Made by a program: the position numbers and the translations under genes
Source of the DNA: a virus
Reading direction: 5' to 3' (one strand)
Virus record (IMG/VR): IMGVR_UViG_3300044632_000653
Length of the DNA stretch: 64,000 bases
Part shown: one piece after another, positions 1-64,000 of the stretch
Numbering within the stretch: position 1 is the first letter of the stretch
Layout of the letters: every line of letters starts with the position of its first letter
Notes under the pieces: model-generated
The model's input: the letters and a program-made list of their open reading frames with translations, nothing else
What the model was told of the DNA's origin: nothing
The model's database searches: none

Positions 1-305
1 GGGAGGACGGCAATCTTCGTTTCGTCAGGTTCTTCAAGGTCATTCGACTTGTCGGGGACTGCGAGGTCGAGTTGGTCGAGTTGGAGACAACGAAGGTCTT
101 GGGGGAGTTCGGTCGCACGAACAGCGATGTCTTCTTCTCCATCTATGGATGGAAGGGCTCGGTCGCTCCATCCGACAGGGAGATGGAGGGGGTGGTGCCC
201 CGCATCTACACGGTCGGCTCGACGGGTATCGTTCGGATCAGTTCCGTGTGGACCGCTGTTCCTTGGGATGGTGGGGAGATCCACCACAACAGTCTCGACC
301 CCTAA
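1..305 (+). CDS. Hypothetical protein, 5'-truncated; paralog of the next gene
   Basis: Frame is open from nt 3 (EDGNLRFVRFFKVIRLVGDCEVELVEL...WDGGEIHHNSLDP) and aligns by eye to FYKVTRLIGTSKVELVGL...WSGKPQFYNHLD of 326..700. Confidence 0.7.
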   Translation, partial: EDGNLRFVRFFKVIRLVGDCEVELVELETTKVLGEFGRTNSDVFFSIYGWKGSVAPSDREMEGVVPRIYTVGSTGIVRISSVWTAVPWDGGEIHHNSLDP

Positions 306-325
306 ATACAAATAGGGAGAGATTC

Positions 326-700
326 ATGGGAACTTTCAACGAGAATTGGGACGGGGTCGTTCGCAAGCGTGTTGTCGAGGCGGCGGCTCCTCAGCCAACG
401 CACGGATACAAGGTCGGCGACATCCTCTGTGCCGTGGTCTCATACAACATGACTCAAGTCTCCTTCTACAAGGTCACCCGTCTCATCGGAACATCCAAGG
501 TCGAACTTGTGGGGTTGAGTCAGCGCATGACGGGCAATGGTTGGGCGGGAGAGACTGTTCCGACAGACACTCCCAAGTCCTCTCCGAAGATCTTCTCGGT
601 AAAGCGGTCGGGTTCCATGGACCCAGGCGTAAAGGTCTCCACTAGTGGTGTTGCCTACAGGTGGAGCGGCAAGCCGCAGTTCTACAACCATCTCGACTGA
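326..700 (+). CDS. Hypothetical phage protein (late)
   Basis: TAAATA at 303-308, GGAG RBS, ATG at 326. Confidence 0.75.
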   Translation: MGTFNENWDGVVRKRVVEAAAPQPTHGYKVGDILCAVVSYNMTQVSFYKVTRLIGTSKVELVGLSQRMTGNGWAGETVPTDTPKSSPKIFSVKRSGSMDPGVKVSTSGVAYRWSGKPQFYNHLD

Positions 701-733
701 GGTCGGGACTGAGGTCGTGTAGGAGTCGCTCCC

Positions 734-1561
734 ATGATGTCATTCAAGTCATACATCTCTCATATCCAAGAGGGTGCCCCGCTAGAGAAGTCGGGGTTCA
801 CCCGCCTCAAGGGTCAACCCAAGAAGGCTGCTCGCAAACTCGCCTATGCCCTCAAGAAGGGCGACTACACCAAGGCAAACGAACGGTACACACGGAAGTC
901 CGTGAGCCAAATGCGTAGGGTCGGGGACCAACTCGACCGTGCGACGAGGGACTTCAAGTCCCGCATGGGTCTCGCCGACGAGTCGGTGAAGGAATCCGTC
1001 AGCGAGGCTGCGAGGGGATTGGTCGGGTCGAAGAACAAGTGGTCGAGGATCGACTTGACGCAGACCAAGGGCAACACCGATGTCCAATCGGACATCTATG
1101 ACATGATCAAGCAGACCTATGCAGGTCTCGGCGGTCACCCCGACTTCCCTTCCCGTGACAGGGTCCCCCACGACAACGACGGGGTGGACATCATCGACAC
1201 GGACGGTCCCGATGACATCGATGCGACGATCCTGAGCAAGAAGACGATGTTCGGTCGCAAGATGACCACGATAGCGACAGACGGTCAGCAGGATTCCAAG
1301 AGGGCGATGCTCTCCAAGTCCGTCGAACTCCTACAGCAGAGGGGCAACTACATGGAAGCCTCGGGCAAGGTCCTTGAGATCCTGATCTCCAAGGGAGCCA
1401 AGCCTGTCACGGATCAGAAGACCGTGGAGAAGGTCCTCACGGGCAAGACGATCCATTGGCACGGCGACCACCCCGAGGGTCTCAAGGGTGAGGGTTGGTA
1501 TTCTCGCACCATCGGTGGTAAGATGCACACCAAGATGATGCTCGGAAACCCCATTCCGTAA
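734..1561 (+). CDS. Putative internal head protein; two modules with a capsid-targeting-like leader
   Basis: N-terminus MSFKSYISHIQE; acidic linker ESVKESVSEAA; AGGAG RBS. Confidence 0.7.
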   Translation: MMSFKSYISHIQEGAPLEKSGFTRLKGQPKKAARKLAYALKKGDYTKANERYTRKSVSQMRRVGDQLDRATRDFKSRMGLADESVKESVSEAARGLVGSKNKWSRIDLTQTKGNTDVQSDIYDMIKQTYAGLGGHPDFPSRDRVPHDNDGVDIIDTDGPDDIDATILSKKTMFGRKMTTIATDGQQDSKRAMLSKSVELLQQRGNYMEASGKVLEILISKGAKPVTDQKTVEKVLTGKTIHWHGDHPEGLKGEGWYSRTIGGKMHTKMMLGNPIP

Positions 1562-1568
1562 ATACCTT

Positions 1569-2135
1569 ATGAAGACCTATTGGCAACTCATCCTTGAAGT
1601 GACCGCCGCCGTCAAGTCGAGGGTGGCGAAAGCGATTCCCTCCCTTGTCGTACCAAGGGAACCATATCCATGGTCAACCCCGCACAGCGGGTGGTGGCAT
1701 CCGACGAAGCCTCCCGTGAACTTTTCATGGGGAAGCGGGAACTACCACATCACGCAGGTGGTGAAGAACCCCTCGGCATTCGGCACTACCAAGGAAGAGA
1801 TCTACAAGATCCTCATGCCTGAGTACGGAAACGACGAGGAGATGGTCGCCGAGGTCTACAACAACCTCATGCTCGGGCTGCGAGACACCAATCGTCACAT
1901 CGAACGCCATGTCTTCAAGAAGGGGTGGGTGCGGGTGAAGGTCTTGGGGAACTTCAATCGAATCAGCGTCATGGTCGAGGGCATCTCGCCCTACACCAAC
2001 AGAGCCGCCGAGATCGTCGCCATCCATGCGTTCGCCACCGAGAACAAGGGTGGCAGGATGTCCCTGACCATCGCAGACACGGTGAAAACCTACGGCACAG
2101 CCGAAGACATTGAGCGTTACGGCAAGGGTCGATGA
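1569..2135 (+). CDS. Putative internal head protein
   Basis: MKTYWQLILE leader; TAAATA at 1559-1564. Confidence 0.7.
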   Translation: MKTYWQLILEVTAAVKSRVAKAIPSLVVPREPYPWSTPHSGWWHPTKPPVNFSWGSGNYHITQVVKNPSAFGTTKEEIYKILMPEYGNDEEMVAEVYNNLMLGLRDTNRHIERHVFKKGWVRVKVLGNFNRISVMVEGISPYTNRAAEIVAIHAFATENKGGRMSLTIADTVKTYGTAEDIERYGKGR

Positions 2136-2165
2136 GATAAATAAGGGAATACCAAAGGGGAGAAG

Positions 2166-3587
2166 ATGCAGAACTTCAGCGACAACGGCAAGAAGGACTT
2201 CGTTTGGGGCGGATGGCGCAAGCCGTATCAGTACATCCTTGACGAGGCGAAGACCCCCGAGGTAGCCCCCGAGGTCAGCGATGTCCAAGAGTCGTTGGGT
2301 ACTGACATCAGCCTTTATGGGTGTGGACGGAAGCACTACAAGGAGATCCGTTCCATCCTCAAAGATGCGAACAAGTATCAGGGTCCTAGCGGATTGGATC
2401 CTCTCATCCACGATGCGATGATAAACCTAGAGCATCTTGCAGTTGCTCTTGCGGAACCGCATTCCACTCCAAGTGTTGTGAAGGCTGTTGAGGATTACCG
2501 CAACAAGGTCTTCATGTCGATTCGTCAGTTCATCAGGGGCGTTCAGGCGAACACACGCCCCTCGTACTTTAGTGGACAGAGGCAGTTTCCCTTGGCTATG
2601 AAGATCGATAAGTTGCTGCTCAAGATACAGAATTGCAGCCAATCTTTCACGACGAAAAAGAAGGCTAGGCAGTCACCGACATTGTCGGCAAACCCTTTCA
2701 AAGATCTGTCGGTCAGCGAGTCGGTGAGTGCGACTAAGGAATACCGACAGAAGAAGATCCAAGCGAACCGAAGGCTGATCGTCAAGTTGGGAACCGCCGC
2801 ACAGAAGGTCGAGGACACCGCTGCGAGGCGTGAGATCACGCAGACCCTCTCGTCAGCCGATGCCTACAACAGGCGGCTCGGAACCCCCGAGTTCTTGAAG
2901 TACGGTCCCGCATATTGGGTGAACTTTGAGGGCATCTATGTCGGCAGGGAACTTGAGCGGGTCAGGTCCCTGCTCGTCCACCACGGCATCGTGATCCCAA
3001 CTTCCGAGTCGGTCGAGGAATCGGATGTGCTGACTGAAGAGAAGGAATACATCTTGTGGGCGATCCCAAAGGGTGAAACGGATGCTTTGTATGCAAAGCC
3101 TGTCTATACCCAAGGAAGGTCGATGGATGACATCAAGAAGATGATGGAATTCTTCAAGAAACAAGGATGGCACTCGTTCAAGGTGCAGACGATTGACCTT
3201 TCCGAGCCGATGGATGCTGCCAAGGCATTCCGTAAGGCAATCAATCCCCCATCGAAGTGGCGGAAGCCGTCAAGCGTGAAGCGGGAGTCGGTCGAGGAAG
3301 GCGATGCGATGACCGAGGCGAAGCGACAGCCCGAGGAGAACTACTTCAAGTCCTACACGGCAGCGGTCAACGCCGCCCGAGCGAAGGCAGAGAAGAAGGG
3401 CTACGAGATTGACGAGGACGATTGGAGCAGCAAGGTCACGCACGGATACCCTGGTCGCCCGTCCGAGGGGAAGACCACCAACTTCAAGATCAGGCTCCTC
3501 AAGGGCGGCAAGCCCGTCAAGAACATGCTCGTCGTGTCGGTCTACGGGATGAGCGCATCCTTTGAACTGACGAGTTACATCAGTTGA
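2166..3587 (+). CDS. Multi-module late protein (putative E-cleaved polyprotein)
   Basis: TAAATA at 2138; linkers SVSESV, ESVEESDVLTEE, ESVEEGDAMTEA. Confidence 0.7.
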   Translation: MQNFSDNGKKDFVWGGWRKPYQYILDEAKTPEVAPEVSDVQESLGTDISLYGCGRKHYKEIRSILKDANKYQGPSGLDPLIHDAMINLEHLAVALAEPHSTPSVVKAVEDYRNKVFMSIRQFIRGVQANTRPSYFSGQRQFPLAMKIDKLLLKIQNCSQSFTTKKKARQSPTLSANPFKDLSVSESVSATKEYRQKKIQANRRLIVKLGTAAQKVEDTAARREITQTLSSADAYNRRLGTPEFLKYGPAYWVNFEGIYVGRELERVRSLLVHHGIVIPTSESVEESDVLTEEKEYILWAIPKGETDALYAKPVYTQGRSMDDIKKMMEFFKKQGWHSFKVQTIDLSEPMDAAKAFRKAINPPSKWRKPSSVKRESVEEGDAMTEAKRQPEENYFKSYTAAVNAARAKAEKKGYEIDEDDWSSKVTHGYPGRPSEGKTTNFKIRLLKGGKPVKNMLVVSVYGMSASFELTSYIS

Positions 3588-3615
3588 CCACGGCATAGGT
3601 TCCGTGTGTTCCCCG

Positions 3616-3657
3616 AACGAAAACCCCCTGCCTCACGGCGGGGGGTCGTTCGTTTTT
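3616..3657. terminator. Intrinsic terminator between convergent genes
   Basis: CCCCCTGCC-TCAC-GGCGGGGG hairpin with T/A tails; similar hairpin at 27560. Confidence 0.7.
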
Positions 3658-3667
3658 GGAGATGGGG

Positions 3668-4075
3668 TCAGCCGCCGACAGCGACCATGCGGGAGGAGTC
3701 GAGCCACCAACCATAATAAGTGTTGCGCCCCACCACGATGGTCATCTCACGGTCGCCTCTGTGGCGGCAGCGTTGGCAGCGGACTCCACGCATCGTGTAG
3801 GTCATGCGGCGAACTTCTCCCTTGTACACGATCTGATCGTGGACGGTGAGGTCGAGGAGGTTGCCCTGCTTGCCCTTGCGGATGCCCTCGACCACGGCGA
3901 CGATGCGGCGGCGACCGACCTCATTGGTGCGGGGGCAACACAGACCCGTGGCGGCTTCGCAGACATACGCCTTGCCGACCACGAAGGTGGCAGAGGTCCT
4001 GTCCGTTTCGGAGACAGGAAGGGCGAGGAGATCGGCGGTCGAGAGGATCAAGTTGGTCTCGGTGGTCTCGGTCAT
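3668..4075 (-). CDS. Hypothetical early protein
   Basis: ORF with AAAGGAAAG RBS, starts MTETTET. Confidence 0.65.
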   Translation of the reverse strand: MTETTETNLILSTADLLALPVSETDRTSATFVVGKAYVCEAATGLCCPRTNEVGRRRIVAVVEGIRKGKQGNLLDLTVHDQIVYKGEVRRMTYTMRGVRCQRCRHRGDREMTIVVGRNTYYGWWLDSSRMVAVGG

Positions 4076-4097
4076 TCGTCGCTTTCCTTTCGTTCGG

Positions 4098-4561
4098 TGT
4101 TCGGGTCTCGGGCTAGAGGCTCTTGACCTTGGCGTTGGCGAGGAGGTAGCGGTCGCTGCCCCAAGCCGTGTGCCACGACCACTCGACATACTCGGGTCGG
4201 TGGTGGCGGTAGGTCACGCAGCCCTCCTCCGTGTCCTTCACGGGGATGCCACGGATGATCTCCGTCTCGTCGGGACGGAACCGCTCGACCTTCGGGTTGT
4301 GGGGCTTGTGGGAGGTCACGGCGATCACGGCGATGGTGACGGACTTCCCCTTCTCCTTGCGGTCGATCACGGTGACGAGGGTGCGGAACTCGCCCTTTCC
4401 GTCCATCCGCTGACGCTTGTAGAGGTAGGTCTCGCCAACCTCAAACCGAGGCTTCACTCCCTTGCGGTCGTAGACTCGGGTTTTGGCTTTGTGGGGGTCG
4501 AGGGTCTTCACCGTCCTAGGCATTCGGAGGCTCCCTTCATGTTCGGGTCTCGGGCTAGAGG
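4098..4561 (-). repeat. 22-bp direct repeat in two 5' UTRs (4098-4119, 4540-4561)
   Basis: TGTTCGGGTCTCGGGCTAGAGG identical in both copies. Confidence 0.9.
4113..4523 (-). CDS. Hypothetical early protein
   Basis: ORF with GGGAG RBS downstream of a sigma70-type promoter. Confidence 0.65.
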   Translation of the reverse strand: MPRTVKTLDPHKAKTRVYDRKGVKPRFEVGETYLYKRQRMDGKGEFRTLVTVIDRKEKGKSVTIAVIAVTSHKPHNPKVERFRPDETEIIRGIPVKDTEEGCVTYRHHRPEYVEWSWHTAWGSDRYLLANAKVKSL

Positions 4562-4571
4562 GTCCTTCCCT

Positions 4572-4609
4572 CTCACCCAAAGAATACGATAAGAAACGAT
4601 TCGTGTCAA
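4572..4609 (-). promoter_or_regulatory. Early sigma70-type promoter, copy 1
   Basis: TTGACA-17 nt-TATTCT on the minus strand. Confidence 0.8.
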
Positions 4610-4619
4610 GGATCAGGGA

Positions 4620-4979
4620 TCAGAATCCCTCGGGGTACATCCCGTCGAGGTAGTCGTAGACCTCGACGGCGACCCCTGCGGCATCCTCCATCCAAGCAAC
4701 GAACTCCTGCACCTCCTTGACGGTGCGGTCGCCGATGAAGCCCGTGGGGTTGATCGACACCGACCAACCCTTGCGGACCTTGGAGTGGGTCGCCGTGACG
4801 ATGGCGGACCAATACGAGTCCCGCAGGTTGATCACCACCTCGCCGTCATCCACGGTGACGGTCGAGAGATCGAACCGACCGTAGCGGTTGGTCTCAAGCA
4901 GGTCGGTGAACTGCTGCTTGACATGATTCTTGTTGGCGGTGGACTTGGTGGACTTGGTGGACTTGGCGGACTTGCTCAT
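4620..4979 (-). CDS. Hypothetical early protein with KST repeats
   Basis: GAGGAG RBS; MSKSAKSTKSTKST. Confidence 0.7.
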   Translation of the reverse strand: MSKSAKSTKSTKSTANKNHVKQQFTDLLETNRYGRFDLSTVTVDDGEVVINLRDSYWSAIVTATHSKVRKGWSVSINPTGFIGDRTVKEVQEFVAWMEDAAGVAVEVYDYLDGMYPEGF

Positions 4980-4988
4980 GGTTGTCTC

Positions 4989-5026
4989 CTCACCCAAAGA
5001 ATACGATAAGAAACGATTCCTGTCAA
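4989..5026 (-). promoter_or_regulatory. Early sigma70-type promoter, copy 2
   Basis: Near-identical to 4572-4609. Confidence 0.8.
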
Positions 5027-5027
5027 C

Positions 5028-5372
5028 TCACCTAGAGGGGTTTCCCGCAGGATCGTATTCCTTGAAGCCAAGGGCGACGAGGTCACCCCATAGGTCTCGG
5101 GCGGCGATCCGAATCAGGTGCCTCCCGATAGCCGACCTGAAGGTGATGCTCTCCTCGGTCTGCGCCCACTCGGGGAGTACGAGATCGCCCGATGGCTTCC
5201 ATATCCATACGAACTCGTCCATCTTCGGTGACCAATAGAAGACTTGGACATGGTCCTCGGGTCGGCTCATTCGGACATGGAACTCAAATCTCTGACCCAT
5301 GTTCGGGAGGAAGAGCCTGTGACGGACATGGTCTCGGTCGAAGGGGCTCAAGTATTCTCCACGGTGTTCCAT
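5028..5372 (-). CDS. Hypothetical protein
   Basis: ORF in the minus-strand gene run; start uncertain. Confidence 0.5.
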   Translation of the reverse strand: MEHRGEYLSPFDRDHVRHRLFLPNMGQRFEFHVRMSRPEDHVQVFYWSPKMDEFVWIWKPSGDLVLPEWAQTEESITFRSAIGRHLIRIAARDLWGDLVALGFKEYDPAGNPSR

Positions 5373-5800
5373 TCGGGGGGGTCTCCTGCGGAGGGAGTGA
5401 ACGAGGGGGGATGGGCTTGGCGGGTGAGCGAGGTGTAGGGCGGTTCTTGGGCTCGGTAGGAAGGGCTGTTCGGGGGGACGGTCCATCCGTGGGAGGCGAG
5501 GCGTTCCCATACGGATCGGGCGTACTCCACGGACACGGTCATCGGTCTGTCGCTGCCGAGCCGAAGGTCGTGGACCACCGAGGGTCCGACGAGGACGCTC
5601 TGCACCTCAAGCGTGTCGGGAGGATGGCTGTAGGTGGAGGTCTTCGTCCTCCAATACATGATCGTCACCTGACGCTTCACGGCTGCGTCGGTGGCATCGA
5701 ACATCATCACCTTGTAGTGGGAGGTTCCCGAAGGACCATGGATGTGGGATGCCCCCAAGGGACCGATGTTGTACTCCCAAAGGTAGTGGACTTGCGACAT
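5348..5800 (-). CDS. Hypothetical protein
   Basis: TTGACG-17 nt-TATCTT promoter 7 nt before the ATG. Confidence 0.6.
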   Translation of the reverse strand: MSQVHYLWEYNIGPLGASHIHGPSGTSHYKVMMFDATDAAVKRQVTIMYWRTKTSTYSHPPDTLEVQSVLVGPSVVHDLRLGSDRPMTVSVEYARSVWERLASHGWTVPPNSPSYRAQEPPYTSLTRQAHPPSFTPSAGDPPEWNTVENT

Positions 5801-5832
5801 GTCTGAAAAGATAGCATACGACGGAGCCGCCG

Positions 5833-6600
5833 TCAAGAGAAAAGACCTCCCCCGTCCCAACCGTGGTAGGAGACCCACTCGGATCTGTCCACCGTCCCTC
5901 CCCGCCTCATGTTGGGCACCCGAACATCCTTGACCTTCTCCCATTCCCACCCCGTGAAGACCTCTCGGCAGTTCGTCCCGTAGGTCACCATGCAGGGGAC
6001 ATCCCCTCGTCGCTCCACCAACCCCACGGTGTCGGAAGCCCTGTAGCCGTCCTCCATCCCGTCACCATAGTTGCCCACGGTCCCCAAGTACGGAGGGTCG
6101 ATGAAGAGCCCGTCGCCCGTCTCGTACAGATGGTCCTCGCCCCGACCATGCACGACCACGACATCCCGAAGCCGACCGAGGCATCGGATCGTCTCGTCCA
6201 CGGGAAGCCTGTGCTGTGGGTAGACCTTCCATGAAGACAACTGCCCCACGACCACCGAGCAGACATTCACCCGAACATATGCCCTAGCCCCCACAGACAA
6301 TCCCATGTCTCGTACATCGGGCTTCGATTCCAACTTCTTCCGATCCTCGACCAACCGATTCAAGTCACGGAGTTCCTTCTCACCCACCCCTTGGAGCCAA
6401 CGCCACAGTTCCACCAACTCAGGGTTCAGTTCGTAGCCCAAGAGGGGAAGACCCGAGTTCAGCCCGTAGGCTCCCGAGCCGAGATAAGGCTCTACGATGC
6501 GGGTCACCCCATGAGAAAGGGGACGGTACAGACCGAGGAGTTTTGACTTGTTGCCCGAGTAGCGGAAGAGACGGAGAGGGGAGGATGCCATGCACTCCAT
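5833..6600 (-). CDS. DNA adenine methyltransferase (Dam/D12 class)
   Basis: FRYSGNK, EPYLGSGA and IDPPY motifs in alpha-class order. Confidence 0.85.
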   Translation of the reverse strand: MECMASSPLRLFRYSGNKSKLLGLYRPLSHGVTRIVEPYLGSGAYGLNSGLPLLGYELNPELVELWRWLQGVGEKELRDLNRLVEDRKKLESKPDVRDMGLSVGARAYVRVNVCSVVVGQLSSWKVYPQHRLPVDETIRCLGRLRDVVVVHGRGEDHLYETGDGLFIDPPYLGTVGNYGDGMEDGYRASDTVGLVERRGDVPCMVTYGTNCREVFTGWEWEKVKDVRVPNMRRGGTVDRSEWVSYHGWDGGGLFS

Positions 6601-6944
6601 ATCGACCCCGAACAGAGGAAATTGGAGTTTGAAACCCACAGAAACCTCGTTTCCCCGCAAATAGAGGGGTGGGGACACCGTGGGGAGAGCGTGGATGAAG
6701 AAAGATAAGGAAAGAAACGAGAGGGAAGAGGGGGGAAGGACGGGGAAGGATCGGGAACCCCCGCAGTTCGCTAGGAACGATGGCGTGTTAGCCGTCGAGG
6801 CAAAAGCCGAAAAAATTGAGGGGTCTCGCCCTACCACATTCCACGCCCGTGTCAAGAAAAATCCACCAAGATTTTCAAAAAAGTTTCCATGAAAAAACCC
6901 CGAGATTTTCTCTCGGGGCTCTTGACTTTTCTCAAGTCATACTT

Positions 6945-7289
6945 TCAGAACTTCGGCTTGACTTCCCCCTCGTTGATCAGCCGCATGATCTCCTCGGTCG
7001 CCAACTTGTCGAAGTTCGACACCTCGTCGGGAGCCGTGGTCTCGGTGTCGTAGATGTGGCTGATCGTTTGGGTCGGTGGATCTATGAGAGCGACCGCTCC
7101 CGTGTATGAGAGCGAGAGTACAGGATCCTTCTTCCACGCTCCCGATGTCAGTTCGATGAACCGCTTGGCATCCACCCTGTGGTACTGACGGGTGTGAGCG
7201 TCCTGTGCGATGTGGATGGGATTCCCTATCGCCATGCCTATGGGTATGCCTATCTCTTGCAGGGATGTGTAGACCACTACCTGTGCCAT
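6945..7289 (-). CDS. Hypothetical protein
   Basis: AGGAG RBS; followed by a hairpin and T-run at ~6892-6918. Confidence 0.65.
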   Translation of the reverse strand: MAQVVVYTSLQEIGIPIGMAIGNPIHIAQDAHTRQYHRVDAKRFIELTSGAWKKDPVLSLSYTGAVALIDPPTQTISHIYDTETTAPDEVSNFDKLATEEIMRLINEGEVKPKF

Positions 7290-7393
7290 GCGATGCTCCT
7301 GTCTGTTGGGGGTGCGTGTTGGGGGTATGAGAAGACCCACTCCCTCATCGTCCGAAGGGAGTGGGTCTCTTGGTGTCTCGTCTCGGCTCCTCG

Positions 7394-9943
7394 TCACTTG
7401 GCGAGGAGTTCGGCGACTCGGGTCATCAGCGGACGGTTGCCCTTGGTCGCAGCGAGTTGCTTGGCGAACTGATTGCGGAGGCTGCGGAGACCTGCGCCCG
7501 TGGTCGGGTCGGCGGTGAGGTTCACCGTCTCGCTCTTGCGGGTGGCGGGGAGCATGATGTACTCGTCGTAGCCCCGAGCGTCGTTGCCCTTGAGGTTCCA
7601 CCAACCCTTCTCGTTCCATGCCGCCGTCACTTCCTTGGCGAGTTGCTTGCGGCGGTCCATGTACGCCGAGTATCCCTTGCCCGAGAGGGCGTTGAGTTCG
7701 GCGTTGTTCTGAAGGATGCGCTGCACGGCGTTGCCGCCGTCGATCAGGTGGATGCAGACCACCTTGCCGCCGACTCGGTCTCGGAAGAGTTGAGCCATGA
7801 CTCCCGTCTGCGTCTCGGTGTTCAGCGGGGTCTCCAAGACCTTCGTGCGGTCGTAGTACTGCTGCTCACGCTTCGTCATCGTGTATTCCTTGCCCGACTT
7901 CTTGTCACGCATGACGATCCTCGGAGCCTCGGTGTAGTTCTTGTCGGCGTATGCCTTCGTCGCCGTCACCGTCAGGCAGAGGTTGTCGGTCGATTCGCCG
8001 TCCGTCAGGACGATCATGTTGACCAACTGCACCCGCTTGGTCGCCTTGAACTCCTGCGCCACCTGCGAGAGACCGAGGAGGGCGGTGTTGTTCGGAGTGT
8101 GACCGATCAGGTTCGCCCACGGGATCGTGTGCTGAAGGTTGCCGAGGGCGTAGCAGAGACCGTTCTTGTCACCGACAGCAGCCGTGGCGGCGTTGCCGCC
8201 ACCGTTGCCCATCTTGTACGAGACGGCGAGGAGGAGACCTGCCGTCGTGTTGAACTCGGTGAGGCTCATGCCGTCCTCAAGGAGGGTGAGGAGGCGAACC
8301 CGCTCACCCTTGGTCTCGGTGTTCTTGTAGGTCTCGCCGAGATCGTCAAGGCTTGCGACATCGGTGAACCCGTAGAAGCGGTAGGGGATGTTGACTCGGC
8401 GGCAGAAGGCGGCGAGGGTCACCATCTGAACCACCGTGTCGTGGATGATGCCGCTCATCGATGCCGAGAGGTCGAGGAGGAGCATGAGACCGTGGTTCTT
8501 GCCGTCCTTGACATAGGCGTTGGAGGCGAAGATCTCATCCGAGATCTTGTAAGCCCACAGGCGGCTCGGGTCGATGCTGCCCGTCTCGGCGACCGCCGTG
8601 CGGCGGTGTTCGTCAGCAGCCTTGCGGCGGTCGAACTCGGTAGCGAGGACCTGCACCGCCGAGGTGTTCTCGGTTCGCCATGCCGCCATCATCTCGGCGG
8701 CGACCTCGGCGACCGTCTTGTTGGTCCGAGCCGTGCGGAGGTTGGCGACCTTCTTGAGGTCCTCGGCGACCCGCTTGCGGGGGACGATGAACCCCTTGCC
8801 GACCTCGGGGAGGTCTGCGTAGTGGGTGACCGTGGCGGCATCGTCGGTGCGACCGAGGAGGGCATCCTCGACCTCCCGCAGGGTACGAGCCATGGGAGCC
8901 TGACCCTCGTCGTTGTCGCTCTCGTCGTTGTCGCTCTCGTCGGTCTCGGTCTCGTCGCCGTCAGCGTCAGCGTCCCCGTCCTCTTCGGTCGAGGGCTTGT
9001 CAGCGTCAGCGTCGGTCTCTTCACCGTCAGCGTCGGTCTCTTCACCGTCAGCGTCAGCGTCGGTCTCTTCACCGTCAGCGTCAGCGTCGGTCTCGTCGGC
9101 TTCGGTCTCGTCGCCGTCAGCGTCGGTCTCGTCGGCTTCGGCATCGTCACCGTCAGCCTCGTCGGCTTCGGTCTCGTCGCCGTCCTCGTCGCCGTCAGCG
9201 TCGGTGTTGGCGGTCTTCTTTTCTTCCTTCTCCTCGTCGCCGTCAGCGTCGGTCGGAGTCGGGGTCCCGCCCTCTTCGCCTTCCTCGTCACCTTCCTGCG
9301 GCTCACCCCCGTCACCCTTCTCGGGCTCGGGGCGACTCTTGTTCTGAGCCTTAGCGAACTCGTAGATCTCTTTGGCGAGTTCGACCGCATCTTCCCATGT
9401 GAGGGTCGTTGCAGCCCGTTGGGCGAGGGCGAGTTCGTCGGCGGCGAAGGGGACCTCGACAAGCCAACCGATCTTGTACTGAATGTTGATTCGGTCGATG
9501 AGAGCGAGGTCGGCGAGGTTGCCGACCTTGGCGAGACCGAAGAGGTCGGTCTCCTTCATCCACCGATACCCCTTGGCGAAGTCGGTCTTCGTGCCAGGGA
9601 ACCGAGCCTTCATCAGGCGTTCGATTCGGACATCCTCGGTGACATTGAGGTAGTCCTTGGCGACCATCGGGTTCCTCGGGTCGATCCGCTTGCAAGCCTC
9701 AATCAGCGCATCCTTCCCGTTGGGAGTGTGGAGGGCGTGAGAGACTTCGTGAGCGATCAGCATGTCGCCCGTAGCCTCAGGCATGTCCTTCCACACGGGC
9801 ATGGTGAGGGTGCGGGTCTCGACATTGAAGGATGCCGTCTTCGCCCGAGGGTCGTGTTCGACCTTGATGTTTTCGGTCGCCATCAGCCGTGCGAGGCGGT
9901 CCTTGGCGGCGGCGAGGGCGGTGGTGGTCGTGAGGGTGGTCAT
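7394..9943 (-). CDS. CobT-like protein: HExxH metallopeptidase domain, acidic linker, VWA domain
   Basis: AHEVSH; MIDAS LLDLSASM and VLTDGES; divergent from a MoxR AAA gene. Confidence 0.85.
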   Translation of the reverse strand: MTTLTTTTALAAAKDRLARLMATENIKVEHDPRAKTASFNVETRTLTMPVWKDMPEATGDMLIAHEVSHALHTPNGKDALIEACKRIDPRNPMVAKDYLNVTEDVRIERLMKARFPGTKTDFAKGYRWMKETDLFGLAKVGNLADLALIDRINIQYKIGWLVEVPFAADELALAQRAATTLTWEDAVELAKEIYEFAKAQNKSRPEPEKGDGGEPQEGDEEGEEGGTPTPTDADGDEEKEEKKTANTDADGDEDGDETEADEADGDDAEADETDADGDETEADETDADADGEETDADADGEETDADGEETDADADKPSTEEDGDADADGDETETDESDNDESDNDEGQAPMARTLREVEDALLGRTDDAATVTHYADLPEVGKGFIVPRKRVAEDLKKVANLRTARTNKTVAEVAAEMMAAWRTENTSAVQVLATEFDRRKAADEHRRTAVAETGSIDPSRLWAYKISDEIFASNAYVKDGKNHGLMLLLDLSASMSGIIHDTVVQMVTLAAFCRRVNIPYRFYGFTDVASLDDLGETYKNTETKGERVRLLTLLEDGMSLTEFNTTAGLLLAVSYKMGNGGGNAATAAVGDKNGLCYALGNLQHTIPWANLIGHTPNNTALLGLSQVAQEFKATKRVQLVNMIVLTDGESTDNLCLTVTATKAYADKNYTEAPRIVMRDKKSGKEYTMTKREQQYYDRTKVLETPLNTETQTGVMAQLFRDRVGGKVVCIHLIDGGNAVQRILQNNAELNALSGKGYSAYMDRRKQLAKEVTAAWNEKGWWNLKGNDARGYDEYIMLPATRKSETVNLTADPTTGAGLRSLRNQFAKQLAATKGNRPLMTRVAELLAK
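8905..9255 (-). repeat. Degenerate tandem repeats encoding a (DADGEET)n acidic linker
   Basis: Repeated TCACCGTCAGCGTCGGTCTCT-like units. Confidence 0.9.
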
Positions 9944-9959
9944 GGTTTGGGTTCTCTCT

Positions 9960-9995
9960 TCACCTAGAGAATACCAAACCCCCTATGGTTTGCAA
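9960..9995 (-). promoter_or_regulatory. Early promoter of the VWA gene
   Basis: TTGCAA...TAGGGGGTTTGG-TATTCT. Confidence 0.65.
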
Positions 9996-10087
9996 CCTTT
10001 TACGGTGCATGGGCTTGGATTTTCCTATCTTTTCCCGAGGTTTTCGTCCACGGTCGGATTCCGTTAGGTACTCGGCGCATAGCGAGG

Positions 10088-10410
10088 AAGGTCCGATAAC
10101 CTTGTGGACAACTAGGGGGTCTTGACAGCAAGCACCGAAGGTGGTAAGATGGATGCGGACCCCTAAAGTGGCGTATAAAAAAATGCTGCCCCCTTCATTG
10201 TACCATGCCGAGCCGCCCGTTGTCAATGGCAAATCGGGGGAAAATTCCAAGAATTTTGTGGTCGGGGGGTCTTGACAGCGACCGTAGGGGTATGGTACAA
10301 TGAAGGGGGCGACACAAATTTTTAGCCACGCTTGGGGGTCCGCATCCATCTTACCATACCAAGCCGCCTGTTGTCAAGTTCCCAAGTTATCCACAAGGTT
10401 ATCGGACCTT
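10088..10410. repeat. Large imperfect inverted repeat with four sigma70 promoters and two DnaA boxes (candidate origin)
   Basis: Complementary blocks 10088-10113/10385-10410, 10143-10163/10335-10355, 10188-10206/10292-10310; TTATCCACA at 10387-10395, TGTGGACAA at 10103-10111. Confidence 0.85.
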
Positions 10411-10501
10411 GAACGCCGCTTGGCGGCTCGCCGTGGCTCGCCGAGGGCTCACATAAATCCATGTTTTTCCTACCTTTTCGGTACGGAATACCCCTAACGA
10501 G

Positions 10502-10530
10502 TTGACATGGGATAGGGGTTTGCTACCTTA
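10502..10530 (+). promoter_or_regulatory. Early promoter of the AAA gene
   Basis: TTGACA...TAGGGGTTTGC-TACCTT; same design at 22724-22751. Confidence 0.75.
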
Positions 10531-10590
10531 TAGGTGATGAGAGAGGCACTCTCAACTCCCACTCGCACCCTTCAGACGGAGGCTCCGACC

Positions 10591-11859
10591 ATGTCCCTCA
10601 CCCGCCTACAGCAGCAGTTTGTGGATGCCGCCCGTGTGGCATACCCGAACCGCACCGACCTCACGATGCAGGAGGTCCTCGCCGTCTGTAAGACGGCAGG
10701 GATGAACCTCCCGCAATGGCTCACCAACGACCGTCAGTATCGGGTCAAGCGAGGCTTGTACCGCCTCCCGACCGCCGAGGCTCCTGCGGTCAAGGCTGCG
10801 GTCGCCACCGCCCCCAAGACGGTGGCTGCGGCTGTCGCCGAGCCGAGGAAGACCGAGGTCGATGCCTCCCTCGCCTTCATGGGCGGGGCATCGCTCGTCC
10901 CCGCCAAACTCCCGACCTATGTCCCCTTCGGCGCACACGCCGACCTCAACAAGGTCATCAAGAGCCGCCGCTTCTACCCCGTGTACATCACGGGTCTCTC
11001 GGGCAACGGCAAGACCACGACGGTCGAACAGGCTTGCGCCGAGAACGGGCGTGAGTTCTTCCGAGTGAACATCACCCCCGAGACCTGCGAGGACGATCTC
11101 CTCGGCGGCTTCCGTCTCCTCAACGGCGAGACGGTGTGGGTCGATGGTCCCGTGGTGGTCGCCATGAAGCGGGGCGGCATCCTCCTCCTTGACGAGATCG
11201 ACCTCGGCACGATCAAGGTGATGTGCTTGCAGCCTGTCCTTGAGGGCAAGCGGGTCTTCATCAAGAAGACCAACACTTGGGTCGCCCCTATGGAGGGCTT
11301 CAATGTCATCGCCACGGGCAACACGAAGGGCAGGGGCGACGATACGGGCAAGTTCGTCGGAACGAACTGCATGAACGAAGCCTTCCTCGACCGCATCGGC
11401 GAGACGGTCGAGCAGGACTACCCGCCCGAGGCAGTCGAGGTCAAGATCGTCAACGCCAACCTCAAGGCGGTCGGTGTGGTCGGTCAGGAGACCTTCGCCA
11501 CCGCCTTGGTCAAGTGGGCGGCATCGATCCGCAAGACCTTCGCCGAGGGCGAGGGCGACGAGGTGATCACCACCCGCCGCTTGGTTCAGGCTGCGAACGC
11601 CTACGCCATCTACGGCGACCGCCTCAAGGCTGTCGAGAAGGTCACGACTCGGTTCGATGCGGTGACCAAGGCGGCGTTCATCGACCTCTACAAGAAGTTG
11701 GATGCCGAGGCTACGGCTGCGGCTGCTGCCGAGGTCGCTGAAGCCGAGCGTCTCGCACAGGCTCCGACCGCTCAACAGGTCACGCTTCCGAACACGGTGA
11801 CCACGGCTACGGCTGCGACCACGACCACGGCTGCGACCACTACGGGTTGCCCGTTCTGA
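10591..11859 (+). CDS. CobS/MoxR-like AAA+ ATPase
   Basis: Walker A GLSGNGKT, Walker B LLLDEID, sensor ATGN, NEAFLDR. Confidence 0.9.
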   Translation: MSLTRLQQQFVDAARVAYPNRTDLTMQEVLAVCKTAGMNLPQWLTNDRQYRVKRGLYRLPTAEAPAVKAAVATAPKTVAAAVAEPRKTEVDASLAFMGGASLVPAKLPTYVPFGAHADLNKVIKSRRFYPVYITGLSGNGKTTTVEQACAENGREFFRVNITPETCEDDLLGGFRLLNGETVWVDGPVVVAMKRGGILLLDEIDLGTIKVMCLQPVLEGKRVFIKKTNTWVAPMEGFNVIATGNTKGRGDDTGKFVGTNCMNEAFLDRIGETVEQDYPPEAVEVKIVNANLKAVGVVGQETFATALVKWAASIRKTFAEGEGDEVITTRRLVQAANAYAIYGDRLKAVEKVTTRFDAVTKAAFIDLYKKLDAEATAAAAAEVAEAERLAQAPTAQQVTLPNTVTTATAATTTTAATTTGCPF

Positions 11860-11909
11860 TCTTCTCACGAAGAGAGGAGTGGGGTTGAGCCTCCGACTCC
11901 TCTAGTGCC

Positions 11910-11949
11910 TCCCCCCTGCATCGACAACGGTGCAGGGGGTTTTCTTTTT
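11910..11949 (+). terminator. Intrinsic terminator
   Basis: CCCCCTGCA...TGCAGGGGG followed by TTTTCTTTTT. Confidence 0.8.
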
Positions 11950-12491
11950 GGAGTAGAGGTACACGGCAAGCGGATCGAAATCGGACAACGGCTACGGAAG
12001 CATGAGAGCCATGAGAGCCGAGTCGAGTCGAGCCGAGTCGAGTCATGCTCAAGTCATATGGAAACGGATACGAAATGTCGATGGGGGGTTTATATTTTCA
12101 CGGTACACGGCGTGGAGCCTCGGGGCGGCGAAGACCCTCTCCCACCCATCTCCTCCGAGGAAAACTCCAATTTCCCAACCGCTCTCCCGCTCACTCTCTC
12201 CGTTCCTCTGTTATTCTCCAATCATCACCCGATCATCACCCATCACCGCCATGGATCCCTCCTCCAAGCATCTCCCATCTTCCCTCCCGTCTTCCCTCCC
12301 TCTTTCCCAAAGAAAATCGAAGACCCCCCCTCCCCCCACGGGGGTGGGTTCATCCGTTTACCTCCCCTACCCTCAAAAATTTTCTTGCCGTGACGAGCGT
12401 TTTTACAGGTTGAACTCCAACTTTCCCGATGTCACTCCCGATGGCACTCTCAACGGAGACAGAGAATCTAAATAAGAAAGGAAACCCCTCG

Positions 12492-12962
12492 GTGAAGAAT
12501 CCCCTGACCGTCCTGATGTCCCTGCGATACCACGCCACTCGGAAGAAGCCGTTGGTCTACTCCTTCGTCCCCGAGTACTCCGATGCCATGCGTCCTCTCA
12601 CCTACACGGTGGCGAGGGAGCCCATGGAGGTCGAGACCGTCCTCCCCGATGGCAAGGAGACCAAGAACAGGGCGGCTGTCGGCGACATCGTCATGTGCGG
12701 GATCAGCCGTGAGAAGTATGTCATCCGCAGGGAGAAGTTCCCCTCGCTCTACACGGGCACGGTCGGCGAGAGGGTCACGGTGGCGCAGCAGTCCCGTGAG
12801 GTCGCACGGTACACGGGGAAGGACACCCTCCACTTCAAGGCTCCTTGGGGTGAGGACATGGTCGTGAAGACGGGCGACTATGTCGTGAAGGATGGCGGGG
12901 GCGGCGGTCACTACAGGATCGCCAAGTCGGAGTTTGAGCGGACATACGAGCCGATCCCGTGA
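12492..12962 (+). CDS. PGDYG-like protein
   Basis: VGDIVMCG and APWGEDMVVKTGDYVV motifs; TAAATA at 12469. Confidence 0.6.
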   Translation: MKNPLTVLMSLRYHATRKKPLVYSFVPEYSDAMRPLTYTVAREPMEVETVLPDGKETKNRAAVGDIVMCGISREKYVIRREKFPSLYTGTVGERVTVAQQSREVARYTGKDTLHFKAPWGEDMVVKTGDYVVKDGGGGGHYRIAKSEFERTYEPIP

Positions 12963-12976
12963 GAACCCGTGGAACG

Positions 12977-13513
12977 GACGGGCATAGATAAGGTATCGAA
13001 AGGAACTCCAATGACCAACGAGAATCAAATCACCACCGCCACCATGCGGAACCTTGTCGAGGCTGCGAACGGGATCAACGAGGTCCACGGCGGCATCCTC
13101 CCCTCCAAGCCCAATCTTGAAACACGCTTCAAGGCTGCGATTGCTCATAGGAAAACCCTTGAGGATCTCGAAGCGAAGATGGAGTTGTCCATGCGGCGAC
13201 TGAAGGAGGAGATGATCAAACTTGAGAAGGCGAACAATTCCCTTCTCGTCCCTGTTTTGGACACACTTCGCAACAACGAAATTCTACCGAAGTCCATTTC
13301 CGTAGAGGCGCAGAGGCGAATCAAGGAGTGTCAGGCTGCTTGCAACGAAGTTCGCCTCGCTAGCGAGATGGTGGGTACCCATTTGTCCTCCATGAGCAAT
13401 ACTTGGAAGAAGTTGAACTGACGGGTATAGATAAGGTATCGAAAGGAACTCCAATGACCAACGAGAATCAAATCACCACCGCCACCATGCGGAACCTTGT
13501 CGAGGCTGCGAAC
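12977..13513 (+). repeat. 94-bp direct repeat (12977-13070, 13420-13513): late promoter, RBS and 20-codon leader
   Basis: Identical except one C/T; encodes MTNENQITTATMRNLVEAAN. Confidence 0.95.
13011..13421 (+). CDS. Late coiled-coil protein with shared leader
   Basis: TAGATA, AAGGA RBS, ATG. Confidence 0.7.
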   Translation: MTNENQITTATMRNLVEAANGINEVHGGILPSKPNLETRFKAAIAHRKTLEDLEAKMELSMRRLKEEMIKLEKANNSLLVPVLDTLRNNEILPKSISVEAQRRIKECQAACNEVRLASEMVGTHLSSMSNTWKKLN

Positions 13514-13939
13514 ATGATCGGCAACGGGATCGACGAAGACATGACCGAGGGACTTCGGACGGTAGCGAAGTTCTACACCATGCCACTCGGTTTGCAGGTC
13601 GAGTTCAGGTTCGACCCGTCCAAGCCCAAGGAGGTGATATCGGTATCGGGTGGAACGAGCCGCAAGGTGCCGACCGAGTTGGTATTGGGATGGATTGCCT
13701 CCTACAAGCACATCGATGACATGACGAGGACTGAACTCAACGGGGACAAGAGCCACTACGCTGTTCCCGACATGGACCACGGTCACTCGCCCGAGTTCGT
13801 CATCGGTCCTTACTGGAGCAAGTTGTTCCTCAACAGACAGGGAAAGACTTCGATAAAGCACACCTTCCCCGATGTGTATGTCTATCCCCATTGGCTGAAG
13901 CGGATCAGGGAACTGCTGACGGTCAAAAGACTTCCATGA
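13454..13939 (+). CDS. Late hypothetical protein with shared leader
   Basis: Same cassette as 13011 but an unrelated body. Confidence 0.7.
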   Translation: MTNENQITTATMRNLVEAANMIGNGIDEDMTEGLRTVAKFYTMPLGLQVEFRFDPSKPKEVISVSGGTSRKVPTELVLGWIASYKHIDDMTRTELNGDKSHYAVPDMDHGHSPEFVIGPYWSKLFLNRQGKTSIKHTFPDVYVYPHWLKRIRELLTVKRLP

Positions 13940-14376
13940 AGACCTTCGTCTCCTACATCTCCGAGAACGCCCCCGAGGGGGCACCGAAGCCCGAGCGCAA
14001 GATCGGCAAGGTCAAGTATTGGATGAACTTGACGGACAAGCAGGACGGCGAGGAGCCTTTTCGGGAGGTCGAGTACACCCGCAAGGTGAAGTCCGACACC
14101 GTGCCGAACGCCCATTGGTACTTCCTTGGTGACACCCCGATGTCGGGGATGACTAGGGGAGAGAGGCGTTACAGGGCGGCGGTCGTTTTGCTCATCGACA
14201 CCCATGGAATCTTCCTTGCTACGGTGAAGGAGGATGCCAAGATATCCAAGGGCAACTACGGCAGGTGGCAGTCGGGGGACTTTTGGACGGACAACTTCAC
14301 CGCCGCCAAGCGGCATGCCGAGGACCTCGCCCTTCGCCGACTACAGCGAGAACAGCAACCGAAGCCAAAGGCATGA
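13936..14376 (+). CDS. Putative internal head protein
   Basis: MKTFVSYISE leader; ATGA overlap. Confidence 0.7.
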   Translation: MKTFVSYISENAPEGAPKPERKIGKVKYWMNLTDKQDGEEPFREVEYTRKVKSDTVPNAHWYFLGDTPMSGMTRGERRYRAAVVLLIDTHGIFLATVKEDAKISKGNYGRWQSGDFWTDNFTAAKRHAEDLALRRLQREQQPKPKA

Positions 14377-14756
14377 AGACCTTCGTCTCCTACATCTCCG
14401 AGGCTGCGAAGCCTAGTCGTACCGTGCCCTACCGTTGGAGTGCGACGGATACGCAGCATGCCATGAACTACACTCGGACGATGCCGTCATCCGTTCCGAA
14501 CGCCAAGTGGTATGTGGTCGATGGATCATACGACAAGGAGAAGAAGGACTACCGCCTCCTCCGTGACGGGGTGGTAATCGCTCATATCAGGTATCACCCG
14601 AGCGAAGGCGTGTGGCGATGGGAAACCATCCACAGCGCACCTAGAGGTGGATTGGGGATGGGTAGGCACGACAAGGGGAAGTATGTGTCTAGTAAGCCCC
14701 TCGCCCTTTCATTAGCGGAGAAGCAGATCATCGAAAGGGAGAGGACCGCAGGATGA
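14373..14756 (+). CDS. Putative internal head protein
   Basis: Identical MKTFVSYISE leader (31-bp DNA repeat); shares YTR..VPNA.WY with the previous gene. Confidence 0.7.
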   Translation: MKTFVSYISEAAKPSRTVPYRWSATDTQHAMNYTRTMPSSVPNAKWYVVDGSYDKEKKDYRLLRDGVVIAHIRYHPSEGVWRWETIHSAPRGGLGMGRHDKGKYVSSKPLALSLAEKQIIERERTAG

Positions 14757-15145
14757 AGGACTTCCACGGATTCATCTCCGAGGCTCCCGTCTCGTACACC
14801 GCAGTCATGCTCGACCAACGGAGCCATGACCTTCTCATGTCGAGGATGCGTCCTCACATGCCCGAGGGATGGAAGGTGTACGCCCACCACATGACGATGC
14901 ACATGGGAGCGGCGAAGCCCGAGGACAGGGTCGGGCAGTCCGTGACCATCGTCGCAGACGCATGGGCGGCTGACGAGCGCACGGTCGCCGTGAGGGTCAC
15001 GGGTCACCCGAGCAGGAACAGGACCCCGCATGTGACCGTGGCTGTCAATGCCGCTGCGGGTGCGAAGCCCAAGGACAGCAACCTCCACACGGAATGGAAG
15101 CCGATGCCTCCGCTGAGGCTGACGGGCACCGTGGGAGAGGCTTGA
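14753..15145 (+). CDS. 2H phosphoesterase (cyclic phosphodiesterase-like) with a capsid-targeting-like leader
   Basis: Two HxT motifs (HHMTM, PHVTV); leader MKDFHGFISE. Confidence 0.75.
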   Translation: MKDFHGFISEAPVSYTAVMLDQRSHDLLMSRMRPHMPEGWKVYAHHMTMHMGAAKPEDRVGQSVTIVADAWAADERTVAVRVTGHPSRNRTPHVTVAVNAAAGAKPKDSNLHTEWKPMPPLRLTGTVGEA

Positions 15146-15216
15146 AGCGCAAACCCCACAGGCTCCTCCTCTTATGTGCCTTCCTCTAAGTAGGGCAAAG
15201 CACCTTTGGAGGAAGC

Positions 15217-16548
15217 ATGCACAGGATCATCTCGTCCTTCTGCGCCATGGCTCTCGTAGCCTTCGCAGCCGTCACGACCGCCGCAGCGCAGGTGGTCGTG
15301 CCCCCGAGCATCGTCACGCAGCCCGATGGAACCCTGCGGTTGGTCCCCGTGCCACCCGCAACGGTGTACACCCCGTATGTGATCGACCCGAGCATCAAGT
15401 ACAGGCTCGTCATGGAGTCGGGTTGGTCGAACGCCGATTGGCAGGGCAAGACCCGCAACGGTCAGGTCGCCTTGAAGGACCGTGAGATCACGGTTGACCT
15501 GATGGCGATGCCGCTGACGAGGACCGCCGTGATCGACGGCAAGACCGTGACCCTCTTCAGCGTCTTCCGCTCGGCGGATGTCTGCATCGGTTGGGACAAC
15601 ACGAAGTTGGAACTCCTCCCGCTCGGTCCCCAAGGGACGGCGTTCGACGCATCCGTCTTCAACGGGTCGAAGTCGAGGTTGGACCGCATCTCCCCCGCAG
15701 AGGGCGAGGGCTCCGCTCAGGGTGTCGCAGTCCTCCATGCCGAGGTCCTGCCCCCGCCGCAGGAGAGGACCCCCGCACTCCGACCCGACTACTACAGGTG
15801 GAACATGGGAGGATTCCTGTGGCAGGGCGGCTACCGACTCGTAGCCAAGTTGCGGTTCCGAGTGCGGGATGACTTCTACTACCCTGTGCAGTCGAGGACC
15901 GACATACGGATCCTCCCCACCGTCTCCCATGGCGGTGTCGAGTACGCCACCAAGATCGACGGGAGCCCGACCAAGGGGACGAATGTCCTCGGCGAGACGA
16001 GGAGCAGCGTGAACGGCATCCTCTTCGGTGTCGGTCCCGAGTACAAGGTCACCCACTCGCTCGTCGCTCCCGCCGTCAAGGCGAAGGTCGGCGACATCGT
16101 TCCCGTGAAGGTACTCGTATCCTCCGAGACCAAGCCGCAGCGGCTGCACTCGGTCGCCACCAACTTCGCATGGGATCCGTCCAAGTTGGAGTTCATGGGC
16201 ATCTCCACCACGGGATCGCTCTCGTTCCAACAGAACAACCTTCCCTTCGTGGGGGCGGGGAACATCAACGAGGCGACCGTGCCCAAGGACGGGACGGCTG
16301 CGCACAATTGGCTGTGCCGCCTCGGGACGAGGACCGTGGTCACGGGCGGCGGTCTCGTCGCCACGCTGAACTTCAAGGTCGTGTCGGAGTTCGACACGGC
16401 GGCGGTCGAGATCCTCGGCAAGGACGATCCCCGACTCGTCGGCGTGTTCGTGTTGGACGAGTCGGGCATCCTCGGCAGCGACATCCCAGGCGTCTTCGTC
16501 ACGGGAACGAAGGTCAATGCCGTCGTGAAGGGTCCTCTCTCGCCGTGA
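15217..16548 (+). CDS. Secreted protein with two cohesin-like domains
   Basis: Signal peptide ending TAAA-Q; KVGDIVPVKV...FAWDPSKLEFMGI...LVATLNFKV, plus an upstream copy IGWDNTKLEL...LVAKLRFRV. Confidence 0.7.
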   Translation: MHRIISSFCAMALVAFAAVTTAAAQVVVPPSIVTQPDGTLRLVPVPPATVYTPYVIDPSIKYRLVMESGWSNADWQGKTRNGQVALKDREITVDLMAMPLTRTAVIDGKTVTLFSVFRSADVCIGWDNTKLELLPLGPQGTAFDASVFNGSKSRLDRISPAEGEGSAQGVAVLHAEVLPPPQERTPALRPDYYRWNMGGFLWQGGYRLVAKLRFRVRDDFYYPVQSRTDIRILPTVSHGGVEYATKIDGSPTKGTNVLGETRSSVNGILFGVGPEYKVTHSLVAPAVKAKVGDIVPVKVLVSSETKPQRLHSVATNFAWDPSKLEFMGISTTGSLSFQQNNLPFVGAGNINEATVPKDGTAAHNWLCRLGTRTVVTGGGLVATLNFKVVSEFDTAAVEILGKDDPRLVGVFVLDESGILGSDIPGVFVTGTKVNAVVKGPLSP

Positions 16549-16589
16549 TCCATGGGTGATCGATGGTTTCACGGGGATACATACTTCCC

Positions 16590-16901
16590 GTGAGGTCGTT
16601 CAAGTCATACATCTCCGAGGGACCGTACTCGTTCAAGGACTTCAAGGATCCTTGGGCTGTCATGTCGCCCGAGGACCGCAAGGAAGCGAACCGCCTGTTC
16701 AAGGCGGCGATGAAGGCGTTCCCTTCCTCCATGCGGCAGAAGGAACTGCAAGCCAAGTTGTTCGCCCTCCTCGACAAGTATGGGATAGGGAAGACAAAGG
16801 TTGCCGAGGATTGGTCGAAAGAGTACAAGGCTTCGATCAACTGCAACAACCCCAAGGGCTTCTCGCAACGGGCGCATTGCCAAGGCAGGAAAAAGGGATG
16901 A
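16590..16901 (+). CDS. Putative internal head protein
   Basis: GTG start MRSFKSYISE; C-terminal CNNPKGFSQRAHC module; TACATA at 16578. Confidence 0.7.
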   Translation: MRSFKSYISEGPYSFKDFKDPWAVMSPEDRKEANRLFKAAMKAFPSSMRQKELQAKLFALLDKYGIGKTKVAEDWSKEYKASINCNNPKGFSQRAHCQGRKKG

Positions 16902-18202
16902 AGTCATATCACGAACTCGTAATGTTCCTTGAGAACAGCGGTGTGATGAGGTTCACCGAGCGTGGACTCTCGTCCTATCTCAGTTCGGCAGAGCGCATGG
17001 TCAAGGATGCTCAGGCGAGGAGCGGAGACTTCGCACGGATGCAGGACGCACAGATCGCAGCAGTCCTCGGGCATCTCATATCCCATATCACCCGAATCGT
17101 GAACACCGTTCCGAAGGACACGGATCCGAAGGCAGTCGGCATCGCACGGAAACTCCTCTCGCTCGGCGGCAAGGCTGCGAGCGTCAAGAAGGCATTCGAT
17201 GACCTCAGCCGCAGCGGTGCGGCGATTGCTGCGAGGATGACCTCCGAACTGCAAGGCAAGTACGACATGCGGTTTGAGTCATATGATGGAGCGCATCCCT
17301 ACGAGATTGAGCGTGATCGGATCACCAAGGAAACAGTAGCCGCAGCAAAGGCAAGGGGATCGTCAAGGACGCAGGGAGAGAAACTTGCCAAGATAGAGAT
17401 AGAACGATGGAAGAAGGCAGAAGGCAAACACTTGTATTCCGACTTCACGAACCGACAATTTCGTGCAGCAACGGATCAGGAGAAACGAAACGAAGAGCGT
17501 GAAGCGCAAGCAAAGCAAGAAATCTCCCGAATGTTCTCTGATGCTGACAGGCTACTTGTAGCCGCAGGGTTCAAGTTGGAGCGTGGTCCTCAAGGCGGAA
17601 GCCAGTCACGCTATTACACCGATGGTAAAATCAAGGTCCGTATTTCGGACCACGAAGTTCCCATGACTGCGGAGCGTCAACACAACAGGACGGTCAGCGG
17701 CAGGAATCCATGGTTTGAATTCATATTTGGTGAACGAGATAGAGCAGGTGTCCTACGAGTGAATCCGAAGGAGTTGCAGCACTTGCGTGATTGGATTGGT
17801 GATCTGAAGGAAATGCGATCCGAATCCCACGACCCCAAGCACATTGACGAGACTGCCTACGGAGTGTTCTCCAACTACCTCGGTTCCTCCATGATGTCGT
17901 TCGTGCAGACGAAACAGCATGAGTTGGATCGCAGGACCGACAAACTCACGAAGGCTCTCGCCCGTGTGCATGCACAAGGGGCTGCGGGAGTCCAAAGGGA
18001 CCTCGGCTTGCCATTCGCACAGGTCAGCCTCGACGGGGTGGAGTTCCGTCCGCACAGGGGTGGCGTGAGGAAACTCCTCGTCCGATTCAACCCGAACGGG
18101 ACCCTCGGGATCAACGCCGATGGGAAGACGGTGGCGAACTCCGCAGCCCTGCGTGACATCGGTCCCCTCATGGCGAAGATCGTCGGCGGCGGATTCGCAT
18201 AA
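16898..18202 (+). CDS. Multi-module putative internal protein
   Basis: MKSYHELVMFLE leader; central lower-GC module containing SRYY...VRISDH. Confidence 0.65.
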   Translation: MKSYHELVMFLENSGVMRFTERGLSSYLSSAERMVKDAQARSGDFARMQDAQIAAVLGHLISHITRIVNTVPKDTDPKAVGIARKLLSLGGKAASVKKAFDDLSRSGAAIAARMTSELQGKYDMRFESYDGAHPYEIERDRITKETVAAAKARGSSRTQGEKLAKIEIERWKKAEGKHLYSDFTNRQFRAATDQEKRNEEREAQAKQEISRMFSDADRLLVAAGFKLERGPQGGSQSRYYTDGKIKVRISDHEVPMTAERQHNRTVSGRNPWFEFIFGERDRAGVLRVNPKELQHLRDWIGDLKEMRSESHDPKHIDETAYGVFSNYLGSSMMSFVQTKQHELDRRTDKLTKALARVHAQGAAGVQRDLGLPFAQVSLDGVEFRPHRGGVRKLLVRFNPNGTLGINADGKTVANSAALRDIGPLMAKIVGGGFA

Positions 18203-18278
18203 GATCACCGCATAAACGCAGAAACTGAAGACGAACCCCCTTGATGGTTATCGGTAATGAGTGGTAACCTCACAGACC

Positions 18279-18959
18279 ATGAACAAGACTTTCATGCGTA
18301 ACCTTGCCGAGAACATCGCCCTCAACTCTCTTCGCCACGGCGGTCTCCTGCCGAAGCATCAGGTCATCGTGGACCGTCAGGACTCGGACCCATCCACGGT
18401 CCTCGGCAAATGGGACGGGAAGATTCCGTTCGGTCCACCTGCACCAAACGCAAGTGTGGAGACCGTCATGGAACTCAACCACATCGTTGAAGGTCAGACA
18501 CTCGCATCGAAGGAAGAGATCGAATTCAGTCTCTCTATCGACAAGCCGAGGAACCACTACGAATGGTGGAGCAGGGAGGTCGAGTCCCTCACGGGCAGGA
18601 GGCACTCACCCGACAGGCTCTACATGATCGCCGACATGGCTGAGGGATTCCTCCTGCGGCTGAAGGCGCACTTCGACCGACCGAGACCGTATCAACTCGG
18701 TCCCCACCTCGGGAAGCGCATCCACATGTTCCTGCCCGACCCGAGGACACCTTCGTATCCATCGGGTCACTCGTTCGACGCATACCTGATCGCACTCACA
18801 CTCAGCGACGAGCATCCCGAGCATCACGAACGCCTCTTTGAACTCGCCGACACAGTCGGGGTTACGAGGATCATCGGGGGAGTCCACTACTCCTCCGACA
18901 TCACGGCGGGTCGCAACGCCGCCATCATCGCACACCGCATCATCAAGGGAATGAAATGA
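18279..18959 (+). CDS. PAP2-superfamily acid phosphatase
   Basis: KAHFDRPRP, SYPSGHS and RIIGGVHYSSD motifs. Confidence 0.85.
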   Translation: MNKTFMRNLAENIALNSLRHGGLLPKHQVIVDRQDSDPSTVLGKWDGKIPFGPPAPNASVETVMELNHIVEGQTLASKEEIEFSLSIDKPRNHYEWWSREVESLTGRRHSPDRLYMIADMAEGFLLRLKAHFDRPRPYQLGPHLGKRIHMFLPDPRTPSYPSGHSFDAYLIALTLSDEHPEHHERLFELADTVGVTRIIGGVHYSSDITAGRNAAIIAHRIIKGMK

Positions 18960-19267
18960 CAACCCCGAGCCCGAGGGACACCTTCGATGTGGACGATCCG
19001 TTCGCAGAGAACTTCTCGTTTGAGGTGACCGACAATCCCGAGGAGATCGTTCGCACCGTCGAGGGGAAGATGGAGACGCAGCGTGACGCTGCGATCAGGA
19101 TCCATGCGGAGAGCATGGCGCAGGTCGAGAAACTCATACTCCCCCTGCTCAACAACCTGATGAAGAACCCCGACAAGGCGTACATCAAGTGGGAGAATAG
19201 GGTCCCCGCAATCAAGACGCAGATCTCCAAGATCACGGCGATCACCCGCAAGCCGCTCGACTGCTGA
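18956..19267 (+). CDS. Conserved T4-like phage hypothetical protein
   Basis: LILPLLNNLMKNPDKAYIKWENR; ATGA coupling. Confidence 0.65.
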   Translation: MTTPSPRDTFDVDDPFAENFSFEVTDNPEEIVRTVEGKMETQRDAAIRIHAESMAQVEKLILPLLNNLMKNPDKAYIKWENRVPAIKTQISKITAITRKPLDC

Positions 19268-19271
19268 AATA

Positions 19272-19425
19272 AGAAGACCCCCCGTGCGCAACGAGGGGTC
19301 TTCCGATTATAGCCCCGCTAGTTCGGGGACTTTATGGCGAGTTTTACTTCGCCTCACGATGCCTTCTAGTTGGCACGGTGCGGTCGCCTGTCCGTGGGTA
19401 CCCGTGGACGGGCTCTTTTCCCTTG
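19272..19425 (-). ncRNA. Candidate multi-hairpin small RNA
   Basis: Intergenic; minus-strand TACATA at ~19430-19435, four hairpins, terminal terminator. Confidence 0.35.
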
Positions 19426-19491
19426 CATGTATGTATGGAGGTCGAGAGGTGGGGATGCTCTAAATACTCCACACATACGAAAGGGAAATCC

Positions 19492-19758
19492 ATGTACATC
19501 GACCGCAGGACATTGAGGCAGTTGGTTGAGTCGGCGAACGGCATCGGCGACACATCCACACGACAGATCACCGAGGGCTATGAGAAGAAGATCATCTCTT
19601 ACCTTGAGGATGGGGGCTTCAAGAAGGGCGACGCATGGTTCGACATGGGAACCCTTTATGTGAGCAGCAAGGGCTTGGTCGAAAAGGCGAAGACCATCCT
19701 CAAGAAGAAGAGGGACATTTTTGAGTTGCCGAAGATCGTCGTGGACAAGACCTCGTAA
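19492..19758 (+). CDS. Late hypothetical protein
   Basis: TAAATA at 19461; leader LRQLVESAN. Confidence 0.7.
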   Translation: MYIDRRTLRQLVESANGIGDTSTRQITEGYEKKIISYLEDGGFKKGDAWFDMGTLYVSSKGLVEKAKTILKKKRDIFELPKIVVDKTS

Positions 19759-19770
19759 GGATCCGACACC

Positions 19771-20088
19771 ATGAAGAACTACCGTGAGTTCATCACCGAG
19801 ACCTTCGATTCCTTCAAGGTGTTCAAGCACAAGGCGAACGCCAACGAGGAGGATTCCGAGTACGGCATCAGGGCTCTGATCCGATACACCCATGTTCTTC
19901 CCTCGGGTGAGAAGACGGTCATCACCTCTCTCTTTCCTCCGATCCAACTGAGGACAACGGACAACAAATACCAGTTCAATCGCCATCTCAACGCAATGGT
20001 TGCGAGTCTCAAGGCTGAAGGCAGGGAGATCCTCGGCATCCACATGAGAGGTGATCCACTCTACGACAGGCTTATGAAAAGGGGGTAA
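19771..20088 (+). CDS. Putative internal head protein
   Basis: MKNYREFITE leader. Confidence 0.7.
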   Translation: MKNYREFITETFDSFKVFKHKANANEEDSEYGIRALIRYTHVLPSGEKTVITSLFPPIQLRTTDNKYQFNRHLNAMVASLKAEGREILGIHMRGDPLYDRLMKRG

Positions 20089-20091
20089 GAC

Positions 20092-21162
20092 ATGGCAGTA
20101 CTCAAGCACTACAACCCGATCACGCACGACATCTACCACTACCCGTTCCCTGCGAATCAGACGAGCGGAGGGGTCACGCCTGATGGCTACAGCAGCGAGT
20201 CTCAGACCTACGGCATCGTGGATTGGTCGGGCACCCGTTGCCTCGACCGCTACCTCTGTAGGGCGATTGGTAACAGCCCCTTCCTCACGATTCCCTACGA
20301 CATCACAAGCGTGAACTTTTGGAACCAATGCACCTATGCAGCGGTGCTGATCAGTCCACGCCATGCCCTCGTCTGTCAGCACTTCCGTGGAGCGCACAGC
20401 GACCCGAACATCAACACGGGAGGAATCAGGTTCTTTGGCAAGGGGGGCAGCATGTACGAGAACAGGGTGACCCGTGTGTACCTTGATGTCGGACCCGACC
20501 TGACGCTGCTTGAGTTCCTTCAGCCGTTCCCCGATGCGGATCTCAAGATCTACAACAGGATCGCAGACCCGCTCTACATCCCCTCAGGGACTCCCCTGTG
20601 GACCAAGGACAGCAACGGCAAGGTATACAAGACGGTGTTCGACAAGGCGAACTACAACCCCAACACAGATGACACCTACGGCTACTCGTTCCGTCCGTCC
20701 CTCGACGGTGTGAACGACGGCGCATATCAGAACGGTACCCTCGCCATCTTCGTCGGCGACTCTGGTTCGCCCGTGATGGTCCGTGACTCATACGGCGAAA
20801 CCGTATTCGTAGGACTTCAGTACGGCGGTCAGTCGATCAACCGTGCCACCTTCAGCCGCTTGGTGTCGATCCTTGCTCCCTTCAACTACTCCTTGGAGCA
20901 TGTGAAACTCTCCGCTAAGAAGGAAGACATCAATCAGGATGGCAAGGTTGATGCGGAGGACCTTGCCCGTGTCCTCGCTAGTTGGGGTCAGACGAAGGAT
21001 CCGTTCTCGGACATGGACGGAGACGGCAAGGTCGATGGCATCGACATCAGTCTCCTGATGAATGCGTGGGGCTCGTACACGATTCCTACTAGCGCACAGT
21101 CCACGATTCAGCCGCCGATCATCCCTCCTCCCACGGAAACGAACACGAAGCCTCGCTCCTGA
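20092..21162 (+). CDS. Trypsin-like serine protease with a C-terminal dockerin
   Basis: LISPRHALVCQH, PDLTLL, GDSGSP; duplicated DINQDGKVDAEDLARVLASWG / DMDGDGKVDGIDISLLMNAWG. Confidence 0.8.
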   Translation: MAVLKHYNPITHDIYHYPFPANQTSGGVTPDGYSSESQTYGIVDWSGTRCLDRYLCRAIGNSPFLTIPYDITSVNFWNQCTYAAVLISPRHALVCQHFRGAHSDPNINTGGIRFFGKGGSMYENRVTRVYLDVGPDLTLLEFLQPFPDADLKIYNRIADPLYIPSGTPLWTKDSNGKVYKTVFDKANYNPNTDDTYGYSFRPSLDGVNDGAYQNGTLAIFVGDSGSPVMVRDSYGETVFVGLQYGGQSINRATFSRLVSILAPFNYSLEHVKLSAKKEDINQDGKVDAEDLARVLASWGQTKDPFSDMDGDGKVDGIDISLLMNAWGSYTIPTSAQSTIQPPIIPPPTETNTKPRS

Positions 21163-21255
21163 ATGGACTTGCTTGCGGTGAATGGACCACCGATTCACCG
21201 CAAACTTGCGGCGAACCCCTTGCGTGTCGGGGTTTGATATCGTATCCTTTCCGAA

Positions 21256-21465
21256 ATGAAACCAGCCGCCGCCTTCCTTCAGTTGATCCTCGTCGGATCG
21301 TTCCTCTGTTGTGCGCTCTACTTCATCCTCAGCGGAGCCATGTTCTCCCTCGGAGGGTTCATAGGGTGGATCGTCGTTTCCACCCTTATGACGATCATCG
21401 TCACGGTGGCACTCCTGCCGCTGATCCTGTTGGTGGCGTTCATCGGCTACCTCCTCGGCTTCTGA
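21256..21465 (+). CDS. Small membrane protein
   Basis: Entirely hydrophobic; TTGCGT-17 nt-TATCCT upstream. Confidence 0.65.
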   Translation: MKPAAAFLQLILVGSFLCCALYFILSGAMFSLGGFIGWIVVSTLMTIIVTVALLPLILLVAFIGYLLGF

Positions 21466-21546
21466 CCAAATTTTCGACATGTCGGCTTCAAGTGCGGTTC
21501 TTGAAGCCGATAGAGACATCACGATCAACCGCTTGGAAGATCGATT

Positions 21547-21834
21547 ATGCCACGACCACGAAAGCGAGTATCCCTCGACTACGCCGCCATCACCGAGGCA
21601 CTTGACCGAGGAGAGGTGTTGAAACTCAAGGATCTCGCCAAAGCCCATGGAACATGCGCACCTGTCATCAAGCGTCTCTTGGAGGAACACTACGGGGATT
21701 CCGTATCGTTCGTCTACGGTCGCAATGGCGGTGTCCTTCGGAGCCAATCCGCACCCGAGTGGCTCAAGGCAAAGCAGGGTTCTTGGGTTGGATACACCCC
21801 GATACCGTCCCCGCAACTGTCAGGGACATCCTAG
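21547..21834 (+). CDS. Small putative DNA-binding protein
   Basis: HTH-like LKDLAKAHGTCAPVIKRLL. Confidence 0.5.
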   Translation: MPRPRKRVSLDYAAITEALDRGEVLKLKDLAKAHGTCAPVIKRLLEEHYGDSVSFVYGRNGGVLRSQSAPEWLKAKQGSWVGYTPIPSPQLSGTS

Positions 21835-21846
21835 TGTGATGTAAAC

Positions 21847-22230
21847 TTGATGCTCCGTCCCCGACAGTTCAACTTCCTCGCCGCCTTTGAGGCGGTTCAC
21901 GGTCAGCCCGACTATGTGTCCCGACAGACTCTCTTGGAGTTTTGCGAGAAGCATGGCGGGACGAGCGGACCTTTCGGACACACCATCCGATGGCCTGCGT
22001 GGCTGACCTACAACCAAGGCACCGACCGTCCATACAAGTCCCTTCGCAGGGGTCAGTTCCGTATGACGGCGGCTTGGGAAGAGTACAACGCATGGAGGAG
22101 CCAACGAAATGTTGCGACCCCCGATGCGCAGTCCCTTCCTGCCTCGGGCGGCGAGGAAACTTTTGTCCACAACCCCGAGCAATCGGGTAATCAAGGCAAC
22201 TCCTCTGTGGAGGGGGTTGGAAACGCATGA
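21847..22230 (+). CDS. Hypothetical protein resembling the N-terminal domain of the AAA ATPase
   Basis: RQFNFLAA...WPAWLT...RRGQFR resembles LQQQFVDA...LPQWLT...KRGLYR at 10591. Confidence 0.6.
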   Translation: MMLRPRQFNFLAAFEAVHGQPDYVSRQTLLEFCEKHGGTSGPFGHTIRWPAWLTYNQGTDRPYKSLRRGQFRMTAAWEEYNAWRSQRNVATPDAQSLPASGGEETFVHNPEQSGNQGNSSVEGVGNA

Positions 22231-22631
22231 GCATGGAACGCTCAGAAGGGAAGCCCATGGCAACCATGGCAACCAATGGACGGAATGTGAAGGTCAGGAA
22301 CCGCAGCCGAATCGCTGCACAGAACCTCATGGAAGGCGACGAGTGCCTTCGCCGAGGAGAACCCTCGGTTCGTGTGGTTCGCATTCAGCGCACCGAGACC
22401 GCCTTCAGCGGCACGGTGAAGGTCACCTACGACAACGGTGAGACGCAGCGGTACAACTGGGACGAGCGAGTCTCCATCGTTGAGACTCCCGAGCGTCATC
22501 GGTACCGTCGCAACTCGCTTCGCCGCAACGGTTATCAGAACTACCTCGTTGTCCGTGCGGTGAAGTCCTCGCCGACCACGACCCCGACCCCCAAGCGCAA
22601 GCCGAAGAGCAAGCGCACCACCCGCCGCTGA
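22227..22631 (+). CDS. Basic hypothetical protein
   Basis: Coupled ORF followed by a terminator at 22661-22691. Confidence 0.6.
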   Translation: MSMERSEGKPMATMATNGRNVKVRNRSRIAAQNLMEGDECLRRGEPSVRVVRIQRTETAFSGTVKVTYDNGETQRYNWDERVSIVETPERHRYRRNSLRRNGYQNYLVVRAVKSSPTTTPTPKRKPKSKRTTRR

Positions 22632-22776
22632 TCTTTCCGCCACCAAGGATCTCGGTACGACAGACCCCCACTCGGGGGTCTGTTCTTTTTTGCAACATTT
22701 TCTTCGATACTTGCTCCGATGGGTTGACAGACCCTAGGGGTTTGCTATCTTTTAGGTGAAGGAAAGGCACCTCCCC

Positions 22777-23634
22777 ATGACCACCTCACTCACCAACCCC
22801 ACCAAAACCCTCCCGAGCGTGACCTCCACCGACACCATCATCAAGGTGACCGAGCGCACCTATGGTGGGGTCACCCACCCGATGTGGGACGGCTGCGGGT
22901 TCTCTGTCGAGTCGGATCTGCCGAGAGTGACCAAGGCGGTTGCTGAACTCCTCAACAACCCGAACCATGAGGTCCTCGCCGTCGAGTCCTACGAGAGCGA
23001 GAACTACGACACCTACCCGCATACGGATATGGATGTGGCTCACACCACAACGAAGTCGGTGGGTCTCCGAGTCACCTACTTCGACGGCAGGAAGGTTGAT
23101 TCGGAGTGGTTCATCACCCTCACCGTCAGGGGTCACGGTCTCACTACGAGGCGATACGAAAGGGTTCACGATGAGGTGAACGATGTCATCAACGAGATCC
23201 TCCGAAACCAACACGGGTACACGAACGCCGTCGAACAGATCCTCCTCTCGGTGCGAGAGAAGTTGAGCAACCTGACCCTGCCTCGCCTTGAGGAGATCCG
23301 AACGGTTGCGGTCAACGCCTTGGTCGAGGATCAGACCGCCTTGGTTCGCACTCGGATGACCGCTCCCGAGAAGATCGTCAAGGGAGTCAAGGTCACGGTC
23401 GCCCGAGGTCGCAAGGTCCCTGTCGGAACGACGGGAACCGTGATTTGGAGGGGTCAAGGTCAGTACGGATGGCGAGTCGGAGTCAAGGACTCGACCGACA
23501 CGGTGCATTGGACTGCGCTCACGAATGTGGATGTGGTCCTTGACGATGCCGTCGTGGCGGCGACCGCCCTCGCCGAGGCGAAGACCGAGTACAACCGCAG
23601 CCTCGCCAAGTTGTTCGGTCCCACCCGAGCGTGA
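22777..23634 (+). CDS. Early hypothetical protein with an SH3/KOW-like C-terminus
   Basis: Promoter at 22724-22751; VARGRKVPVGTTGTVIW. Confidence 0.7.
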   Translation: MTTSLTNPTKTLPSVTSTDTIIKVTERTYGGVTHPMWDGCGFSVESDLPRVTKAVAELLNNPNHEVLAVESYESENYDTYPHTDMDVAHTTTKSVGLRVTYFDGRKVDSEWFITLTVRGHGLTTRRYERVHDEVNDVINEILRNQHGYTNAVEQILLSVREKLSNLTLPRLEEIRTVAVNALVEDQTALVRTRMTAPEKIVKGVKVTVARGRKVPVGTTGTVIWRGQGQYGWRVGVKDSTDTVHWTALTNVDVVLDDAVVAATALAEAKTEYNRSLAKLFGPTRA

Positions 23635-23711
23635 CATAAACGAGATCCTTTCCCCGACCCTCCGTGAGCCTTGGTTCACGGGGGGTTTCTTCATGGCTAA
23701 ATATGAAAGCC

Positions 23712-24533
23712 ATGTATCACTATCAACGAGTAAGGGTCGCCGAAGCCGAGCGCATCGCTGCCGAACTGAAGAAGTCCTCCGAGTTCCATCCGATCTCCGA
23801 TGGTTGGGAAGGGAAACTCGCCGAGGATTTGGCTACGAAGTCGGTCGATCCAAAGCAGTTCCCGAATCCCCTGCCGAGCGGCAAGGGATACGAGTTCCTC
23901 ACCAAGGGACTCCGAGACGGCGACCAAGCCGATGACCGAGTGAAGGCTCGGAACGACACGATCCCTGCGAAGAACCTCAAGCCATCGCAGATGGACATCT
24001 ACCTGTCGAAGGCTCTCGGCATGGCAATCGGAGGCGTGAAGGGCGGCAACCTCGCTGCGATCATCAGCCTTGACAACCACATCCTCGACGGTCACCACCG
24101 TTGGGCTGCGACGATGTTCTCCGATCCATCGGCGACCGTCACGGGCATCAGGATCGGTCTTCCCATAGGCGATCTCATACCCGTTCTGCGTTCGGTCGGT
24201 GATGCCTACGGAAACCCGAGGCGAGGTGCGCCGAGCGGCGACATCAGCATCTACGACGCTAGCGACAAGGATGTAATCGATGCCGTCGTGAACGGCAAGG
24301 GGATGGACCCGAGGTTCTACAACCATGACAAGGCTATGACTTGGCTCGACAGCATCGGCGGCGAGGCGTTCCTCGTCCAACGGTTCCGAGCCCTCAAGGG
24401 CACCCGTCCACCGAGCGGAGCCCCGAACCGAATCAACATGCCCGTCATCGATGCCGAGAAAAACCAACATGTCAAGGCGGCTACCGCCATCGGCACGGGC
24501 AAGATCGATGTCGTGAAACCCTACGGAAAGTGA
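23712..24533 (+). CDS. ParB/Srx-like N-terminal domain protein
   Basis: LKPSQ...ILDGHHRWAA; TAAATA at 23698. Confidence 0.75.
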   Translation: MYHYQRVRVAEAERIAAELKKSSEFHPISDGWEGKLAEDLATKSVDPKQFPNPLPSGKGYEFLTKGLRDGDQADDRVKARNDTIPAKNLKPSQMDIYLSKALGMAIGGVKGGNLAAIISLDNHILDGHHRWAATMFSDPSATVTGIRIGLPIGDLIPVLRSVGDAYGNPRRGAPSGDISIYDASDKDVIDAVVNGKGMDPRFYNHDKAMTWLDSIGGEAFLVQRFRALKGTRPPSGAPNRINMPVIDAEKNQHVKAATAIGTGKIDVVKPYGK

Positions 24534-24540
24534 GGTCGTG

Positions 24541-24666
24541 ATGGCACGGAGTAGCAAGGGCGGATTCAAGCGCAGGTCCCTGCGGCAGAGGAAGGCTGAA
24601 CTCGCCATGAAGACAGTCAACCGCAAGCGCAACTTGGCAGGTTGCGGCAAGGAGAAGCATGTCTGA
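24541..24666 (+). CDS. 41-aa very basic peptide
   Basis: GAGG RBS; MARSSKGGFKRRSLRQRKAELAMKTVNRKRNLAGCGKEKHV; fills the gap between two genes. Confidence 0.55.
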   Translation: MARSSKGGFKRRSLRQRKAELAMKTVNRKRNLAGCGKEKHV

Positions 24667-24997
24667 CATCATCTCACAGGCGATGGGCATCCTCGGCGGC
24701 AAGAAGAAGGATGGTCCACCCGCACCCGCAACCACGCCACAGCGACCTCTTGTGGAGCAGTCCCCCGTGCGCACGGGCGCACCCACGCCCACGCCCACGC
24801 ACGGGCGCACACCCACGCAAGTGCGTGACCGCCTGACGAGCGTCGAGCGGAAGGTGGTGGGCGAACTCGCAAGGTTCGCAGCACTCCACGCACAGATCAT
24901 TGAGATCCGTCAGCGGATGGAGCAGGGCGAGAGCCACGGGCTCGTTGAGAGCCGCCTTGAGGACACGCTCCGCATCGCTAAGATCACCGTGAAGTGA
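24659..24997 (+). CDS. Hypothetical protein
   Basis: GGAG RBS; contains a phased CACGGGCG tract. Confidence 0.6.
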   Translation: MSDIISQAMGILGGKKKDGPPAPATTPQRPLVEQSPVRTGAPTPTPTHGRTPTQVRDRLTSVERKVVGELARFAALHAQIIEIRQRMEQGESHGLVESRLEDTLRIAKITVK

Positions 24998-25047
24998 TCT
25001 TGACCTGACGGCTAAAACCGAGCGGACATCCACCGATAGATACCACA

Positions 25048-25205
25048 AACCACCGTGATGCCTCGCTAGCAGGGCTATGTTCACGGGCAAGGCATCTCGT
25101 AAGGGTGCCGTGGGTGGTTGGAAGCGGTTCCCCACCCTTTCGTTGAAGCCCCACGGGAGATAGCATCTCCCGTCCGACCCCCCTTGGATCCGAGGGGGGT
25201 TTCTT
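25048..25205 (+). ncRNA. Candidate multi-hairpin small RNA
   Basis: TAGATA at 25037; four hairpins then a terminator; no credible ORF. Confidence 0.4.
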
Positions 25206-25242
25206 CATTGCTAAATACTCCCAATCAGGAGTTTGAACAGCC

Positions 25243-27540
25243 ATGATGAATGACATTCAGCGCAGGATCCTCGCAGAAGCGATCAAGTACGGCGGCAGCA
25301 ACATCTCGGTCCCCGAGCAGATGGCGAAGATGATCAACGAGTCTCCCGTCCTCACGGGCGGCGAGGCTGCACCCACGCTGTTCGGATGGGGCAAGCATCA
25401 GTTTGAAGCCAAGTTCCGTGAACTCCTGACGAGGATGGGGTTTGAGCGAGGCATCATCCACATGAAGACCGAGGGTCAGGAGATGAAGATGTACTTCGCC
25501 AACGCTGCGAAGGCTCGGGACTTCGTGGTCGCTTTCAATGGTCTTGCCCGTCGCAAGAGCATGGGATCGGTCGCATCGGTCGCCACGCAGTTCAACAAGA
25601 TCAAGGTACCCACGGGGACCAACGCCATCGTCAGCCTCGACCTCACGATGATCCGTGGCGAGTCGCTCGACATCGAAGGCACCGACCTCTACGAGTGGTT
25701 CACAGGCGACAGCATCACCGAGGAGCCTCTCAACGAAGGCGGCGTGAAGGCTGCGCTTGAGGACTTCATGTATTCGCTGCCCAAGGCTGCGATTGCCGAA
25801 ATCAAGCCGTTGATGACGGGCAAGCGTGGTCCTGTCGAGCATGCCATGCGACTCGCTTCGATCACGGCGATTCTGAACAAGCACGGCGTTGCCAAGAAAC
25901 TGATGGGGTACAACACCGCCAATCTCGTCAGCGATTACTTCAACACCTTCCATGGCGAGTCCGTCAAGGAAGAAGTTGAAGTCCAAGAGGAGTACTACTC
26001 TAGGGCAATCAATGAACCCCAATTCATACCCGCAAAGCATCTCTATGAATCGTTTTTCAAAACCCTCAAGGATGAGAAACTACCATTCGATAAAGGACAA
26101 GCAGAAAAATCCCTTGAGTATGTGTTTGCCTTGTCATTGAATGTCAAGTCTAACTGGAGCAAGTACATCAAGAATCAGGGAGACTTGATCCGTGAGGCGA
26201 TGACTCACTACATGAAGGCGATGCGGGTGGGTGGAGTGATTGAGCAACTGTCCGAACAGCAACAGGTCATCGGCAAGTATCGCTTCACATCGTTCACCGA
26301 AGGCAGCATCAGCGGATGGCTGATCAGCGTACAGGGCATCGGTGAGGTCGGCTTTATCCAAGCACCCGCCAAGAGGAACAGCAAGACTACTGTTGCTCCA
26401 CACAGGGTGTACAAGACCAAGGGACAGTCGGAAGGCGATCCCAAGTTGGTGCTGACTGCATATCCCGATAGCGGCACAAGACTTGTGGGTGGACTTGTAG
26501 ACAACAAGGAGATTCGTTTCGCTCCCCGTCAACTCCTCAAGGCTGTCGCCATGTGGATGGACAAGCATGGCAAGACGATGACCGAAGAAGTTGAGATCAC
26601 AGAGTCTCAGGATTTCCTATTGGAACTGAGTGCCGACGATCCCGACATTGAGAAGGCAGACAGAGATCTTAGAGAGAGGGAACTGTCACAAATTGGGCAG
26701 TTCATTCGGAGTCTGCCCAAGAATGCGATTCGTGAACTCAGAAAACATTGTCATGTTTATGGCAGTAGTTATTCGGGTGAATATACACGCCCACCAAATA
26801 AACTCAAAGCCATCAACTCTATTCTCAAGAAGTATGGAATTCCCCAAGAGGTAGTGTTGGATCCTAAATTTCCCCGTATCAAAGACCGAGTTGACAAACT
26901 TGTTTACGATCATTTGGATAGGGTGAGACCCGCAACCTTCCGTGTCATGGGCGGTGCTGAGACAATGATTCGTAACGATATTGCAAATGGGGCAATATCA
27001 ATGTCGGGATCAAATTGGCAAAGCGTTTTTGATGATGGGGCAAATCAGGAACATTCGGGCCATTTCATTGTTCTCACCAAGAACTACAAGAACAAGTATT
27101 CTCCTAGAGATACTATTAGTGTCGATTGGAAAACAGAGGAGATGCTTGCCCGTGAACTACGAAGACTTCCAAATGCAAAGATGCCCGAAATAAAACTTGG
27201 TGCCAAGACAACTTGGTCGGCTCCATCGGTTGGTGGGGGTGGCACCCCCATGGGTGGGGGTGGCGAGATGACCATTATCGCCATAAAGGAACAGGTCGAG
27301 ATGGTGAGCGAGTACCACCGCCGTGGCGGCTACCGCTCGACCTCGTACTCGGGCGACCCCCGTTGGATTACCGCCAAGTATGCGGGTAGGGACTCGCACG
27401 GCAAGCCTTTCAAGGCGGGTGAAAGGGTCCTGTACTTCCCGAACGGCAAGAAGTTCTACACGGGAGCGGAGGCAGAAAAGGCGTGGCTTGAGTTCCTCTC
27501 TGCCAAGGGCGACGAAGAAGGCATGCCGTTCGCCCGTTGA
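25243..27540 (+). CDS. Large mosaic late protein (putative polyprotein)
   Basis: TAAATA at 25212; linkers PLNEG, ESVKEEVEVQEE, MTEEVEITES, KEQVEMVSE; GC content differs between modules. Confidence 0.75.
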   Translation: MMNDIQRRILAEAIKYGGSNISVPEQMAKMINESPVLTGGEAAPTLFGWGKHQFEAKFRELLTRMGFERGIIHMKTEGQEMKMYFANAAKARDFVVAFNGLARRKSMGSVASVATQFNKIKVPTGTNAIVSLDLTMIRGESLDIEGTDLYEWFTGDSITEEPLNEGGVKAALEDFMYSLPKAAIAEIKPLMTGKRGPVEHAMRLASITAILNKHGVAKKLMGYNTANLVSDYFNTFHGESVKEEVEVQEEYYSRAINEPQFIPAKHLYESFFKTLKDEKLPFDKGQAEKSLEYVFALSLNVKSNWSKYIKNQGDLIREAMTHYMKAMRVGGVIEQLSEQQQVIGKYRFTSFTEGSISGWLISVQGIGEVGFIQAPAKRNSKTTVAPHRVYKTKGQSEGDPKLVLTAYPDSGTRLVGGLVDNKEIRFAPRQLLKAVAMWMDKHGKTMTEEVEITESQDFLLELSADDPDIEKADRDLRERELSQIGQFIRSLPKNAIRELRKHCHVYGSSYSGEYTRPPNKLKAINSILKKYGIPQEVVLDPKFPRIKDRVDKLVYDHLDRVRPATFRVMGGAETMIRNDIANGAISMSGSNWQSVFDDGANQEHSGHFIVLTKNYKNKYSPRDTISVDWKTEEMLARELRRLPNAKMPEIKLGAKTTWSAPSVGGGGTPMGGGGEMTIIAIKEQVEMVSEYHRRGGYRSTSYSGDPRWITAKYAGRDSHGKPFKAGERVLYFPNGKKFYTGAEAEKAWLEFLSAKGDEEGMPFAR

Positions 27541-27559
27541 AACATTCAATAAGATCGTA

Positions 27560-27590
27560 AACCCCCTGCCGCTCAACGGCGGGGGTTTTC
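27560..27590 (+). terminator. Intrinsic terminator
   Basis: CCCCTGCCG...CGGCGGGGG followed by TTTT. Confidence 0.7.
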
Positions 27591-27691
27591 ATTTGCTATC
27601 TTTTCCTAGCCTAAAGATAGCGTTCGCCAAGGCGACAGTCAGGCATAAGTAACCGCACCCCCATGTCGGGGGCCCAATACAAGGAGCAGTA

Positions 27692-28459
27692 ATGATCAAG
27701 CAGAGCATCTTGGGGGTTGGCATCGCCGCCACCCTCACGACCGCCGCCCTCGCACAGGGCAGCAGCACTCAGGACGAGCCGTCGATCAAGGCGGCAGTCT
27801 CGGACATCAAGTGGTCGATCAACGAGAACTTCGGCTACTACACCTTCGACGGTGGAGAGGATCTCCTCGCATTCGACACGACCTTCGCACTCTCGTTGAA
27901 CGAGGACACCGAGGTGTTCGTTTCGATCCCCGTGTACAATCAGGGAGATGAGACCAGCATCGCAAACCTCGCTGTCGGTGGTGAGTTCGTCGCCGCAAAG
28001 GGAACCGATGGTCTCCTCGGGGAGTGGGACCTCTCTCTTGGCGGCGGTGTGTATCTTCCTGTTGGCTCGGAGACTTTCGATTCGTCCAATGTGGACCCGT
28101 TCTTCACGGGCGAGTTCGGCTGCAAGGCTTGGGTGTTCGACTTCACCCAAACCGCAGAGTTCCGCTTCGTTGGGGGCGGTGCCTACATGCCGTGGCTCGG
28201 TGCGAAGACCGACTCGGATGTCCTCACCTTGGGTAGCAACCTCGGCTACAAGTGGGGCGAGTTCGACCTCGCCGCCGAACTGACGCAGATCTACTACATC
28301 GATGCGAACGAGGAGCAGATCTTCCTCGGTCCTGTCGTGTCGTGGAGCCCGAACAACACGGTGTCCATCGAAGCCAAGGTGGACTTCCCCATCACGCAGA
28401 ACACCTCGACCCCCGAGACCGACATGGTCGTTGGCGTTGGTCTCGGCATCAAGTTCTGA
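27692..28459 (+). CDS. Outer-membrane beta-barrel protein
   Basis: Signal peptide (ALA-Q), amphipathic strands, C-terminal GVGLGIKF. Confidence 0.75.
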   Translation: MIKQSILGVGIAATLTTAALAQGSSTQDEPSIKAAVSDIKWSINENFGYYTFDGGEDLLAFDTTFALSLNEDTEVFVSIPVYNQGDETSIANLAVGGEFVAAKGTDGLLGEWDLSLGGGVYLPVGSETFDSSNVDPFFTGEFGCKAWVFDFTQTAEFRFVGGGAYMPWLGAKTDSDVLTLGSNLGYKWGEFDLAAELTQIYYIDANEEQIFLGPVVSWSPNNTVSIEAKVDFPITQNTSTPETDMVVGVGLGIKF

Positions 28460-28462
28460 ACC

Positions 28463-28663
28463 ATGTACATCAACCCGAACAACCTCAAGAAGGAACCTGA
28501 AAAGATGAAGACGAACAACGAGTGCTGCCCGACCAAGTCGGGCTTCTGTTGGAAGAACCCCGTTCATGTGGTCCTCTTCCTCGCCGTCCTGCCGTTTGCC
28601 CTGAACGGGCTCAACACGGTGTGGACCGCCGTTCAAACCGCCATCACCACGATGACCAAGTGA
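28463..28663 (+). CDS. Small Cys-containing membrane protein
   Basis: ECCPTKSGFCWKNPVH followed by a TM helix. Confidence 0.6.
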   Translation: MYINPNNLKKEPEKMKTNNECCPTKSGFCWKNPVHVVLFLAVLPFALNGLNTVWTAVQTAITTMTK

Positions 28664-28762
28664 ACCAAAACCCCGCCCCGCAAGGGTGGGTTAGCCTTGG
28701 CAAGGACAGGGAGGGAGCCTTCGGGTTCCCTCCCTTGTCTTTTGGAAACCATAAATACTCAT

Positions 28763-29059
28763 GTGAAGACCTTCAGCGAGTACATCATGGAGACCAACAC
28801 CACGGCAAACCTGATCTATGCGGGGACGGACTTTGCCGTCGATGATGTCGGGGGAGACTTCGATGTCGAGGACTACGAATCCGAAGACCCCGAGGACCGC
28901 AAGAAGATGAAACCGTGGGAAGTGGAGAACGCCGAGGAAGCGAACCGCCGCAGGAACCACATCCTGCAGTGGCTGAAGGCAGCGGGGGCAAATCAATCCA
29001 AGGCGGTGACCGACAAGAGTTTGCCGCTCACACCCGAATGGCAGTCGAGGACACGATGA
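28763..29059 (+). CDS. Putative internal head protein
   Basis: GTG start MKTFSEYIME; TAAATA at 28752. Confidence 0.7.
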   Translation: MKTFSEYIMETNTTANLIYAGTDFAVDDVGGDFDVEDYESEDPEDRKKMKPWEVENAEEANRRRNHILQWLKAAGANQSKAVTDKSLPLTPEWQSRTR

Positions 29060-30000
29060 AGTCTTACCAGCATTTCATAAACGATCTCAACGAGATGAAG
29101 AACATAGGTGACGGCGACTGCATGGTGGTCGCCGCACAGATGTTGGTCTATCAGTCGTTCGGACCACACGCCGACATCGTGAACAAGGACTCCGTTCTCG
29201 TCCATGCCCTCGTCAGGGGTCAAGGCAAGGCGAAGGGTCTCCGATTCGCCCACGCATGGGTCGAGACGGGTGACACGGTTTACGACTACAGCAACGGCAA
29301 CAAGATAGCGATGCCGAAGGATGTCTACTACGCCATCGGCGGGGTGAAGGCCAAGCAGAAGGGTGCCTACTTCACATACACGCTGAAGGAAGCGAAGAAG
29401 AAGTTGCTCTCGACGGGTCACTACGGTCCTTGGGATCTTGACGAAAGCCTTGAGGAGAACAAGATCTCGGATCCCCGAGGGATCGGTCGGAAGAGGCTGC
29501 GGCTGTCCCCGAAGATGACCGATTTCCTCAAGACGAAGTTGACCGAGGCGATCATCACGGGTCGCCCGACCACGGGCATGCGCACGGGCGGGGGTGTGCG
29601 CTCCCTCGCACCCGCACAGCCGCAGGAGCATTCGTTCGTGTCGTGGAACGATCTCAAGCGGCTTGAGTCCATGCTTGATGCGCTCTTCGCACAGGCGGGT
29701 CTCGACATCGCCTTCACCAAGCACTTCTGGGAACGAATCAATGGAAGCCGTGGCTACGGTGGTACGGTTTCGATCCCCGAGTTGCAGGATGCCTTCCGCA
29801 AGACCTTCTCCAAGTACGCACAGCAGATCAAGGGGAAGTCGGTGAATTGGAAGGCAATCATCCTCGACATCGGCAAGGACCACCTCAACATGCCCTTCGT
29901 CCTCAATTGGAGCCCACAGGAGAAGGAGATGTCCATCGTCGCCCTCACGGCGATGAAGAAGCGCAACTTCATGGCATCCGAGCCCAAACTCCCCGTCTGA
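29056..30000 (+). CDS. Two-module putative internal protein; N-terminal transglutaminase/papain-like motif
   Basis: MKSYQHFINDLNE; GDC...HAWVE...YD; linker KLTEA. Confidence 0.6.
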   Translation: MKSYQHFINDLNEMKNIGDGDCMVVAAQMLVYQSFGPHADIVNKDSVLVHALVRGQGKAKGLRFAHAWVETGDTVYDYSNGNKIAMPKDVYYAIGGVKAKQKGAYFTYTLKEAKKKLLSTGHYGPWDLDESLEENKISDPRGIGRKRLRLSPKMTDFLKTKLTEAIITGRPTTGMRTGGGVRSLAPAQPQEHSFVSWNDLKRLESMLDALFAQAGLDIAFTKHFWERINGSRGYGGTVSIPELQDAFRKTFSKYAQQIKGKSVNWKAIILDIGKDHLNMPFVLNWSPQEKEMSIVALTAMKKRNFMASEPKLPV

Positions 30001-30003
30001 ACC

Positions 30004-30186
30004 ATGGAAGACCGAATCATCAACCGAGGGAAGGATTGGTTCGCCTTTACGAAGAGCATGGCTGACTACATGGTGAAGCCCATCCCGAGGAAGTTGCGGG
30101 GAGAGCCGAAGACCAAGGGAATCGCCAACGACACCCGACAGGCGCAGCACTCACCGACGAAGAATACGACAAGGATGCGACTCTAA
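30004..30186 (+). CDS. Small hypothetical protein
   Basis: Fills the gap, TAATG coupling to the next gene. Confidence 0.5.
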   Translation: MEDRIINRGKDWFAFTKSMADYMVKPIPRKLRGEPKTKGIANDTRQAQHSPTKNTTRMRL

Positions 30187-31574
30187 TGAAAACCTACTTC
30201 GACCTACGACAGGACCTACGACAGCAGAACCCCGATCAAGCCGAACTCATCGCCGAGCAGTTGAACCGCTACCTTGAGGAGAAGGCACTCGTCCTCGGGA
30301 AGGGCGAGAACTACGGACAGGCGGTCATCCTTGCGGGTGGTGCGGGATCGGGCAAGTCTTTCGCCGTCAGCAACTTCATGCAGGGGGAGAAGTTCAAGGT
30401 GTTCAATGTGGACTCACTCAAGGACACCCTGCTCTCCATCAGGGATCGTTTGAAGCGAGTCCCTGACATGCAACTCTCGGGAGGTATCAAGAGCGTCGTG
30501 CAAGCGATCCAAGACCTCAACCTGAGGAAGCCAAAGGATGTGGGCACCCTTCACATGATAGCGAAGAAGTTGGGTGGCAGGGGTCCAAATGACTCCACGA
30601 TGATTGGCAGGGTCGTTGGCAAGGTCGATGACACCAACTTCCACAAGCAGGAGGACATCCTCTCGCTGAAGGAACTGATCAAGGACTTCAATGTCGATCA
30701 GAAGAATCAGATCATGTTCTTCGCCGACAAGACCAAGAGCGTCAAGCCGAATGTGATGTTCGATGTGACGCTCAAGGACATCGGTGCGCTGCATAGTGAA
30801 CTCGGTGGAGAGTTCGGCATCATCCAACTCCTCAAGATGGCGGGATATGCACCCGAGAACATCCACATCGTTTGGATCCTCACGGACTACCGCATCGCCA
30901 TGCGGCAGAACCTCACCCGCAGTCGTGTCGTGGCATCGGACATCTTCTTCGCCACGCACCTCGGCGCAAGCGGAACCATGCGGGACATCGTCTTCAAGAA
31001 CTACTCAAGCCTCGGGATCAACGGCGATATCGCCGTCATCCTCGGAGGCGGCAAGGGACAAGTCGAGTTTGAGGTTGGCAAGTCCTATGGACCCGATACG
31101 AAGTCCACCGAGGGGACTCCTCTCCTCAAGGGCGGTCTCAAGGGGAAGTCGTTCACCGTGACCTCTGCGAACAAGTTGACGCTTCCTGTGTTCATCGACT
31201 TCCGCTACTACAGGCTGAAGAAGGCAGGTGACCGTTCGATCAACCGAGAGGCTCTTCAGTCGATCCACGATGCGATCAGCAAGATGGCACCGAGCGGGAA
31301 GACGGGTGCGGCGGCTGCACAGGCGCAGGTCGTGCGGAAAATAATGAGCGACTTCAACGGGGCGCAGAAACTGATCTTGCAGATGCTCCAGCGAGGTGTC
31401 TCGGTCGAGCAGATCAAGAGCGAGTACAGGAGGAAGTTCCCTCCCCTCAAGCCGATCCACCCCGAGACGGCTGCTGCACTCGGTCTCTCCGAACTTGAGT
31501 ACAAGCCCGTACTCGACCAACGGGTGGCTGACATCCTCGGTTTGAAGGTCGGGGAGTACAAGTTGAGGAGTTGA
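30186..31574 (+). CDS. P-loop kinase (zeta-toxin/AAA-like)
   Basis: ILAGGAGSGKS, FNVD, MFDVT. Confidence 0.75.
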   Translation: MKTYFDLRQDLRQQNPDQAELIAEQLNRYLEEKALVLGKGENYGQAVILAGGAGSGKSFAVSNFMQGEKFKVFNVDSLKDTLLSIRDRLKRVPDMQLSGGIKSVVQAIQDLNLRKPKDVGTLHMIAKKLGGRGPNDSTMIGRVVGKVDDTNFHKQEDILSLKELIKDFNVDQKNQIMFFADKTKSVKPNVMFDVTLKDIGALHSELGGEFGIIQLLKMAGYAPENIHIVWILTDYRIAMRQNLTRSRVVASDIFFATHLGASGTMRDIVFKNYSSLGINGDIAVILGGGKGQVEFEVGKSYGPDTKSTEGTPLLKGGLKGKSFTVTSANKLTLPVFIDFRYYRLKKAGDRSINREALQSIHDAISKMAPSGKTGAAAAQAQVVRKIMSDFNGAQKLILQMLQRGVSVEQIKSEYRRKFPPLKPIHPETAAALGLSELEYKPVLDQRVADILGLKVGEYKLRS

Positions 31575-31627
31575 CGGAAACGGATGAAAACTTCTGCCTG
31601 TTGGGCGATTATGCCGATGAGGGACAC

Positions 31628-32167
31628 ATGAAACGACAACCTCTAGCCCGACATCTCCTTGAATCAAATCTCGCCTTGACCCGTGAGAACTCGGCGTTCA
31701 TAGACTATCTCGTCTCGTTTGAAGCGACGATCCATTCGATCCAATCTCACGCAAAGGCGACGGGAATCGTTGAGTTGGATCGTCTCTCCGAGTTGCGGAG
31801 GCAGTTGCAGTCGGTCATCACGGCGACCGAGGACCGCCGCATCGCCAACACGGGACGAAAGGATGCACCCGACCTCGCTGACCTCAACAAGACGGTGCAG
31901 CAGGACGAGGGGATCAAGTCGTACCTCTACAACATCGACATCGATCCCGTGAAGTACGACAAGATGCTCGGCAAGATGCTTGATGACATGTTCAAGCCGC
32001 CGACCAACAAGGAACCGCCGCCACCTCCTCCACCGCAGACCTACGACGGTGCGGTGTACTTCTTCAAGTCGATCAACTGGGGCAAAAACTTCGGCGGCGA
32101 CCTTGAAGGCGAGTGGCAGGATTATCAGGACGAAGAAAATCCCGAAGATCCTCTTGACGAACGGTGA
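31628..32167 (+). CDS. Hypothetical protein
   Basis: GAGG RBS; typical codon usage. Confidence 0.6.
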   Translation: MKRQPLARHLLESNLALTRENSAFIDYLVSFEATIHSIQSHAKATGIVELDRLSELRRQLQSVITATEDRRIANTGRKDAPDLADLNKTVQQDEGIKSYLYNIDIDPVKYDKMLGKMLDDMFKPPTNKEPPPPPPPQTYDGAVYFFKSINWGKNFGGDLEGEWQDYQDEENPEDPLDER

Positions 32168-32189
32168 AGCGTAGAGTATCGTATCGTAT

Positions 32190-32483
32190 ATGAGCGATAC
32201 CAAGATTCTCACCGAAGACGAAAAGACCCTGCGTAACGAGATCATCTCCGCTCTCAAGCGGGGAATCGTCACCGTCCACTTCACCAAGGTGGATGGGACG
32301 CAGAGGACCATGCGCTGCACCCTCTCCGATGCGGTGCTGCCCCCGAAGCCCGAACCCGATCCGTCCAATCCGTTGCCTCCGAAGTCGAAGCGTCCCCCCA
32401 CGAATGTGGTGGTGTGGGACACGGAGAAAGAGGAGTGGCGATCATTCAACCTCCGCAGCGTGACGGCTTGGCAACCCGAGTGA
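32190..32483 (+). CDS. WYL_2/SH3-like T4-type protein
   Basis: FTKVDGTQRTMRCTL...VWDTEKEEWRSF. Confidence 0.75.
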   Translation: MSDTKILTEDEKTLRNEIISALKRGIVTVHFTKVDGTQRTMRCTLSDAVLPPKPEPDPSNPLPPKSKRPPTNVVVWDTEKEEWRSFNLRSVTAWQPE

Positions 32484-32490
32484 TCCTCTA

Positions 32491-32564
32491 GCCCTCCTAG
32501 TTCAGTTGGATAGAACAGCGGTTTCCTAAACCGCAGGTCGCAGGTTCAAGTCCTGCGGGGGGCG
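32491..32564 (+). tRNA. tRNA-Arg(CCU)
   Basis: Cloverleaf; anticodon arm GCGGT-TTCCTAA-ACCGC; T loop TTCAAGT; CCA not encoded. Confidence 0.95.
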
Positions 32565-32566
32565 TT

Positions 32567-33571
32567 ATGAACGACGAGAACAACCCACTAACGGTCTCCA
32601 CGGCGAAGGTCGCCTGCCTCACGACGCATGCCACGGATGCCGTGATGAATAGCATCCTCGGCAACGGGTGGGAGGACATCATCATCCCTCGGCGCATCGT
32701 GCCGCCAAACGGCTATCCATCCCCGAAGTTGTGGTGGGCGCAATGGGCGATGAAGATGGCGGTCATCCGAGAACCCGAATATAACACCCCCGAGCGCAAG
32801 CGTGACACGGACATGTTCTCGTACACCGAGAGGAAACTGCGAGGGGTTGATGGTCCCACCTACTTCCTCTCCAACGAACTCATCGATGCACTCGACCGCA
32901 CCGATGTTGAGAACACCATGCCGATGGAGGAACTGCGGTTCCCCCACGAAGGAATGCTCTTTGTCCTGCCGACCGCTCGACGGTTCGCCGAAATCAACGG
33001 CGTGTTCGGCTCCATGTCGCATGTCACTATGTTCACCATCTCACAGATGGATCATGTGAATTTTGGGAAGTCCTACATCGTGACCTTCCTCGACAACGAG
33101 GGGGTTTCATCCCATGCTCACTACCCCTGTCGAGGAACTTACGCAGAGCAGATGTCTGAGTTTGGGAGCGAGTTCTGTTGCAACACCGAAGATGCACTAG
33201 AGGCATTCAGGCGTGAGTTCAACATCGAAGTCAACCCCAATCAATTAGAGGCAGACAAGTGGCAGAACGGAATGGTCGTGAGAATGGCATGGAAGATTCT
33301 CTGCGCCATGAACTGCACGAACGACATCGTGAGGGTCGGTGGCGGTGTGTGCCGTGAGGCGAGGACGAAGAAGGGCAAGACACGCCCCGCCCTGTGGAAC
33401 CCGATCATCCTCGACCTCGGCGAGAGGATCCGCACCGAAGGAGAAGACTCCTCGGGCGCAGGTGTGAAACTGCATTGGAGGCGGGGGCACTTCCGTCGCC
33501 AAGTCTGCGGAGTCGGCAGGGCGCAGCGCAAGACGATGTGGATCAAGCCGCACAAGGTCGGGTCCCTCTAA
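32567..33571 (+). CDS. Hypothetical phage protein
   Basis: C-terminal HWRRGHFR...WIKPH motif. Confidence 0.7.
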   Translation: MNDENNPLTVSTAKVACLTTHATDAVMNSILGNGWEDIIIPRRIVPPNGYPSPKLWWAQWAMKMAVIREPEYNTPERKRDTDMFSYTERKLRGVDGPTYFLSNELIDALDRTDVENTMPMEELRFPHEGMLFVLPTARRFAEINGVFGSMSHVTMFTISQMDHVNFGKSYIVTFLDNEGVSSHAHYPCRGTYAEQMSEFGSEFCCNTEDALEAFRREFNIEVNPNQLEADKWQNGMVVRMAWKILCAMNCTNDIVRVGGGVCREARTKKGKTRPALWNPIILDLGERIRTEGEDSSGAGVKLHWRRGHFRRQVCGVGRAQRKTMWIKPHKVGSL

Positions 33572-33579
33572 ATACAACC

Positions 33580-34134
33580 ATGCTGACCCTTACGGAAGCC
33601 ATACTCAAGGCGAACCCCAAGTCGCAGATCTACTGCGACATGGACGGGGTACTCGTTGACATCATCGGCGGCATCTGTTCTGCCGATGGGAAGCCCCGAT
33701 GCAGCGAGACCGACTTTGAGGACTACTTGGAGCGCAACAAGAAGAAGTTCGACTCGGAGCATCCGAGGATCTTCGCAAGGCTCCCGTGGATGAAGGACGG
33801 CAAGGGGCTGTGGTCGTACATCTCGCAGTTCTCGGCAAACATCCTCTCGGCACATACGGTTTCATGGCAACCGACGAGCAAGGAAGACAAGATGGTATGG
33901 ATCAAGCGTGAGATGCGACCCTTGCCATCAAGGATCCACATCCTGCTACGCCATCAGAAGCGTGAGTACGCCGTACAGGATGACGGCACACCGAACATCC
34001 TGATCGATGATTGGGAGCAGAACATCGTTGAGTGGAAGGCTGCGGGTGGGATCCCCATCCATCATAAGAATGCCGCCACCACGATTGCCACGCTCAAGAA
34101 GTTGGGATTCAATAAGGGGAGAAAGACAGCATGA
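33580..34134 (+). CDS. HAD-family 5'(3')-deoxyribonucleotidase
   Basis: YCDMDGVL, ILIDD; TAAATA at 33569. Confidence 0.85.
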   Translation: MLTLTEAILKANPKSQIYCDMDGVLVDIIGGICSADGKPRCSETDFEDYLERNKKKFDSEHPRIFARLPWMKDGKGLWSYISQFSANILSAHTVSWQPTSKEDKMVWIKREMRPLPSRIHILLRHQKREYAVQDDGTPNILIDDWEQNIVEWKAAGGIPIHHKNAATTIATLKKLGFNKGRKTA

Positions 34135-34757
34135 ACAGGGACACCTTGAAAAACCTCACCGAGGCTGCGAACGACATCGGCACCATGAGGGTGCTTGACG
34201 AGGCATCGCTGTCTCGGCTCTACCAACACACGCTCGACAGGAACATCGGCATCATCACCGCCTTCCGTGGTCGCTATCCCGTCTCCGAGAACAAGGCTAG
34301 GAACTCCAAACTCCAAGCCGAGATCCGTGCTGCGGGGTTCGGGTTCTACCGAGTCGATGGTCACTACATCGAAGGGTACGGTTCCGAGGTCTCCAAGGAT
34401 GTGAAGGAACAGGCGTTCCTCGTCATCGGGGACAAGGGAGATGACAAGGGTAGGCTCAAGGGATTCCTGCGCAAGGCGGGTGCGAGGCACAACCAAGACT
34501 CCGTTCTGTACAAGTCGTTCGACGGCAAGGCTGTCCTGATCGGCACACAGGGCAAGGACGAGGACGGCAACCCCGTCGAGTTCCCAGGTCTCGGCAAGGA
34601 GTTCTCCGTGGGCGAGTTCAAGCCCATGAAGGTCTCGCAGTTCTACTCCAAGATGAAGGGCAAGCCTTTCGTGTTTGAGTCGTACCAAGAAGCGGACACC
34701 TTCAACAGCGCATGGTTGAGGCATCTGATGGCGGGGAAAGAGCCATCGGCGAAGTAG
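34131..34757 (+). CDS. Hypothetical late protein
   Basis: Leader LKNLTEAAN; LDEASLSR; IITAFR; QDSV. Confidence 0.7.
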   Translation: MNRDTLKNLTEAANDIGTMRVLDEASLSRLYQHTLDRNIGIITAFRGRYPVSENKARNSKLQAEIRAAGFGFYRVDGHYIEGYGSEVSKDVKEQAFLVIGDKGDDKGRLKGFLRKAGARHNQDSVLYKSFDGKAVLIGTQGKDEDGNPVEFPGLGKEFSVGEFKPMKVSQFYSKMKGKPFVFESYQEADTFNSAWLRHLMAGKEPSAK

Positions 34758-34820
34758 CCCAACGGCAGAGGCATTCGATTCAAAATCGAACTAGTGTGGG
34801 TTCGACTCCCACCTTCGCTA
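34748..34820 (+). tRNA. tRNA-Leu(CAA) with a short variable loop
   Basis: Acceptor GGCGAAG/CTTCGCT; anticodon arm TTCGA-TTCAAAA-TCGAA; GTGGG-TTCGACT-CCCAC. Confidence 0.9.
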
Positions 34821-34832
34821 CTAGGAGGAATC

Positions 34833-35057
34833 ATGGCATACATTGCAGGTCAAGGCTACAGGGACGGCTACAACGACCGAATGTCAGGTAACCCAAACAG
34901 GTACCCGTTCGGCATGACTTCTGCCACATCCGACAGTAGGGTGTATTGGGACGAGTACCTGACGGGATACGCCGAGGCGAACACCAAGGTGTTGCAGGAT
35001 GCCCGTCACAGCGTGAATGAGATCCACGGAAGCATGGGTCGCTACCTCATCGAATAG
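34833..35057 (+). CDS. Small protein with an RMF-like GY..G...P....GY pattern
   Basis: AGGAGG RBS; GYRDGY...YP...YLTGY. Confidence 0.55.
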   Translation: MAYIAGQGYRDGYNDRMSGNPNRYPFGMTSATSDSRVYWDEYLTGYAEANTKVLQDARHSVNEIHGSMGRYLIE

Positions 35058-35065
35058 ATACGAAC

Positions 35066-35431
35066 ATGACCGTCATCACCACCCTACTCACCCTTCAGTC
35101 CCAACTCCGTGTCTTCCATTGGCAGACAAAGTCGTATGCCGAGCATAAGGCACTCGGGAGACTCTACGAGACTCTCGACGGACAGATCGATGAGTTCGTG
35201 GAGACCTTCTCGGGACGCTACGGTGTCCCCGCAGCCAAGGATTCCTACAAGTTGACCTTGGTGAACTACAAGGACAACGCAGGGGTGGTCGAAATCCTCG
35301 ACCAAGCCATCTCGTACATGACCAAAGATGTCCCGTCCCTCCTCAAGACCGAGGACACGGATCTCCTCAATATCAGGGACGAGATGATCGGAGCGATCAA
35401 TCGGACGAAGTATCTCCTCCGTCTCAAGTAA
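35066..35431 (+). CDS. Ferritin/Dps-like four-helix protein
   Basis: HWQTKSYAEHKALG..YE..D..VE. Confidence 0.7.
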   Translation: MTVITTLLTLQSQLRVFHWQTKSYAEHKALGRLYETLDGQIDEFVETFSGRYGVPAAKDSYKLTLVNYKDNAGVVEILDQAISYMTKDVPSLLKTEDTDLLNIRDEMIGAINRTKYLLRLK

Positions 35432-35436
35432 ACCAA

Positions 35437-35794
35437 GGGGTCGATCAGGTATCGAATCCATGAAGACCGATGAGTGATGCGCCACGGGAAACCATGCTAG
35501 ACCCGTAAAAGTGTATGGAAACCATAACTGCCAAGTTCAATGTGCAGCCCCGTCAGCGTCTCGCTCTCGCAGCCTGACCCCGACGAATCGTCTTCCCGAC
35601 TCCCTTGAGGAAGACGATCAGACCAAGGGATAGGTCGCAGGGAGTCGGGAAGCCGACTGCGACCGAGATCAAAGATCCCGAAACTGAACCCGTTCAGTCG
35701 CTCTCGGCGGCGGGTCAGTACAAGCGAGGGCTATTGGCGTAGTAGGCACCACGGTAGGCATGAGATCACGGGGGTTCGATTCCCCCCGACTCCA
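35437..35794 (+). ncRNA. ssrA: tmRNA
   Basis: GGGGTCG/CGACTCC-A acceptor with G3:U; T arm GGGGG-TTCGATT-CCCCC; tag ORF 35530-35577 AKFNVQPRQRLALAA* after ATAACT. Confidence 0.95.
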
Positions 35795-35795
35795 T

Positions 35796-35866
35796 TCGCC
35801 TGTTGTGTAAAGGTAGCACAGAAGACTTTGATTCTTCCAGTCTTGGTTCGATCCCAAGCGGGCGAG
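35796..35866 (+). tRNA. tRNA-Gln(UUG)
   Basis: Acceptor TCGCCTG/CGGGCGA; anticodon arm GAAGA-CTTTGAT-TCTTC. Confidence 0.92.
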
Positions 35867-35875
35867 TTCACAGCA

Positions 35876-36199
35876 ATGGCATACAAGTTCACCACCAAAA
35901 GTCGATACGGTCAACTGCGAACCATCACCCTCCTTGATGAGCAGCGTGGAGTGTTCAAGGTCTCGGGTCCCTCGGAGTTCTCCCGTGGGGGCGAGGACAT
36001 GTTCGACTTTGAAGGTGGACCCTTCTACTGCGTGGACTTCGACTTCCATGGCATCGGTACCGTCCTCTCCGTGACGATCCCATGTCAGGAGGAGCGAGAG
36101 GCGAACTGCTTCCACGAACCGACAGTCTTGGTCACGGTGAGGCTCTCATCGAAGGGCAAGAAGGAGATCAAGAAATGGCAAAAGGAAAACTATGGGTGA
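35876..36199 (+). CDS. Hypothetical protein
   Basis: ORF MAYKFTTKSRYG...FDFEGGPF. Confidence 0.65.
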   Translation: MAYKFTTKSRYGQLRTITLLDEQRGVFKVSGPSEFSRGGEDMFDFEGGPFYCVDFDFHGIGTVLSVTIPCQEEREANCFHEPTVLVTVRLSSKGKKEIKKWQKENYG

Positions 36200-36579
36200 T
36201 CACGGTCAAGAGCAACTCGACGGACAAGGGCTACCTAGTGGTGAGCCACGGTGTTGTGGCGGTGTATGCAAGCGAACGGGATGCAGCCAAGGAGGCGAAG
36301 TGGCTGAACGACTTCCATCGAAGGATCGGATCTGGGACGCAATACACCCCGAGTCGGTGGCAGGAGGATCGGGGGTACAGGACATCGCTTCAGAGTCCGA
36401 TTTCCGAGAGCGAGTCCGACAACTCCATGAGGACATGGTCCGAGCCAAGGAAAAGCGTCGGGAAGAGATCGAAGCAGCGCACCCCCGAGTATTCGGAGGC
36501 GGCACCAAGTGCGTCGATTCCGACCGACCTCTCGGAACTGTTCGTTGGGAATTTGGCTACGGATGGGACGAACTTGTAA
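36175..36579 (+). CDS. Hypothetical protein
   Basis: GGAG upstream; 3' half overlaps the next gene. Confidence 0.45.
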   Translation: MAKGKLWVITVKSNSTDKGYLVVSHGVVAVYASERDAAKEAKWLNDFHRRIGSGTQYTPSRWQEDRGYRTSLQSPISESESDNSMRTWSEPRKSVGKRSKQRTPEYSEAAPSASIPTDLSELFVGNLATDGTNL

Positions 36580-36875
36580 CGACCCTCATCAACACCATCG
36601 AAGGGGAGATCGACCGAGATCCCTCCCTGACCGAGGGAGACACTCCGTTCGCCATCGTTGAGATGAAGGAGAAGTTCGCACAACTCCGCATCTACACGCA
36701 GGGTGGGAACAGCCGCATCCGTGGTGTCATCTCGTTCACCGAGTACCTCTCCTCGGGTACCTGCGAGATCTGCGGCGGCGTGGGTCATCCCCATACCTCG
36801 GGTCATTGGCTGAAGACCTTCTGTGACGAGTGCGGTGTCCTCTACAAGTACACGCCTGTGAAGTCGGATAAATAA
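36357..36875 (+). CDS. Phage protein with a KEKF.xLR motif and Zn ribbon
   Basis: GYGW, MKEKFAQLRIY, CEICG...C..C; start uncertain. Confidence 0.65.
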   Translation: MAGGSGVQDIASESDFRERVRQLHEDMVRAKEKRREEIEAAHPRVFGGGTKCVDSDRPLGTVRWEFGYGWDELVTTLINTIEGEIDRDPSLTEGDTPFAIVEMKEKFAQLRIYTQGGNSRIRGVISFTEYLSSGTCEICGGVGHPHTSGHWLKTFCDECGVLYKYTPVKSDK

Positions 36876-36883
36876 GTCCGACC

Positions 36884-37300
36884 ATGGCGAAACGAGAGAT
36901 CGTCAACACGGCGAAGCAGTTTCGCTGCCGCACACGCACCTGCGCCCCCTCCTCGGAGGCGAAGGCACTCATAGCGTCGAAGTTGGGGGCTCGGGGAAAG
37001 TCGAAGTCCAAGGGCTACGACGAGATCCTTCAGTTGGTCGAACTGATGAAAGAGTCGAATGTTTGGGGTGCGGGACTAAAAGGATACCTATTCCGAGGCG
37101 ATATCAGCACGGGGATGAAGAGTGCCATCACTTCGTTCGCCGTATCGAACGGATGGCAGATCACCCTCGGCAGACGGATCGTGAAGTACGGAATCATCAT
37201 CCGAGGCGGCAAACTCAACAAGCGGCATCTCTTGATCTTCGGAAAGTACCGAGGCAAGGGCATGACTAGCAAGGCTTACTGTTCTCTCACAATCATCTGA
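36884..37300 (+). CDS. Basic late hypothetical protein
   Basis: TAAATA at 36869. Confidence 0.6.
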   Translation: MAKREIVNTAKQFRCRTRTCAPSSEAKALIASKLGARGKSKSKGYDEILQLVELMKESNVWGAGLKGYLFRGDISTGMKSAITSFAVSNGWQITLGRRIVKYGIIIRGGKLNKRHLLIFGKYRGKGMTSKAYCSLTII

Positions 37301-37311
37301 GGATCTTCGAC

Positions 37312-37794
37312 ATGGACATCACCTTTACCGACGCTCGCTCCAAGAGGGCGAACACCTTCAACGCCATTCAGTCCTGCTCCATCGTGAGCCTCTTCTTCGC
37401 ACTTGTCTCGTTCTGTGCGGTGGCATGGTCGCTCTTCATGGTCTTCACCACGGAGGAGTTGGGCAAGCCCGTCGCTGTCGGCGGCATCGGTGTCCTCCTT
37501 CTCCTCTGCTCGTACCTCATCTCCAACCTCGCCAAGGCGGTCCAGGCGAAGGTCGCCGACGATGACCGAAGGCAGCAGGAGCAGGACATGATCGACATGA
37601 TGGAGAGGATCGAAGACCGCTGCAAGGATGCCGACGATGGGCTGACGGAGCGGATCGATGAAGTCGAGGCGAGGTTGGAGGACAGGATCAACGAGGTGAA
37701 CCGTGACCTCTCCCATCAGATGAGCCAAGACAACGAGAACATTTGGCGCAACCTGCATGAAGTTGAAATGAAGGTTTCCGACCGCAAGAAGTGA
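37312..37794 (+). CDS. Two-TM protein with a coiled coil
   Basis: Two hydrophobic helices then a charged coiled coil; terminator at ~37820-37853. Confidence 0.7.
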   Translation: MDITFTDARSKRANTFNAIQSCSIVSLFFALVSFCAVAWSLFMVFTTEELGKPVAVGGIGVLLLLCSYLISNLAKAVQAKVADDDRRQQEQDMIDMMERIEDRCKDADDGLTERIDEVEARLEDRINEVNRDLSHQMSQDNENIWRNLHEVEMKVSDRKK

Positions 37795-37865
37795 GCGGCG
37801 AGATCGTCTGCGTGTAGGGCGAAGGGGGCTAAACCCCTTTCGCCCTTTTCTTTTGGAGCAAGCAC

Positions 37866-38120
37866 ATGACATTGCCATACGAACGAGTCAACGCAGTCAT
37901 CAACACAAGGAAGTTCCTGCTGACCCTGCTGTTCCCCTCGTTGACCCCGAGGGTACCGAGGGACATCCGCATGGAGGCGAGGCGGCTCCTCAAGCACTAC
38001 CCGTGGGACGGCGAAGCGCAAGCATTAGCAACGGAATTTCCCGAAGGCAAGCGCAAGGCACAAAAGAACACACGCAAAGGTCGAAGAAAGCAGAAGCCAA
38101 CCAAGGAGCAAGACCTGTGA
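37866..38120 (+). CDS. Hypothetical protein
   Basis: MTLPYER...ARRLLKHYP motif. Confidence 0.7.
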   Translation: MTLPYERVNAVINTRKFLLTLLFPSLTPRVPRDIRMEARRLLKHYPWDGEAQALATEFPEGKRKAQKNTRKGRRKQKPTKEQDL

Positions 38121-38797
38121 CCAAGACAAAGATCAAGATCAGTCCCGAGACGCTGAACATCCTCAAGAACTTCGCCACCATCAACAGCAACCTCCATGTG
38201 AAGGTGGGAAGCACCATCAACACGGTGTCTCCGTCCAAGACCGTACTCGCCGAGGCACAGGTCAAGGAGGCGTTCGACACGGAGTTCGGCATTTGGGACA
38301 TGGGCAAGTTCCTCTCGGTGGTTAGCCTGTTCAAGGACCCCGAGTTTGAGTTTGAGTCCACGCATGTCTTGGTCGGGGACTCAGGCAAGGCTTCCGTCAA
38401 GTACTACTTCAGCGACCCGAGCCTCCTCACCAAGGAGGACAGGAAGATCGTGATGCCGAAGGTCTCGGTGTCCTTCCAACTGACCAAGGACGATCTCGGC
38501 TCCCTGATGAAGGCTGCGTCCGTCCTACAGGCTCCCGACATGTGCGTCGAGGCTTGCGGTGAAGGCATCTGCCTCCGTGTCTGCGACAAGAAGGACCCGA
38601 CTGCGCACAGTTGGTCCCTCGGGATCGACAGCACCGAACACAACGGTTCGTTCCGCTCTTGGTTCAAGGTGGAGAACCTCAAGATGATCCCCGCAGACTA
38701 CTCGGTGGAAATCGGCGAGAAGCGTGTCGCCAAGTTCACGGGTGCGGCGGTCTCCTATTGGGTCGCCATGGAATCCGACAGCAGCAACAAGGCTTGA
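38117..38797 (+). CDS. gp45: Sliding clamp (T4 gp45-like)
   Basis: ETLNILKNFATINS, FGIWDMGKFL; synteny with gp44/gp62. Confidence 0.92.
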   Translation: MTKTKIKISPETLNILKNFATINSNLHVKVGSTINTVSPSKTVLAEAQVKEAFDTEFGIWDMGKFLSVVSLFKDPEFEFESTHVLVGDSGKASVKYYFSDPSLLTKEDRKIVMPKVSVSFQLTKDDLGSLMKAASVLQAPDMCVEACGEGICLRVCDKKDPTAHSWSLGIDSTEHNGSFRSWFKVENLKMIPADYSVEIGEKRVAKFTGAAVSYWVAMESDSSNKA

Positions 38798-38798
38798 C

Positions 38799-39731
38799 AT
38801 GAAAGACCTCCTCGTAGAGAAGTACCGACCGAAGAAGGTCTCGGACTGCGTCCTCCCAAAGGGACTGTCCGAGACCTTCTCGGATATCGTGAAGTCGGGA
38901 GACATCCCGAACATGATCCTGTGCGGCGGCGCAGGGTGCGGCAAGACCACGGTCGCCCGAGCCATATGCGACGAGTTGGGGAGGGACCTCCTCTTCATCA
39001 ACGCATCGGAGGACGGCGGCATCGACACCCTGCGGACACGGATCAGGCAGTTCGCCTCTTCCGTCTCCCTCAACGGGGGTGTCAAGGTTGTCGTGCTTGA
39101 CGAAGCCGACTATCTGAACCCGCAGTCCACCCAACCCGCCCTCCGTGGATTCATGGAGGAGTTCGGGTCGAACTGCCGATTCATCCTCACCTGCAACTTC
39201 AAGAACAGGATCATCGAACCCCTGCACAGCCGATGCACGGTCATCGACTTCAGGATCCCTGCCAAGGAAAAGACCCACATGGGTCAGGAGTTCTTTGAGC
39301 GGCTCAAGGGGATCCTCAAGGCAGAGGGCATCGAATACGACGCTCCCGTCTTGGCTCAACTCATCATCAAGCACTTCCCCGATTTCCGCCGTGTCCTCAA
39401 CGAGGTGCAGCGGTACTCGGTGTCGGGCTCGGTCGATGCGGGGATCCTCGTCACATCGGACATCGCCATGGATTCGCTCGTCAAGGCACTCAAGGCGAAG
39501 TCCTTTGGAGACATCCGCAAGTGGGTCGTGGAGAACTCGGACAAGGACATGGCGCATGTCTTCCGCAGGATCTACGAGACCATGCTCGACTCGTTGCAGC
39601 CCTCGTCGGTCCCACAGGCTGTCATCACCCTGTCGGAGTACCAATACAAGTCTGCCTTCGCCGCCGATCAGGAACTCAACCTCGCCGCCTGTTGCGTGGT
39701 GCTTGCCTCGGAATGCACCTTCAAAGCCTAA
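38799..39731 (+). CDS. gp44: Clamp loader large subunit (T4 gp44-like)
   Basis: VEKYRP, GGAGCGKTT, LDEAD, LHSRC. Confidence 0.95.
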   Translation: MKDLLVEKYRPKKVSDCVLPKGLSETFSDIVKSGDIPNMILCGGAGCGKTTVARAICDELGRDLLFINASEDGGIDTLRTRIRQFASSVSLNGGVKVVVLDEADYLNPQSTQPALRGFMEEFGSNCRFILTCNFKNRIIEPLHSRCTVIDFRIPAKEKTHMGQEFFERLKGILKAEGIEYDAPVLAQLIIKHFPDFRRVLNEVQRYSVSGSVDAGILVTSDIAMDSLVKALKAKSFGDIRKWVVENSDKDMAHVFRRIYETMLDSLQPSSVPQAVITLSEYQYKSAFAADQELNLAACCVVLASECTFKA

Positions 39732-39757
39732 ATACGGGCGACGAAGGGGGGCATCCG

Positions 39758-40489
39758 ATGGTCGTGAAGAGCCTCAATGATCTGTCGATTTCGATCCATG
39801 AGATCGGTCAGCGGTATCAGATCCAATCCTACATCGAAGAGTTTCGGCAGTCGCTCGGCGAGGAGGTCGGGGACAGGTTTTGGGATGACTTCGACTCCAC
39901 GGTCAGGACCGTCTCCGTTGGCGAGGTGGTCAATCCTTTGGAGAAGATCATGCTGCTGTCGAGCATGATCACCGACGATCAGTTGGAGAAGGTTTCCAAG
40001 ATCAACCAACGCCTTGAGAGGAAGTACTCGTACAGCGGCTTCATCAAGGAATGCAGCAACGCCCGACAGACATTCCTGCGTGAGCGGCACAACTACTTCT
40101 CCACCAAGGTCGCCAAGAAGCACTCCGACGAAAGCGGCAACGGAGGTCTCGGGACCTATTTCGATGTCACGGGGATGACCGATGTCATGCTCGCCGAGTG
40201 GCTCGACGCAGCCCTGTCTGCGGTGTACCCGAACCACATCGACATCGAATACGAGGACATGGGTGGGAAGCGCATCAAGACCAAGATCGCCCACCGAGTG
40301 TGTGTGGTCGGTAGGGATTATGTCGAAGCCCCCCTGATCGACCGATACCACGGGTCGAACGCCTACGACCAATTCCTCCTGCACAGCGTCTACGACATCA
40401 AGAAGCACAAGTGGATCTATGTCCCCATGCGGCTGATCGTCAGCCTCAAGTCGGATGACATCGACCTAGACGGCGTGAATATCCCATGA
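39758..40489 (+). CDS. Hypothetical protein inserted between gp44 and gp62
   Basis: Own TAAATA at 39729. Confidence 0.65.
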   Translation: MVVKSLNDLSISIHEIGQRYQIQSYIEEFRQSLGEEVGDRFWDDFDSTVRTVSVGEVVNPLEKIMLLSSMITDDQLEKVSKINQRLERKYSYSGFIKECSNARQTFLRERHNYFSTKVAKKHSDESGNGGLGTYFDVTGMTDVMLAEWLDAALSAVYPNHIDIEYEDMGGKRIKTKIAHRVCVVGRDYVEAPLIDRYHGSNAYDQFLLHSVYDIKKHKWIYVPMRLIVSLKSDDIDLDGVNIP

Positions 40490-40878
40490 GCCAACGACTC
40501 TCCCCCTTCGATTTCATCAAGAGCATCAACGAGAAGTCGGGCAACCTCATGGAGGTCAGCCCCGATGTCGAGCGGGACTACATCCCGTTCATGGTCAACA
40601 GGGGGCTGTCGTTCAGCCCCGACACGGTCCTGTATGCCAACGAGATGAATCGTCTCCCCTTCACCGAAAGGCGCATGCAGTACGACTACCTCTACGCCTC
40701 GGTCAGGCGCAGGAAGCGTTTCGACAAGTGGGTCAAGCCCGAGGAGAAGGACGAGGAACTCGTACAGTCGGTGATGGCTCGGTACGGGATTGGTAGGAAA
40801 CGGGCTGACGAATACATCTCGCTCCTAGACCAAGAGGCACGGGAGAAGATCCTCAAGGCTAGGGGAGGATCACGCTAA
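40486..40878 (+). CDS. gp62: Clamp loader small subunit (T4 gp62-like)
   Basis: YIPFMVNRGLS, YANEMN, RRRKRFDKW. Confidence 0.9.
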   Translation: MSQRLSPFDFIKSINEKSGNLMEVSPDVERDYIPFMVNRGLSFSPDTVLYANEMNRLPFTERRMQYDYLYASVRRRKRFDKWVKPEEKDEELVQSVMARYGIGRKRADEYISLLDQEAREKILKARGGSR

Positions 40879-40902
40879 ATACTCCAAACAGAGTTATGAC
40901 CC

Positions 40903-41337
40903 GTGAATGAGATCGTGGACAAACTAGTCGAGGTCACCCTACCGAGCCCCGATGCCTTCCTCAAAGTCAGAGAGACCCTCACTCGGATAGGCATCTCGGC
41001 GAAGGAGGGGAAAAAACTGTGGCAGTCCTGCCATATTTTGCACAAGAGAGGTCGATATTACATCGTCCACTTCAAGGAACTGTTCCTATTGGACGGTCTC
41101 TCCACCGACTTCTCCGAGTCTGACAGGGCTCGTCGCAACACGATCACAGGTCTGCTAGAGCAATGGGGTCTCATCAAGGTCGTTGATCCGACCCGCATCA
41201 AGGAGCCGACCTGCTCCATCGGGCACTTCAAGATCCTGCCTCACTCGCAGAAAGCCGAGTGGGAACTCATACCCAAGTACAGGATCGGTCTCCGCAAAAA
41301 GCGTGAGGGATCCGATCCACCCTCCGAACCCGACTGA
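40903..41337 (+). CDS. regA: Translational repressor RegA
   Basis: FLKVRETLTRIGI...CHILHKRGRYYIVHFKELF. Confidence 0.95.
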   Translation: MNEIVDKLVEVTLPSPDAFLKVRETLTRIGISAKEGKKLWQSCHILHKRGRYYIVHFKELFLLDGLSTDFSESDRARRNTITGLLEQWGLIKVVDPTRIKEPTCSIGHFKILPHSQKAEWELIPKYRIGLRKKREGSDPPSEPD

Positions 41338-41351
41338 ATCGATTCTTTATT

Positions 41352-41885
41352 ATGAACTGCGTGATCCTCGGCTACAAGAAACTGCATCCCGAAGCCTTCG
41401 CTCCCGTCTATGCGACGGAGGACTCGGCGTGTTTCGACATCCGTCTCTGTCTACCCGCAGGTTACAGGGATGTCGATGTTTGGACACAGTCGAACATGCC
41501 GTCGAAGGCGTGGGCTTGGTTGGAGCAGCCCGACCAACCTCCCACGCTGACCGTCCAACCTGGCGACAGGGTCCTGTTGCCGACCAAACTGATCCTCGAC
41601 ATCCCCAAGGGCTACTCCGTGCGGCTGCACATGCGCTCGGGACTCGCCCTCAAGAGCGGTCTGATGCTCTCCAACTGCGAGGGTGTCATCGACTCCGACT
41701 ACACGCAGGAACTGATGGTTCCCGTAACGAACACAAGCAAGGCAACTCTTGCGCTTCGGCACGGTGATCGCATCTGCCAAGGCGAAATTGTGGAGAAGAT
41801 CTCAACGGTCTTCTGCCAAGTGGACGATGTGATTGACAGAGGGACCACCCGCAACGGGGGCTTCGGCTCGACAGGAAAGGCATGA
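41352..41885 (+). CDS. dut: dUTPase
   Basis: RSGLA, GVIDSDY, GDRICQ, RNGGFGSTG. Confidence 0.95.
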   Translation: MNCVILGYKKLHPEAFAPVYATEDSACFDIRLCLPAGYRDVDVWTQSNMPSKAWAWLEQPDQPPTLTVQPGDRVLLPTKLILDIPKGYSVRLHMRSGLALKSGLMLSNCEGVIDSDYTQELMVPVTNTSKATLALRHGDRICQGEIVEKISTVFCQVDDVIDRGTTRNGGFGSTGKA

Positions 41886-41889
41886 CGAG

Positions 41890-42333
41890 ATGAACAGAGA
41901 AGAACTCCTAAAGAACCACGAACGCCTCTGCGGGATGGCACTTGACCTGATGAAGAGGAAAAACCACGACTACGCAGGTCGTGGAGGCGAGTCGCCGTTC
42001 GCTAACTTCACCCGATGCGAGGCTATGGGCATCTGCTCCACCGAGCAGGGTTTCCTCGTCCGTCTCACGGACAAGATGTCACGCCTGTCATCCTTCATCG
42101 AAGCGGGTACCCTACAGGTCAAGGACGAGTCCGTCGAGGACACGATCCTTGATGTCATCAACTACGCCGTCCTGTTCCAATCCTACCTCCAAGAAAAGAA
42201 GGAGAAGATCCATGAGAGTCCCGTCAACGCTTCTCACAACGGTGTTCATCTCAACGATCATCATCGGAACGGCAGGGTTCAGCGAACCCTCAGCGTGGGG
42301 TACATCTCCCACCACGGTCTCGGCTCGGATTGA
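41890..42333 (+). CDS. Nucleotide-modification-associated (DUF1599/Nmad1-like) protein
   Basis: KNHDYAG, RLTDKMSR, ESVEDTILDVINYA. Confidence 0.7.
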   Translation: MNREELLKNHERLCGMALDLMKRKNHDYAGRGGESPFANFTRCEAMGICSTEQGFLVRLTDKMSRLSSFIEAGTLQVKDESVEDTILDVINYAVLFQSYLQEKKEKIHESPVNASHNGVHLNDHHRNGRVQRTLSVGYISHHGLGSD

Positions 42334-42703
42334 CAGCAATGTCGATCTGATCCTCCCTGCATTGGCGAAGGTCGAGTCGAGCAACAACCCCAACGCCGTG
42401 GGCGATGGCGGAAAGGCAATCGGGATCTATCAGATCCATTGGGCGTATTGGAAGGACGCAACGGACCACGACAAGTCCATCGGCGGCTCCTATCGGGATT
42501 GCTTCGATCCCGTCTACGCAGAGAAGATCGTTCGTGCCTACCTCGCACGGTACGCACCGAAGAATGCGACTCTTGAACAACTCGCCCGTATCCACAACGG
42601 AGGCGGGATGATCCTCAAGAAGCAGCATTCGACCAAGGAGAAGGACAAGAAGGCGTGGAAGAACACCACCGCCTATTGGAACAAGGTGAAGAAGGAACTG
42701 TGA
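42212..42703 (+). CDS. Lysozyme-fold enzyme (i-type/destabilase-like) with an N-terminal hydrophobic segment
   Basis: VESSNN..AVGDGG.A.G.YQI..YW.D, ARIHNGG. Confidence 0.75.
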   Translation: MRVPSTLLTTVFISTIIIGTAGFSEPSAWGTSPTTVSARIDSNVDLILPALAKVESSNNPNAVGDGGKAIGIYQIHWAYWKDATDHDKSIGGSYRDCFDPVYAEKIVRAYLARYAPKNATLEQLARIHNGGGMILKKQHSTKEKDKKAWKNTTAYWNKVKKEL

Positions 42704-43131
42704 TGCCGAAGATCGTGTTGGTGACGGGAGGGTTCGATCCCCTCCACTCGGGACATCTCTCGTACCTCAAGGCTGCGAGTGAGTTGGGTGACCGCCTCGT
42801 AGTGGGAGTGAACTCGGACGCATGGCTCACCCGAAAGAAGGGCAAGCCGTTCCTCCCGTTCTCGGAGAGGGCGCAGATCGTGGAGGCGATCAGATGGGTC
42901 TGCCACACGATCCCGTTCAACGACGATGACGGCAGCGCAAAGGCAGCGATCCTCGCCACCCGAAGGATGTATCCCGATTGGCACATCGTATTCGCCAACG
43001 GAGGCGACAGGACCCAAGAGAACATCCCCGAGATGAATGTGGACGATGCGAACATCTCCTTCATCTTCGGTGTCGGCGGCGAGGACAAGCGGAACTCCTC
43101 AAGTTGGATCCTCAAGACATGGCAAGGATGA
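42703..43131 (+). CDS. Cytidylyltransferase (TagD/RfaE-like)
   Basis: GGFDPLHSGH, NSD.WL.RKK, FANGGDR. Confidence 0.9.
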   Translation: MPKIVLVTGGFDPLHSGHLSYLKAASELGDRLVVGVNSDAWLTRKKGKPFLPFSERAQIVEAIRWVCHTIPFNDDDGSAKAAILATRRMYPDWHIVFANGGDRTQENIPEMNVDDANISFIFGVGGEDKRNSSSWILKTWQG

Positions 43132-43135
43132 CTGC

Positions 43136-43882
43136 GTGACCTCGGAGATCCACCACAACGAGGCTCTCATATTCCTTGAAGCCGAGCCATCCGAGAAGTA
43201 CGACTTCGTCTATCTCGACCCACCGTACTACTGTCAGAGGGACTTCTCGGAGTTCAACGACAGGTGGTCGGGTATTGACGAGTACATGGGCATGCTCTCG
43301 CCTGTGTTCAGCGAGGTGCGCCGTGTCCTCAAGCCGCACGGCAACATCTGCATCCATGTGGATTGGCATGCCGCCCATCATGTGCGCCTCTGCCTAGACC
43401 GAGCGTTCGGTGAGGGCAACTTCCGCAACGAGATCATTTGGTGCTACGCCTCGGGTGGGGCATCGAAGCGTCACTTCTCACGGAAGCACGACAACCTGTT
43501 CGTCTATGCCAAGGATGCCGACCTCTGCCGTTTCAACCTGATCCGTGAGCCGTATCCCCGTGACTACGGCGACAGGGAGGGCTTCCACCCTGACGGTCGA
43601 ATAATGAACGATTGGTGGCAGATCGGGATCCTGTCCACGACCGCCAAGGAGCGGAACGGGTATCCGACGCAGAAACCATTGGAACTTCTTGAGCGTCTGA
43701 TGAAAGCCTACACGAATGGAGGCGATCTAGTCCTTGACCCCATGTGCGGCTCGGGCACCACTTTAGAGGCGGCGTTGCGTCTCGGCAGAAGTTCAGTCGG
43801 AGTGGATAAGAACCCTGCGGCGGTTTCGACCGCCAAGGCAAGGGTCGAGCGGTGCGTGGGTCTGAACGGACTCATGGAATGA
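43136..43882 (+). CDS. DNA N6-A/N4-C methyltransferase (beta class)
   Basis: LDPPY, YPTQKP, DPMCGSGTT. Confidence 0.9.
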   Translation: MTSEIHHNEALIFLEAEPSEKYDFVYLDPPYYCQRDFSEFNDRWSGIDEYMGMLSPVFSEVRRVLKPHGNICIHVDWHAAHHVRLCLDRAFGEGNFRNEIIWCYASGGASKRHFSRKHDNLFVYAKDADLCRFNLIREPYPRDYGDREGFHPDGRIMNDWWQIGILSTTAKERNGYPTQKPLELLERLMKAYTNGGDLVLDPMCGSGTTLEAALRLGRSSVGVDKNPAAVSTAKARVERCVGLNGLME

Positions 43883-44946
43883 CCGAAGACTCCCGCTACC
43901 GCATCATCGAAGGCGACTGCATCAAGGGAATGAAGACGCTGCCTGACTGCTGCGTTCACACCTGCATCACCTCGCCGCCGTACTTCGGACTTCGTGACTA
44001 CGGCAAGGAAGATCAGATCGGTCTTGAGGAGACTCCCGATCAATATGTCGCCAAGATGGTCGAGGTGTTTCGTGAGGTTCGGAGGGTTCTCCGTGACGAT
44101 GGAACCGTGTGGCTGAACTTGGGTGACTCGTACTCCGCAGGAGGCAGGGGCAAGGGACAGGATGGAAGCATCCAACAGGGAAACAAGGGTTCCATGACGG
44201 GAGCCGTGTTCAACTCATGGAAGGTCGAAGGCTTCAAGAACAAGAACCTCTTGGGCATTCCTTGGCGTGTAGCCTTTGGTTTACAGGCTGACGGTTGGTA
44301 CTTGAGGCAGGACATCATTTGGTCGAAGCCAAACCCGATGCCCGAGTCTGTGACCGACCGTTGCACCAAGTCACATGAGTACATATTCCTCCTCACCAAG
44401 TCGCAGAAGTACTACTACGACTATGAGGCGATCAAGGAGCCACTTGCTGAAGCATCGTTCGGTGGTATTGGCGGCAAACGCAACAAGCGTTCCGTTTGGA
44501 CTGTGACCACCAAGCCGTTCCGTGGAGCGCACTTCGCCACCTTCCCGAAGGACTTGATCGAACCTTGTGTCCTTGCAGGTACGAGCGCACATGGGTGTTG
44601 CTCCAAGTGCGGTCAACCATACGAGCGTGTGATGGAGAAGACGGGCGAGTTCCAACGCCGTTGGTCAACCAACAACGCAGAAGGCTCTCCCTACGAGACT
44701 CAGTCGAGCATGCAGAAAACCTACAGGACTGCGGGATGGTCTGTCGATTGTCCCTGTGGATGCAGCGCACCCGTAGTCCCCTGCACGGTGCTTGATCCGT
44801 TCACGGGCAGCGGAACCACCTGTGTCGTGGCGTTGAACCACGGCAGGAAGTTCATCGGCACCGAGTTGAACCCCGAGTACATCAAGATCGCAACCGACAG
44901 GATCGCCGACGAGGCACCGATGAACCTCATGGATGTGATGGTGTGA
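43879..44946 (+). CDS. DNA N4-C/N6-A methyltransferase (beta class)
   Basis: TSPPY, HFATFP, DPFTGSGTT. Confidence 0.9.
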   Translation: MTEDSRYRIIEGDCIKGMKTLPDCCVHTCITSPPYFGLRDYGKEDQIGLEETPDQYVAKMVEVFREVRRVLRDDGTVWLNLGDSYSAGGRGKGQDGSIQQGNKGSMTGAVFNSWKVEGFKNKNLLGIPWRVAFGLQADGWYLRQDIIWSKPNPMPESVTDRCTKSHEYIFLLTKSQKYYYDYEAIKEPLAEASFGGIGGKRNKRSVWTVTTKPFRGAHFATFPKDLIEPCVLAGTSAHGCCSKCGQPYERVMEKTGEFQRRWSTNNAEGSPYETQSSMQKTYRTAGWSVDCPCGCSAPVVPCTVLDPFTGSGTTCVVALNHGRKFIGTELNPEYIKIATDRIADEAPMNLMDVMV

Positions 44947-47477
44947 AGCCTTTCTACACCGCCGTCAACACCAAGGGCAGCAGGATCCTCCACAGAGGGT
45001 ACGACGAGAGCGGTCGGAGGCTCCATGAGTCGCTGACATTTCGACCCACGCTCTTCGTGACCACGGGCAAGCCGAAGCCCTCGTCGTGGAGGACAATCGA
45101 CGGCAAGGCTGTCGATCCCGTGGACTTCGACACCATGTACGAGGCTAGGCAGTTCTCCTCGGAGTACCGTGGTGTCGGCGGTCTCGGGGTCTACGGCGAC
45201 ATCGACTCGGAGTTTCAGTTCATCGCAGACAGGTACGGCAGCGAGGGGGAGATGCCATACGATCCCTCGGTGATCCGTGTCCTGTCCCTCGATATTGAGG
45301 TCGAGAGCGAGGATGGATTCCCATCCGTTGACGATCCCCGAGAGAGGGTGAACGCCATCACGCTCATCCAAGGGAGCAAGGTCCACGCTCTCGGGCTCGG
45401 CGACTTCTCCGTCGATGGAGTGACATGCCACTCGTTCAACGACGAGGCAAGTCTCCTCCACCGATTCCTCGACCTGTGGGAGGAACTCGACCCTGACATC
45501 ATCACGGGATGGAACGCCCAATTCTACGACATCCCGTACCTGTACAACAGGATCAGCAGGGTGCTTGGGAGCAAGGCGGTGAAGCGATTGTCCCCGTGGG
45601 GCGAGATCCGCACCCGCAAGGTGGTCGTGATGGACAGGGAGAATCAGGTCTACGACCTCGCAGGTATCTCCATACTCGACTACTACGACCTCTACAGGAA
45701 GTTCACCTTCGTGACCCGTGAGTCGTACAAGTTGCAGCACATCGCAATGATCGAACTCGGCGAGGGCAAGATCGACTACTCGGATGTGGGAACCCTCTCG
45801 GACCTGTACAAGCAGGACTTTCAGAGGTTCATGGAGTACAACATCAAGGACACCAGACTTGTCATCCAACTAGAGGACAAGTTGAGGCTGATCGAACTCG
45901 CCCAAGCCCTTGCGTACAGCGCACGGACGAACCTTGACGATGTCTTCTCGCAGGTGCGGATGTGGGACAGCATCATCTACCACTACCTGCGGACGAAGAG
46001 GATCGCCATCCCCCCGAAGCCATCGGTCGAGAAGCGTGAGCAGTTCGCAGGGGCGTATGTCAAGGAGCCGAAGCCGAACACCTACGAATGGGTGGCATCC
46101 TTCGACCTCGACAGCCTCTATCCGCACCTCATCATGCAGTACAACCTGTCCCCCGAGACCCTTGTCGAGGAGAGGATCCCCGACATGACTGCGGACACCC
46201 TCCTCGCCGAACCCGAGAGGTTCACGGGCGCACTCGCACGGGCGCACGGGGAGAACCTCTCCGTGGCGGGGAACGGAACCATGTACCGCAGGGACATCCA
46301 TGGATTCCTGCCCGAACTCATGGAGACGATGTACAGGCAGCGCAAGGAATACAAGAGGCTCTCGGTGGATGCCAAGGGGTGGCTCAAGAAGAACGCCGAC
46401 ACCGCCTCGCCGCAGCAGGTCCTTGAGAAGAAGAAGGAAGTCAGCAAGTACCACAACTTCCAACTCGTCCGCAAGGTTCAGTTGAACAGCGCATTCGGTG
46501 CGATGGGGAACCAGTACTTCCGCTACTACGACCTTCGCATCGCAGAAGCGATCACATGGTCGGGCAAGTTGTCGATCAAGTGGATCGAACAGAAGTTGAA
46601 CCGCTTCCTCAACAAGACATGTGGCACCGAGTCCCACGACTATGTGATCGCATCGGACACCGACTCGGTCTACCTCCATCTCGGTCCATTGGTCTCCAAG
46701 GTGGTGGGCGACAAGCCCCCGAAGGAGACCGTGCAGTTCCTCAACAAGTCCTGCAACGAGATCATCCTGCCCCGCATCTCCAAGTGGTACGGGGAACTGT
46801 CGGACACGATGAACGCCTATGCGAACCGCATGAGCATGAAGCGGGAGAACATCGCCATGCGTGGTCTGTGGGCGGCGAAGAAGCGGTACTGCCTCGCCGT
46901 ACACATGGGAGAGGACGATGTGTACATGGAGGAGCCCGACATCAAGGTGACGGGGCTTGAGGTCGTTCGCTCATCGACACCGCAGGTGGTTCGCAGCAGT
47001 CTCCATGAGGCTATCAGGCTGATCCTCACCTCCGACGAAGGTGCGCTGCGCTCGTTCGTGGACCGATTCCACGACGAGTTCATGTCGCTGTCGGTGCATC
47101 AGATCTCGTTCCCCCGAGGCTGCAACAACCTTGACGAGTACGCCGATGCCGCCGCCATCTACAAGAAGTCAACCCCCATCGCAGTCAAGGGCGGTCTCCT
47201 GTACAACCACCTCGTCAAGACGAAGAGGCTCACGAAGTCCTATCCTCTGATCAGGGAGGGCGACAAGATCAAGTTCTGCTACCTCAAGGAGCCGAACCCG
47301 ATCCGTGAGCATGTCATCTCCTTCGTGACCGCCCTTCCCGACGAGTTCGGCTTGGAGCAGTACATCGACAGGGAGACGCAGTTCGACAAGGCTTTCCTTG
47401 AGCCGCTCAAGAAACTGCTCGACATCGTCGGGTGGAGCGTGGAAGACAAGGCTAGCCTCGACACCCTCTTCGGCTGA
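44943..47477 (+). CDS. gp43: Family B DNA polymerase (T4 gp43-like)
   Basis: DIE exonuclease motif, DLDSLYP, KVQLNSAFG, SDTDS, KKRY. Confidence 0.97.
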   Translation: MKPFYTAVNTKGSRILHRGYDESGRRLHESLTFRPTLFVTTGKPKPSSWRTIDGKAVDPVDFDTMYEARQFSSEYRGVGGLGVYGDIDSEFQFIADRYGSEGEMPYDPSVIRVLSLDIEVESEDGFPSVDDPRERVNAITLIQGSKVHALGLGDFSVDGVTCHSFNDEASLLHRFLDLWEELDPDIITGWNAQFYDIPYLYNRISRVLGSKAVKRLSPWGEIRTRKVVVMDRENQVYDLAGISILDYYDLYRKFTFVTRESYKLQHIAMIELGEGKIDYSDVGTLSDLYKQDFQRFMEYNIKDTRLVIQLEDKLRLIELAQALAYSARTNLDDVFSQVRMWDSIIYHYLRTKRIAIPPKPSVEKREQFAGAYVKEPKPNTYEWVASFDLDSLYPHLIMQYNLSPETLVEERIPDMTADTLLAEPERFTGALARAHGENLSVAGNGTMYRRDIHGFLPELMETMYRQRKEYKRLSVDAKGWLKKNADTASPQQVLEKKKEVSKYHNFQLVRKVQLNSAFGAMGNQYFRYYDLRIAEAITWSGKLSIKWIEQKLNRFLNKTCGTESHDYVIASDTDSVYLHLGPLVSKVVGDKPPKETVQFLNKSCNEIILPRISKWYGELSDTMNAYANRMSMKRENIAMRGLWAAKKRYCLAVHMGEDDVYMEEPDIKVTGLEVVRSSTPQVVRSSLHEAIRLILTSDEGALRSFVDRFHDEFMSLSVHQISFPRGCNNLDEYADAAAIYKKSTPIAVKGGLLYNHLVKTKRLTKSYPLIREGDKIKFCYLKEPNPIREHVISFVTALPDEFGLEQYIDRETQFDKAFLEPLKKLLDIVGWSVEDKASLDTLFG

Positions 47478-47494
47478 CCGTCCTAAATACGGTC

Positions 47495-48244
47495 ATGCAG
47501 CCCATCGGCAAGTTCCTGACTAAGGATGTCCGACATCCCCATGTCCACCTGTGCTTCGATGACCACTCGGTCTCGCATTGGCACGGGACGAGGGGAATCT
47601 TGAAGCGGCACAGGGCTAGGGCGGTCTTCTATGTCGATGGATTCCATCTCCTCGGCGAGGAGGAGATCGACATGCTCCATGACCTCCGCTCCGATGGTCA
47701 TGTCATAGGTTGCCACGGAAAGATGCACCGTGACGCTCTCTCCTACAGCAAGCGGTATGGGATCGACAGGTACATCGATGACGAGGTGATCCCTGCCATG
47801 GAGGAGATGGTGGAGGCGGGATTCGACCCCACCCACTTCGCCTTCCCCTACACCAAGTTCGATGATGCCCTGTTTGCGGAGGTGGATCGGCTGTTCTGCT
47901 TCGTCCGCTCGGGAAACGAAGGGACGATTCTCTCAGGTGGCAGGACCCTGCCTCTGATGTCGATGATGGATACGCAGCGCAAACCCACGGAATCTAGGAT
48001 TCGTGGCGGGGATCTGAATGGGGCGATTGAAACAATCAGGGCAGGGGTCGAAGAAGGGGTGAGTCCTGTCATCATTTTCCACGATGTCCGACCCGTGGGC
48101 GCACCTGCGCACACGGGTACCCACGCACGGGCGCATGTGACCCCCGAGGAGTTGGACACCGTGTTGGAGGCGATCACGGACTCGGGGTACTCATACGAGA
48201 CATTCGACGGTTTGTGTGAGAGTTCCCCTGACATGGACGAGTGA
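47495..48244 (+). CDS. Polysaccharide deacetylase (CE4/NodB-like)
   Basis: LCFDD, IGCHGKMH, FAFPY, IIFH; TAAATA at 47484. Confidence 0.8.
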   Translation: MQPIGKFLTKDVRHPHVHLCFDDHSVSHWHGTRGILKRHRARAVFYVDGFHLLGEEEIDMLHDLRSDGHVIGCHGKMHRDALSYSKRYGIDRYIDDEVIPAMEEMVEAGFDPTHFAFPYTKFDDALFAEVDRLFCFVRSGNEGTILSGGRTLPLMSMMDTQRKPTESRIRGGDLNGAIETIRAGVEEGVSPVIIFHDVRPVGAPAHTGTHARAHVTPEELDTVLEAITDSGYSYETFDGLCESSPDMDE

Positions 48245-48274
48245 ACGCCTAAATCATTCTGCGAGGTCTACAAC

Positions 48275-49309
48275 ATGAACTTTCTGAAGTCTCTCGTCAA
48301 GAGCAGCGGCAACGAGTACGCAGCCATCGCCAACGAAGGTCTTGAGTCCGATGTGTCGGGCTTCATCGACACGGGTTCCTACGCATTCAACGCACTCGTC
48401 TCGGGAAGCCTCAAGGGAGGCATCCCGAACAACAAGATCCTCGGCATCGCAGGTGAGTCCGCAACGGGCAAGACCTACTTCGCCCTCGGAGTCGCAGCGC
48501 AGTTCCTCAACGACAATCCCGAGGGCGTGATCCTCTACTTCGACAGCGAACAGGCTGTGACGAGCGAGATGATCATCAGCCGTGGGCTCGACAAGAACCG
48601 TGTGGCTGTGTTTCCCATCGCCACGGTCGAGCAGTTCCGCCATCAGGTCCTTCAGATCCTCGACAACTACGGCAAGTTGGAGAAGTCGGAGCAGAGGGCG
48701 ACCATGATCGTCCTCGACTCGCTCGGCATGTTGTCCACCTCAAAGGAGATGAACGACTCGGCGGAAGGCAAGGAGGTCCGTGACATGACCCGCAGTCAGG
48801 TCATCAAGTCCGTGTTCCGCACGGTGACCCTCAAGTTGGGCAAGTACAACATTCCCTTGATCGTGACGAACCACACCTACGATGTCGTGGGTGCCTATGT
48901 CCCCACCAAGGAAATGGGCGGCGGAAGCGGTCTCAAGTACGCAGCCACCACCATCGTCTACCTGTCGAAGAAGAAGCACAAGGTCGATGACGAGGTGGTC
49001 GGCAACATCATCCATTGCAAGACGCAGAAGAGCCGCCTGACGAAGGAGAACCGCTCCATCGATGTCCTGCTGAACTACGACAGCGGTCTCGACCGCTACT
49101 ACGGACTGATCAATCTCGGAATCGATCACGGCATCCTCAAGAAGGTGTCGAACAAGATTCAGTTCCCTGACGGCAGGTCAGACTTTGAGTCGAGGATCAA
49201 CAAGGATCCGCAGAAGTGGTTCACCGACGATGTCATCAAGGCGTTGGACGAAGCCGCTGCCAAGGAGTTCAAGTACGGTCAACAGGAAGCGGGGGATGAT
49301 GTCGAATAA
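48275..49309 (+). CDS. uvsX: RecA-like recombinase UvsX
   Basis: GESATGKT, YFDSE, LDSLG, MGGGSGLKY. Confidence 0.95.
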   Translation: MNFLKSLVKSSGNEYAAIANEGLESDVSGFIDTGSYAFNALVSGSLKGGIPNNKILGIAGESATGKTYFALGVAAQFLNDNPEGVILYFDSEQAVTSEMIISRGLDKNRVAVFPIATVEQFRHQVLQILDNYGKLEKSEQRATMIVLDSLGMLSTSKEMNDSAEGKEVRDMTRSQVIKSVFRTVTLKLGKYNIPLIVTNHTYDVVGAYVPTKEMGGGSGLKYAATTIVYLSKKKHKVDDEVVGNIIHCKTQKSRLTKENRSIDVLLNYDSGLDRYYGLINLGIDHGILKKVSNKIQFPDGRSDFESRINKDPQKWFTDDVIKALDEAAAKEFKYGQQEAGDDVE

Positions 49310-49832
49310 GAAACAGGACAAGACCTTTCTCATAGACGGGTTCGATGGTGCCTTCGTGGGAGGACTCCGCAAGTTCGGTCAGACATTGCCCATCGCAGTC
49401 TACGACTACGACAAGGTGATGGAGATCGTGATGTCGAGTGGAATCTCCGACGAGGACGATGCCGCAGAATACATTGAGTTCAACATCCTCGGTGGGTATC
49501 TCGGCGAAGGCACCCCCTGCATGATCTTCCCTTGCTCCCTGCGTGAGTTTACGGAGGAGTGTGGTGATGACCTCGACCCGTCCGTGATGGAGCGTGACTT
49601 CGGCGACGAGGATCCGAACGCATACCCCGACGAAGACAACATGACGGAGAGGGAGCGCATGTTGTACCGTCAGGCGATCAGCGACTTCTGCCTGAACTTC
49701 ATCCGCTATGTAAAGGAAACGAACCCCAAGGTGTACTCCCTCGCCAAGGACTACGCCAAGGACTACTCGGGCAACTCCGTGGTCGAGTTCGTTGACATCG
49801 AAGAAGAAGAGGATGGGAAGAAGCAGCCATGA
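49296..49832 (+). CDS. Hypothetical protein
   Basis: DGFDGA...EYIEFNILGGYLGEGTP phage motif. Confidence 0.7.
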   Translation: MMSNKKQDKTFLIDGFDGAFVGGLRKFGQTLPIAVYDYDKVMEIVMSSGISDEDDAAEYIEFNILGGYLGEGTPCMIFPCSLREFTEECGDDLDPSVMERDFGDEDPNAYPDEDNMTERERMLYRQAISDFCLNFIRYVKETNPKVYSLAKDYAKDYSGNSVVEFVDIEEEEDGKKQP

Positions 49833-50620
49833 GGATGGTCATCAAGTTCCCTACGAGGGGGCGACCCGAAAAGTTCATCTCTGTACTGAACAGGTACATC
49901 AACTTCCTTTCGGGCATGCACGAAGTCAAGTTCGTCATCTCGTTCGATCACGACGATCCGACGATGAACAACGACAACATGTGGTCCGTCTTCAACCGAC
50001 TGAACGCTCAGTTGGAAGGCAAGATCCTCCCTGTGTGCGGGAAGTCCACGGGCAAGATCTCCGCTATCAACGCCGACCTAGACAGGGTCGTGTCCTTCAG
50101 ACCCGATGTGATCCTTCTCGCATCGGATGACATGATCCCCGTCCACGGCGGCTACGACGATGTCATCGCCAAGGCTATGGCGAAGTTCTTCCCCGACACG
50201 GACGGGGTCCTCCACTTCAACGACGGATTCTCGGGGCAGAACAGGCTGATCACCCTGTCGATCCTCGGTCGCAAGTACCTCGACAGGTTCGGGTACCTCT
50301 ACTACCCAGGCTACAAGTCGGTGTTCTGCGACAACGAGTTCACCGATGTTGCGAGGATGCTCGGCAAGGTCGTGTACATCGACCATGTCATCATCCAACA
50401 CCAATGGGTCGGTGCGGTCAATCCCAACGATGCCCTCCACCGCCGCAACGAGTCGGTGGAGATGTACGAGCATGATAAGGCGGTCTATCTCGACCGAGCC
50501 TACAACAATTTTCATCTGAAGCCTGAGGAGATCGTGAATGCCTTGGTCATATCGCCACAAGTTGTCGATTCTCATCCCGACCCTAATCGAACGGAAGGAC
50601 TCCCTTCAGTCGCTCCGTGA
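49829..50620 (+). CDS. Glycosyltransferase (GT-A fold)
   Basis: FPTRGRP, SDDM, FCDNE. Confidence 0.75.
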   Translation: MRMVIKFPTRGRPEKFISVLNRYINFLSGMHEVKFVISFDHDDPTMNNDNMWSVFNRLNAQLEGKILPVCGKSTGKISAINADLDRVVSFRPDVILLASDDMIPVHGGYDDVIAKAMAKFFPDTDGVLHFNDGFSGQNRLITLSILGRKYLDRFGYLYYPGYKSVFCDNEFTDVARMLGKVVYIDHVIIQHQWVGAVNPNDALHRRNESVEMYEHDKAVYLDRAYNNFHLKPEEIVNALVISPQVVDSHPDPNRTEGLPSVAP

Positions 50621-51134
50621 GGAACTCGACCGTCAGGTCGGGAAGCGCAATGTCGAGGTCCTCCATTGCGCCGACAATCGACAGATGACCATCGGTCAGA
50701 AGAGAACCATGCTCCTCACGCAGTCCTCGGGGGAGTATGTCGCCTTCATCGATGACGATGACCTGCCGAGCCAAGACTACATCGACAAGGTTCTGAACGC
50801 CCTGTCCAAGAACCCCGACTGCTCGTCCCTCACGGGAGAGATCGTGTTCTCTGACGGGTACAGCCGTCCGTTCATCCATTCCCTCCGCTACGACAGGTGG
50901 ATCGATGACCATGAGGGCAGGGTCTACTACCGACCCCCGAACCACCTCAACGCCGTGCGGAGGTCCATCGCCGTGCAGGTGGGGTTCCCGCCGTGGAACA
51001 GCGGCGAGGACAGGTCGTTCAGCATGGGGATCCGCCACCACCTCAAGACCGAGGAATGGATCGACGGAGTGATCTACAACTACAAGTGTCGCAAGACTTT
51101 TGAAGAGACCCACAACCATCAGGTGACACGATGA
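50538..51134 (+). CDS. Glycosyltransferase family 2
   Basis: LSILIPT, FIDDDD, GED. Confidence 0.85.
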   Translation: MPWSYRHKLSILIPTLIERKDSLQSLREELDRQVGKRNVEVLHCADNRQMTIGQKRTMLLTQSSGEYVAFIDDDDLPSQDYIDKVLNALSKNPDCSSLTGEIVFSDGYSRPFIHSLRYDRWIDDHEGRVYYRPPNHLNAVRRSIAVQVGFPPWNSGEDRSFSMGIRHHLKTEEWIDGVIYNYKCRKTFEETHNHQVTR

Positions 51135-51775
51135 ATGTGGTGTCCTTCAGTCTTTGGGGCGACAAACCCAAGTACACCATCGGTGCGATCCGCAACGCCG
51201 AACTTGCCTCCTCTTGGTATAGGGGCTGGACCTGCCGTTTCTATTGCGACGAGGAGACGGTGCCCGAGAAGATCCTCGACACCCTCGACAGCATGCCCAA
51301 CTGTGAAGTGGTGAGGATGGGTGTGTCGGTCGAGCCGCATTGGTCGATGTTCTGGAGGTTCTACGCAGCCGAGGATCCCTCCATCGACTGCGTCGTGTTC
51401 CGTGACACCGATTCCAGGATCGGACAGCGTGAAGTGATGGCTGTGCAGGAATGGATCTCCTCGGGCAAGGGATTCCATGCGATGCGAGACCATCCTCAGC
51501 ACGGAACTCCCTTGTGCGGCGGAATGTGGGGTGTCCGTGGCGGGAAACTCAAGGAGATCCGATCCATGATTTCCAACTACTACGCCAAGGGACTTACCAA
51601 GACAGCCCTCTTCGGCATCGACCAAGACTTCCTCACGCACAGCGTGTGGTCCTTGGCTAAGGAGGATGTCGTGCAGCATGACGAGTTCTTCGCCAAGGTT
51701 CCTTTCCCGCTCCCCCGTGATTCCAAGCACTTCGTCGGACAGGTGTACGACGAGAACGACAATCCACAGTACTGA
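51131..51775 (+). CDS. Glycan-cluster protein (GT-like)
   Basis: SFSLWG..PKY, WRF, RDTDSR, RDHPQH. Confidence 0.65.
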   Translation: MNVVSFSLWGDKPKYTIGAIRNAELASSWYRGWTCRFYCDEETVPEKILDTLDSMPNCEVVRMGVSVEPHWSMFWRFYAAEDPSIDCVVFRDTDSRIGQREVMAVQEWISSGKGFHAMRDHPQHGTPLCGGMWGVRGGKLKEIRSMISNYYAKGLTKTALFGIDQDFLTHSVWSLAKEDVVQHDEFFAKVPFPLPRDSKHFVGQVYDENDNPQY

Positions 51776-51777
51776 CC

Positions 51778-52662
51778 ATGAACATCCTCATCATCCAAGA
51801 GCGTGGACACCACGAACAAAACCGTGACTTCAGGGAGTCGTGCTGCCTGAAGAGATCATTCGATTCCATGGGTCATGGCTGCGTCGTGTGGGGAAAGGGT
51901 CACGAAGGCTTCCCGACCCTCCCCGACTTCGACTCATACGACCTGATCATCAACCTTGAGAACTACGGCGACGAGTGGATGCCCAACCTCTCCTCGACAC
52001 GGAAGCCGATCAAGATGGTGTGGTGCATCGATGCCCATGTGCGTGGCACCGCACCATACGAGAGGATCTTCTCCGAGGGCAAATACGACATCCTCGCCCA
52101 TGCGACGAGGGATTTCGTGAGGCTCCCTCATCACCGATGGCTCCCCAACTGCACCGACCACAGGATGATCTTCCCGCTACCCGATGTGGCGAAGACTCAT
52201 GCCATGGGCTTCTGCGGCAATCATGTCACCCCCGAGCGCAAAAGGGCTGTGGATACCCTGACGAGCGTGTTCGGTCTGAAGCAGGACATCTTCGTGATCG
52301 GCAACGACATGGTGCGGACGATCAATTCGTACCGTATCCACTTCAACATGAACATCGCCAACGACATCAACTACAGGTCGTTTGAAACCCTCGCATGTGG
52401 AACGGTGCTTCTCACAGACAGGAATCCGCAGTACAAGGACCTCGGGTTTGAGGACGGTGTCAACTGCCTCATGTACGACAGGGGCGAGTACTCGGGCGAC
52501 ATCCGTTCGTTGATATCGAAGGTCACTTCCGCAATGGGCATGCGTCCCGAGACCCTCGCTGCCATTGGAAATGCAGGAAGGGAACTCTTCCTGTCGAAGC
52601 ACACCTATGACCACAGGGCAGAGAAAATTTTGTGGTGGTTGGATATGGGAGGTAGGGTATGA
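51778..52662 (+). CDS. Glycosyltransferase (GT-B, CgeB-like)
   Basis: NYRSFETLACG, HTYDHRA. Confidence 0.8.
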   Translation: MNILIIQERGHHEQNRDFRESCCLKRSFDSMGHGCVVWGKGHEGFPTLPDFDSYDLIINLENYGDEWMPNLSSTRKPIKMVWCIDAHVRGTAPYERIFSEGKYDILAHATRDFVRLPHHRWLPNCTDHRMIFPLPDVAKTHAMGFCGNHVTPERKRAVDTLTSVFGLKQDIFVIGNDMVRTINSYRIHFNMNIANDINYRSFETLACGTVLLTDRNPQYKDLGFEDGVNCLMYDRGEYSGDIRSLISKVTSAMGMRPETLAAIGNAGRELFLSKHTYDHRAEKILWWLDMGGRV

Positions 52663-53360
52663 GTAATTCGACACTCTACATCCATCACCATCTAGGGATG
52701 GGTGATCACATCATTTGCAACGGTCTTGTTCGCAGTTTGGTGGGCAACAAGGCTGACAATGTCACCCTGTTTGTGAGGACGAACAACTTTCCCCGTGTAC
52801 AGAGGATGTATGACGATGACCCGAGGATTGACTACGCAATCGTTCCTGCGGAGGGGAACGAGTGTGGTTTCGTTGACGAGTACACCCGTCACCGTCAGGG
52901 CACCCTTCTCCGTTTGGGGTTCGACCAACTCCACAAGAGTCCCACGCTGAACTTCGATCAGGTCTTCTACATCTACGCTGGTGTACCTTTCAGTAATCGA
53001 TGGGACAAGTTCTTCGTCAAGAGGGATCCTGATGGGGAGTCGAAGGCGATTGCAAAGTTGAATCCCACAGGAGAGCCCTACATGTTCGTCCATGACGATT
53101 CATCCCGAGGGTTTCTGATCAATCCACCGAATCCGAGAGGACTGAAGGTGATCAAGAACGATGTTTCCGTGGGTATATTCGACATGATTGGAGTGCTTGA
53201 GGGTGCGGAGGAAATCCATTGCATGGAGAGTTCGTTCCGATGCCTCATTGAGAGCGTTCCCTCCATTACATGCCCCCTGTTCCTTCACAAGATGGTGAGG
53301 TTCGCCAACCAACCCAATCCCGCCCTGTCATTGGGAAGGAAGAGGTGGGTCGAGGTATGA
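52659..53360 (+). CDS. Putative glycosyltransferase
   Basis: HLGMGDHII, AEEIHCMESSF. Confidence 0.6.
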   Translation: MSNSTLYIHHHLGMGDHIICNGLVRSLVGNKADNVTLFVRTNNFPRVQRMYDDDPRIDYAIVPAEGNECGFVDEYTRHRQGTLLRLGFDQLHKSPTLNFDQVFYIYAGVPFSNRWDKFFVKRDPDGESKAIAKLNPTGEPYMFVHDDSSRGFLINPPNPRGLKVIKNDVSVGIFDMIGVLEGAEEIHCMESSFRCLIESVPSITCPLFLHKMVRFANQPNPALSLGRKRWVEV

Positions 53361-54256
53361 GTCGGTCATACAGCAGGATCCTCTTCTTCAACGACTGCAA
53401 CAACGGCGACAACCACTACAGCCGACAGTTCTTGCGCCACATCTCTTCCTTGGTGGGGGTGGATTGTGCATACTCGCACTTTCGTTGCGACCGAATACTC
53501 GCCGACCTTCCGATGCGTCTCATCAGGGTTGACACCCGACCTCTTCATCAGGAGTCCTTTCATCTCAACGCTGACGGCACTCTCTTTATGAACACATGGG
53601 TGGGTCATCAAAACTTCAAGTGGTTCACCCCGAACGGCTGCACCCTCCACAACAACTACAGGATGTTCTCCGACAACTGCAAGGCGATAGGGGTGACCCT
53701 ACCTCCCGAGGTCGAGTGCATCCCCACCATCGACTACGCAAGGTTGGGCATCCTCGGCTCGGTGCAGGTTGACAGGAACATACTCGTATCCAACGGACCC
53801 TGCGCTTCGGGACAGGCTTACAACTTCGACATGAACCCCGTTGTCGAGGCACTTGCGGATAAGCATCCGTCATGTCGTTTCTTCGTCACCGACCCTTTCA
53901 CCACGAACAGGGTCAACATTTTTGATGCGAACAAGACTGTCTCCGCTCCGATGGGGAAGTCCAACTTGGTCGAACTTTCACACTTCTCCCTGTCCTGTCC
54001 GATCATTGTCGGGAGAGGCAGCGGTCCATTTTGCTTCTCCCATGTGCGTGAGAATCTCATGGATCCCGAGAAGACTTTCATTGTGTTTGGCAACGGTGCC
54101 CCTGAAGGTCATTGGGTGACGATGGCAGACTACAACCTTCCTCAACATGCAAAGCAGTTGTGGGGCGAGTGTCATGTCAACGGCACGGGAGACTGTTTTT
54201 CCCTCGCATTCGACATGATCGACGGAGAGATCAATGCCAAGTTTGGTAGTCGGTAG
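53357..54256 (+). CDS. Putative glycosyltransferase
   Basis: NNGDNH, IVGRGSGP; cluster context. Confidence 0.55.
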   Translation: MSRSYSRILFFNDCNNGDNHYSRQFLRHISSLVGVDCAYSHFRCDRILADLPMRLIRVDTRPLHQESFHLNADGTLFMNTWVGHQNFKWFTPNGCTLHNNYRMFSDNCKAIGVTLPPEVECIPTIDYARLGILGSVQVDRNILVSNGPCASGQAYNFDMNPVVEALADKHPSCRFFVTDPFTTNRVNIFDANKTVSAPMGKSNLVELSHFSLSCPIIVGRGSGPFCFSHVRENLMDPEKTFIVFGNGAPEGHWVTMADYNLPQHAKQLWGECHVNGTGDCFSLAFDMIDGEINAKFGSR

Positions 54257-55070
54257 TACCTCCCAACTCGCACGGTACTTCCCTCGGGATTTCGTCCGCA
54301 TTTCCTCTAGGGACATGGACCTCGACTCGCTCTCCGAACAGGAGTGGGACGAAGTCTACATCTGCTTCGCCGAACAGAGGACCTACCTAGCCAACAGCGA
54401 CTCCCCTGATGTCGAGCGCATCTTCCACGACACGAATGTCGTGAGGACGATGGAGGTCATTGATGCCCTGCATCCTGTTTGTCGGAGGATCGTGTACTAC
54501 TCCACGGCTGAACTTTGGAATGCAACTTCGGGTCCCGTCGCCCCATCGGACCCATACACATTCCATGAAAACCACTACACGAAATCCAAGAGCAGCGTCT
54601 CGCTCCTGTTGCGTGACAAGGTCAAGTATCCGAAGGTGACGGTAGCCCATCCGTTCAACTTCAACAGCGTTCACCGAGGGGGCGAGTATCTGTTCGGCAA
54701 GATCTTCCGATCAATAGTGACCGAGTCCCCCGTCGCCATCGGCGATGTCGATTACTACAGGGAGATCCTGCATCCCACCATGGTGGTCAAGGCGACATTG
54801 GACTCCACGGAGAACGACCCTTTGGGTACGGACATCGTCATCGGCTCGGGCAGACTCGTCCATGTCGGGGACTTCATACGAAAACTCTACCTTCGATTTG
54901 GGATGGACATGGACAAAATGGCGATCAGGGACCCACAGAATCCTCCCCGACCGTCGATATACCGCAAGTGCCTTTTCTATTCGCACAGGCACGATCCCCG
55001 ATTTTCGGAGGAAGCCGTGATCAACCTCCTTACCTACGAACTATCTACTGTGAAGGAATTTTCGACATGA
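54234..55070 (+). CDS. Divergent NAD-dependent epimerase/dehydratase
   Basis: YSTAEL, YTKSK, PFNFNS. Confidence 0.7.
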   Translation: MPSLVVGSTSQLARYFPRDFVRISSRDMDLDSLSEQEWDEVYICFAEQRTYLANSDSPDVERIFHDTNVVRTMEVIDALHPVCRRIVYYSTAELWNATSGPVAPSDPYTFHENHYTKSKSSVSLLLRDKVKYPKVTVAHPFNFNSVHRGGEYLFGKIFRSIVTESPVAIGDVDYYREILHPTMVVKATLDSTENDPLGTDIVIGSGRLVHVGDFIRKLYLRFGMDMDKMAIRDPQNPPRPSIYRKCLFYSHRHDPRFSEEAVINLLTYELSTVKEFST

Positions 55071-55423
55071 GCAACGACATCGCCCTGACAATCGAAGATG
55101 CCATCAGGCATAAGGTCCATGAGACGCTTCGTCTTTCGGGATCCAATCCTCCCGAACTTCCCGACAATCTCGTCGCTACCGACAACCTCGGTGAAGTGAT
55201 TGAGAAACTCTGCATCCTCCACATCCGTACATGGTTCCTTGAGGACATGGTAGGTGTCGCAAAGACGGACGAAGAGGTCGCCTCCTTGAAGAGGAAGATC
55301 GACATCTGCTTCAAGCAGAAGAGACCGCAGTACATCCAAGCGATCAACCGCATGGTTGACGATGCGGTGATCAACCAAAGGCGCATCACGGAAGACTCCG
55401 TGAAGATCTACAAGGGGAACTGA
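55067..55423 (+). CDS. Hypothetical protein
   Basis: LGEVIEKLCILHIRTW; coupled on both sides. Confidence 0.65.
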   Translation: MSNDIALTIEDAIRHKVHETLRLSGSNPPELPDNLVATDNLGEVIEKLCILHIRTWFLEDMVGVAKTDEEVASLKRKIDICFKQKRPQYIQAINRMVDDAVINQRRITEDSVKIYKGN

Positions 55424-56592
55424 TGATTCACCCAATTACCTTGGTGCGTGACACCATCGATCAGGATGACATCGGTTCCTTGATCGAATGGCTCAAAACC
55501 AACCCACGCCTCACCAAGGGGGTGAAGACGGTTGAGTTTGAACAGGCGTGGAGCGGTTGGCTCGGCTGCAAGTACTCCGTGTTCGTGAACTCGGGCTCAT
55601 CTGCGAACCTTGCCATCCTGTACGCCCTCATCATCTCGGGTAGGCTTAGGAACAAGAAGGTGGTGTTCCCCTGCCTCTCTTGGGTCACCACCGTGGCACC
55701 TGCCATCCAACTCGGGCTTGAACCGATCCTTTGCGAGACGGACAGCCGCAACCTCGGGATCGATGTCGCAGAGTTTGAGAAGATCTGCGAGCGGGAGAGT
55801 CCCGCTGCCGTGATGATCGTGCATGCACTTGCCTTCCCCAACGACATGCGGGGCATCAGGGAGGTGTGCGAGAAGTACGGTGTGATCCTGCTTGAGGACT
55901 CATGCGAGAGCGTGGGTACCTTGGTGGATGGAAAGAAGACAGGCACTTTCGGTCTTGCCTCTTCGTTCAGCACATACTACGGTCACCACTTCTCGACCAT
56001 CGAAGGCGGCTTCGTCTGCACCGATGACTACGAGTTCTACAACATCGTCAAGAGCATCCGATCCCATGGATGGTCTAGGGACCTTGACGAGGTGACCCGT
56101 AGAGATCTCCAACTGAAGTACGGGATCGATGACTTCAGGAACCTCTACACCTTCTACCATGCGGGATTCAACCTGCGCTCGACGGACCTACAGGCGTTCA
56201 TCGGGATCAGTCAGTTGGAGAAACTCGACCGCTTCTGCGAGATGCGCTACGAGAACCTGCTGACATACGACAGGCTGATCCGAAACCCGTATTGGAAGAT
56301 CGACATCTCGCAGTTCGACTTCGTGTCCAACTTCGCATACCCCGTGATCCATCCCCTGTCTGCGACGATGGTCGAGAAACTGACGGCAGCGCATGTCGAA
56401 TGCCGACCGTTGATAGCAGGAAGCATCTCAAGGCAACCGTTCTTCTACGAGAGGTATGGAAAGAAGGCGTATCCGTTCTCGGATCGCATCCACGACCACG
56501 GCATCTACCTACCGAACAACCCGACGATGACAGAGGACGAAATCAACATGGTGTCCAACATCATCAACGGAGTCACATCACATCCGAGTTGA
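55423..56592 (+). CDS. DegT/DnrJ-family PLP enzyme, ColD/E1-like 3-dehydratase
   Basis: VNSGSSAN, EDSCES, STYYGHHFSTIEGG (His where the family Lys sits). Confidence 0.85.
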   Translation: MIHPITLVRDTIDQDDIGSLIEWLKTNPRLTKGVKTVEFEQAWSGWLGCKYSVFVNSGSSANLAILYALIISGRLRNKKVVFPCLSWVTTVAPAIQLGLEPILCETDSRNLGIDVAEFEKICERESPAAVMIVHALAFPNDMRGIREVCEKYGVILLEDSCESVGTLVDGKKTGTFGLASSFSTYYGHHFSTIEGGFVCTDDYEFYNIVKSIRSHGWSRDLDEVTRRDLQLKYGIDDFRNLYTFYHAGFNLRSTDLQAFIGISQLEKLDRFCEMRYENLLTYDRLIRNPYWKIDISQFDFVSNFAYPVIHPLSATMVEKLTAAHVECRPLIAGSISRQPFFYERYGKKAYPFSDRIHDHGIYLPNNPTMTEDEINMVSNIINGVTSHPS

Positions 56593-56607
56593 AAGAGGAA
56601 AAGCAGC

Positions 56608-57294
56608 ATGTCGCTTATTGACCTGAATCAAAAACCTCTACCTCTGTCGATACACATCCTCACCACATCTCTGAACAGGGATAGGCATCAGTCTATTCTG
56701 AACACATGGCTCAAAGATTTCTACGACTATGTGTTCTACACCGATTTCACTTCTGAAATAGGAAATCAAGTAGAACTTACCACGAACACGGAGTACCACT
56801 CCAATGGGGAAAAGCACATTCTTGAAGTGAATAGAATCGTGAGGGAGAAGATCCACAACGATTACCAATGGTTCTATTTCTGCGATGATGATACGGTCCC
56901 CAACATATCAAGGATCTTGGACTACTGTCGTACCGCAGACCGAAGTAAGGTTCATGCTTGGACGGACACCTGTTGGGCAGAGGATCCGACTTTACTATCC
57001 GTTTCGGGTGGTGCTGGATATCTCGTTCCTTCTGAAGTATTCCAAGGAAGGACACCCCCAAGGCTGAAACGGATCGTGTGGTCCGATGTTCAATTTGCTC
57101 TGTGGCTGCGAGAGAACGGCATACCGTTGCAACACAATTCCGAGTTCAAGCACAACATCCCATCTCAGTTCGGAATCGACATTTCCACGGTGGAGGGCAG
57201 GAACTTGGTGAGGGAACACATGTCTTTCCACTATGTCAAGAACCACGAACTGCGATCTGCGATATGGGAAATCTACAACACACCCAAGGAATGA
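56608..57294 (+). CDS. Fringe/GT31-like glycosyltransferase
   Basis: LNTW, WFYFCDDDT, SGGAG, SDV, SFH. Confidence 0.75.
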   Translation: MSLIDLNQKPLPLSIHILTTSLNRDRHQSILNTWLKDFYDYVFYTDFTSEIGNQVELTTNTEYHSNGEKHILEVNRIVREKIHNDYQWFYFCDDDTVPNISRILDYCRTADRSKVHAWTDTCWAEDPTLLSVSGGAGYLVPSEVFQGRTPPRLKRIVWSDVQFALWLRENGIPLQHNSEFKHNIPSQFGIDISTVEGRNLVREHMSFHYVKNHELRSAIWEIYNTPKE

Positions 57295-57400
57295 AGATAT
57301 GGGATTGCAATCCATGAAGACTCTCGTCACAGGCGCAGCAGGATTCAAAGGACGAGATCGGCATGGTTTCAGACATCGTCAACAGCGTCACATTGGAGAA
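57291..57400 (+). pseudogene. Gene remnants (MKIWDCNP*; MKTLVTGAAGF...)
   Basis: Coupled starts followed by loss of similarity; the second mirrors an epimerase N-terminus. Confidence 0.5.
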
Positions 57401-57404
57401 ATGA

Positions 57405-57971
57405 ATGGACCACATTTACACACAGCCGCAGTTTGGAGAGAATTGGTTTACCTATCCGAACCTCTACTCACAATTTGTCCGTGAACTGCCAAGCGGTTCC
57501 AAGATGGTGGAGGTTGGTTGTTGGAAGGGAAAGAGCATCGCCTACCTCGGGGTCGAGATCATCAACTCAGGGAAGGACATCCATGTCCATGCCATCGACA
57601 CTTGGGAGGGATCGCCAAACGAACCTCCACATCAGCAGGATGTCTATGTCCGAACGGGGAAACTCTATCAGTTGTTCCTGTCGAACATCTCCCCCGTCTC
57701 TTCCGTGGTGTTTCCCGTGAAGGTCGCTTCGGTCGAGGGCGCAAAGAGGTATGCCGATGAGTCCTTGGATGTCGTGTTCATCGACGCATGCCACACCTAT
57801 GAGTGCGTCAAGGAGGACATTGCAGCATGGCTTCCGAAGGTGAAGAAAGGCGGCTACCTTGCGGGACATGATTACCCTTGGAGCCATGAGGATGCCGTAA
57901 AGAGAGCGGTGGATGAGAGCGTTTCTCCAATCCAAGTCACCGAGGGATGTTGGGTCTATAAGAAAAGGTAA
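57405..57971 (+). CDS. Class I SAM methyltransferase (Methyltransf_24-like)
   Basis: VEVGCWKGKS, FIDACH, LAGHDY. Confidence 0.85.
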   Translation: MDHIYTQPQFGENWFTYPNLYSQFVRELPSGSKMVEVGCWKGKSIAYLGVEIINSGKDIHVHAIDTWEGSPNEPPHQQDVYVRTGKLYQLFLSNISPVSSVVFPVKVASVEGAKRYADESLDVVFIDACHTYECVKEDIAAWLPKVKKGGYLAGHDYPWSHEDAVKRAVDESVSPIQVTEGCWVYKKR

Positions 57972-57976
57972 TCAAG

Positions 57977-58882
57977 ATGAATGCCATGGTCACAGGTGCG
58001 GCGGGCTTCATCGGCTCGCATATGGTCGATCTCCTACTGAACCACAGGCACTCGGTTGTCGCCGTAGACAACGAGAGTTCAGAGTCGCATGCCAAGTTTC
58101 ATTGGAACCCGCTTTGTGATAACAGATTGTCTGATGTTTGCGACCTCACGCCACTCGACTTCGACGGTGTGGATGTGGTGTTCCATATGGCGGCTGAAGT
58201 CAGCATCCCGAAGTGCATGGCACACCGTGATCAGGCTTTCAGCACCAATGTGATCGGAACATGGAATGTCCTCGACTGCGCACAGAAGGCGGGAGTGCGT
58301 CGGCTCGTCTTCTCGTCCACCTCGGCGATCTACGGAGTCAGGGCAAGCGGTTTCTCTCCTCCTGTGAAGGAGACTGATTCCATCGACTGCCCGAACAACT
58401 ACGCAACGAGCAAGTTCATCGGGGAGCAGTTGTGCAAGCAGTACTCTCTTCTCCACGGACTCGACACGGTGTGCCTCAGGTACTTCAATGTCTTCGGCGA
58501 GAGACAGGCTGACAGGGGGTCATATAGCCCCGTCATCGCATCGTTCCTGCGGATGCGAAGGGAAGGCAAGCCCCTCCTCATATTTGGAGATGGTCATCAG
58601 TCGAGGGACTATGTCCATGTCTCGGATGTGGTCAGGGCGAACCTCATGGCGGCTGACCATCCCCACGCCCTCCACGGTGAGGCAGTCAACATCGGAAGTT
58701 GGCGGTCTTCGTCGGTACTAGAGATCGCCCGTGTAATATCCCCCGACGAAAGGTCGATATGCTTCATGCCGAAGCGTGAGGGTGAGGTCAGGCATTCGTT
58801 GGCTGACTGTGGCAAGGCTGCTTCCCTGTTCGGTTGGAAGGCAAAGACGGATGTGATGGATTGGATACGGAATGCAACCTAA
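57977..58882 (+). CDS. NAD-dependent epimerase/dehydratase
   Basis: TGAAGFIG, YATSK, RYFNVFG. Confidence 0.92.
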   Translation: MNAMVTGAAGFIGSHMVDLLLNHRHSVVAVDNESSESHAKFHWNPLCDNRLSDVCDLTPLDFDGVDVVFHMAAEVSIPKCMAHRDQAFSTNVIGTWNVLDCAQKAGVRRLVFSSTSAIYGVRASGFSPPVKETDSIDCPNNYATSKFIGEQLCKQYSLLHGLDTVCLRYFNVFGERQADRGSYSPVIASFLRMRREGKPLLIFGDGHQSRDYVHVSDVVRANLMAADHPHALHGEAVNIGSWRSSSVLEIARVISPDERSICFMPKREGEVRHSLADCGKAASLFGWKAKTDVMDWIRNAT

Positions 58883-60347
58883 CACGGACAAGATCGAAGT
58901 CGCCATCCTCAGAAGCCTCCTGCACCTGTCGGAGTTCACTCGACGGGTGCTTCCCTTTTTGAAGGAAGCCTACTTCCACGATCCCTGCGAGAAGAGGCTG
59001 TTCCTCACGATCTCGGAGTTCACCTCCAAGTACAACGCACCGCCGACCGAGGAGGCACTCAGCATCATCCTCGGTCAGCAGGACGGGATGTCCCAAGGCG
59101 AGTACGACGAATGCGTTCGACTTCTGCCTCTCCTTGGCGAGCCTCAAGAGCATCCCGACCTCCAATGGCTCATCGATCAGACGGAGAAGTTCTGCAAGGA
59201 CAAGGCGGTCTACAACGCTCTCATGGAGTCCGTCGAACTCCTTGACGAGAAGCGGTCGAAGGGGAGGTCCAAGGCTGCTATCCCCGAGATCCTCAAGGAA
59301 GCCCTCAGTATCTCATTCGATGAACACATCGGTCACGACTTCATTGAGGATGCCGAGCGGCGGTACGAGTTCTACCACAAGGTGGAGAAGAAGACACCGT
59401 TCGACCTCGACATGTTCAACAAGATCACCAACGGCGGGGTGCCCGACAAGACCCTCAATGTGATCCTTGCGGGAACTGGTGTAGGCAAGTCCCTGTTCAT
59501 GTGCCACCACGCCGCCAACTGCCTCTCGCAGAGCAAGAATGTCCTCTACATCACCTGCGAGATGGCTGAGGAGAGGATCGCCGAGCGCATCGATGCGAAC
59601 CTCATGGACATCACATTGGATGACCTCAAGAAGTTGCCGATGGATGTGTACGCCAAGCGGCTCTCCAAGGTCACGGCGGGGATCACGGGCAAGTTGTTGA
59701 TCAAGGAGTACCCCACGGCATCGGCGAACGCAGGGCACTTCCGACACCTCCTTGACGAACTGCGGCTGAAGAAGGACTTCAAGCCCGACATCATCTTCAT
59801 CGACTACCTCAACATCTGCGCCTCGGTGAGGTTCAAGCCTGGAGCGAATGTCAACTCCTACACCTACATCAAGGCGATTGCGGAGGAACTCCGAGGTCTC
59901 GCCGTGGAGATGGCGGTGCCGATCTTCACGGCAACACAGACCAACCGCTCGGGGTTCGGCAACACGGATGTTGACCTGACCGACACATCCGAGTCGTTCG
60001 GACTTCCCGCCACCGCCGACTTCATGTTCGCACTCATCGCCACCGAGCAGTTGGACGAACTCGGTCAGGTCATGGTGAAGCAACTCAAGAACCGCTACAA
60101 CGATGTCGCCACGAACCGAAAGTTCGTGGTCGGAATCGACCGTGCCAAGATGAAGTTGTTCGATGTCAGCGATCCAACGGCGAACCTCGTCAACGCAGCC
60201 GTGAACGACGATGACGATCCCGCCCCCGTGCGCCCACGCCCCCACGCACACGGGCGCACGGGCGTGAACGCATGCGCACCCACACGGGCGCACGGGCGCA
60301 CGGGCGCACGGAAACCACCCATCGATGATGACGATGGATGGACCTGA
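58872..60347 (+). CDS. gp41: Replicative helicase (T4 gp41-like)
   Basis: AGTGVGKS, IDYLNI, SESFGLPATAD, QLKNRY. Confidence 0.95.
   Translation: MQPNTDKIEVAILRSLLHLSEFTRRVLPFLKEAYFHDPCEKRLFLTISEFTSKYNAPPTEEALSIILGQQDGMSQGEYDECVRLLPLLGEPQEHPDLQWLIDQTEKFCKDKAVYNALMESVELLDEKRSKGRSKAAIPEILKEALSISFDEHIGHDFIEDAERRYEFYHKVEKKTPFDLDMFNKITNGGVPDKTLNVILAGTGVGKSLFMCHHAANCLSQSKNVLYITCEMAEERIAERIDANLMDITLDDLKKLPMDVYAKRLSKVTAGITGKLLIKEYPTASANAGHFRHLLDELRLKKDFKPDIIFIDYLNICASVRFKPGANVNSYTYIKAIAEELRGLAVEMAVPIFTATQTNRSGFGNTDVDLTDTSESFGLPATADFMFALIATEQLDELGQVMVKQLKNRYNDVATNRKFVVGIDRAKMKLFDVSDPTANLVNAAVNDDDDPAPVRPRPHAHGRTGVNACAPTRAHGRTGARKPPIDDDDGWT
60225..60311 (+). repeat. Phased CACGGGCG/alternating-dinucleotide tract (also 24764, 29571, 46223, 48092)
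   Basis: Tandem CACGGGCG units; CG/CA/TG/CC/GG dinucleotide phase held for ~86 bp. Confidence 0.85.
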
Positions 60348-60356
60348 CCTGCACAT

Positions 60357-60430
60357 GGACGGGTGCCTGAATCGGAAAAAGGTGGTCGCTTATAACGGCC
60401 CTCATGTGGGTTCGATCCCCACCCCGTCTA
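60357..60430 (+). tRNA. tRNA-Ile(UAU)
   Basis: Acceptor GGACGGG/CCCGTCT; anticodon arm GGTCG-CTTATAA-CGGCC; GTGGG-TTCGATC-CCCAC. Confidence 0.85.
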
Positions 60431-60451
60431 CTCATAGATACGGAAAATACC

Positions 60452-61609
60452 ATGCTCACATTCAAGGAAGTCGGCACCACAGAGATCACCCGCAACAAGC
60501 ACCTCCCCCATGTCGAGGACCTCATGTTCCTTGAGGGAAAGGGAGGTCTCGCCTCCTCGCTCCACATCCTCGCCGAGGTGATGCGTCAGTCCGATGGCAT
60601 CAGGATGTCGGTGAAGTGGGATGGTCGCCCCGCCATCGTGTGTGGGATCAATCCCGAGAACTCCAAGTTTTTCGTCGGCACGAAGGCGGCGTTCAACAAG
60701 GATGTCCGTGCGTTCGACACCAAGGATGGGATCATGGCGGGGGTGGAGAACCCCGACCTCGCCGAGAAGTTGGTCGAGTGCCTCGCATGGCTCCCTAGCC
60801 TCGGCATCCGAGGTGTCGTGCAAGGCGACCTCCTGTTCACCTCCGATTCCATCACGGTCACCGAGGAGGAGGTGGCGTTCCAACCCAACGCCATCAGGTA
60901 CTCGGTCGGAAGGAACACCGCCGTGGGCAAGGCGATCAGCAACGCCAAGTTGGGTGTCGCCTTCCATACGGTCTACGAGGGCAAGACCATGGGATCGCTC
61001 ACGGTCTCCTCGTTTGGATTCGACCCTTCCATGGTCGCACAGGATTCCCCCGTTTGGTTCCCGAGCATCTCCGTACACACCCTCACGGAAAGCACTCCAC
61101 TTGAGAACGCCACCAATGAGGCGAGGCTCCACTACTGCGAGGAGCAGTCGGAGAAGGTCGGGCAGTTCCTCGGGACCATGCTCTCAAACAAGGAACTCGT
61201 CCCCTTCCTCTCCCCCTACATCAACGCCACGGTCATGGCGAACATCTCGGAGTGTTCGGCACGGGGTCTTGCCCTCTACATCGAAACCAAGGTGGGCAAG
61301 GAGATCCTCAAGTTGAAGACCGACAAGGGCAGGTCGGACAAGAAGGCACTAGCAGACCGCCTGATCAACTTCACCGAGGTCTACGCCAAGCAGTTCGATA
61401 CGGCGTTTCTCCTACATAGGAAGATGGCTCTCGTAAAGGAATCTCTCCTCCAAAGGGTGCCTCTTACCGAGTTCCGCCATCACTTTGTCGATGCCGAGGG
61501 CATGCGACCGACCGAGCCCGAGGGAATCGTCGTGAGTGAGTCCAAGAGAGCCGTGAAGTTCGTGACACGGTCACGGTTCTCGGCGCAGAACAGGAAGGTA
61601 AACGGGTGA
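60452..61609 (+). CDS. Conserved T4-like protein with a ligase-like KWDG motif
   Basis: HLPHVED, SVKWDG.PA, QGDLLF, EGIV; TAGATA at 60435. Confidence 0.75.
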   Translation: MLTFKEVGTTEITRNKHLPHVEDLMFLEGKGGLASSLHILAEVMRQSDGIRMSVKWDGRPAIVCGINPENSKFFVGTKAAFNKDVRAFDTKDGIMAGVENPDLAEKLVECLAWLPSLGIRGVVQGDLLFTSDSITVTEEEVAFQPNAIRYSVGRNTAVGKAISNAKLGVAFHTVYEGKTMGSLTVSSFGFDPSMVAQDSPVWFPSISVHTLTESTPLENATNEARLHYCEEQSEKVGQFLGTMLSNKELVPFLSPYINATVMANISECSARGLALYIETKVGKEILKLKTDKGRSDKKALADRLINFTEVYAKQFDTAFLLHRKMALVKESLLQRVPLTEFRHHFVDAEGMRPTEPEGIVVSESKRAVKFVTRSRFSAQNRKVNG

Positions 61610-64000
61610 AAGGTTTCTCCACACACATCAGCGAGCGTGGTCCGAGGGACACCGCAGTCTTCTCGTTCGGGCGCATGAATCCTCCGACAACGGGACATGG
61701 TGTGGTGGTGGACACGGTCGTTGAGGAGGCTAGGGCTCTTGATGCCGATCACTTCGTCTTCCTCTCCCGCACACAGGATGCAAAGGTGAACCCCCTCTCG
61801 ACCGAGAAGAAGGTCGAGTACATGAAGGCGTTCTTCCCGAATACAAACATCTCCACCGAGGCTACGAACCCCTTCGATGCCGTCCTGCATCTCTGCGACA
61901 TGGGATACAAGAACATCGTCCTCGTCACGGGAGATGATCAACAGGCTGACTACGAGCGCATCCTGAAGTACAAGGGAACGGTCGCCGCCAAGGATCCAAA
62001 GGGAAGGTCCTACTCGTTTGAGTCGTTCCGAGTCCGTGTGGCGGGGGAGCCCCGCTCCAAGGATTCGACGGGACTCGCAGCCGTGGGTGCGACCGATGCC
62101 CGTGAGGCGGCTTTCAGAGGCGACTTCGCCGCATTCTCCGCACTCATCCCCACCGAGGACGGTCTCCTCAAGGAGCGGCTCTACAACGATGTCCGCAAGG
62201 GTCTCGGTCTCAACGAGGAGTATGTCGAGGAGGCTCGGGAGAACGGAGACAAGGTCACCATCCTCGCCCTGACATCCTCGGACAAGGATCTCTCGGACAC
62301 GATTGAGAAGATGGGGGAGATCTGCAAGAAGCGCAAGATCCCCTTCTATGCCGTCAAGACGAAGAAGGCGCAGATCGACCTGTCGAGCGTCGTGGCGAAG
62401 AAGATCACCATCAAGAACTATGACGGCGAAGGCAAGGATGTGACCATCGTTCCGAGCGACACGATAGCAATCGTCCGTGGCGGGGTTATGAACAGCGAGG
62501 TCGGGGTTGCGATCCTCACCATCCTTCAGAACAACGGCGTGTTCATGGTGAACGAGAAGGGGGGTATGGAACTCTGCGCCAACAAGTTGGAGACCGCCAT
62601 CGCCCTCAAGAAGCACGGTCTGCCCCACCCAAAGACCGCCTATGTCTCTAGCGAGGCGAACATCGAAGCCGCAGTCAAGGAGATCGGGGGCAAGTTTCCC
62701 GTCATCTGCAAGACCCTGACGGGTGCCGAGGGCATCGGTGTCTCCAAGATCGAAAGCATGGAGAGCCTCAAGAGCGTCCTACAGACGCTTTGGAAGTTCG
62801 GTGCCGAGATCATCATCCAAGAGTTCCTCCCCGACTTCAAGAACGATGTCCGCAGCATCGTCCTCAACGGCAAGATCTTCGCCTGTGCCAAGCGTGACAA
62901 GGCACCGAAGGACTTCCGCACGAACATCGCCCGTGGATCGAAGGGCGGCTCGTTCCAACTCTCCGACGAGGAGATCAAGTTGGTCGAGCAAGCCGCTCGG
63001 GTGAGCAAGTGCTACTATGTCGGAATCGACCATGTCATCAACGATGGCAAGCCGTACATCATTGAGATGAACGCAAGCCCTGGCAGCGGCAACATCTACT
63101 ACCGCTACTACGAGGACGGCAAGGGCAAGGACAATGTCAAGGGCGAGGAGTTGGTCGAGGACTTCCTTGACCACATCCTTGTCAAGGCAAATTGGAAGTT
63201 GTTCTCAAACCTCGCAGTCCGTGAGACGGTGAAGGTCGATGGCGTGGAGTACCAAGCCAAGATCGACACGGGGAACAGCGGCTACAACATGATCCATGCC
63301 ACGGAGATCAAGGACAACGGCGACCACACCGTCACCTTTAGGCTCCCGAGCGGCAAGAAGGTGACGAAGAAGATCATCAGCCGCATCAGCGTGAAAAGCG
63401 GGATCGGGGAGAAGAAGCGTCTCGTCGTGCTGATGGACATCGACTTCCACGGGAAGCACTATCCGAACATCAAGTTCTCCCTCGGCGACCGAAGCCACAT
63501 GTCGAGCAAGGTCCTCGTCGGTCTCCGATTCCTCGGACAGACGGGCAGCGTGGTTGACCCCGCCGATGCCATCTATCCTCAACCCGACCCCAAGAAGAAG
63601 GGGGTGACCGAGGAGGAGGAAGAGGAGGAGGAGATCTCGGAGATGTCTGCGGTCGAGGTGAAGGACGCAGCCAAGGAGATCATCACAAGCCCGTTGGTGG
63701 CGACCAAGGTATTCGCTCTCGCCAACAAGAAGAAAGTGCTGACTCCCGAGGCTTTCAAGAAGGAAGTTGAGACAACGAAGCAGGAAATCCTCGCCCACGC
63801 ATACAAGGTCACGGGCGCATCCGTGACCTTGAACATGTTCCTACAGAAGACCATGTTGGGCAAGTTCTTGGTGAAGATCCTCGACAAGGTCCTCATCCAA
63901 GGAACCATCGACCCCGTGATTGTGGGGAAGGCTCTCCACTCGGCTATTCCGTATCTCGGCATGGGCGACGATGTCGATGGCAATCCCCTCGTCGAAGCCG
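61606..64000 (+). CDS. 3'-truncated multidomain protein: leader, cytidylyltransferase-like, RimK-like ATP-grasp, retropepsin-like protease, further module
   Basis: Own translation from GTG 61606, no stop found: MKGFSTHISE; FGRMNPPTTGH; CANKL...GAEGIGV...IQEF...FRTNIARG...IEMNASPG; AKIDTGN; E8 run. Confidence 0.85.
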   Translation, partial: MKGFSTHISERGPRDTAVFSFGRMNPPTTGHGVVVDTVVEEARALDADHFVFLSRTQDAKVNPLSTEKKVEYMKAFFPNTNISTEATNPFDAVLHLCDMGYKNIVLVTGDDQQADYERILKYKGTVAAKDPKGRSYSFESFRVRVAGEPRSKDSTGLAAVGATDAREAAFRGDFAAFSALIPTEDGLLKERLYNDVRKGLGLNEEYVEEARENGDKVTILALTSSDKDLSDTIEKMGEICKKRKIPFYAVKTKKAQIDLSSVVAKKITIKNYDGEGKDVTIVPSDTIAIVRGGVMNSEVGVAILTILQNNGVFMVNEKGGMELCANKLETAIALKKHGLPHPKTAYVSSEANIEAAVKEIGGKFPVICKTLTGAEGIGVSKIESMESLKSVLQTLWKFGAEIIIQEFLPDFKNDVRSIVLNGKIFACAKRDKAPKDFRTNIARGSKGGSFQLSDEEIKLVEQAARVSKCYYVGIDHVINDGKPYIIEMNASPGSGNIYYRYYEDGKGKDNVKGEELVEDFLDHILVKANWKLFSNLAVRETVKVDGVEYQAKIDTGNSGYNMIHATEIKDNGDHTVTFRLPSGKKVTKKIISRISVKSGIGEKKRLVVLMDIDFHGKHYPNIKFSLGDRSHMSSKVLVGLRFLGQTGSVVDPADAIYPQPDPKKKGVTEEEEEEEEISEMSAVEVKDAAKEIITSPLVATKVFALANKKKVLTPEAFKKEVETTKQEILAHAYKVTGASVTLNMFLQKTMLGKFLVKILDKVLIQGTIDPVIVGKALHSAIPYLGMGDDVDGNPLVEA

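Follow-up and report, generated by a model that had tools for sequence, protein, structure and literature searches.

The internal proteins of bacteriophage T4 share an N-terminal capsid targeting sequence (PMC9026906, PMC3012670, PMC12373910), a tag in which positions 4 and 7 act in targeting and positions 8 and 10 in processing (PMC9026906), and the three internal proteins each inhibit a different GmrSD restriction enzyme (PMC12373910). The T4 ADP-ribosyltransferase Alt is a packaged protein too, which gp21 trims and which is ejected into the host (PMC9026906), and in the giant phages phiKZ and SPN3US many head-internal proteins are targeted by N-terminal propeptides that are removed after glutamate by a gp21-related protease (PMC5694885). 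The principle of capsid-targeting leaders is already known from T-even phages, and we found no open paper describing the tag outside that group.

Here we analyze 64,000 nucleotides (the window) of IMG/VR virus record IMGVR_UViG_3300044632_000653, which derives from an uncultured, GC-rich relative of T4 whose gp41 is about 60% identical to those of the closest phages in culture (cyanophages and the Methylophilales phage Melnitz). Megablast and tblastn searches of the INPHARED phages returned nothing for window positions 1-20000 or for the 765-aa ORF, so the phage has no annotated close relative in that set. At least 11 unrelated proteins in the window, several of them enzymes by sequence, bear the T4 head-loading tag, making the probable packaged cargo readable from the sequence.

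A shared N-terminal leader in the window

Genes were called with a custom codon-bias script and not with a standard gene finder, so the start sites are inferred positions. The genes considered, named by their first nucleotide, are as follows.

734-1561, + strand: 275-aa basic protein, 13-residue leader variant; positions 1-9 canonical, His at 10, then I-Q-E
1569-2135, + strand: 188-aa basic protein, canonical 10-residue leader; TAAATA 4 nt before the ATG
13936-14376, + strand: 146-aa basic protein, canonical leader
14373-14756, + strand: 127-aa basic protein, canonical leader; start overlaps the 13936 stop codon
14753-15145, + strand: 130-aa basic protein, canonical leader, minimal 2H-phosphoesterase-like body
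16590-16901, + strand: 103-aa basic protein, canonical leader; GTG start here, ATG in contigs G001 and G002
16898-18202, + strand: 434-aa basic protein, 12-residue leader variant
18279-18959, + strand: soluble PAP2-family phosphatase; leader-like N-terminus one residue out of register
19771-20088, + strand: 105-aa basic protein, canonical leader
28763-29059, + strand: 98-aa acidic protein, canonical leader, GTG start
29056-30000, + strand: 314-aa basic protein, 13-residue leader variant; Asp at 10, then L-N-E
30186-31574, + strand: 462-aa relative of Zeta-toxin-like P-loop kinases
33580-34134, + strand: HAD-like protein; N-terminus diverged here, canonical leader in the G002 orthologue
60452-61609, + strand: DUF6267 protein, ligase-like; motifs K-W-D-G, E-G and K-x-V-x-R
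61606-64000, + strand: canonical leader, GTG start; protein truncated by the window end after 798 residues

All of the N-termini listed as capsid-targeting leaders in the first-pass annotation were found at the coordinates it gave, with the corrections that 16590, 28763 and 61606 begin with GTG and not ATG (ATG in some orthologues), and that the first gene, which does have a leader, is better read from 734 than from 737, as this aligns F4, Y7 and I8 with the other leaders. The scan of N-termini bore out the motif. The strict leader pattern, defined as M-[KRS]-x-[FY]-x3-[ILVFM]-[ILVMST]-E, matched nine times in the 19,400 residues of the 83 called genes, once internally and eight times directly after a start codon (genes 1569, 13936, 14373, 14753, 16590, 19771, 28763 and 61606), and a six-frame scan of the window produced no start-codon match beyond those eight. 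When scored with a position matrix derived from an independent protein family, ten window N-termini (with 16590 at the top) ranked above 99.9% of 18,404 internal 10-mers, noise starting below them. The frequency of the tag at N-termini is far above chance.

The targeting half of the tag, directly after the Met, in which residue 4 is aromatic and residue 7 aromatic or hydrophobic, is seen in thirteen window proteins, among them the ten that ranked highest with the matrix. The processing half (I/L/V-x-E at positions 8-10) is present in eight genes and displaced to positions 10-13 in three more, 734, 16898 and 29056, which have leader variants of 12-13 residues with His, Phe or Asp at position 10 and would consequently need a second cleavage site 2-3 residues downstream. 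Most of the membership originally proposed was retained; genes 30186 and 60452, however, agree with the tag at positions 1-7 only, have no I/L-x-E half and are weak members. That the tagged ORFs are otherwise unrelated was confirmed by an all-versus-all BLASTP of their mature parts, in which only 13936 and 14373 formed a pair, and a weak one (E = 0.004). No shared C-terminal motif was found among the cargo proteins (Cys-x2-P-K-G-F-S occurs only in 16590), and I-Q-E linker motifs were not enriched in the window (3 seen versus 1.9 expected). The window also has a second, different shared N-terminal module.

Positions 4, 7, 8 and 10, at which the window tag agrees with the T4 capsid targeting sequence, are exactly those that proved important in T4 genetics. 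In the T4 record the 10-mer is found on ipII and ipIII, and ipI has a 19-residue leader ending in I-T-E. The motif is also borne by T4 gp61.1, a small ORF among the replication genes, so that the motif alone is no proof of late expression or packaging. We nonetheless consider it likely that the leader family is the counterpart of the T4 sequence, marking proteins that would be docked, cleaved by a gp21-type protease, retained in the head and most likely ejected. The leader would act as a propeptide of 10-13 residues with the pattern M-[KR]-x-[FY]-x-x-[aromatic]-[ILV]-x-E by which freshly synthesized late proteins dock onto the prohead scaffolding core; a gp21-type prohead protease would then cut it off after Glu, and the mature, mostly basic proteins would stay in the DNA-filled head and most likely enter the cell along with the DNA. 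The first-pass annotation had proposed an injected payload larger than that of T4 and including enzymes, and its size and its predicted enzymes hold at the level of genes (at least 11 tagged, with sequence-predicted enzyme cargo); we infer docking, cleavage after Glu, presence in the virion and injection.

Predicted properties of individual leader proteins

Gene 734 has no orthologue in related contigs and its protein has no Pfam or PHROG match, its membership resting on register and matrix rank. Homologues of 1569 with canonical leaders occur at loci L124, L197, L198 and L201, the last three of which hold tandem arrays of tagged genes. The 14753 protein has two H-x-T-x motifs (residues 46 and 93) and scored 22.4 bits against Pfam tRNA_lig_CPD, under the 23-bit cut-off, with no significant match in a PDB sequence search. 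An in-frame ATG lies at 16563, upstream of the 16590 GTG. The orthologue of 16898 in G003 has a canonical 10-mer and the G001 copy is without the middle ~170 aa. Gene 18279 is a possible member of the family. For the 19771 protein, which had no tblastn match among INPHARED phages, phrog_2667 ("internal head protein") covers residues 1-31.

The leader of 29056 is supported by canonical leaders in its orthologues. Of 39 distinct leaders of this family, 35 have K/R at position 2, 38 have Y/H/F at position 7 and every one has L, I or V at position 8, with positions 3, 5, 6 and 9 varying freely. Its N-domain, with an invariant Cys and His, looks papain-like and its C-domain weakly resembles RelE/RegB; a PDB sequence search gave no significant match and an ESM Atlas search only unnamed viral clusters. 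The 30186 leader keeps positions 1-7 and has Arg at 8 and Glu/Asp at 10, with an L-x-E about 15 residues later. The window protein itself has no Pfam match; its family has a G-A-G-S-G-K motif, and distant homologues match PF06414.

The N-terminus of 60452 aligns with the canonical leaders of its homologues, but its second residue is Leu instead of Lys, and the residue three places ahead of the Glu is Thr. Residues K55, D57, G58, E357, G358 and K369 are invariant in 11 DUF6267 sequences, and the structural model (pLDDT 85) had RNA ligase 5cot as its best structural match (Z = 8.7 over 184 residues, Foldseek E-value 0.035); there was no significant PDB sequence match. Foldseek searches with the 29056 and 60452 models gave nothing at E ≤ 0.001, so the cargo fold assignments depend on weak, thematically consistent matches together with conserved motifs. 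The orthologues of 61606 are 1,200 aa long, with a nucleotidyltransferase-like region followed by a RimK-type ATP-grasp ligase and a RimB-type retropepsin. The G003 orthologue scored 143.9 bits against TIGR00768, above the 143.4 cut-off, and the window protein matched Pfam RimK (E = 3.7e-30) and, over residues 540-655, RimB and Zn_protease. These matches support the prediction that some of the cargo proteins are enzymes, namely the RimK/RimB, 2H-like, kinase-like, ligase-like and Cys-His proteins. Large (1,200 aa) and acidic (28763) cargo is unlike the classic T4 internal proteins.

Late-promoter-like sequences

The hexamer TAAATA occurs at 13 sites in the window versus 2.3 expected, all on the + strand and 12 of the 13 just upstream of gene starts.

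28752-28757, + strand: example of a late-promoter-like TAAATA box
303, 1559, 2138, 12469, 19461, 23698, 25212, 33569, 36869, 39729, 40876 and 47484, + strand: other TAAATA sites

A box lies directly before 1569 and 28763 (5 nt upstream of the latter, preceded by a terminator with a 12-bp stem at 28708-28735) and within one unit upstream of 734 (site 303, one gene away), 19771 (site 19461, following a terminator at 19386-19413) and 29056. The 168-kb contig G002, whose polymerase is 64% identical, has TAAATA before its leader genes and also before the genes for capsid, scaffold and tail. This distribution supports TAAATA as a putative late promoter; sigma-70-type promoter matches in the 12-32 kb region were at chance level only. 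The suggestion that most leader genes lie in TAAATA late units is thus borne out for several of them but not for the operon 13936-18202, which has no clear site of its own, and late units of this kind are not confined to leader genes, as TAAATA also precedes non-cargo genes.

That several genes begin 4-9 nt after TAAATA with no Shine-Dalgarno sequence, and that the leader DNA of 13936 and 14373 is identical over 30 nt, would be expected if the similarity resided in the nucleic acid, for instance in an element that helps leaderless or Shine-Dalgarno-poor late mRNAs to start translation, or if it were left over from gene duplication. We find this scarcely credible, since the peptide pattern is encoded by differing codons within the window and recurs in contigs of 24% to 57% GC, starts may be ATG or GTG, the cargo bodies are unrelated, and most leader genes are inside operons with overlapping stop codons, away from mRNA 5' ends. 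Orthologues retain the tag and differ at its free positions; what is conserved is the peptide and not the DNA that encodes it.

Occurrence of the tag in other phages

In T4-like contigs of IMG/VR, hundreds of unrelated ORFs begin with this tag. One narrow DNA version of it is present at no fewer than 120 IMG/VR loci, for which a rough estimate of the chance expectation is ~1, and nearly all of the matches are at ORF starts, beside homologues of gp41, gp43 or UvsX. One DNA pattern matched five times in the 64-kb window, three times at gene starts in the 169 kb of T4, and once each in Syn9 and P-HM2. The tag is not fixed within families: DUF6267 proteins are without it in Syn9 (gp183) and P-HM2 (P-HM2_162) and have it in many IMG/VR members, the nucleotidyltransferase P-HM2_163 is without it, and so are a few members of the 29056 family.

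Peptidase_S77 and the gp22/gp23 head module were absent from the window and from fragments G001 and G003-G005. Contig G002 has genes for Peptidase_S77 (gp21), the scaffold and gp23, and its gp23 contains Y-L-R-E/S, with an L-x-E, at the position of the T4 gp23 cut (F-L-T-E/A). The presence of the second N-terminal module in the window might suggest that such peptides serve in recognition or sorting by something unrelated to the prohead, for example an enzyme that modifies proteins, a degradation pathway or a site in the membrane. This is very unlikely in our judgment: the leader agrees position by position with the T4 sequence defined by experiment, it ends in residues that mimic the maturation site of the capsid protein, and no constant partner gene accompanies it at the 120 IMG/VR loci, where T4 core genes recur instead.

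Cargo charge, turnover and exchange

The mature parts of 9 of 11 leader proteins have a pI of at least 9.5, versus a median of 6.5 for the other genes (Mann-Whitney p = 8e-4); those of T4 IPII and IPIII have pIs of 9.6 and 9.7. Strongly basic proteins, several of them small and with no recognizable fold or family, are what would be expected of DNA-associated head fillers, and it could be argued that the tagged proteins are packaged but act inside the head, in neutralizing or organizing the DNA or as accessories of the core or scaffold, and are not injected effectors. We regard this as unlikely, as the enzyme cargo predicted above would make a poor inert filler, T4 injects IPI, IPII and IPIII as anti-restriction proteins (PMC12373910), and the fast turnover and cassette exchange described below, between 99%-related phages, resemble those of arms-race genes.

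Tag-bearing genes diverge faster than their neighbors. Between the window and G001 the leader genes are 69-96% identical (69% for 13936) and the core genes 97-100%, and 30186 is only 35% identical between flanks of more than 90%. In G001 the leader of 16590 is fused to the cargo of 14373, with the crossover within a 13-nt stretch common to both leaders; cargo has been exchanged between two near-identical phages via a recombination junction in leader DNA. Such a crossover is a concrete mechanism for reshuffling arsenals of this kind.

Beyond the capsid-targeting role that we favor, it is quite possible, though we advance this only tentatively, that across environmental T4-like phages (cyanophage-related, freshwater) the tag is a general plug-and-play loader, moved by leader-DNA recombination, for the injection of ready-made enzymes. 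If so, ligase-like, kinase-like, 2H-phosphoesterase-like, papain-like and RimK/RimB-type proteins would be injected at the moment of infection, and the injected proteome of uncultured phages would be predictable from sequence alone. If the tag works as in T4, a scan for the N-terminal motif would list the proteins delivered with the DNA of an uncultured phage, which is where functions in first-minute anti-defense and host takeover are expected. The window set is several times larger than that of T4 and, to our knowledge, contains predicted enzymes of types not previously described as cargo of phage heads. For T4-based protein-packaging technology it could supply both natural variants of the leader and natural cargo of large size.

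Comparison with known systems

The cargo-loading peptides of encapsulins are likewise short and portable and send unrelated enzymes into a shell of the HK97 fold; in contrast to the window tag they are usually C-terminal and uncleaved, with no delivery into another cell. The propeptides of phiKZ and SPN3US differ from the window tag in being more than 100 residues long, in having no single short tag in common and in their cleavage motif. T4 Alt provides a precedent for an enzyme as head cargo; unlike Alt, whose short propeptide is its own and whose C-terminus is cut as well, the window proteins have a tag of the internal-protein type and no common C-terminal motif.

The closest likeness is to the T4 internal proteins, with which the window proteins share a 10-residue tag having Lys at 2, aromatic residues at 4 and 7, I/L at 8 and Glu at 10, the occurrence of longer leader variants (19 residues in T4 IPI), unrelated and mostly basic cargo with only the tag in common, hypervariable loci and a late-promoter-like context. 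They differ in that their phage is only distantly related to T4 and is known here from sequence alone, in their number, with 11 or more tagged genes in 64 kb versus three T4 internal proteins, and in their predicted cargo, which extends to multi-domain enzymes as long as 1,200 aa, whereas the T4 internal proteins are inhibitors of 8-20 kDa.

Window and related fragments

The 64-kb window has a G+C content of 57% and carries T4-type replication genes on its + strand (clamp, clamp loader, DNA polymerase, UvsX and gp41 helicase); our own codon-bias script gave 83 genes. A search for a close relative among deposited phages found none, and the window gp41 has about 60% identity to its counterparts in cyanomyoviruses and Methylophilales phage Melnitz. 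Five related IMG/VR fragments (G001-G005) were compared with the window. The full genome is probably about 245 kb, because CheckV estimates the 61.7-kb G001 to be 25% complete.

Related IMG/VR fragments, by polymerase identity to the window
G001: 99%; 61.7 kb; CheckV 25% complete
G003: 89%
G004 and G005: about 80%
G002: 64%; 168 kb; 93% complete

N-terminal leaders and their resemblance to the T4 tag

All of the N-termini reported in the first-pass annotation, which had likened them to the capsid targeting leaders of T4 internal proteins, were found in the window. The strict motif M-[KRS]-x-[FY]-x3-[ILVFM]-[ILVMST]-E has nine matches in 19,400 residues, eight of them directly after a start codon, and a six-frame scan of the window for more such matches gained none. 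A position matrix derived from the leaders of an independent protein family placed ten window N-termini (those of the genes starting at 16590, 14373, 13936, 28763, 61606, 19771, 734, 14753, 18279 and 1569) above 99.9% of a background of 18,404 internal 10-mers; scores beyond these ten were noise. The genes at 16590, 28763 and 61606 start with GTG, which orthologues either keep or replace with ATG. The start of the first gene is best read as 734, which brings Phe4, Tyr7 and Ile8 into register.

In the T4 record the 10-mer is carried by ipII and ipIII, and ipI has a longer leader. Targeting by the T4 tag has been assigned to positions 4 and 7 and processing to positions 8 and 10, and Asp at position 10 leaves targeting intact while blocking cleavage (PMC9026906). 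The 29056 family supplied 39 distinct leaders, of which 35 have Lys or Arg at position 2, 38 have Tyr, His or Phe at position 7 and every one has Leu, Ile or Val at position 8, with free variation at positions 3, 5, 6 and 9; positions 4 and 10 are uninformative in this tally, because they were fixed by the selection of leaders. The final four leader residues look like the sites at which capsid proteins are matured: in T4, cleavage follows F-L-T-E in gp23 and L-L-R-E in gp24, and the G002 counterpart of the T4 gp23 site reads Y-L-R-E. In addition, G002 has a gene for a Peptidase_S77 protease and, adjoining gp23, one for a scaffold protein.

Several leaders depart from this pattern. Position 10 is His, Phe or Asp in 734, 16898 and 29056, and another x-E comes after two or three more residues; T4 IPI, whose 19-residue leader ends in I-T-E, is a precedent for such longer forms. 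Since their orthologues in G003, G004 and G005 bear plain 10-residue leaders, 16898 and 29056 are true members, whereas the membership of 734, for which no orthologue was found in the related contigs, rests on register and matrix rank. Throughout the 30186 family positions 1-7 are preserved and position 10 is acidic, and in 30186 itself position 8 is Arg and an L-x-E site follows about 15 residues downstream; the N-terminus of 60452 can be aligned with the canonical leaders of its homologues, yet has diverged. Both are weak members of the leader family, to which the PAP2 protein at 18279 may also belong. For the HAD-like protein at 33580, a canonical leader occurs in the G002 orthologue only.

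Predicted cargo proteins and their exchange

Beyond the leader, the mature parts are mutually unrelated, with the exception of a single weak pair. Their pI is 9.5 or above in 9 of 11 cases, compared with a median of 6.5 in the remaining genes (p = 8e-4); mature T4 IPII and IPIII have pIs of 9.6 and 9.7. Six cargo proteins have no recognisable family. The others are as follows.

14753: two H-x-T-x motifs, with a 2H-phosphoesterase match near threshold
29056: one of a family of over 50 proteins, of which nearly all carry the tag, with invariant Cys22 and His66; in the model (pLDDT 69) the N-domain is papain- or transglutaminase-like and the C-domain weakly RelE/RegB-like, no structural score reaching the level needed to establish a fold
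30186: related to Zeta-toxin-type kinases
60452: DUF6267 protein with invariant ligase motifs; top structural match an RNA ligase (Z = 8.7)
61606: beginning of a 1,200-residue protein with a nucleotidyltransferase-like N-terminal region, RimK-family ligase, RimB-type retropepsin and DUF3140 region

Identity between the window and G001 is 97-100% in core genes versus 69-96% in leader genes, and G001 has one additional tagged protein of 318 residues. Cargo is swapped by recombination in the leader, for which a G001 gene provides direct evidence: the leader of 16590 and the region upstream of it are fused to the cargo of 14373, and the switch point lies inside 13 shared nucleotides at the leader end. 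The kinase-like gene at 30186-31574 is only 35% identical to its G001 counterpart (42925-44271), versus 91-98% for the flanking genes, and the conserved N-terminus is retained in both; this looks like allelic replacement of the whole gene. The 434-residue tagged protein at 16898-18202 is 93-94% identical to the product of G001 56618-57373 over its first ~133 and last ~130 residues, the G001 copy being without the middle ~170.

Other features of the leader-gene region

A second shared N-terminal module, [ML]-[RK]-[NQ]-L-[VT]-E-[AS]-A-N-x-I-G, does not resemble the capsid-type leader. One of the four proteins bearing it is a SAM lyase (PF23780), and three of the four genes lie directly upstream of tagged genes; over their first 24 residues the products of 13011 and 13454 share 82% identity, and thereafter they are unrelated. 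The leader-gene cluster also contains a cohesin-domain and a dockerin-domain protein, both of which are kept in G001 and G002.

13011-13421, 13454-13939, 19492-19758, 34131-34757: four otherwise different proteins with the second module
15217-16548 and 20092-21162: cohesin-domain protein (signal-peptide-like N-terminus) and dockerin-domain protein
19386-19466, 23669-23703, 25176-25217, 28708-28757: composite cassettes, each a GC-rich terminator hairpin and, 15-50 nt or less after it, a TAAATA box

TAAATA boxes and transcription units

TAAATA occurs at 13 sites in the window, all on the + strand, versus 2.3 expected, and 12 of the 13 are just upstream of gene starts. The first-pass annotation had placed most tagged genes in late units headed by this box. 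A strong terminator followed by TAAATA frames the units starting at 19492 and 28763, and in G002 the box precedes the genes for capsid, scaffold, sheath and further virion proteins as well as several tagged genes. It fails to separate cargo from other genes, because it also precedes replication-module genes. The 13936-18202 operon has no clear TAAATA of its own.

At several boxes (1559, 28752, 33569, 36869 and 47484) only 4-9 nt separate TAAATA from the start codon, with no Shine-Dalgarno sequence, which suggests that late mRNAs may be leaderless or nearly so. Often the gene before the box ends in its TAA, which serves as the stop codon. The composite cassettes frame variable gene units and recall the promoter/stem-loop shuffling cassettes reported for T4-type phages (PMC2839356, PMC4122927).

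Distribution of the tag and comparison with known phages

At least 120 IMG/VR loci match a single, narrowly defined DNA version of the tag, versus a chance expectation that we roughly estimate at about 1. Among the matches listed, nearly all are at ORF starts, heading many different proteins, and gp41, gp43 or UvsX homologues often adjoin. In GC-rich relatives, three or four tagged genes can stand in tandem. Genomes were also counted with one identical DNA pattern throughout; the reversed-pattern control gave zero in all but P-HM2 (one).

Matches to the tag DNA pattern
Window: 5 (64 kb)
G002: 5 (168 kb)
T4: 3 at gene starts (169 kb)
Syn9: 1 (177 kb)
P-HM2: 1 (184 kb)

Cargo families exist both with the tag (Syn9 gp184) and without it (Syn9 gp183, P-HM2_162 and P-HM2_163). 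In the cultured cyanophage Syn9, gp184 (DQ149023, 149735-150883) bears a canonical tag beside the untagged gp183 (DUF6267), which makes the tag accessible to testing. In T4 itself, gene 61.1 (NC_000866, 18966-19130), a 54-codon ORF beside the primase gene, starts with a near-perfect 10-mer of the capsid-targeting type.

We found no paper in the open literature extending T-even capsid targeting to this phage branch. The best reading of the sequences is a T4-type capsid targeting system whose cargo set is enlarged, enzyme-rich and fast-changing, and whose products are predicted to be packaged, cleaved and injected, on a principle long known for T-even phages (PMC3012670, PMC12373910).

Follow-up and report, generated by a model that had tools for sequence, protein, structure and literature searches.

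The window analyzed here, a 64,000 nucleotide stretch of viral DNA (IMG/VR record IMGVR_UViG_3300044632_000653), carries two genes about 3.5 kb apart whose predicted products bear cohesin and dockerin modules: P0001, a two-cohesin protein with a signal peptide, and P0002, a dockerin-tagged serine protease. Both ORFs lie exactly where the initial annotation had placed them. The features of the locus are as follows.

15186..15192, + strand: CTAAGTA, a one-mismatch variant of CTAAATA, 31 nt 5' of the P0001 ATG (motif counts)
15217..16548, + strand: P0001 gene, predicted secreted two-cohesin protein, 443 aa (domain searches, alignment, AF2 model)
15217..15291, + strand: predicted Sec-type signal peptide, residues 1-25 (N-terminal sequence, family alignment, model helix 2-19)
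15388..16002, + strand: N-terminal diverged cohesin-like module, about residues 58-262 (hhalign, cohesin-domain HMM, alignment to the dyad 3l8q)
16030..16545, + strand: C-terminal cohesin module, residues 272-443, with a conserved W..NE..VPKDG motif (Pfam PF00963, Z 14.2 to 6kgc_A, motif in common with Planctomycetota cohesins)
19460..19466, + strand: CTAAATA, late-promoter-like element heading the unit whose last gene is the protease (motif counts)
19771..20088, + strand: small ORF directly 5' of the protease; its leader, MKNYREFITE, resembles those of T4 internal proteins; context, outside the pair (phrog_2667, E 3.8e-4)
20092..21162, + strand: P0002 gene, dockerin-tagged serine protease, 356 aa (Pfam, alignment, model)
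20092..20901, + strand: chymotrypsin-fold (V8/Esp-like) protease domain, residues 1-270, triad H97/D136/S224 (alignment, structure matches)
20923..21072, + strand: dockerin, residues 278-327, two EF-hand-like Ca loops and two helices (PF00404, 37.1 bits; conserved Ca ligands)
21073..21159, + strand: Pro-rich tail with a conserved terminal KPR[AS] motif (family alignment; pLDDT <50 for residues 338-356)

A minus-strand ORF (15172-16572, 466 aa) overlapping the P0001 gene is taken to be a GC-rich shadow ORF, given that a conserved family exists for the plus-strand product.

Judging from its polymerase and other replication-type genes, the window belongs to a large T4-like freshwater phage, with structural genes that lie outside the window. 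The DNA polymerase matched phrog_262 with 1033 bits (phrog_19 was also matched) and is 48% identical to the polymerases of Synechococcus cyanomyoviruses. DnaB, CobS, four tRNAs and one tmRNA are also encoded, in line with the phage setting originally assumed, and the gp43-type DNA polymerase and gp41-type helicase assign the phage to the T4-like myoviruses (Straboviridae/Kyanoviridae-type). Among GenBank phages the region had no DNA match and the P0002 protease no tblastn match, and no PHROGs family matched either P0001 or P0002.

A late promoter, TAAGTA, had been proposed upstream of P0001. It was rejected as a recurring element because the window contains one copy only, CTAAGTA at 15186, which fits better as a CTAAATA variant. 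CTAAATA itself occurs nine times in the window against 0.76 expected, always on the plus strand and 12 to 32 nucleotides upstream of an ORF start, and the distance from CTAAGTA to the P0001 start codon equals that found at two CTAAATA sites. The T4 consensus TATAAATA was absent from the window. These promoter-like elements suggest that both genes are probably expressed late.

The two-cohesin protein and the tagged protease

The P0001 N-terminus, MHRIISSFCAMALVAFAAVTTAAAQ, is organized like a Sec signal peptide (n-region, h-region, AxA), and a hydrophobic leader with an A.AQT end is retained throughout the family alignment. The protein is thus predicted to be exported, as a soluble and unanchored product: its C-terminus falls just past the second cohesin, and neither another Pfam domain nor a hydrophobic or PEP-CTERM segment at the C-terminus, which might anchor or target it, was found. 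Pfam Cohesin (PF00963) matched residues 283-392 with 26.2 bits (cutoff 24.1), and precomputed matches to the same family exist in many P0001 relatives. A sequence search of the PDB with the P0001-family profile gave no match. In the AF2 model (pLDDT 84), residues 275-443 superpose at near full length on the nine-stranded jelly-roll of solved cohesins, with Z scores of 12 to 14.2 and an rmsd of about 2.6 A; the best single-domain match was 6kgc_A (Z 14.2, 138/144 residues), and ranks 1 to 40 were all cohesins, with 130 to 146 residues aligned. The N-terminal module (about residues 45-268) is invisible to Pfam. Nevertheless, hhalign aligned it to the C-terminal module with a probability of 96.2% (E 2e-9, 161 columns, about 24% identity), and a cohesin-domain HMM matches the N-modules of many family members. 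By these profile comparisons the two modules arose by duplication, and the N-terminal one has diverged. The complete model matched the cohesin dyad 3l8q with a Z of 12.6 over 281 residues, and this dyad was also its best Foldseek match (E 4e-10). The two cohesin repeats and the signal peptide of the initial annotation were therefore both recovered.

The duplicated calcium-binding tail that had been described in P0002 is a dockerin by Pfam (Dockerin_1, PF00404, residues 278-324, 37.1 bits against a cutoff of 22.9). It contains two 12-residue Ca loops, D279/N281/D283/D287/D290 and D307/D309/D311/D315/D318, whose ligands other than D309 are invariant or at least 90% conserved among the 28 sequences aligned, and the model places helices at residues 288-296 and 316-324. 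By sequence, the closest solved dockerin is that of the Clostridium perfringens GH84 enzyme (2jnk/2ozn, E 7e-4). Residues 1-270 adopt a double beta-barrel fold in the model and the Foldseek matches, at least 500, were all PA-clan proteases; staphylococcal V8 and Esp align with Z 15-15.5 and an rmsd of 3.3-3.5 A over 176-187 residues, at 14-15% identity. The triad follows the order His-Asp-Ser, and H97, D136 and the GDSGSP segment (G222-D-S224-G-x-P227) are invariant in the 28 family sequences. The Pfam trypsin models PF00089 and PF13365 gave nothing at E<=1, so the domain, called trypsin-like on good grounds as to fold and triad, is filed here as a divergent S1-like family outside those Pfam families. 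P0002 has neither a signal peptide nor a pro-peptide. The absence of the former, already noted at the outset, is firm, since a stop codon two codons upstream of the ATG makes an N-terminal extension or signal peptide impossible. Co-folding of the P0001 C-cohesin (272-443) with the P0002 dockerin (272-334) gave a score of 0.01 that speaks neither for nor against binding, with the partner's own fold uncertain.

Distribution of the two families and the putative host

About 50 relative clusters were found for each protein, all of them metagenomic and many on IMG/VR viral contigs. The cohesin and protease genes lie 0.4 to 3.5 kb apart in three lineages and in differing order: 3.5 kb separates them in the window and in its relative G001, the cohesin gene is 0.7 kb upstream of the protease gene in G010, and it is 0.4 kb downstream in G009. 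Two genomes are near-complete, G009 (100%) and G014 (93%), and each contains both genes. In G009 the protease is the sole Pfam dockerin match and there is one P0001-family cohesin gene, which is consistent with a 1:1 pair; the window likewise contains one dockerin ORF. The expected co-occurrence in relatives was thus borne out in part, but at least two relatives have no cohesin at the syntenic site. G002, with a protease 80% identical, retains an intact protease-dockerin gene and a 3' cohesin remnant, and G006, collinear with G014, has an intact protease-dockerin gene and no cohesin there. In the fragments G003-G005 and G008 (23-73% complete) the protease is present and no P0001-family cohesin was found, and no dockerin lies within 10 kb of most cohesin loci. 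Pairing of the two genes is therefore not obligatory. Beyond G001, the cohesin of the nearest relative is at most 55% identical as opposed to about 80% for the protease, identities that reflect a much faster divergence of the cohesin family than of the protease family. Dockerins are not rare on phage contigs; in other, unrelated ones a baseplate-wedge protein and a subtilase each carry one, and no cohesin lies nearby.

Bacterial relatives of the cohesin were sought with a degenerate DNA pattern, whose matches in Sphingomonas, Gammaproteobacteria and similar bacteria contained no cohesin. Among the genomes scanned, the nearest non-phage cohesins occurred exclusively in Planctomycetota MAGs, as small secreted cohesin-dockerin or cohesin-PEP-CTERM proteins of the P0001 cohesin subfamily, and such proteins were present in 25 of 101 genomes of one Phycisphaerales family versus 5 of 301 phylum-wide. 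This agrees with the link to Planctomycetota and Phycisphaerae first drawn from the dockerin. Invariant W, NE, P and DG positions are common to the phage C-module and the Planctomycetota cohesins; the dockerins that partner the latter are of WG type, as is the phage one. A cohesin/dockerin complex, the 'planctosome', has indeed been proposed, as the initial annotation stated, for the freshwater Planctomycetota Nemodlikiaceae, with a peptidase as proposed cargo (PMC6461901).

This distribution of homologues points to a Planctomycetota (Phycisphaerae-type) bacterium as the probable host. Against this, the Atlas neighbours of the P0002 protease domain are most frequent in Verrucomicrobiota. When the phage tmRNA was used to look for a host, the universal 28-nt 3' end alone matched; a DNA comparison of positions 1-20000 of the window with 101 genomes of the candidate host family gave a sole match, to a conserved stretch within a phrog_459 peptidase gene, and no CRISPR-like or prophage match was seen.

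Possible modes of action

The initial annotation considered that the phage could build its own mini-scaffold. P0001 is not a scaffoldin in the cellulosomal sense: it has no anchor, and there is a single dockerin ORF both in the window and in the complete genome G009, which is foreign to the cellulosome and planctosome types alike. The best reading, which we favor tentatively, is that P0001 and P0002 are a cognate pair whose members would meet only outside the cytoplasm. The repeated linkage, the presence of both genes in G009 and G014, the cohesin remnant in G002, the recurrence of both families on IMG/VR phage contigs, the promoter-like elements preceding both genes and the motif positions in common with Planctomycetota cohesins that pair with WG-type dockerins all argue for it. 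On the other hand, before lysis the two products would be in different compartments, one exported and one leaderless; G002 and G006 keep the protease without a syntenic cohesin, most cohesin loci have no nearby dockerin, and the two families diverge at unequal rates.

In this reading the phage carries two accessory genes built from a host-type, non-cellulosomal toolkit. P0001 would be exported by Sec as a soluble, unanchored protein with two sockets, and P0002 would be made mature in the cytoplasm, leaderless and free of a pro-peptide, with a dockerin that would require Ca2+ to fold. Plug and socket would be kept apart until lysis breaches the envelope, or until both are outside the cell; there Ca2+ would fold the dockerin and P0001 could capture up to two protease molecules, so that proteolysis is concentrated or positioned at proteins of the envelope or surface, on the lysing cell or its neighbours. 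With slightly more doubt, we propose further that the phage has taken over the cohesin-dockerin system of its host for this extracytoplasmic assembly, and that the protein-rich Planctomycetota envelope would be remodelled once the protease has joined P0001 or, alternatively, host surface cohesins. As both modules are host-type, the P0002 dockerin is probably able to use host cohesins too, which would account for relatives having the protease without a phage cohesin.

In a strong rival, less likely in our estimate, the two proteins need not bind each other and are independent plug-ins to a host network. The protease, released at lysis or borne on the virion, would dock on host surface cohesins, such as the PEP-CTERM-anchored or cohesin-dockerin chain proteins of Planctomycetota, and cut surface proteins, aiding adsorption, penetration or spread, and the exported cohesin would cap or displace host dockerin-bearing proteins. 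The intact dockerin-proteases of G002 and G006 agree with it, as does the lack of a cohesin found in G004 and G005 (62-73% complete), and the bacterial homologues of these host-type modules are surface-anchored by PEP-CTERM or chained through their own dockerins. Moreover, the cohesin-less dockerins on the phage baseplate-wedge protein and subtilase indicate that a phage dockerin can work without a phage cohesin. Tight linkage repeated in differing gene orders and the joint presence of both genes in both near-complete genomes speak against it, and the host itself is deduced from homologues.

T4 Spackle (gp61.3) is a phage periplasmic binder that inhibits the virion gp5 lysozyme. By analogy, the exported cohesin might be located in the periplasm, or on the surface, of an already infected cell and capture the dockerin of superinfecting relatives, the protease being a virion-borne entry enzyme; the outcome would be superinfection exclusion or the prevention of self-damage at lysis. 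The asymmetry of export would suit a periplasmic binder of an incoming factor, and an optional, fast-evolving cohesin is what an exclusion gene would look like. However, the T4-type capsid-targeting leader found on the neighbours of P0002 is missing from P0002 itself, and the cohesin gene is apparently late, from its promoter-like element, when exclusion genes are usually early. We consider this role improbable. Finally, we give little credence to the absence of any cohesin-dockerin interaction, a view in which the beta-sandwiches would be adhesion domains of a generic Ig-like or carbohydrate-binding kind and the tail resembling a dockerin would be no more than a Ca-dependent stabiliser or switch of the protease: cohesin-like folds do resemble many beta-sandwiches, integrin calf/thigh domains scored in Foldseek and the Pfam cohesin score barely exceeds its cutoff, but the structural matches are specific to cohesins and near full-length across the top 40 rows, the invariant motifs are those of bacterial cohesins fused to dockerins, and the two genes are linked.

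Few modular protein interactions known are as tight as those of cohesin-dockerin pairs, which have been studied almost wholly in cellulosomes. No natural phage pair was described in the literature searched (dockerin or cohesin with bacteriophage; Planctomycetes with phage), in which a 'dockerin' gene mentioned in passing for a brine-pool jumbo phage was the sole such mention. If true, a natural phage-encoded pair would extend the cohesin-dockerin system to viruses, give a concrete handle on uncultured freshwater Planctomycetota and their phages, and provide new orthogonal pairs for protein engineering. It would also give an independent test of the 'planctosome' idea because phages tend to copy systems that are important at the host surface. 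That a baseplate-wedge protein, a subtilase and this S1 protease carry dockerins in unrelated phage contigs suggests a possible role of host cohesins as receptors or docking sites for phages. Should the proposed extracytoplasmic assembly be correct, dockerins on phage proteases and baseplates would represent a general, undescribed route to host cohesins.

Comparison with known systems

Tandem cohesins on one secreted polypeptide recall the cellulosomal scaffoldins, such as the type II dyad of Acetivibrio cellulolyticus ScaA (3l8q) and the Clostridium acetobutylicum CohA2-Doc0917 complex (6kgc), but P0001 has no CBM or anchoring module and the phage encodes neither a set of dockerin enzymes nor glycoside hydrolases. 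Another comparison is with the C. perfringens toxin-complex pairs (GH84/GH33; 2jnk/2ozn, 2vo8, 2jh2, 2w1n), in which cohesin and dockerin join secreted hydrolases outside a cellulosome. Their cohesins were among the top structural matches to P0001 (Z 13.3-13.9), yet at 9-13% identity, and they differ in that they belong to glycosidases of a Gram-positive pathogen, with both partners secreted and no phage involved.

The protease resembles the staphylococcal S1B enzymes V8 (SspA) and Esp in its H-D-S triad with GDSG, and its N-terminus aligns with that of the mature enzymes; P0002 differs in having no Pfam trypsin match, signal peptide or pro-peptide and in carrying a C-terminal dockerin. With T4 Spackle and gp5 there may be a functional analogy, limited to an exported phage protein and a leaderless phage hydrolase that share no homology with them.

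The nearest system is the non-cellulosomal one of Planctomycetota. There the cohesins are accompanied by dockerins or PEP-CTERM segments and the cargo consists of secreted M12/M14 metallopeptidases, whereas the phage cohesin protein has two cohesins but neither a dockerin nor a PEP-CTERM or other anchor, and each phage genome has a single protein with a dockerin, the leaderless serine protease of S1 type. In spite of these differences, the two systems have in common the cohesin subfamily, the WG-ending dockerin type, signal peptides on the cohesin proteins and a peptidase as cargo, proposed in the bacteria.

Domain architecture of the cohesin and protease-dockerin proteins

A phage-encoded cohesin-dockerin pair had been proposed in the initial annotation, and both of its ORFs are present among the following features of the window:

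7394-9943, - strand, 849-aa peptidase (phrog_459, E 7e-139)
15217-16548, + strand, cohesin gene, 443-aa product P0001
16895-18202, + strand, CTS-leader protein, starting with the T4 internal-protein-like leader MKSYHELVMFLE
18261-18959, + strand, PAP2-superfamily phosphatase (Pfam, 43 bits), between the cohesin and protease genes
19771-20088, + strand, ORF starting with a leader of the same kind, MKNYREFITE; only the first 30 residues match phrog_2667, an internal head protein
20092-21162, + strand, protease-dockerin gene, 356-aa product P0002
302, 12468, 19460, 23697, 25211, 33568, 39728, 40875 and 47483, + strand, heptamer CTAAATA
32491-35867 and 60357-60431, four tRNAs (Arg-CCT, Leu-CAA, Gln-TTG, Ile-TAT) and a tmRNA with tag AKFNVQPRQRLALAA

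As had been suggested, P0001 has a signal peptide: MHR, a hydrophobic stretch and AAAQ give its N-terminus the layout typical of the Sec type. A ribosome-binding site, GGAGGAAGC, lies upstream of the ATG of the gene. Pfam recognized a single domain above threshold, Cohesin, at residues 283-392 (26.2 bits versus a curated threshold of 24.1). In an AlphaFold2 model built from 26 relatives (mean pLDDT 84), residues 275-443 matched solved cohesins over almost the full target length with Z scores of 12-14.2 and an rmsd of about 2.6 A; rows 1-40 of the structural matches to this region were all cohesins, and the top Foldseek match to the whole protein was the scaffoldin cohesin dyad 3l8q (E 4e-10). 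The N-terminal module gave no Pfam match. The claim of two cohesins is nevertheless correct, because profile-profile comparison aligned this module with the C-terminal one over 161 columns (probability 96%, E 2e-9) and its region is matched by the cohesin-domain HMM in many relatives. Both modules share the motifs WD.TKLE and (L)xFKV..DF and are only about 24% identical; by these comparisons the N-terminal module is a diverged duplicate. P0001 is a two-cohesin protein, unanchored and, from its signal peptide, predicted to be exported.

The duplicated Ca-binding tail described for P0002 is a dockerin (Pfam 37.1 bits, threshold 22.9) in which each of two canonical 12-residue Ca loops precedes a helix, and nearly all its Ca-liganding residues are invariant or almost so in 28 relatives. 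Residues 1-270 are predicted to adopt a chymotrypsin fold (pLDDT 89) closest to the staphylococcal glutamyl endopeptidases Esp and V8 (Z 15-15.5), and the Foldseek matches listed, at least 500, were PA-clan proteases without exception. The fold and the invariant His97, Asp136 and Ser224 (within GDSGSP) bear out a trypsin-like serine protease, albeit one of a divergent S1-like family, since no Pfam trypsin model matches it. A stop codon two codons 5' of the ATG leaves no room for a signal peptide and excludes one, as had been stated. The N-terminus MAVLK (20092-20106), nearly invariant in the family, lines up with the N-terminus of the mature V8 and Esp enzymes, so P0002 is seemingly made without a pro-peptide. 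In sum, P0002 is a serine protease bearing a Ca-dependent dockerin, leaderless and apparently free of a pro-peptide. The motif KPR[AS] is conserved at the extreme C-terminus of the family (21145-21159), beyond a Pro-rich linker.

Probable late genes of a T4-like phage

The window encodes a gp43-type polymerase (phrog_262, 1033 bits) 48% identical to those of Synechococcus myoviruses, a DnaB-type helicase and CobS, in addition to the tRNAs and tmRNA; on this gene content the phage is T4-like. Almost all genes lie on the + strand, as do all nine copies of the heptamer CTAAATA (0.76 expected by chance), each of them 12-32 nt 5' of an ORF start. The heptamer is probably the phage's own counterpart of the T4 late promoter core, whose consensus TATAAATA has no copy in the window. 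The late promoter claimed for the cohesin gene, CTAAGTA at 15186, differs from the recurring heptamer by one mismatch and has the same spacing. The perfect copy at 19460 heads a small unit ending with the protease gene, and both genes are probably late. Neither P0001 nor P0002 carries a T4-type capsid-targeting leader. The PAP2 phosphatase shows no obvious membrane segments and keeps its place in the related phage genomes G001 and G002.

Linkage of the two genes in related phages

P0001 and P0002 each have about 50 clusters of relatives, all metagenomic and many on IMG/VR viral contigs; none were found in GenBank phages. The two genes are near each other in three lineages with differing arrangements: 3.5 kb apart in the window and G001, with the cohesin gene 0.7 kb upstream of the protease gene in G010 and 0.4 kb downstream in G009. 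The only two near-complete genomes among the relatives, G009 (174.6 kb, 100% complete) and G014 (168 kb, 93% complete), have both, about 23 kb apart in G014 if its ends are joined; in G009 the protease carries the sole dockerin found. The expected co-occurrence is partial. In G002 (IMGVR_UViG_3300014720_000036), whose region is syntenic and whose protease is 80% identical to that of the window, a cohesin 3' remnant of about 40 codons (697-816, ending in FIGLWVSDDSMPLGSTISGSSVLGAQNGVTVRGVLSP) occupies the syntenic site, an unrelated small ORF replaces the rest, and the protease-dockerin gene is intact 4.8 kb downstream. G006, collinear with G014, has 2.2 kb in place of the 7.2 kb containing the cohesin, and in three records 62-73% complete the protease was present and no cohesin of the P0001 family was found. 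The dockerin is intact in all of these. The linkage is therefore real yet not obligatory, and on these comparisons the cohesin is the more dispensable, faster-evolving partner.

Planctomycetota-type modules and possible modes of action

Beyond the phage family, an exhaustive search found the C-terminal cohesin to be about 30-38% identical to small secreted proteins in which a signal peptide and one cohesin precede a PEP-CTERM anchor or a WG-type dockerin; the invariant positions W, NE, P and DG are common to both groups. Scanning one genome per prokaryote species with a degenerate pattern and HMM confirmation gave 37 ORFs on 35 loci, all in Planctomycetota MAGs (Phycisphaerales, Planctomycetaceae, Isosphaeraceae and others) or unnamed lake bins, often adjoining further dockerin proteins. 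Within one Phycisphaerales family, 25 of 101 genomes had the subfamily, versus 5 of 301 sampled phylum-wide, which supports the suggested Phycisphaerae link and fits the 'planctosome' proposed for freshwater Phycisphaerae (PMC6461901). Six Planctomycetota MAG loci (L123, L149, L154, L160, L166, L168) share a conserved cassette, in which the gene for a secreted cohesin+dockerin protein (265-315 aa) comes immediately before that for a protein of 320-350 aa, which has a dockerin at its C-terminus and an N-domain without assigned family; PEP-CTERM anchors are found at the ends of related proteins. From homology we infer a Planctomycetota-type host. Searches by tmRNA and DNA similarity gave no host signal: within 1-20000, only 8951-9251, inside the phrog_459 peptidase gene, resembled genomes of the Phycisphaerales family (66-78% nucleotide similarity). 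The Atlas clusters nearest to the protease domain are commonest in Verrucomicrobiota and phages.

Judged from sequence, the cohesins and the dockerin are both host-type modules whose genes are often linked. Dockerins fold only with Ca2+. Because of this, and of synthesis in different compartments, any interaction between P0001 and P0002 would take place at or after envelope breach. We tentatively favour a cognate pair: the exported P0001 and the leaderless P0002 would assemble at lysis or outside the cell, and the protease would thereby be positioned on proteins of the envelope or surface. It is somewhat less likely that each plugs separately into the host cohesin-dockerin network, the protease docking on host surface cohesins. 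This would account for the relatives without cohesin and draws support from other IMG/VR phage contigs with dockerins on a baseplate-wedge protein (PF23786) and a subtilase (Peptidase_S8). A further dockerin is on an 816-aa protein adjoining a protease-dockerin gene, and on none of these contigs was a cohesin detected within 10 kb (L037, L038, L040 and L048, 830-900-aa ORFs; L044-L047, 483-487-aa ORFs; L027, 3877-6324). Phage dockerins seem widespread and on varied proteins. We consider it rather unlikely that the exported cohesin acts as a decoy in the manner of Spackle, or that the two proteins do not interact at all.

Full-text literature searches found no description of a natural phage cohesin-dockerin pair; a dockerin gene was mentioned in passing once, for a jumbo phage. 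The putatively binding pair described here, joining a T4-like phage, an exported two-cohesin protein, an S1 protease cargo and Planctomycetota-type modules, appears to be a new combination.
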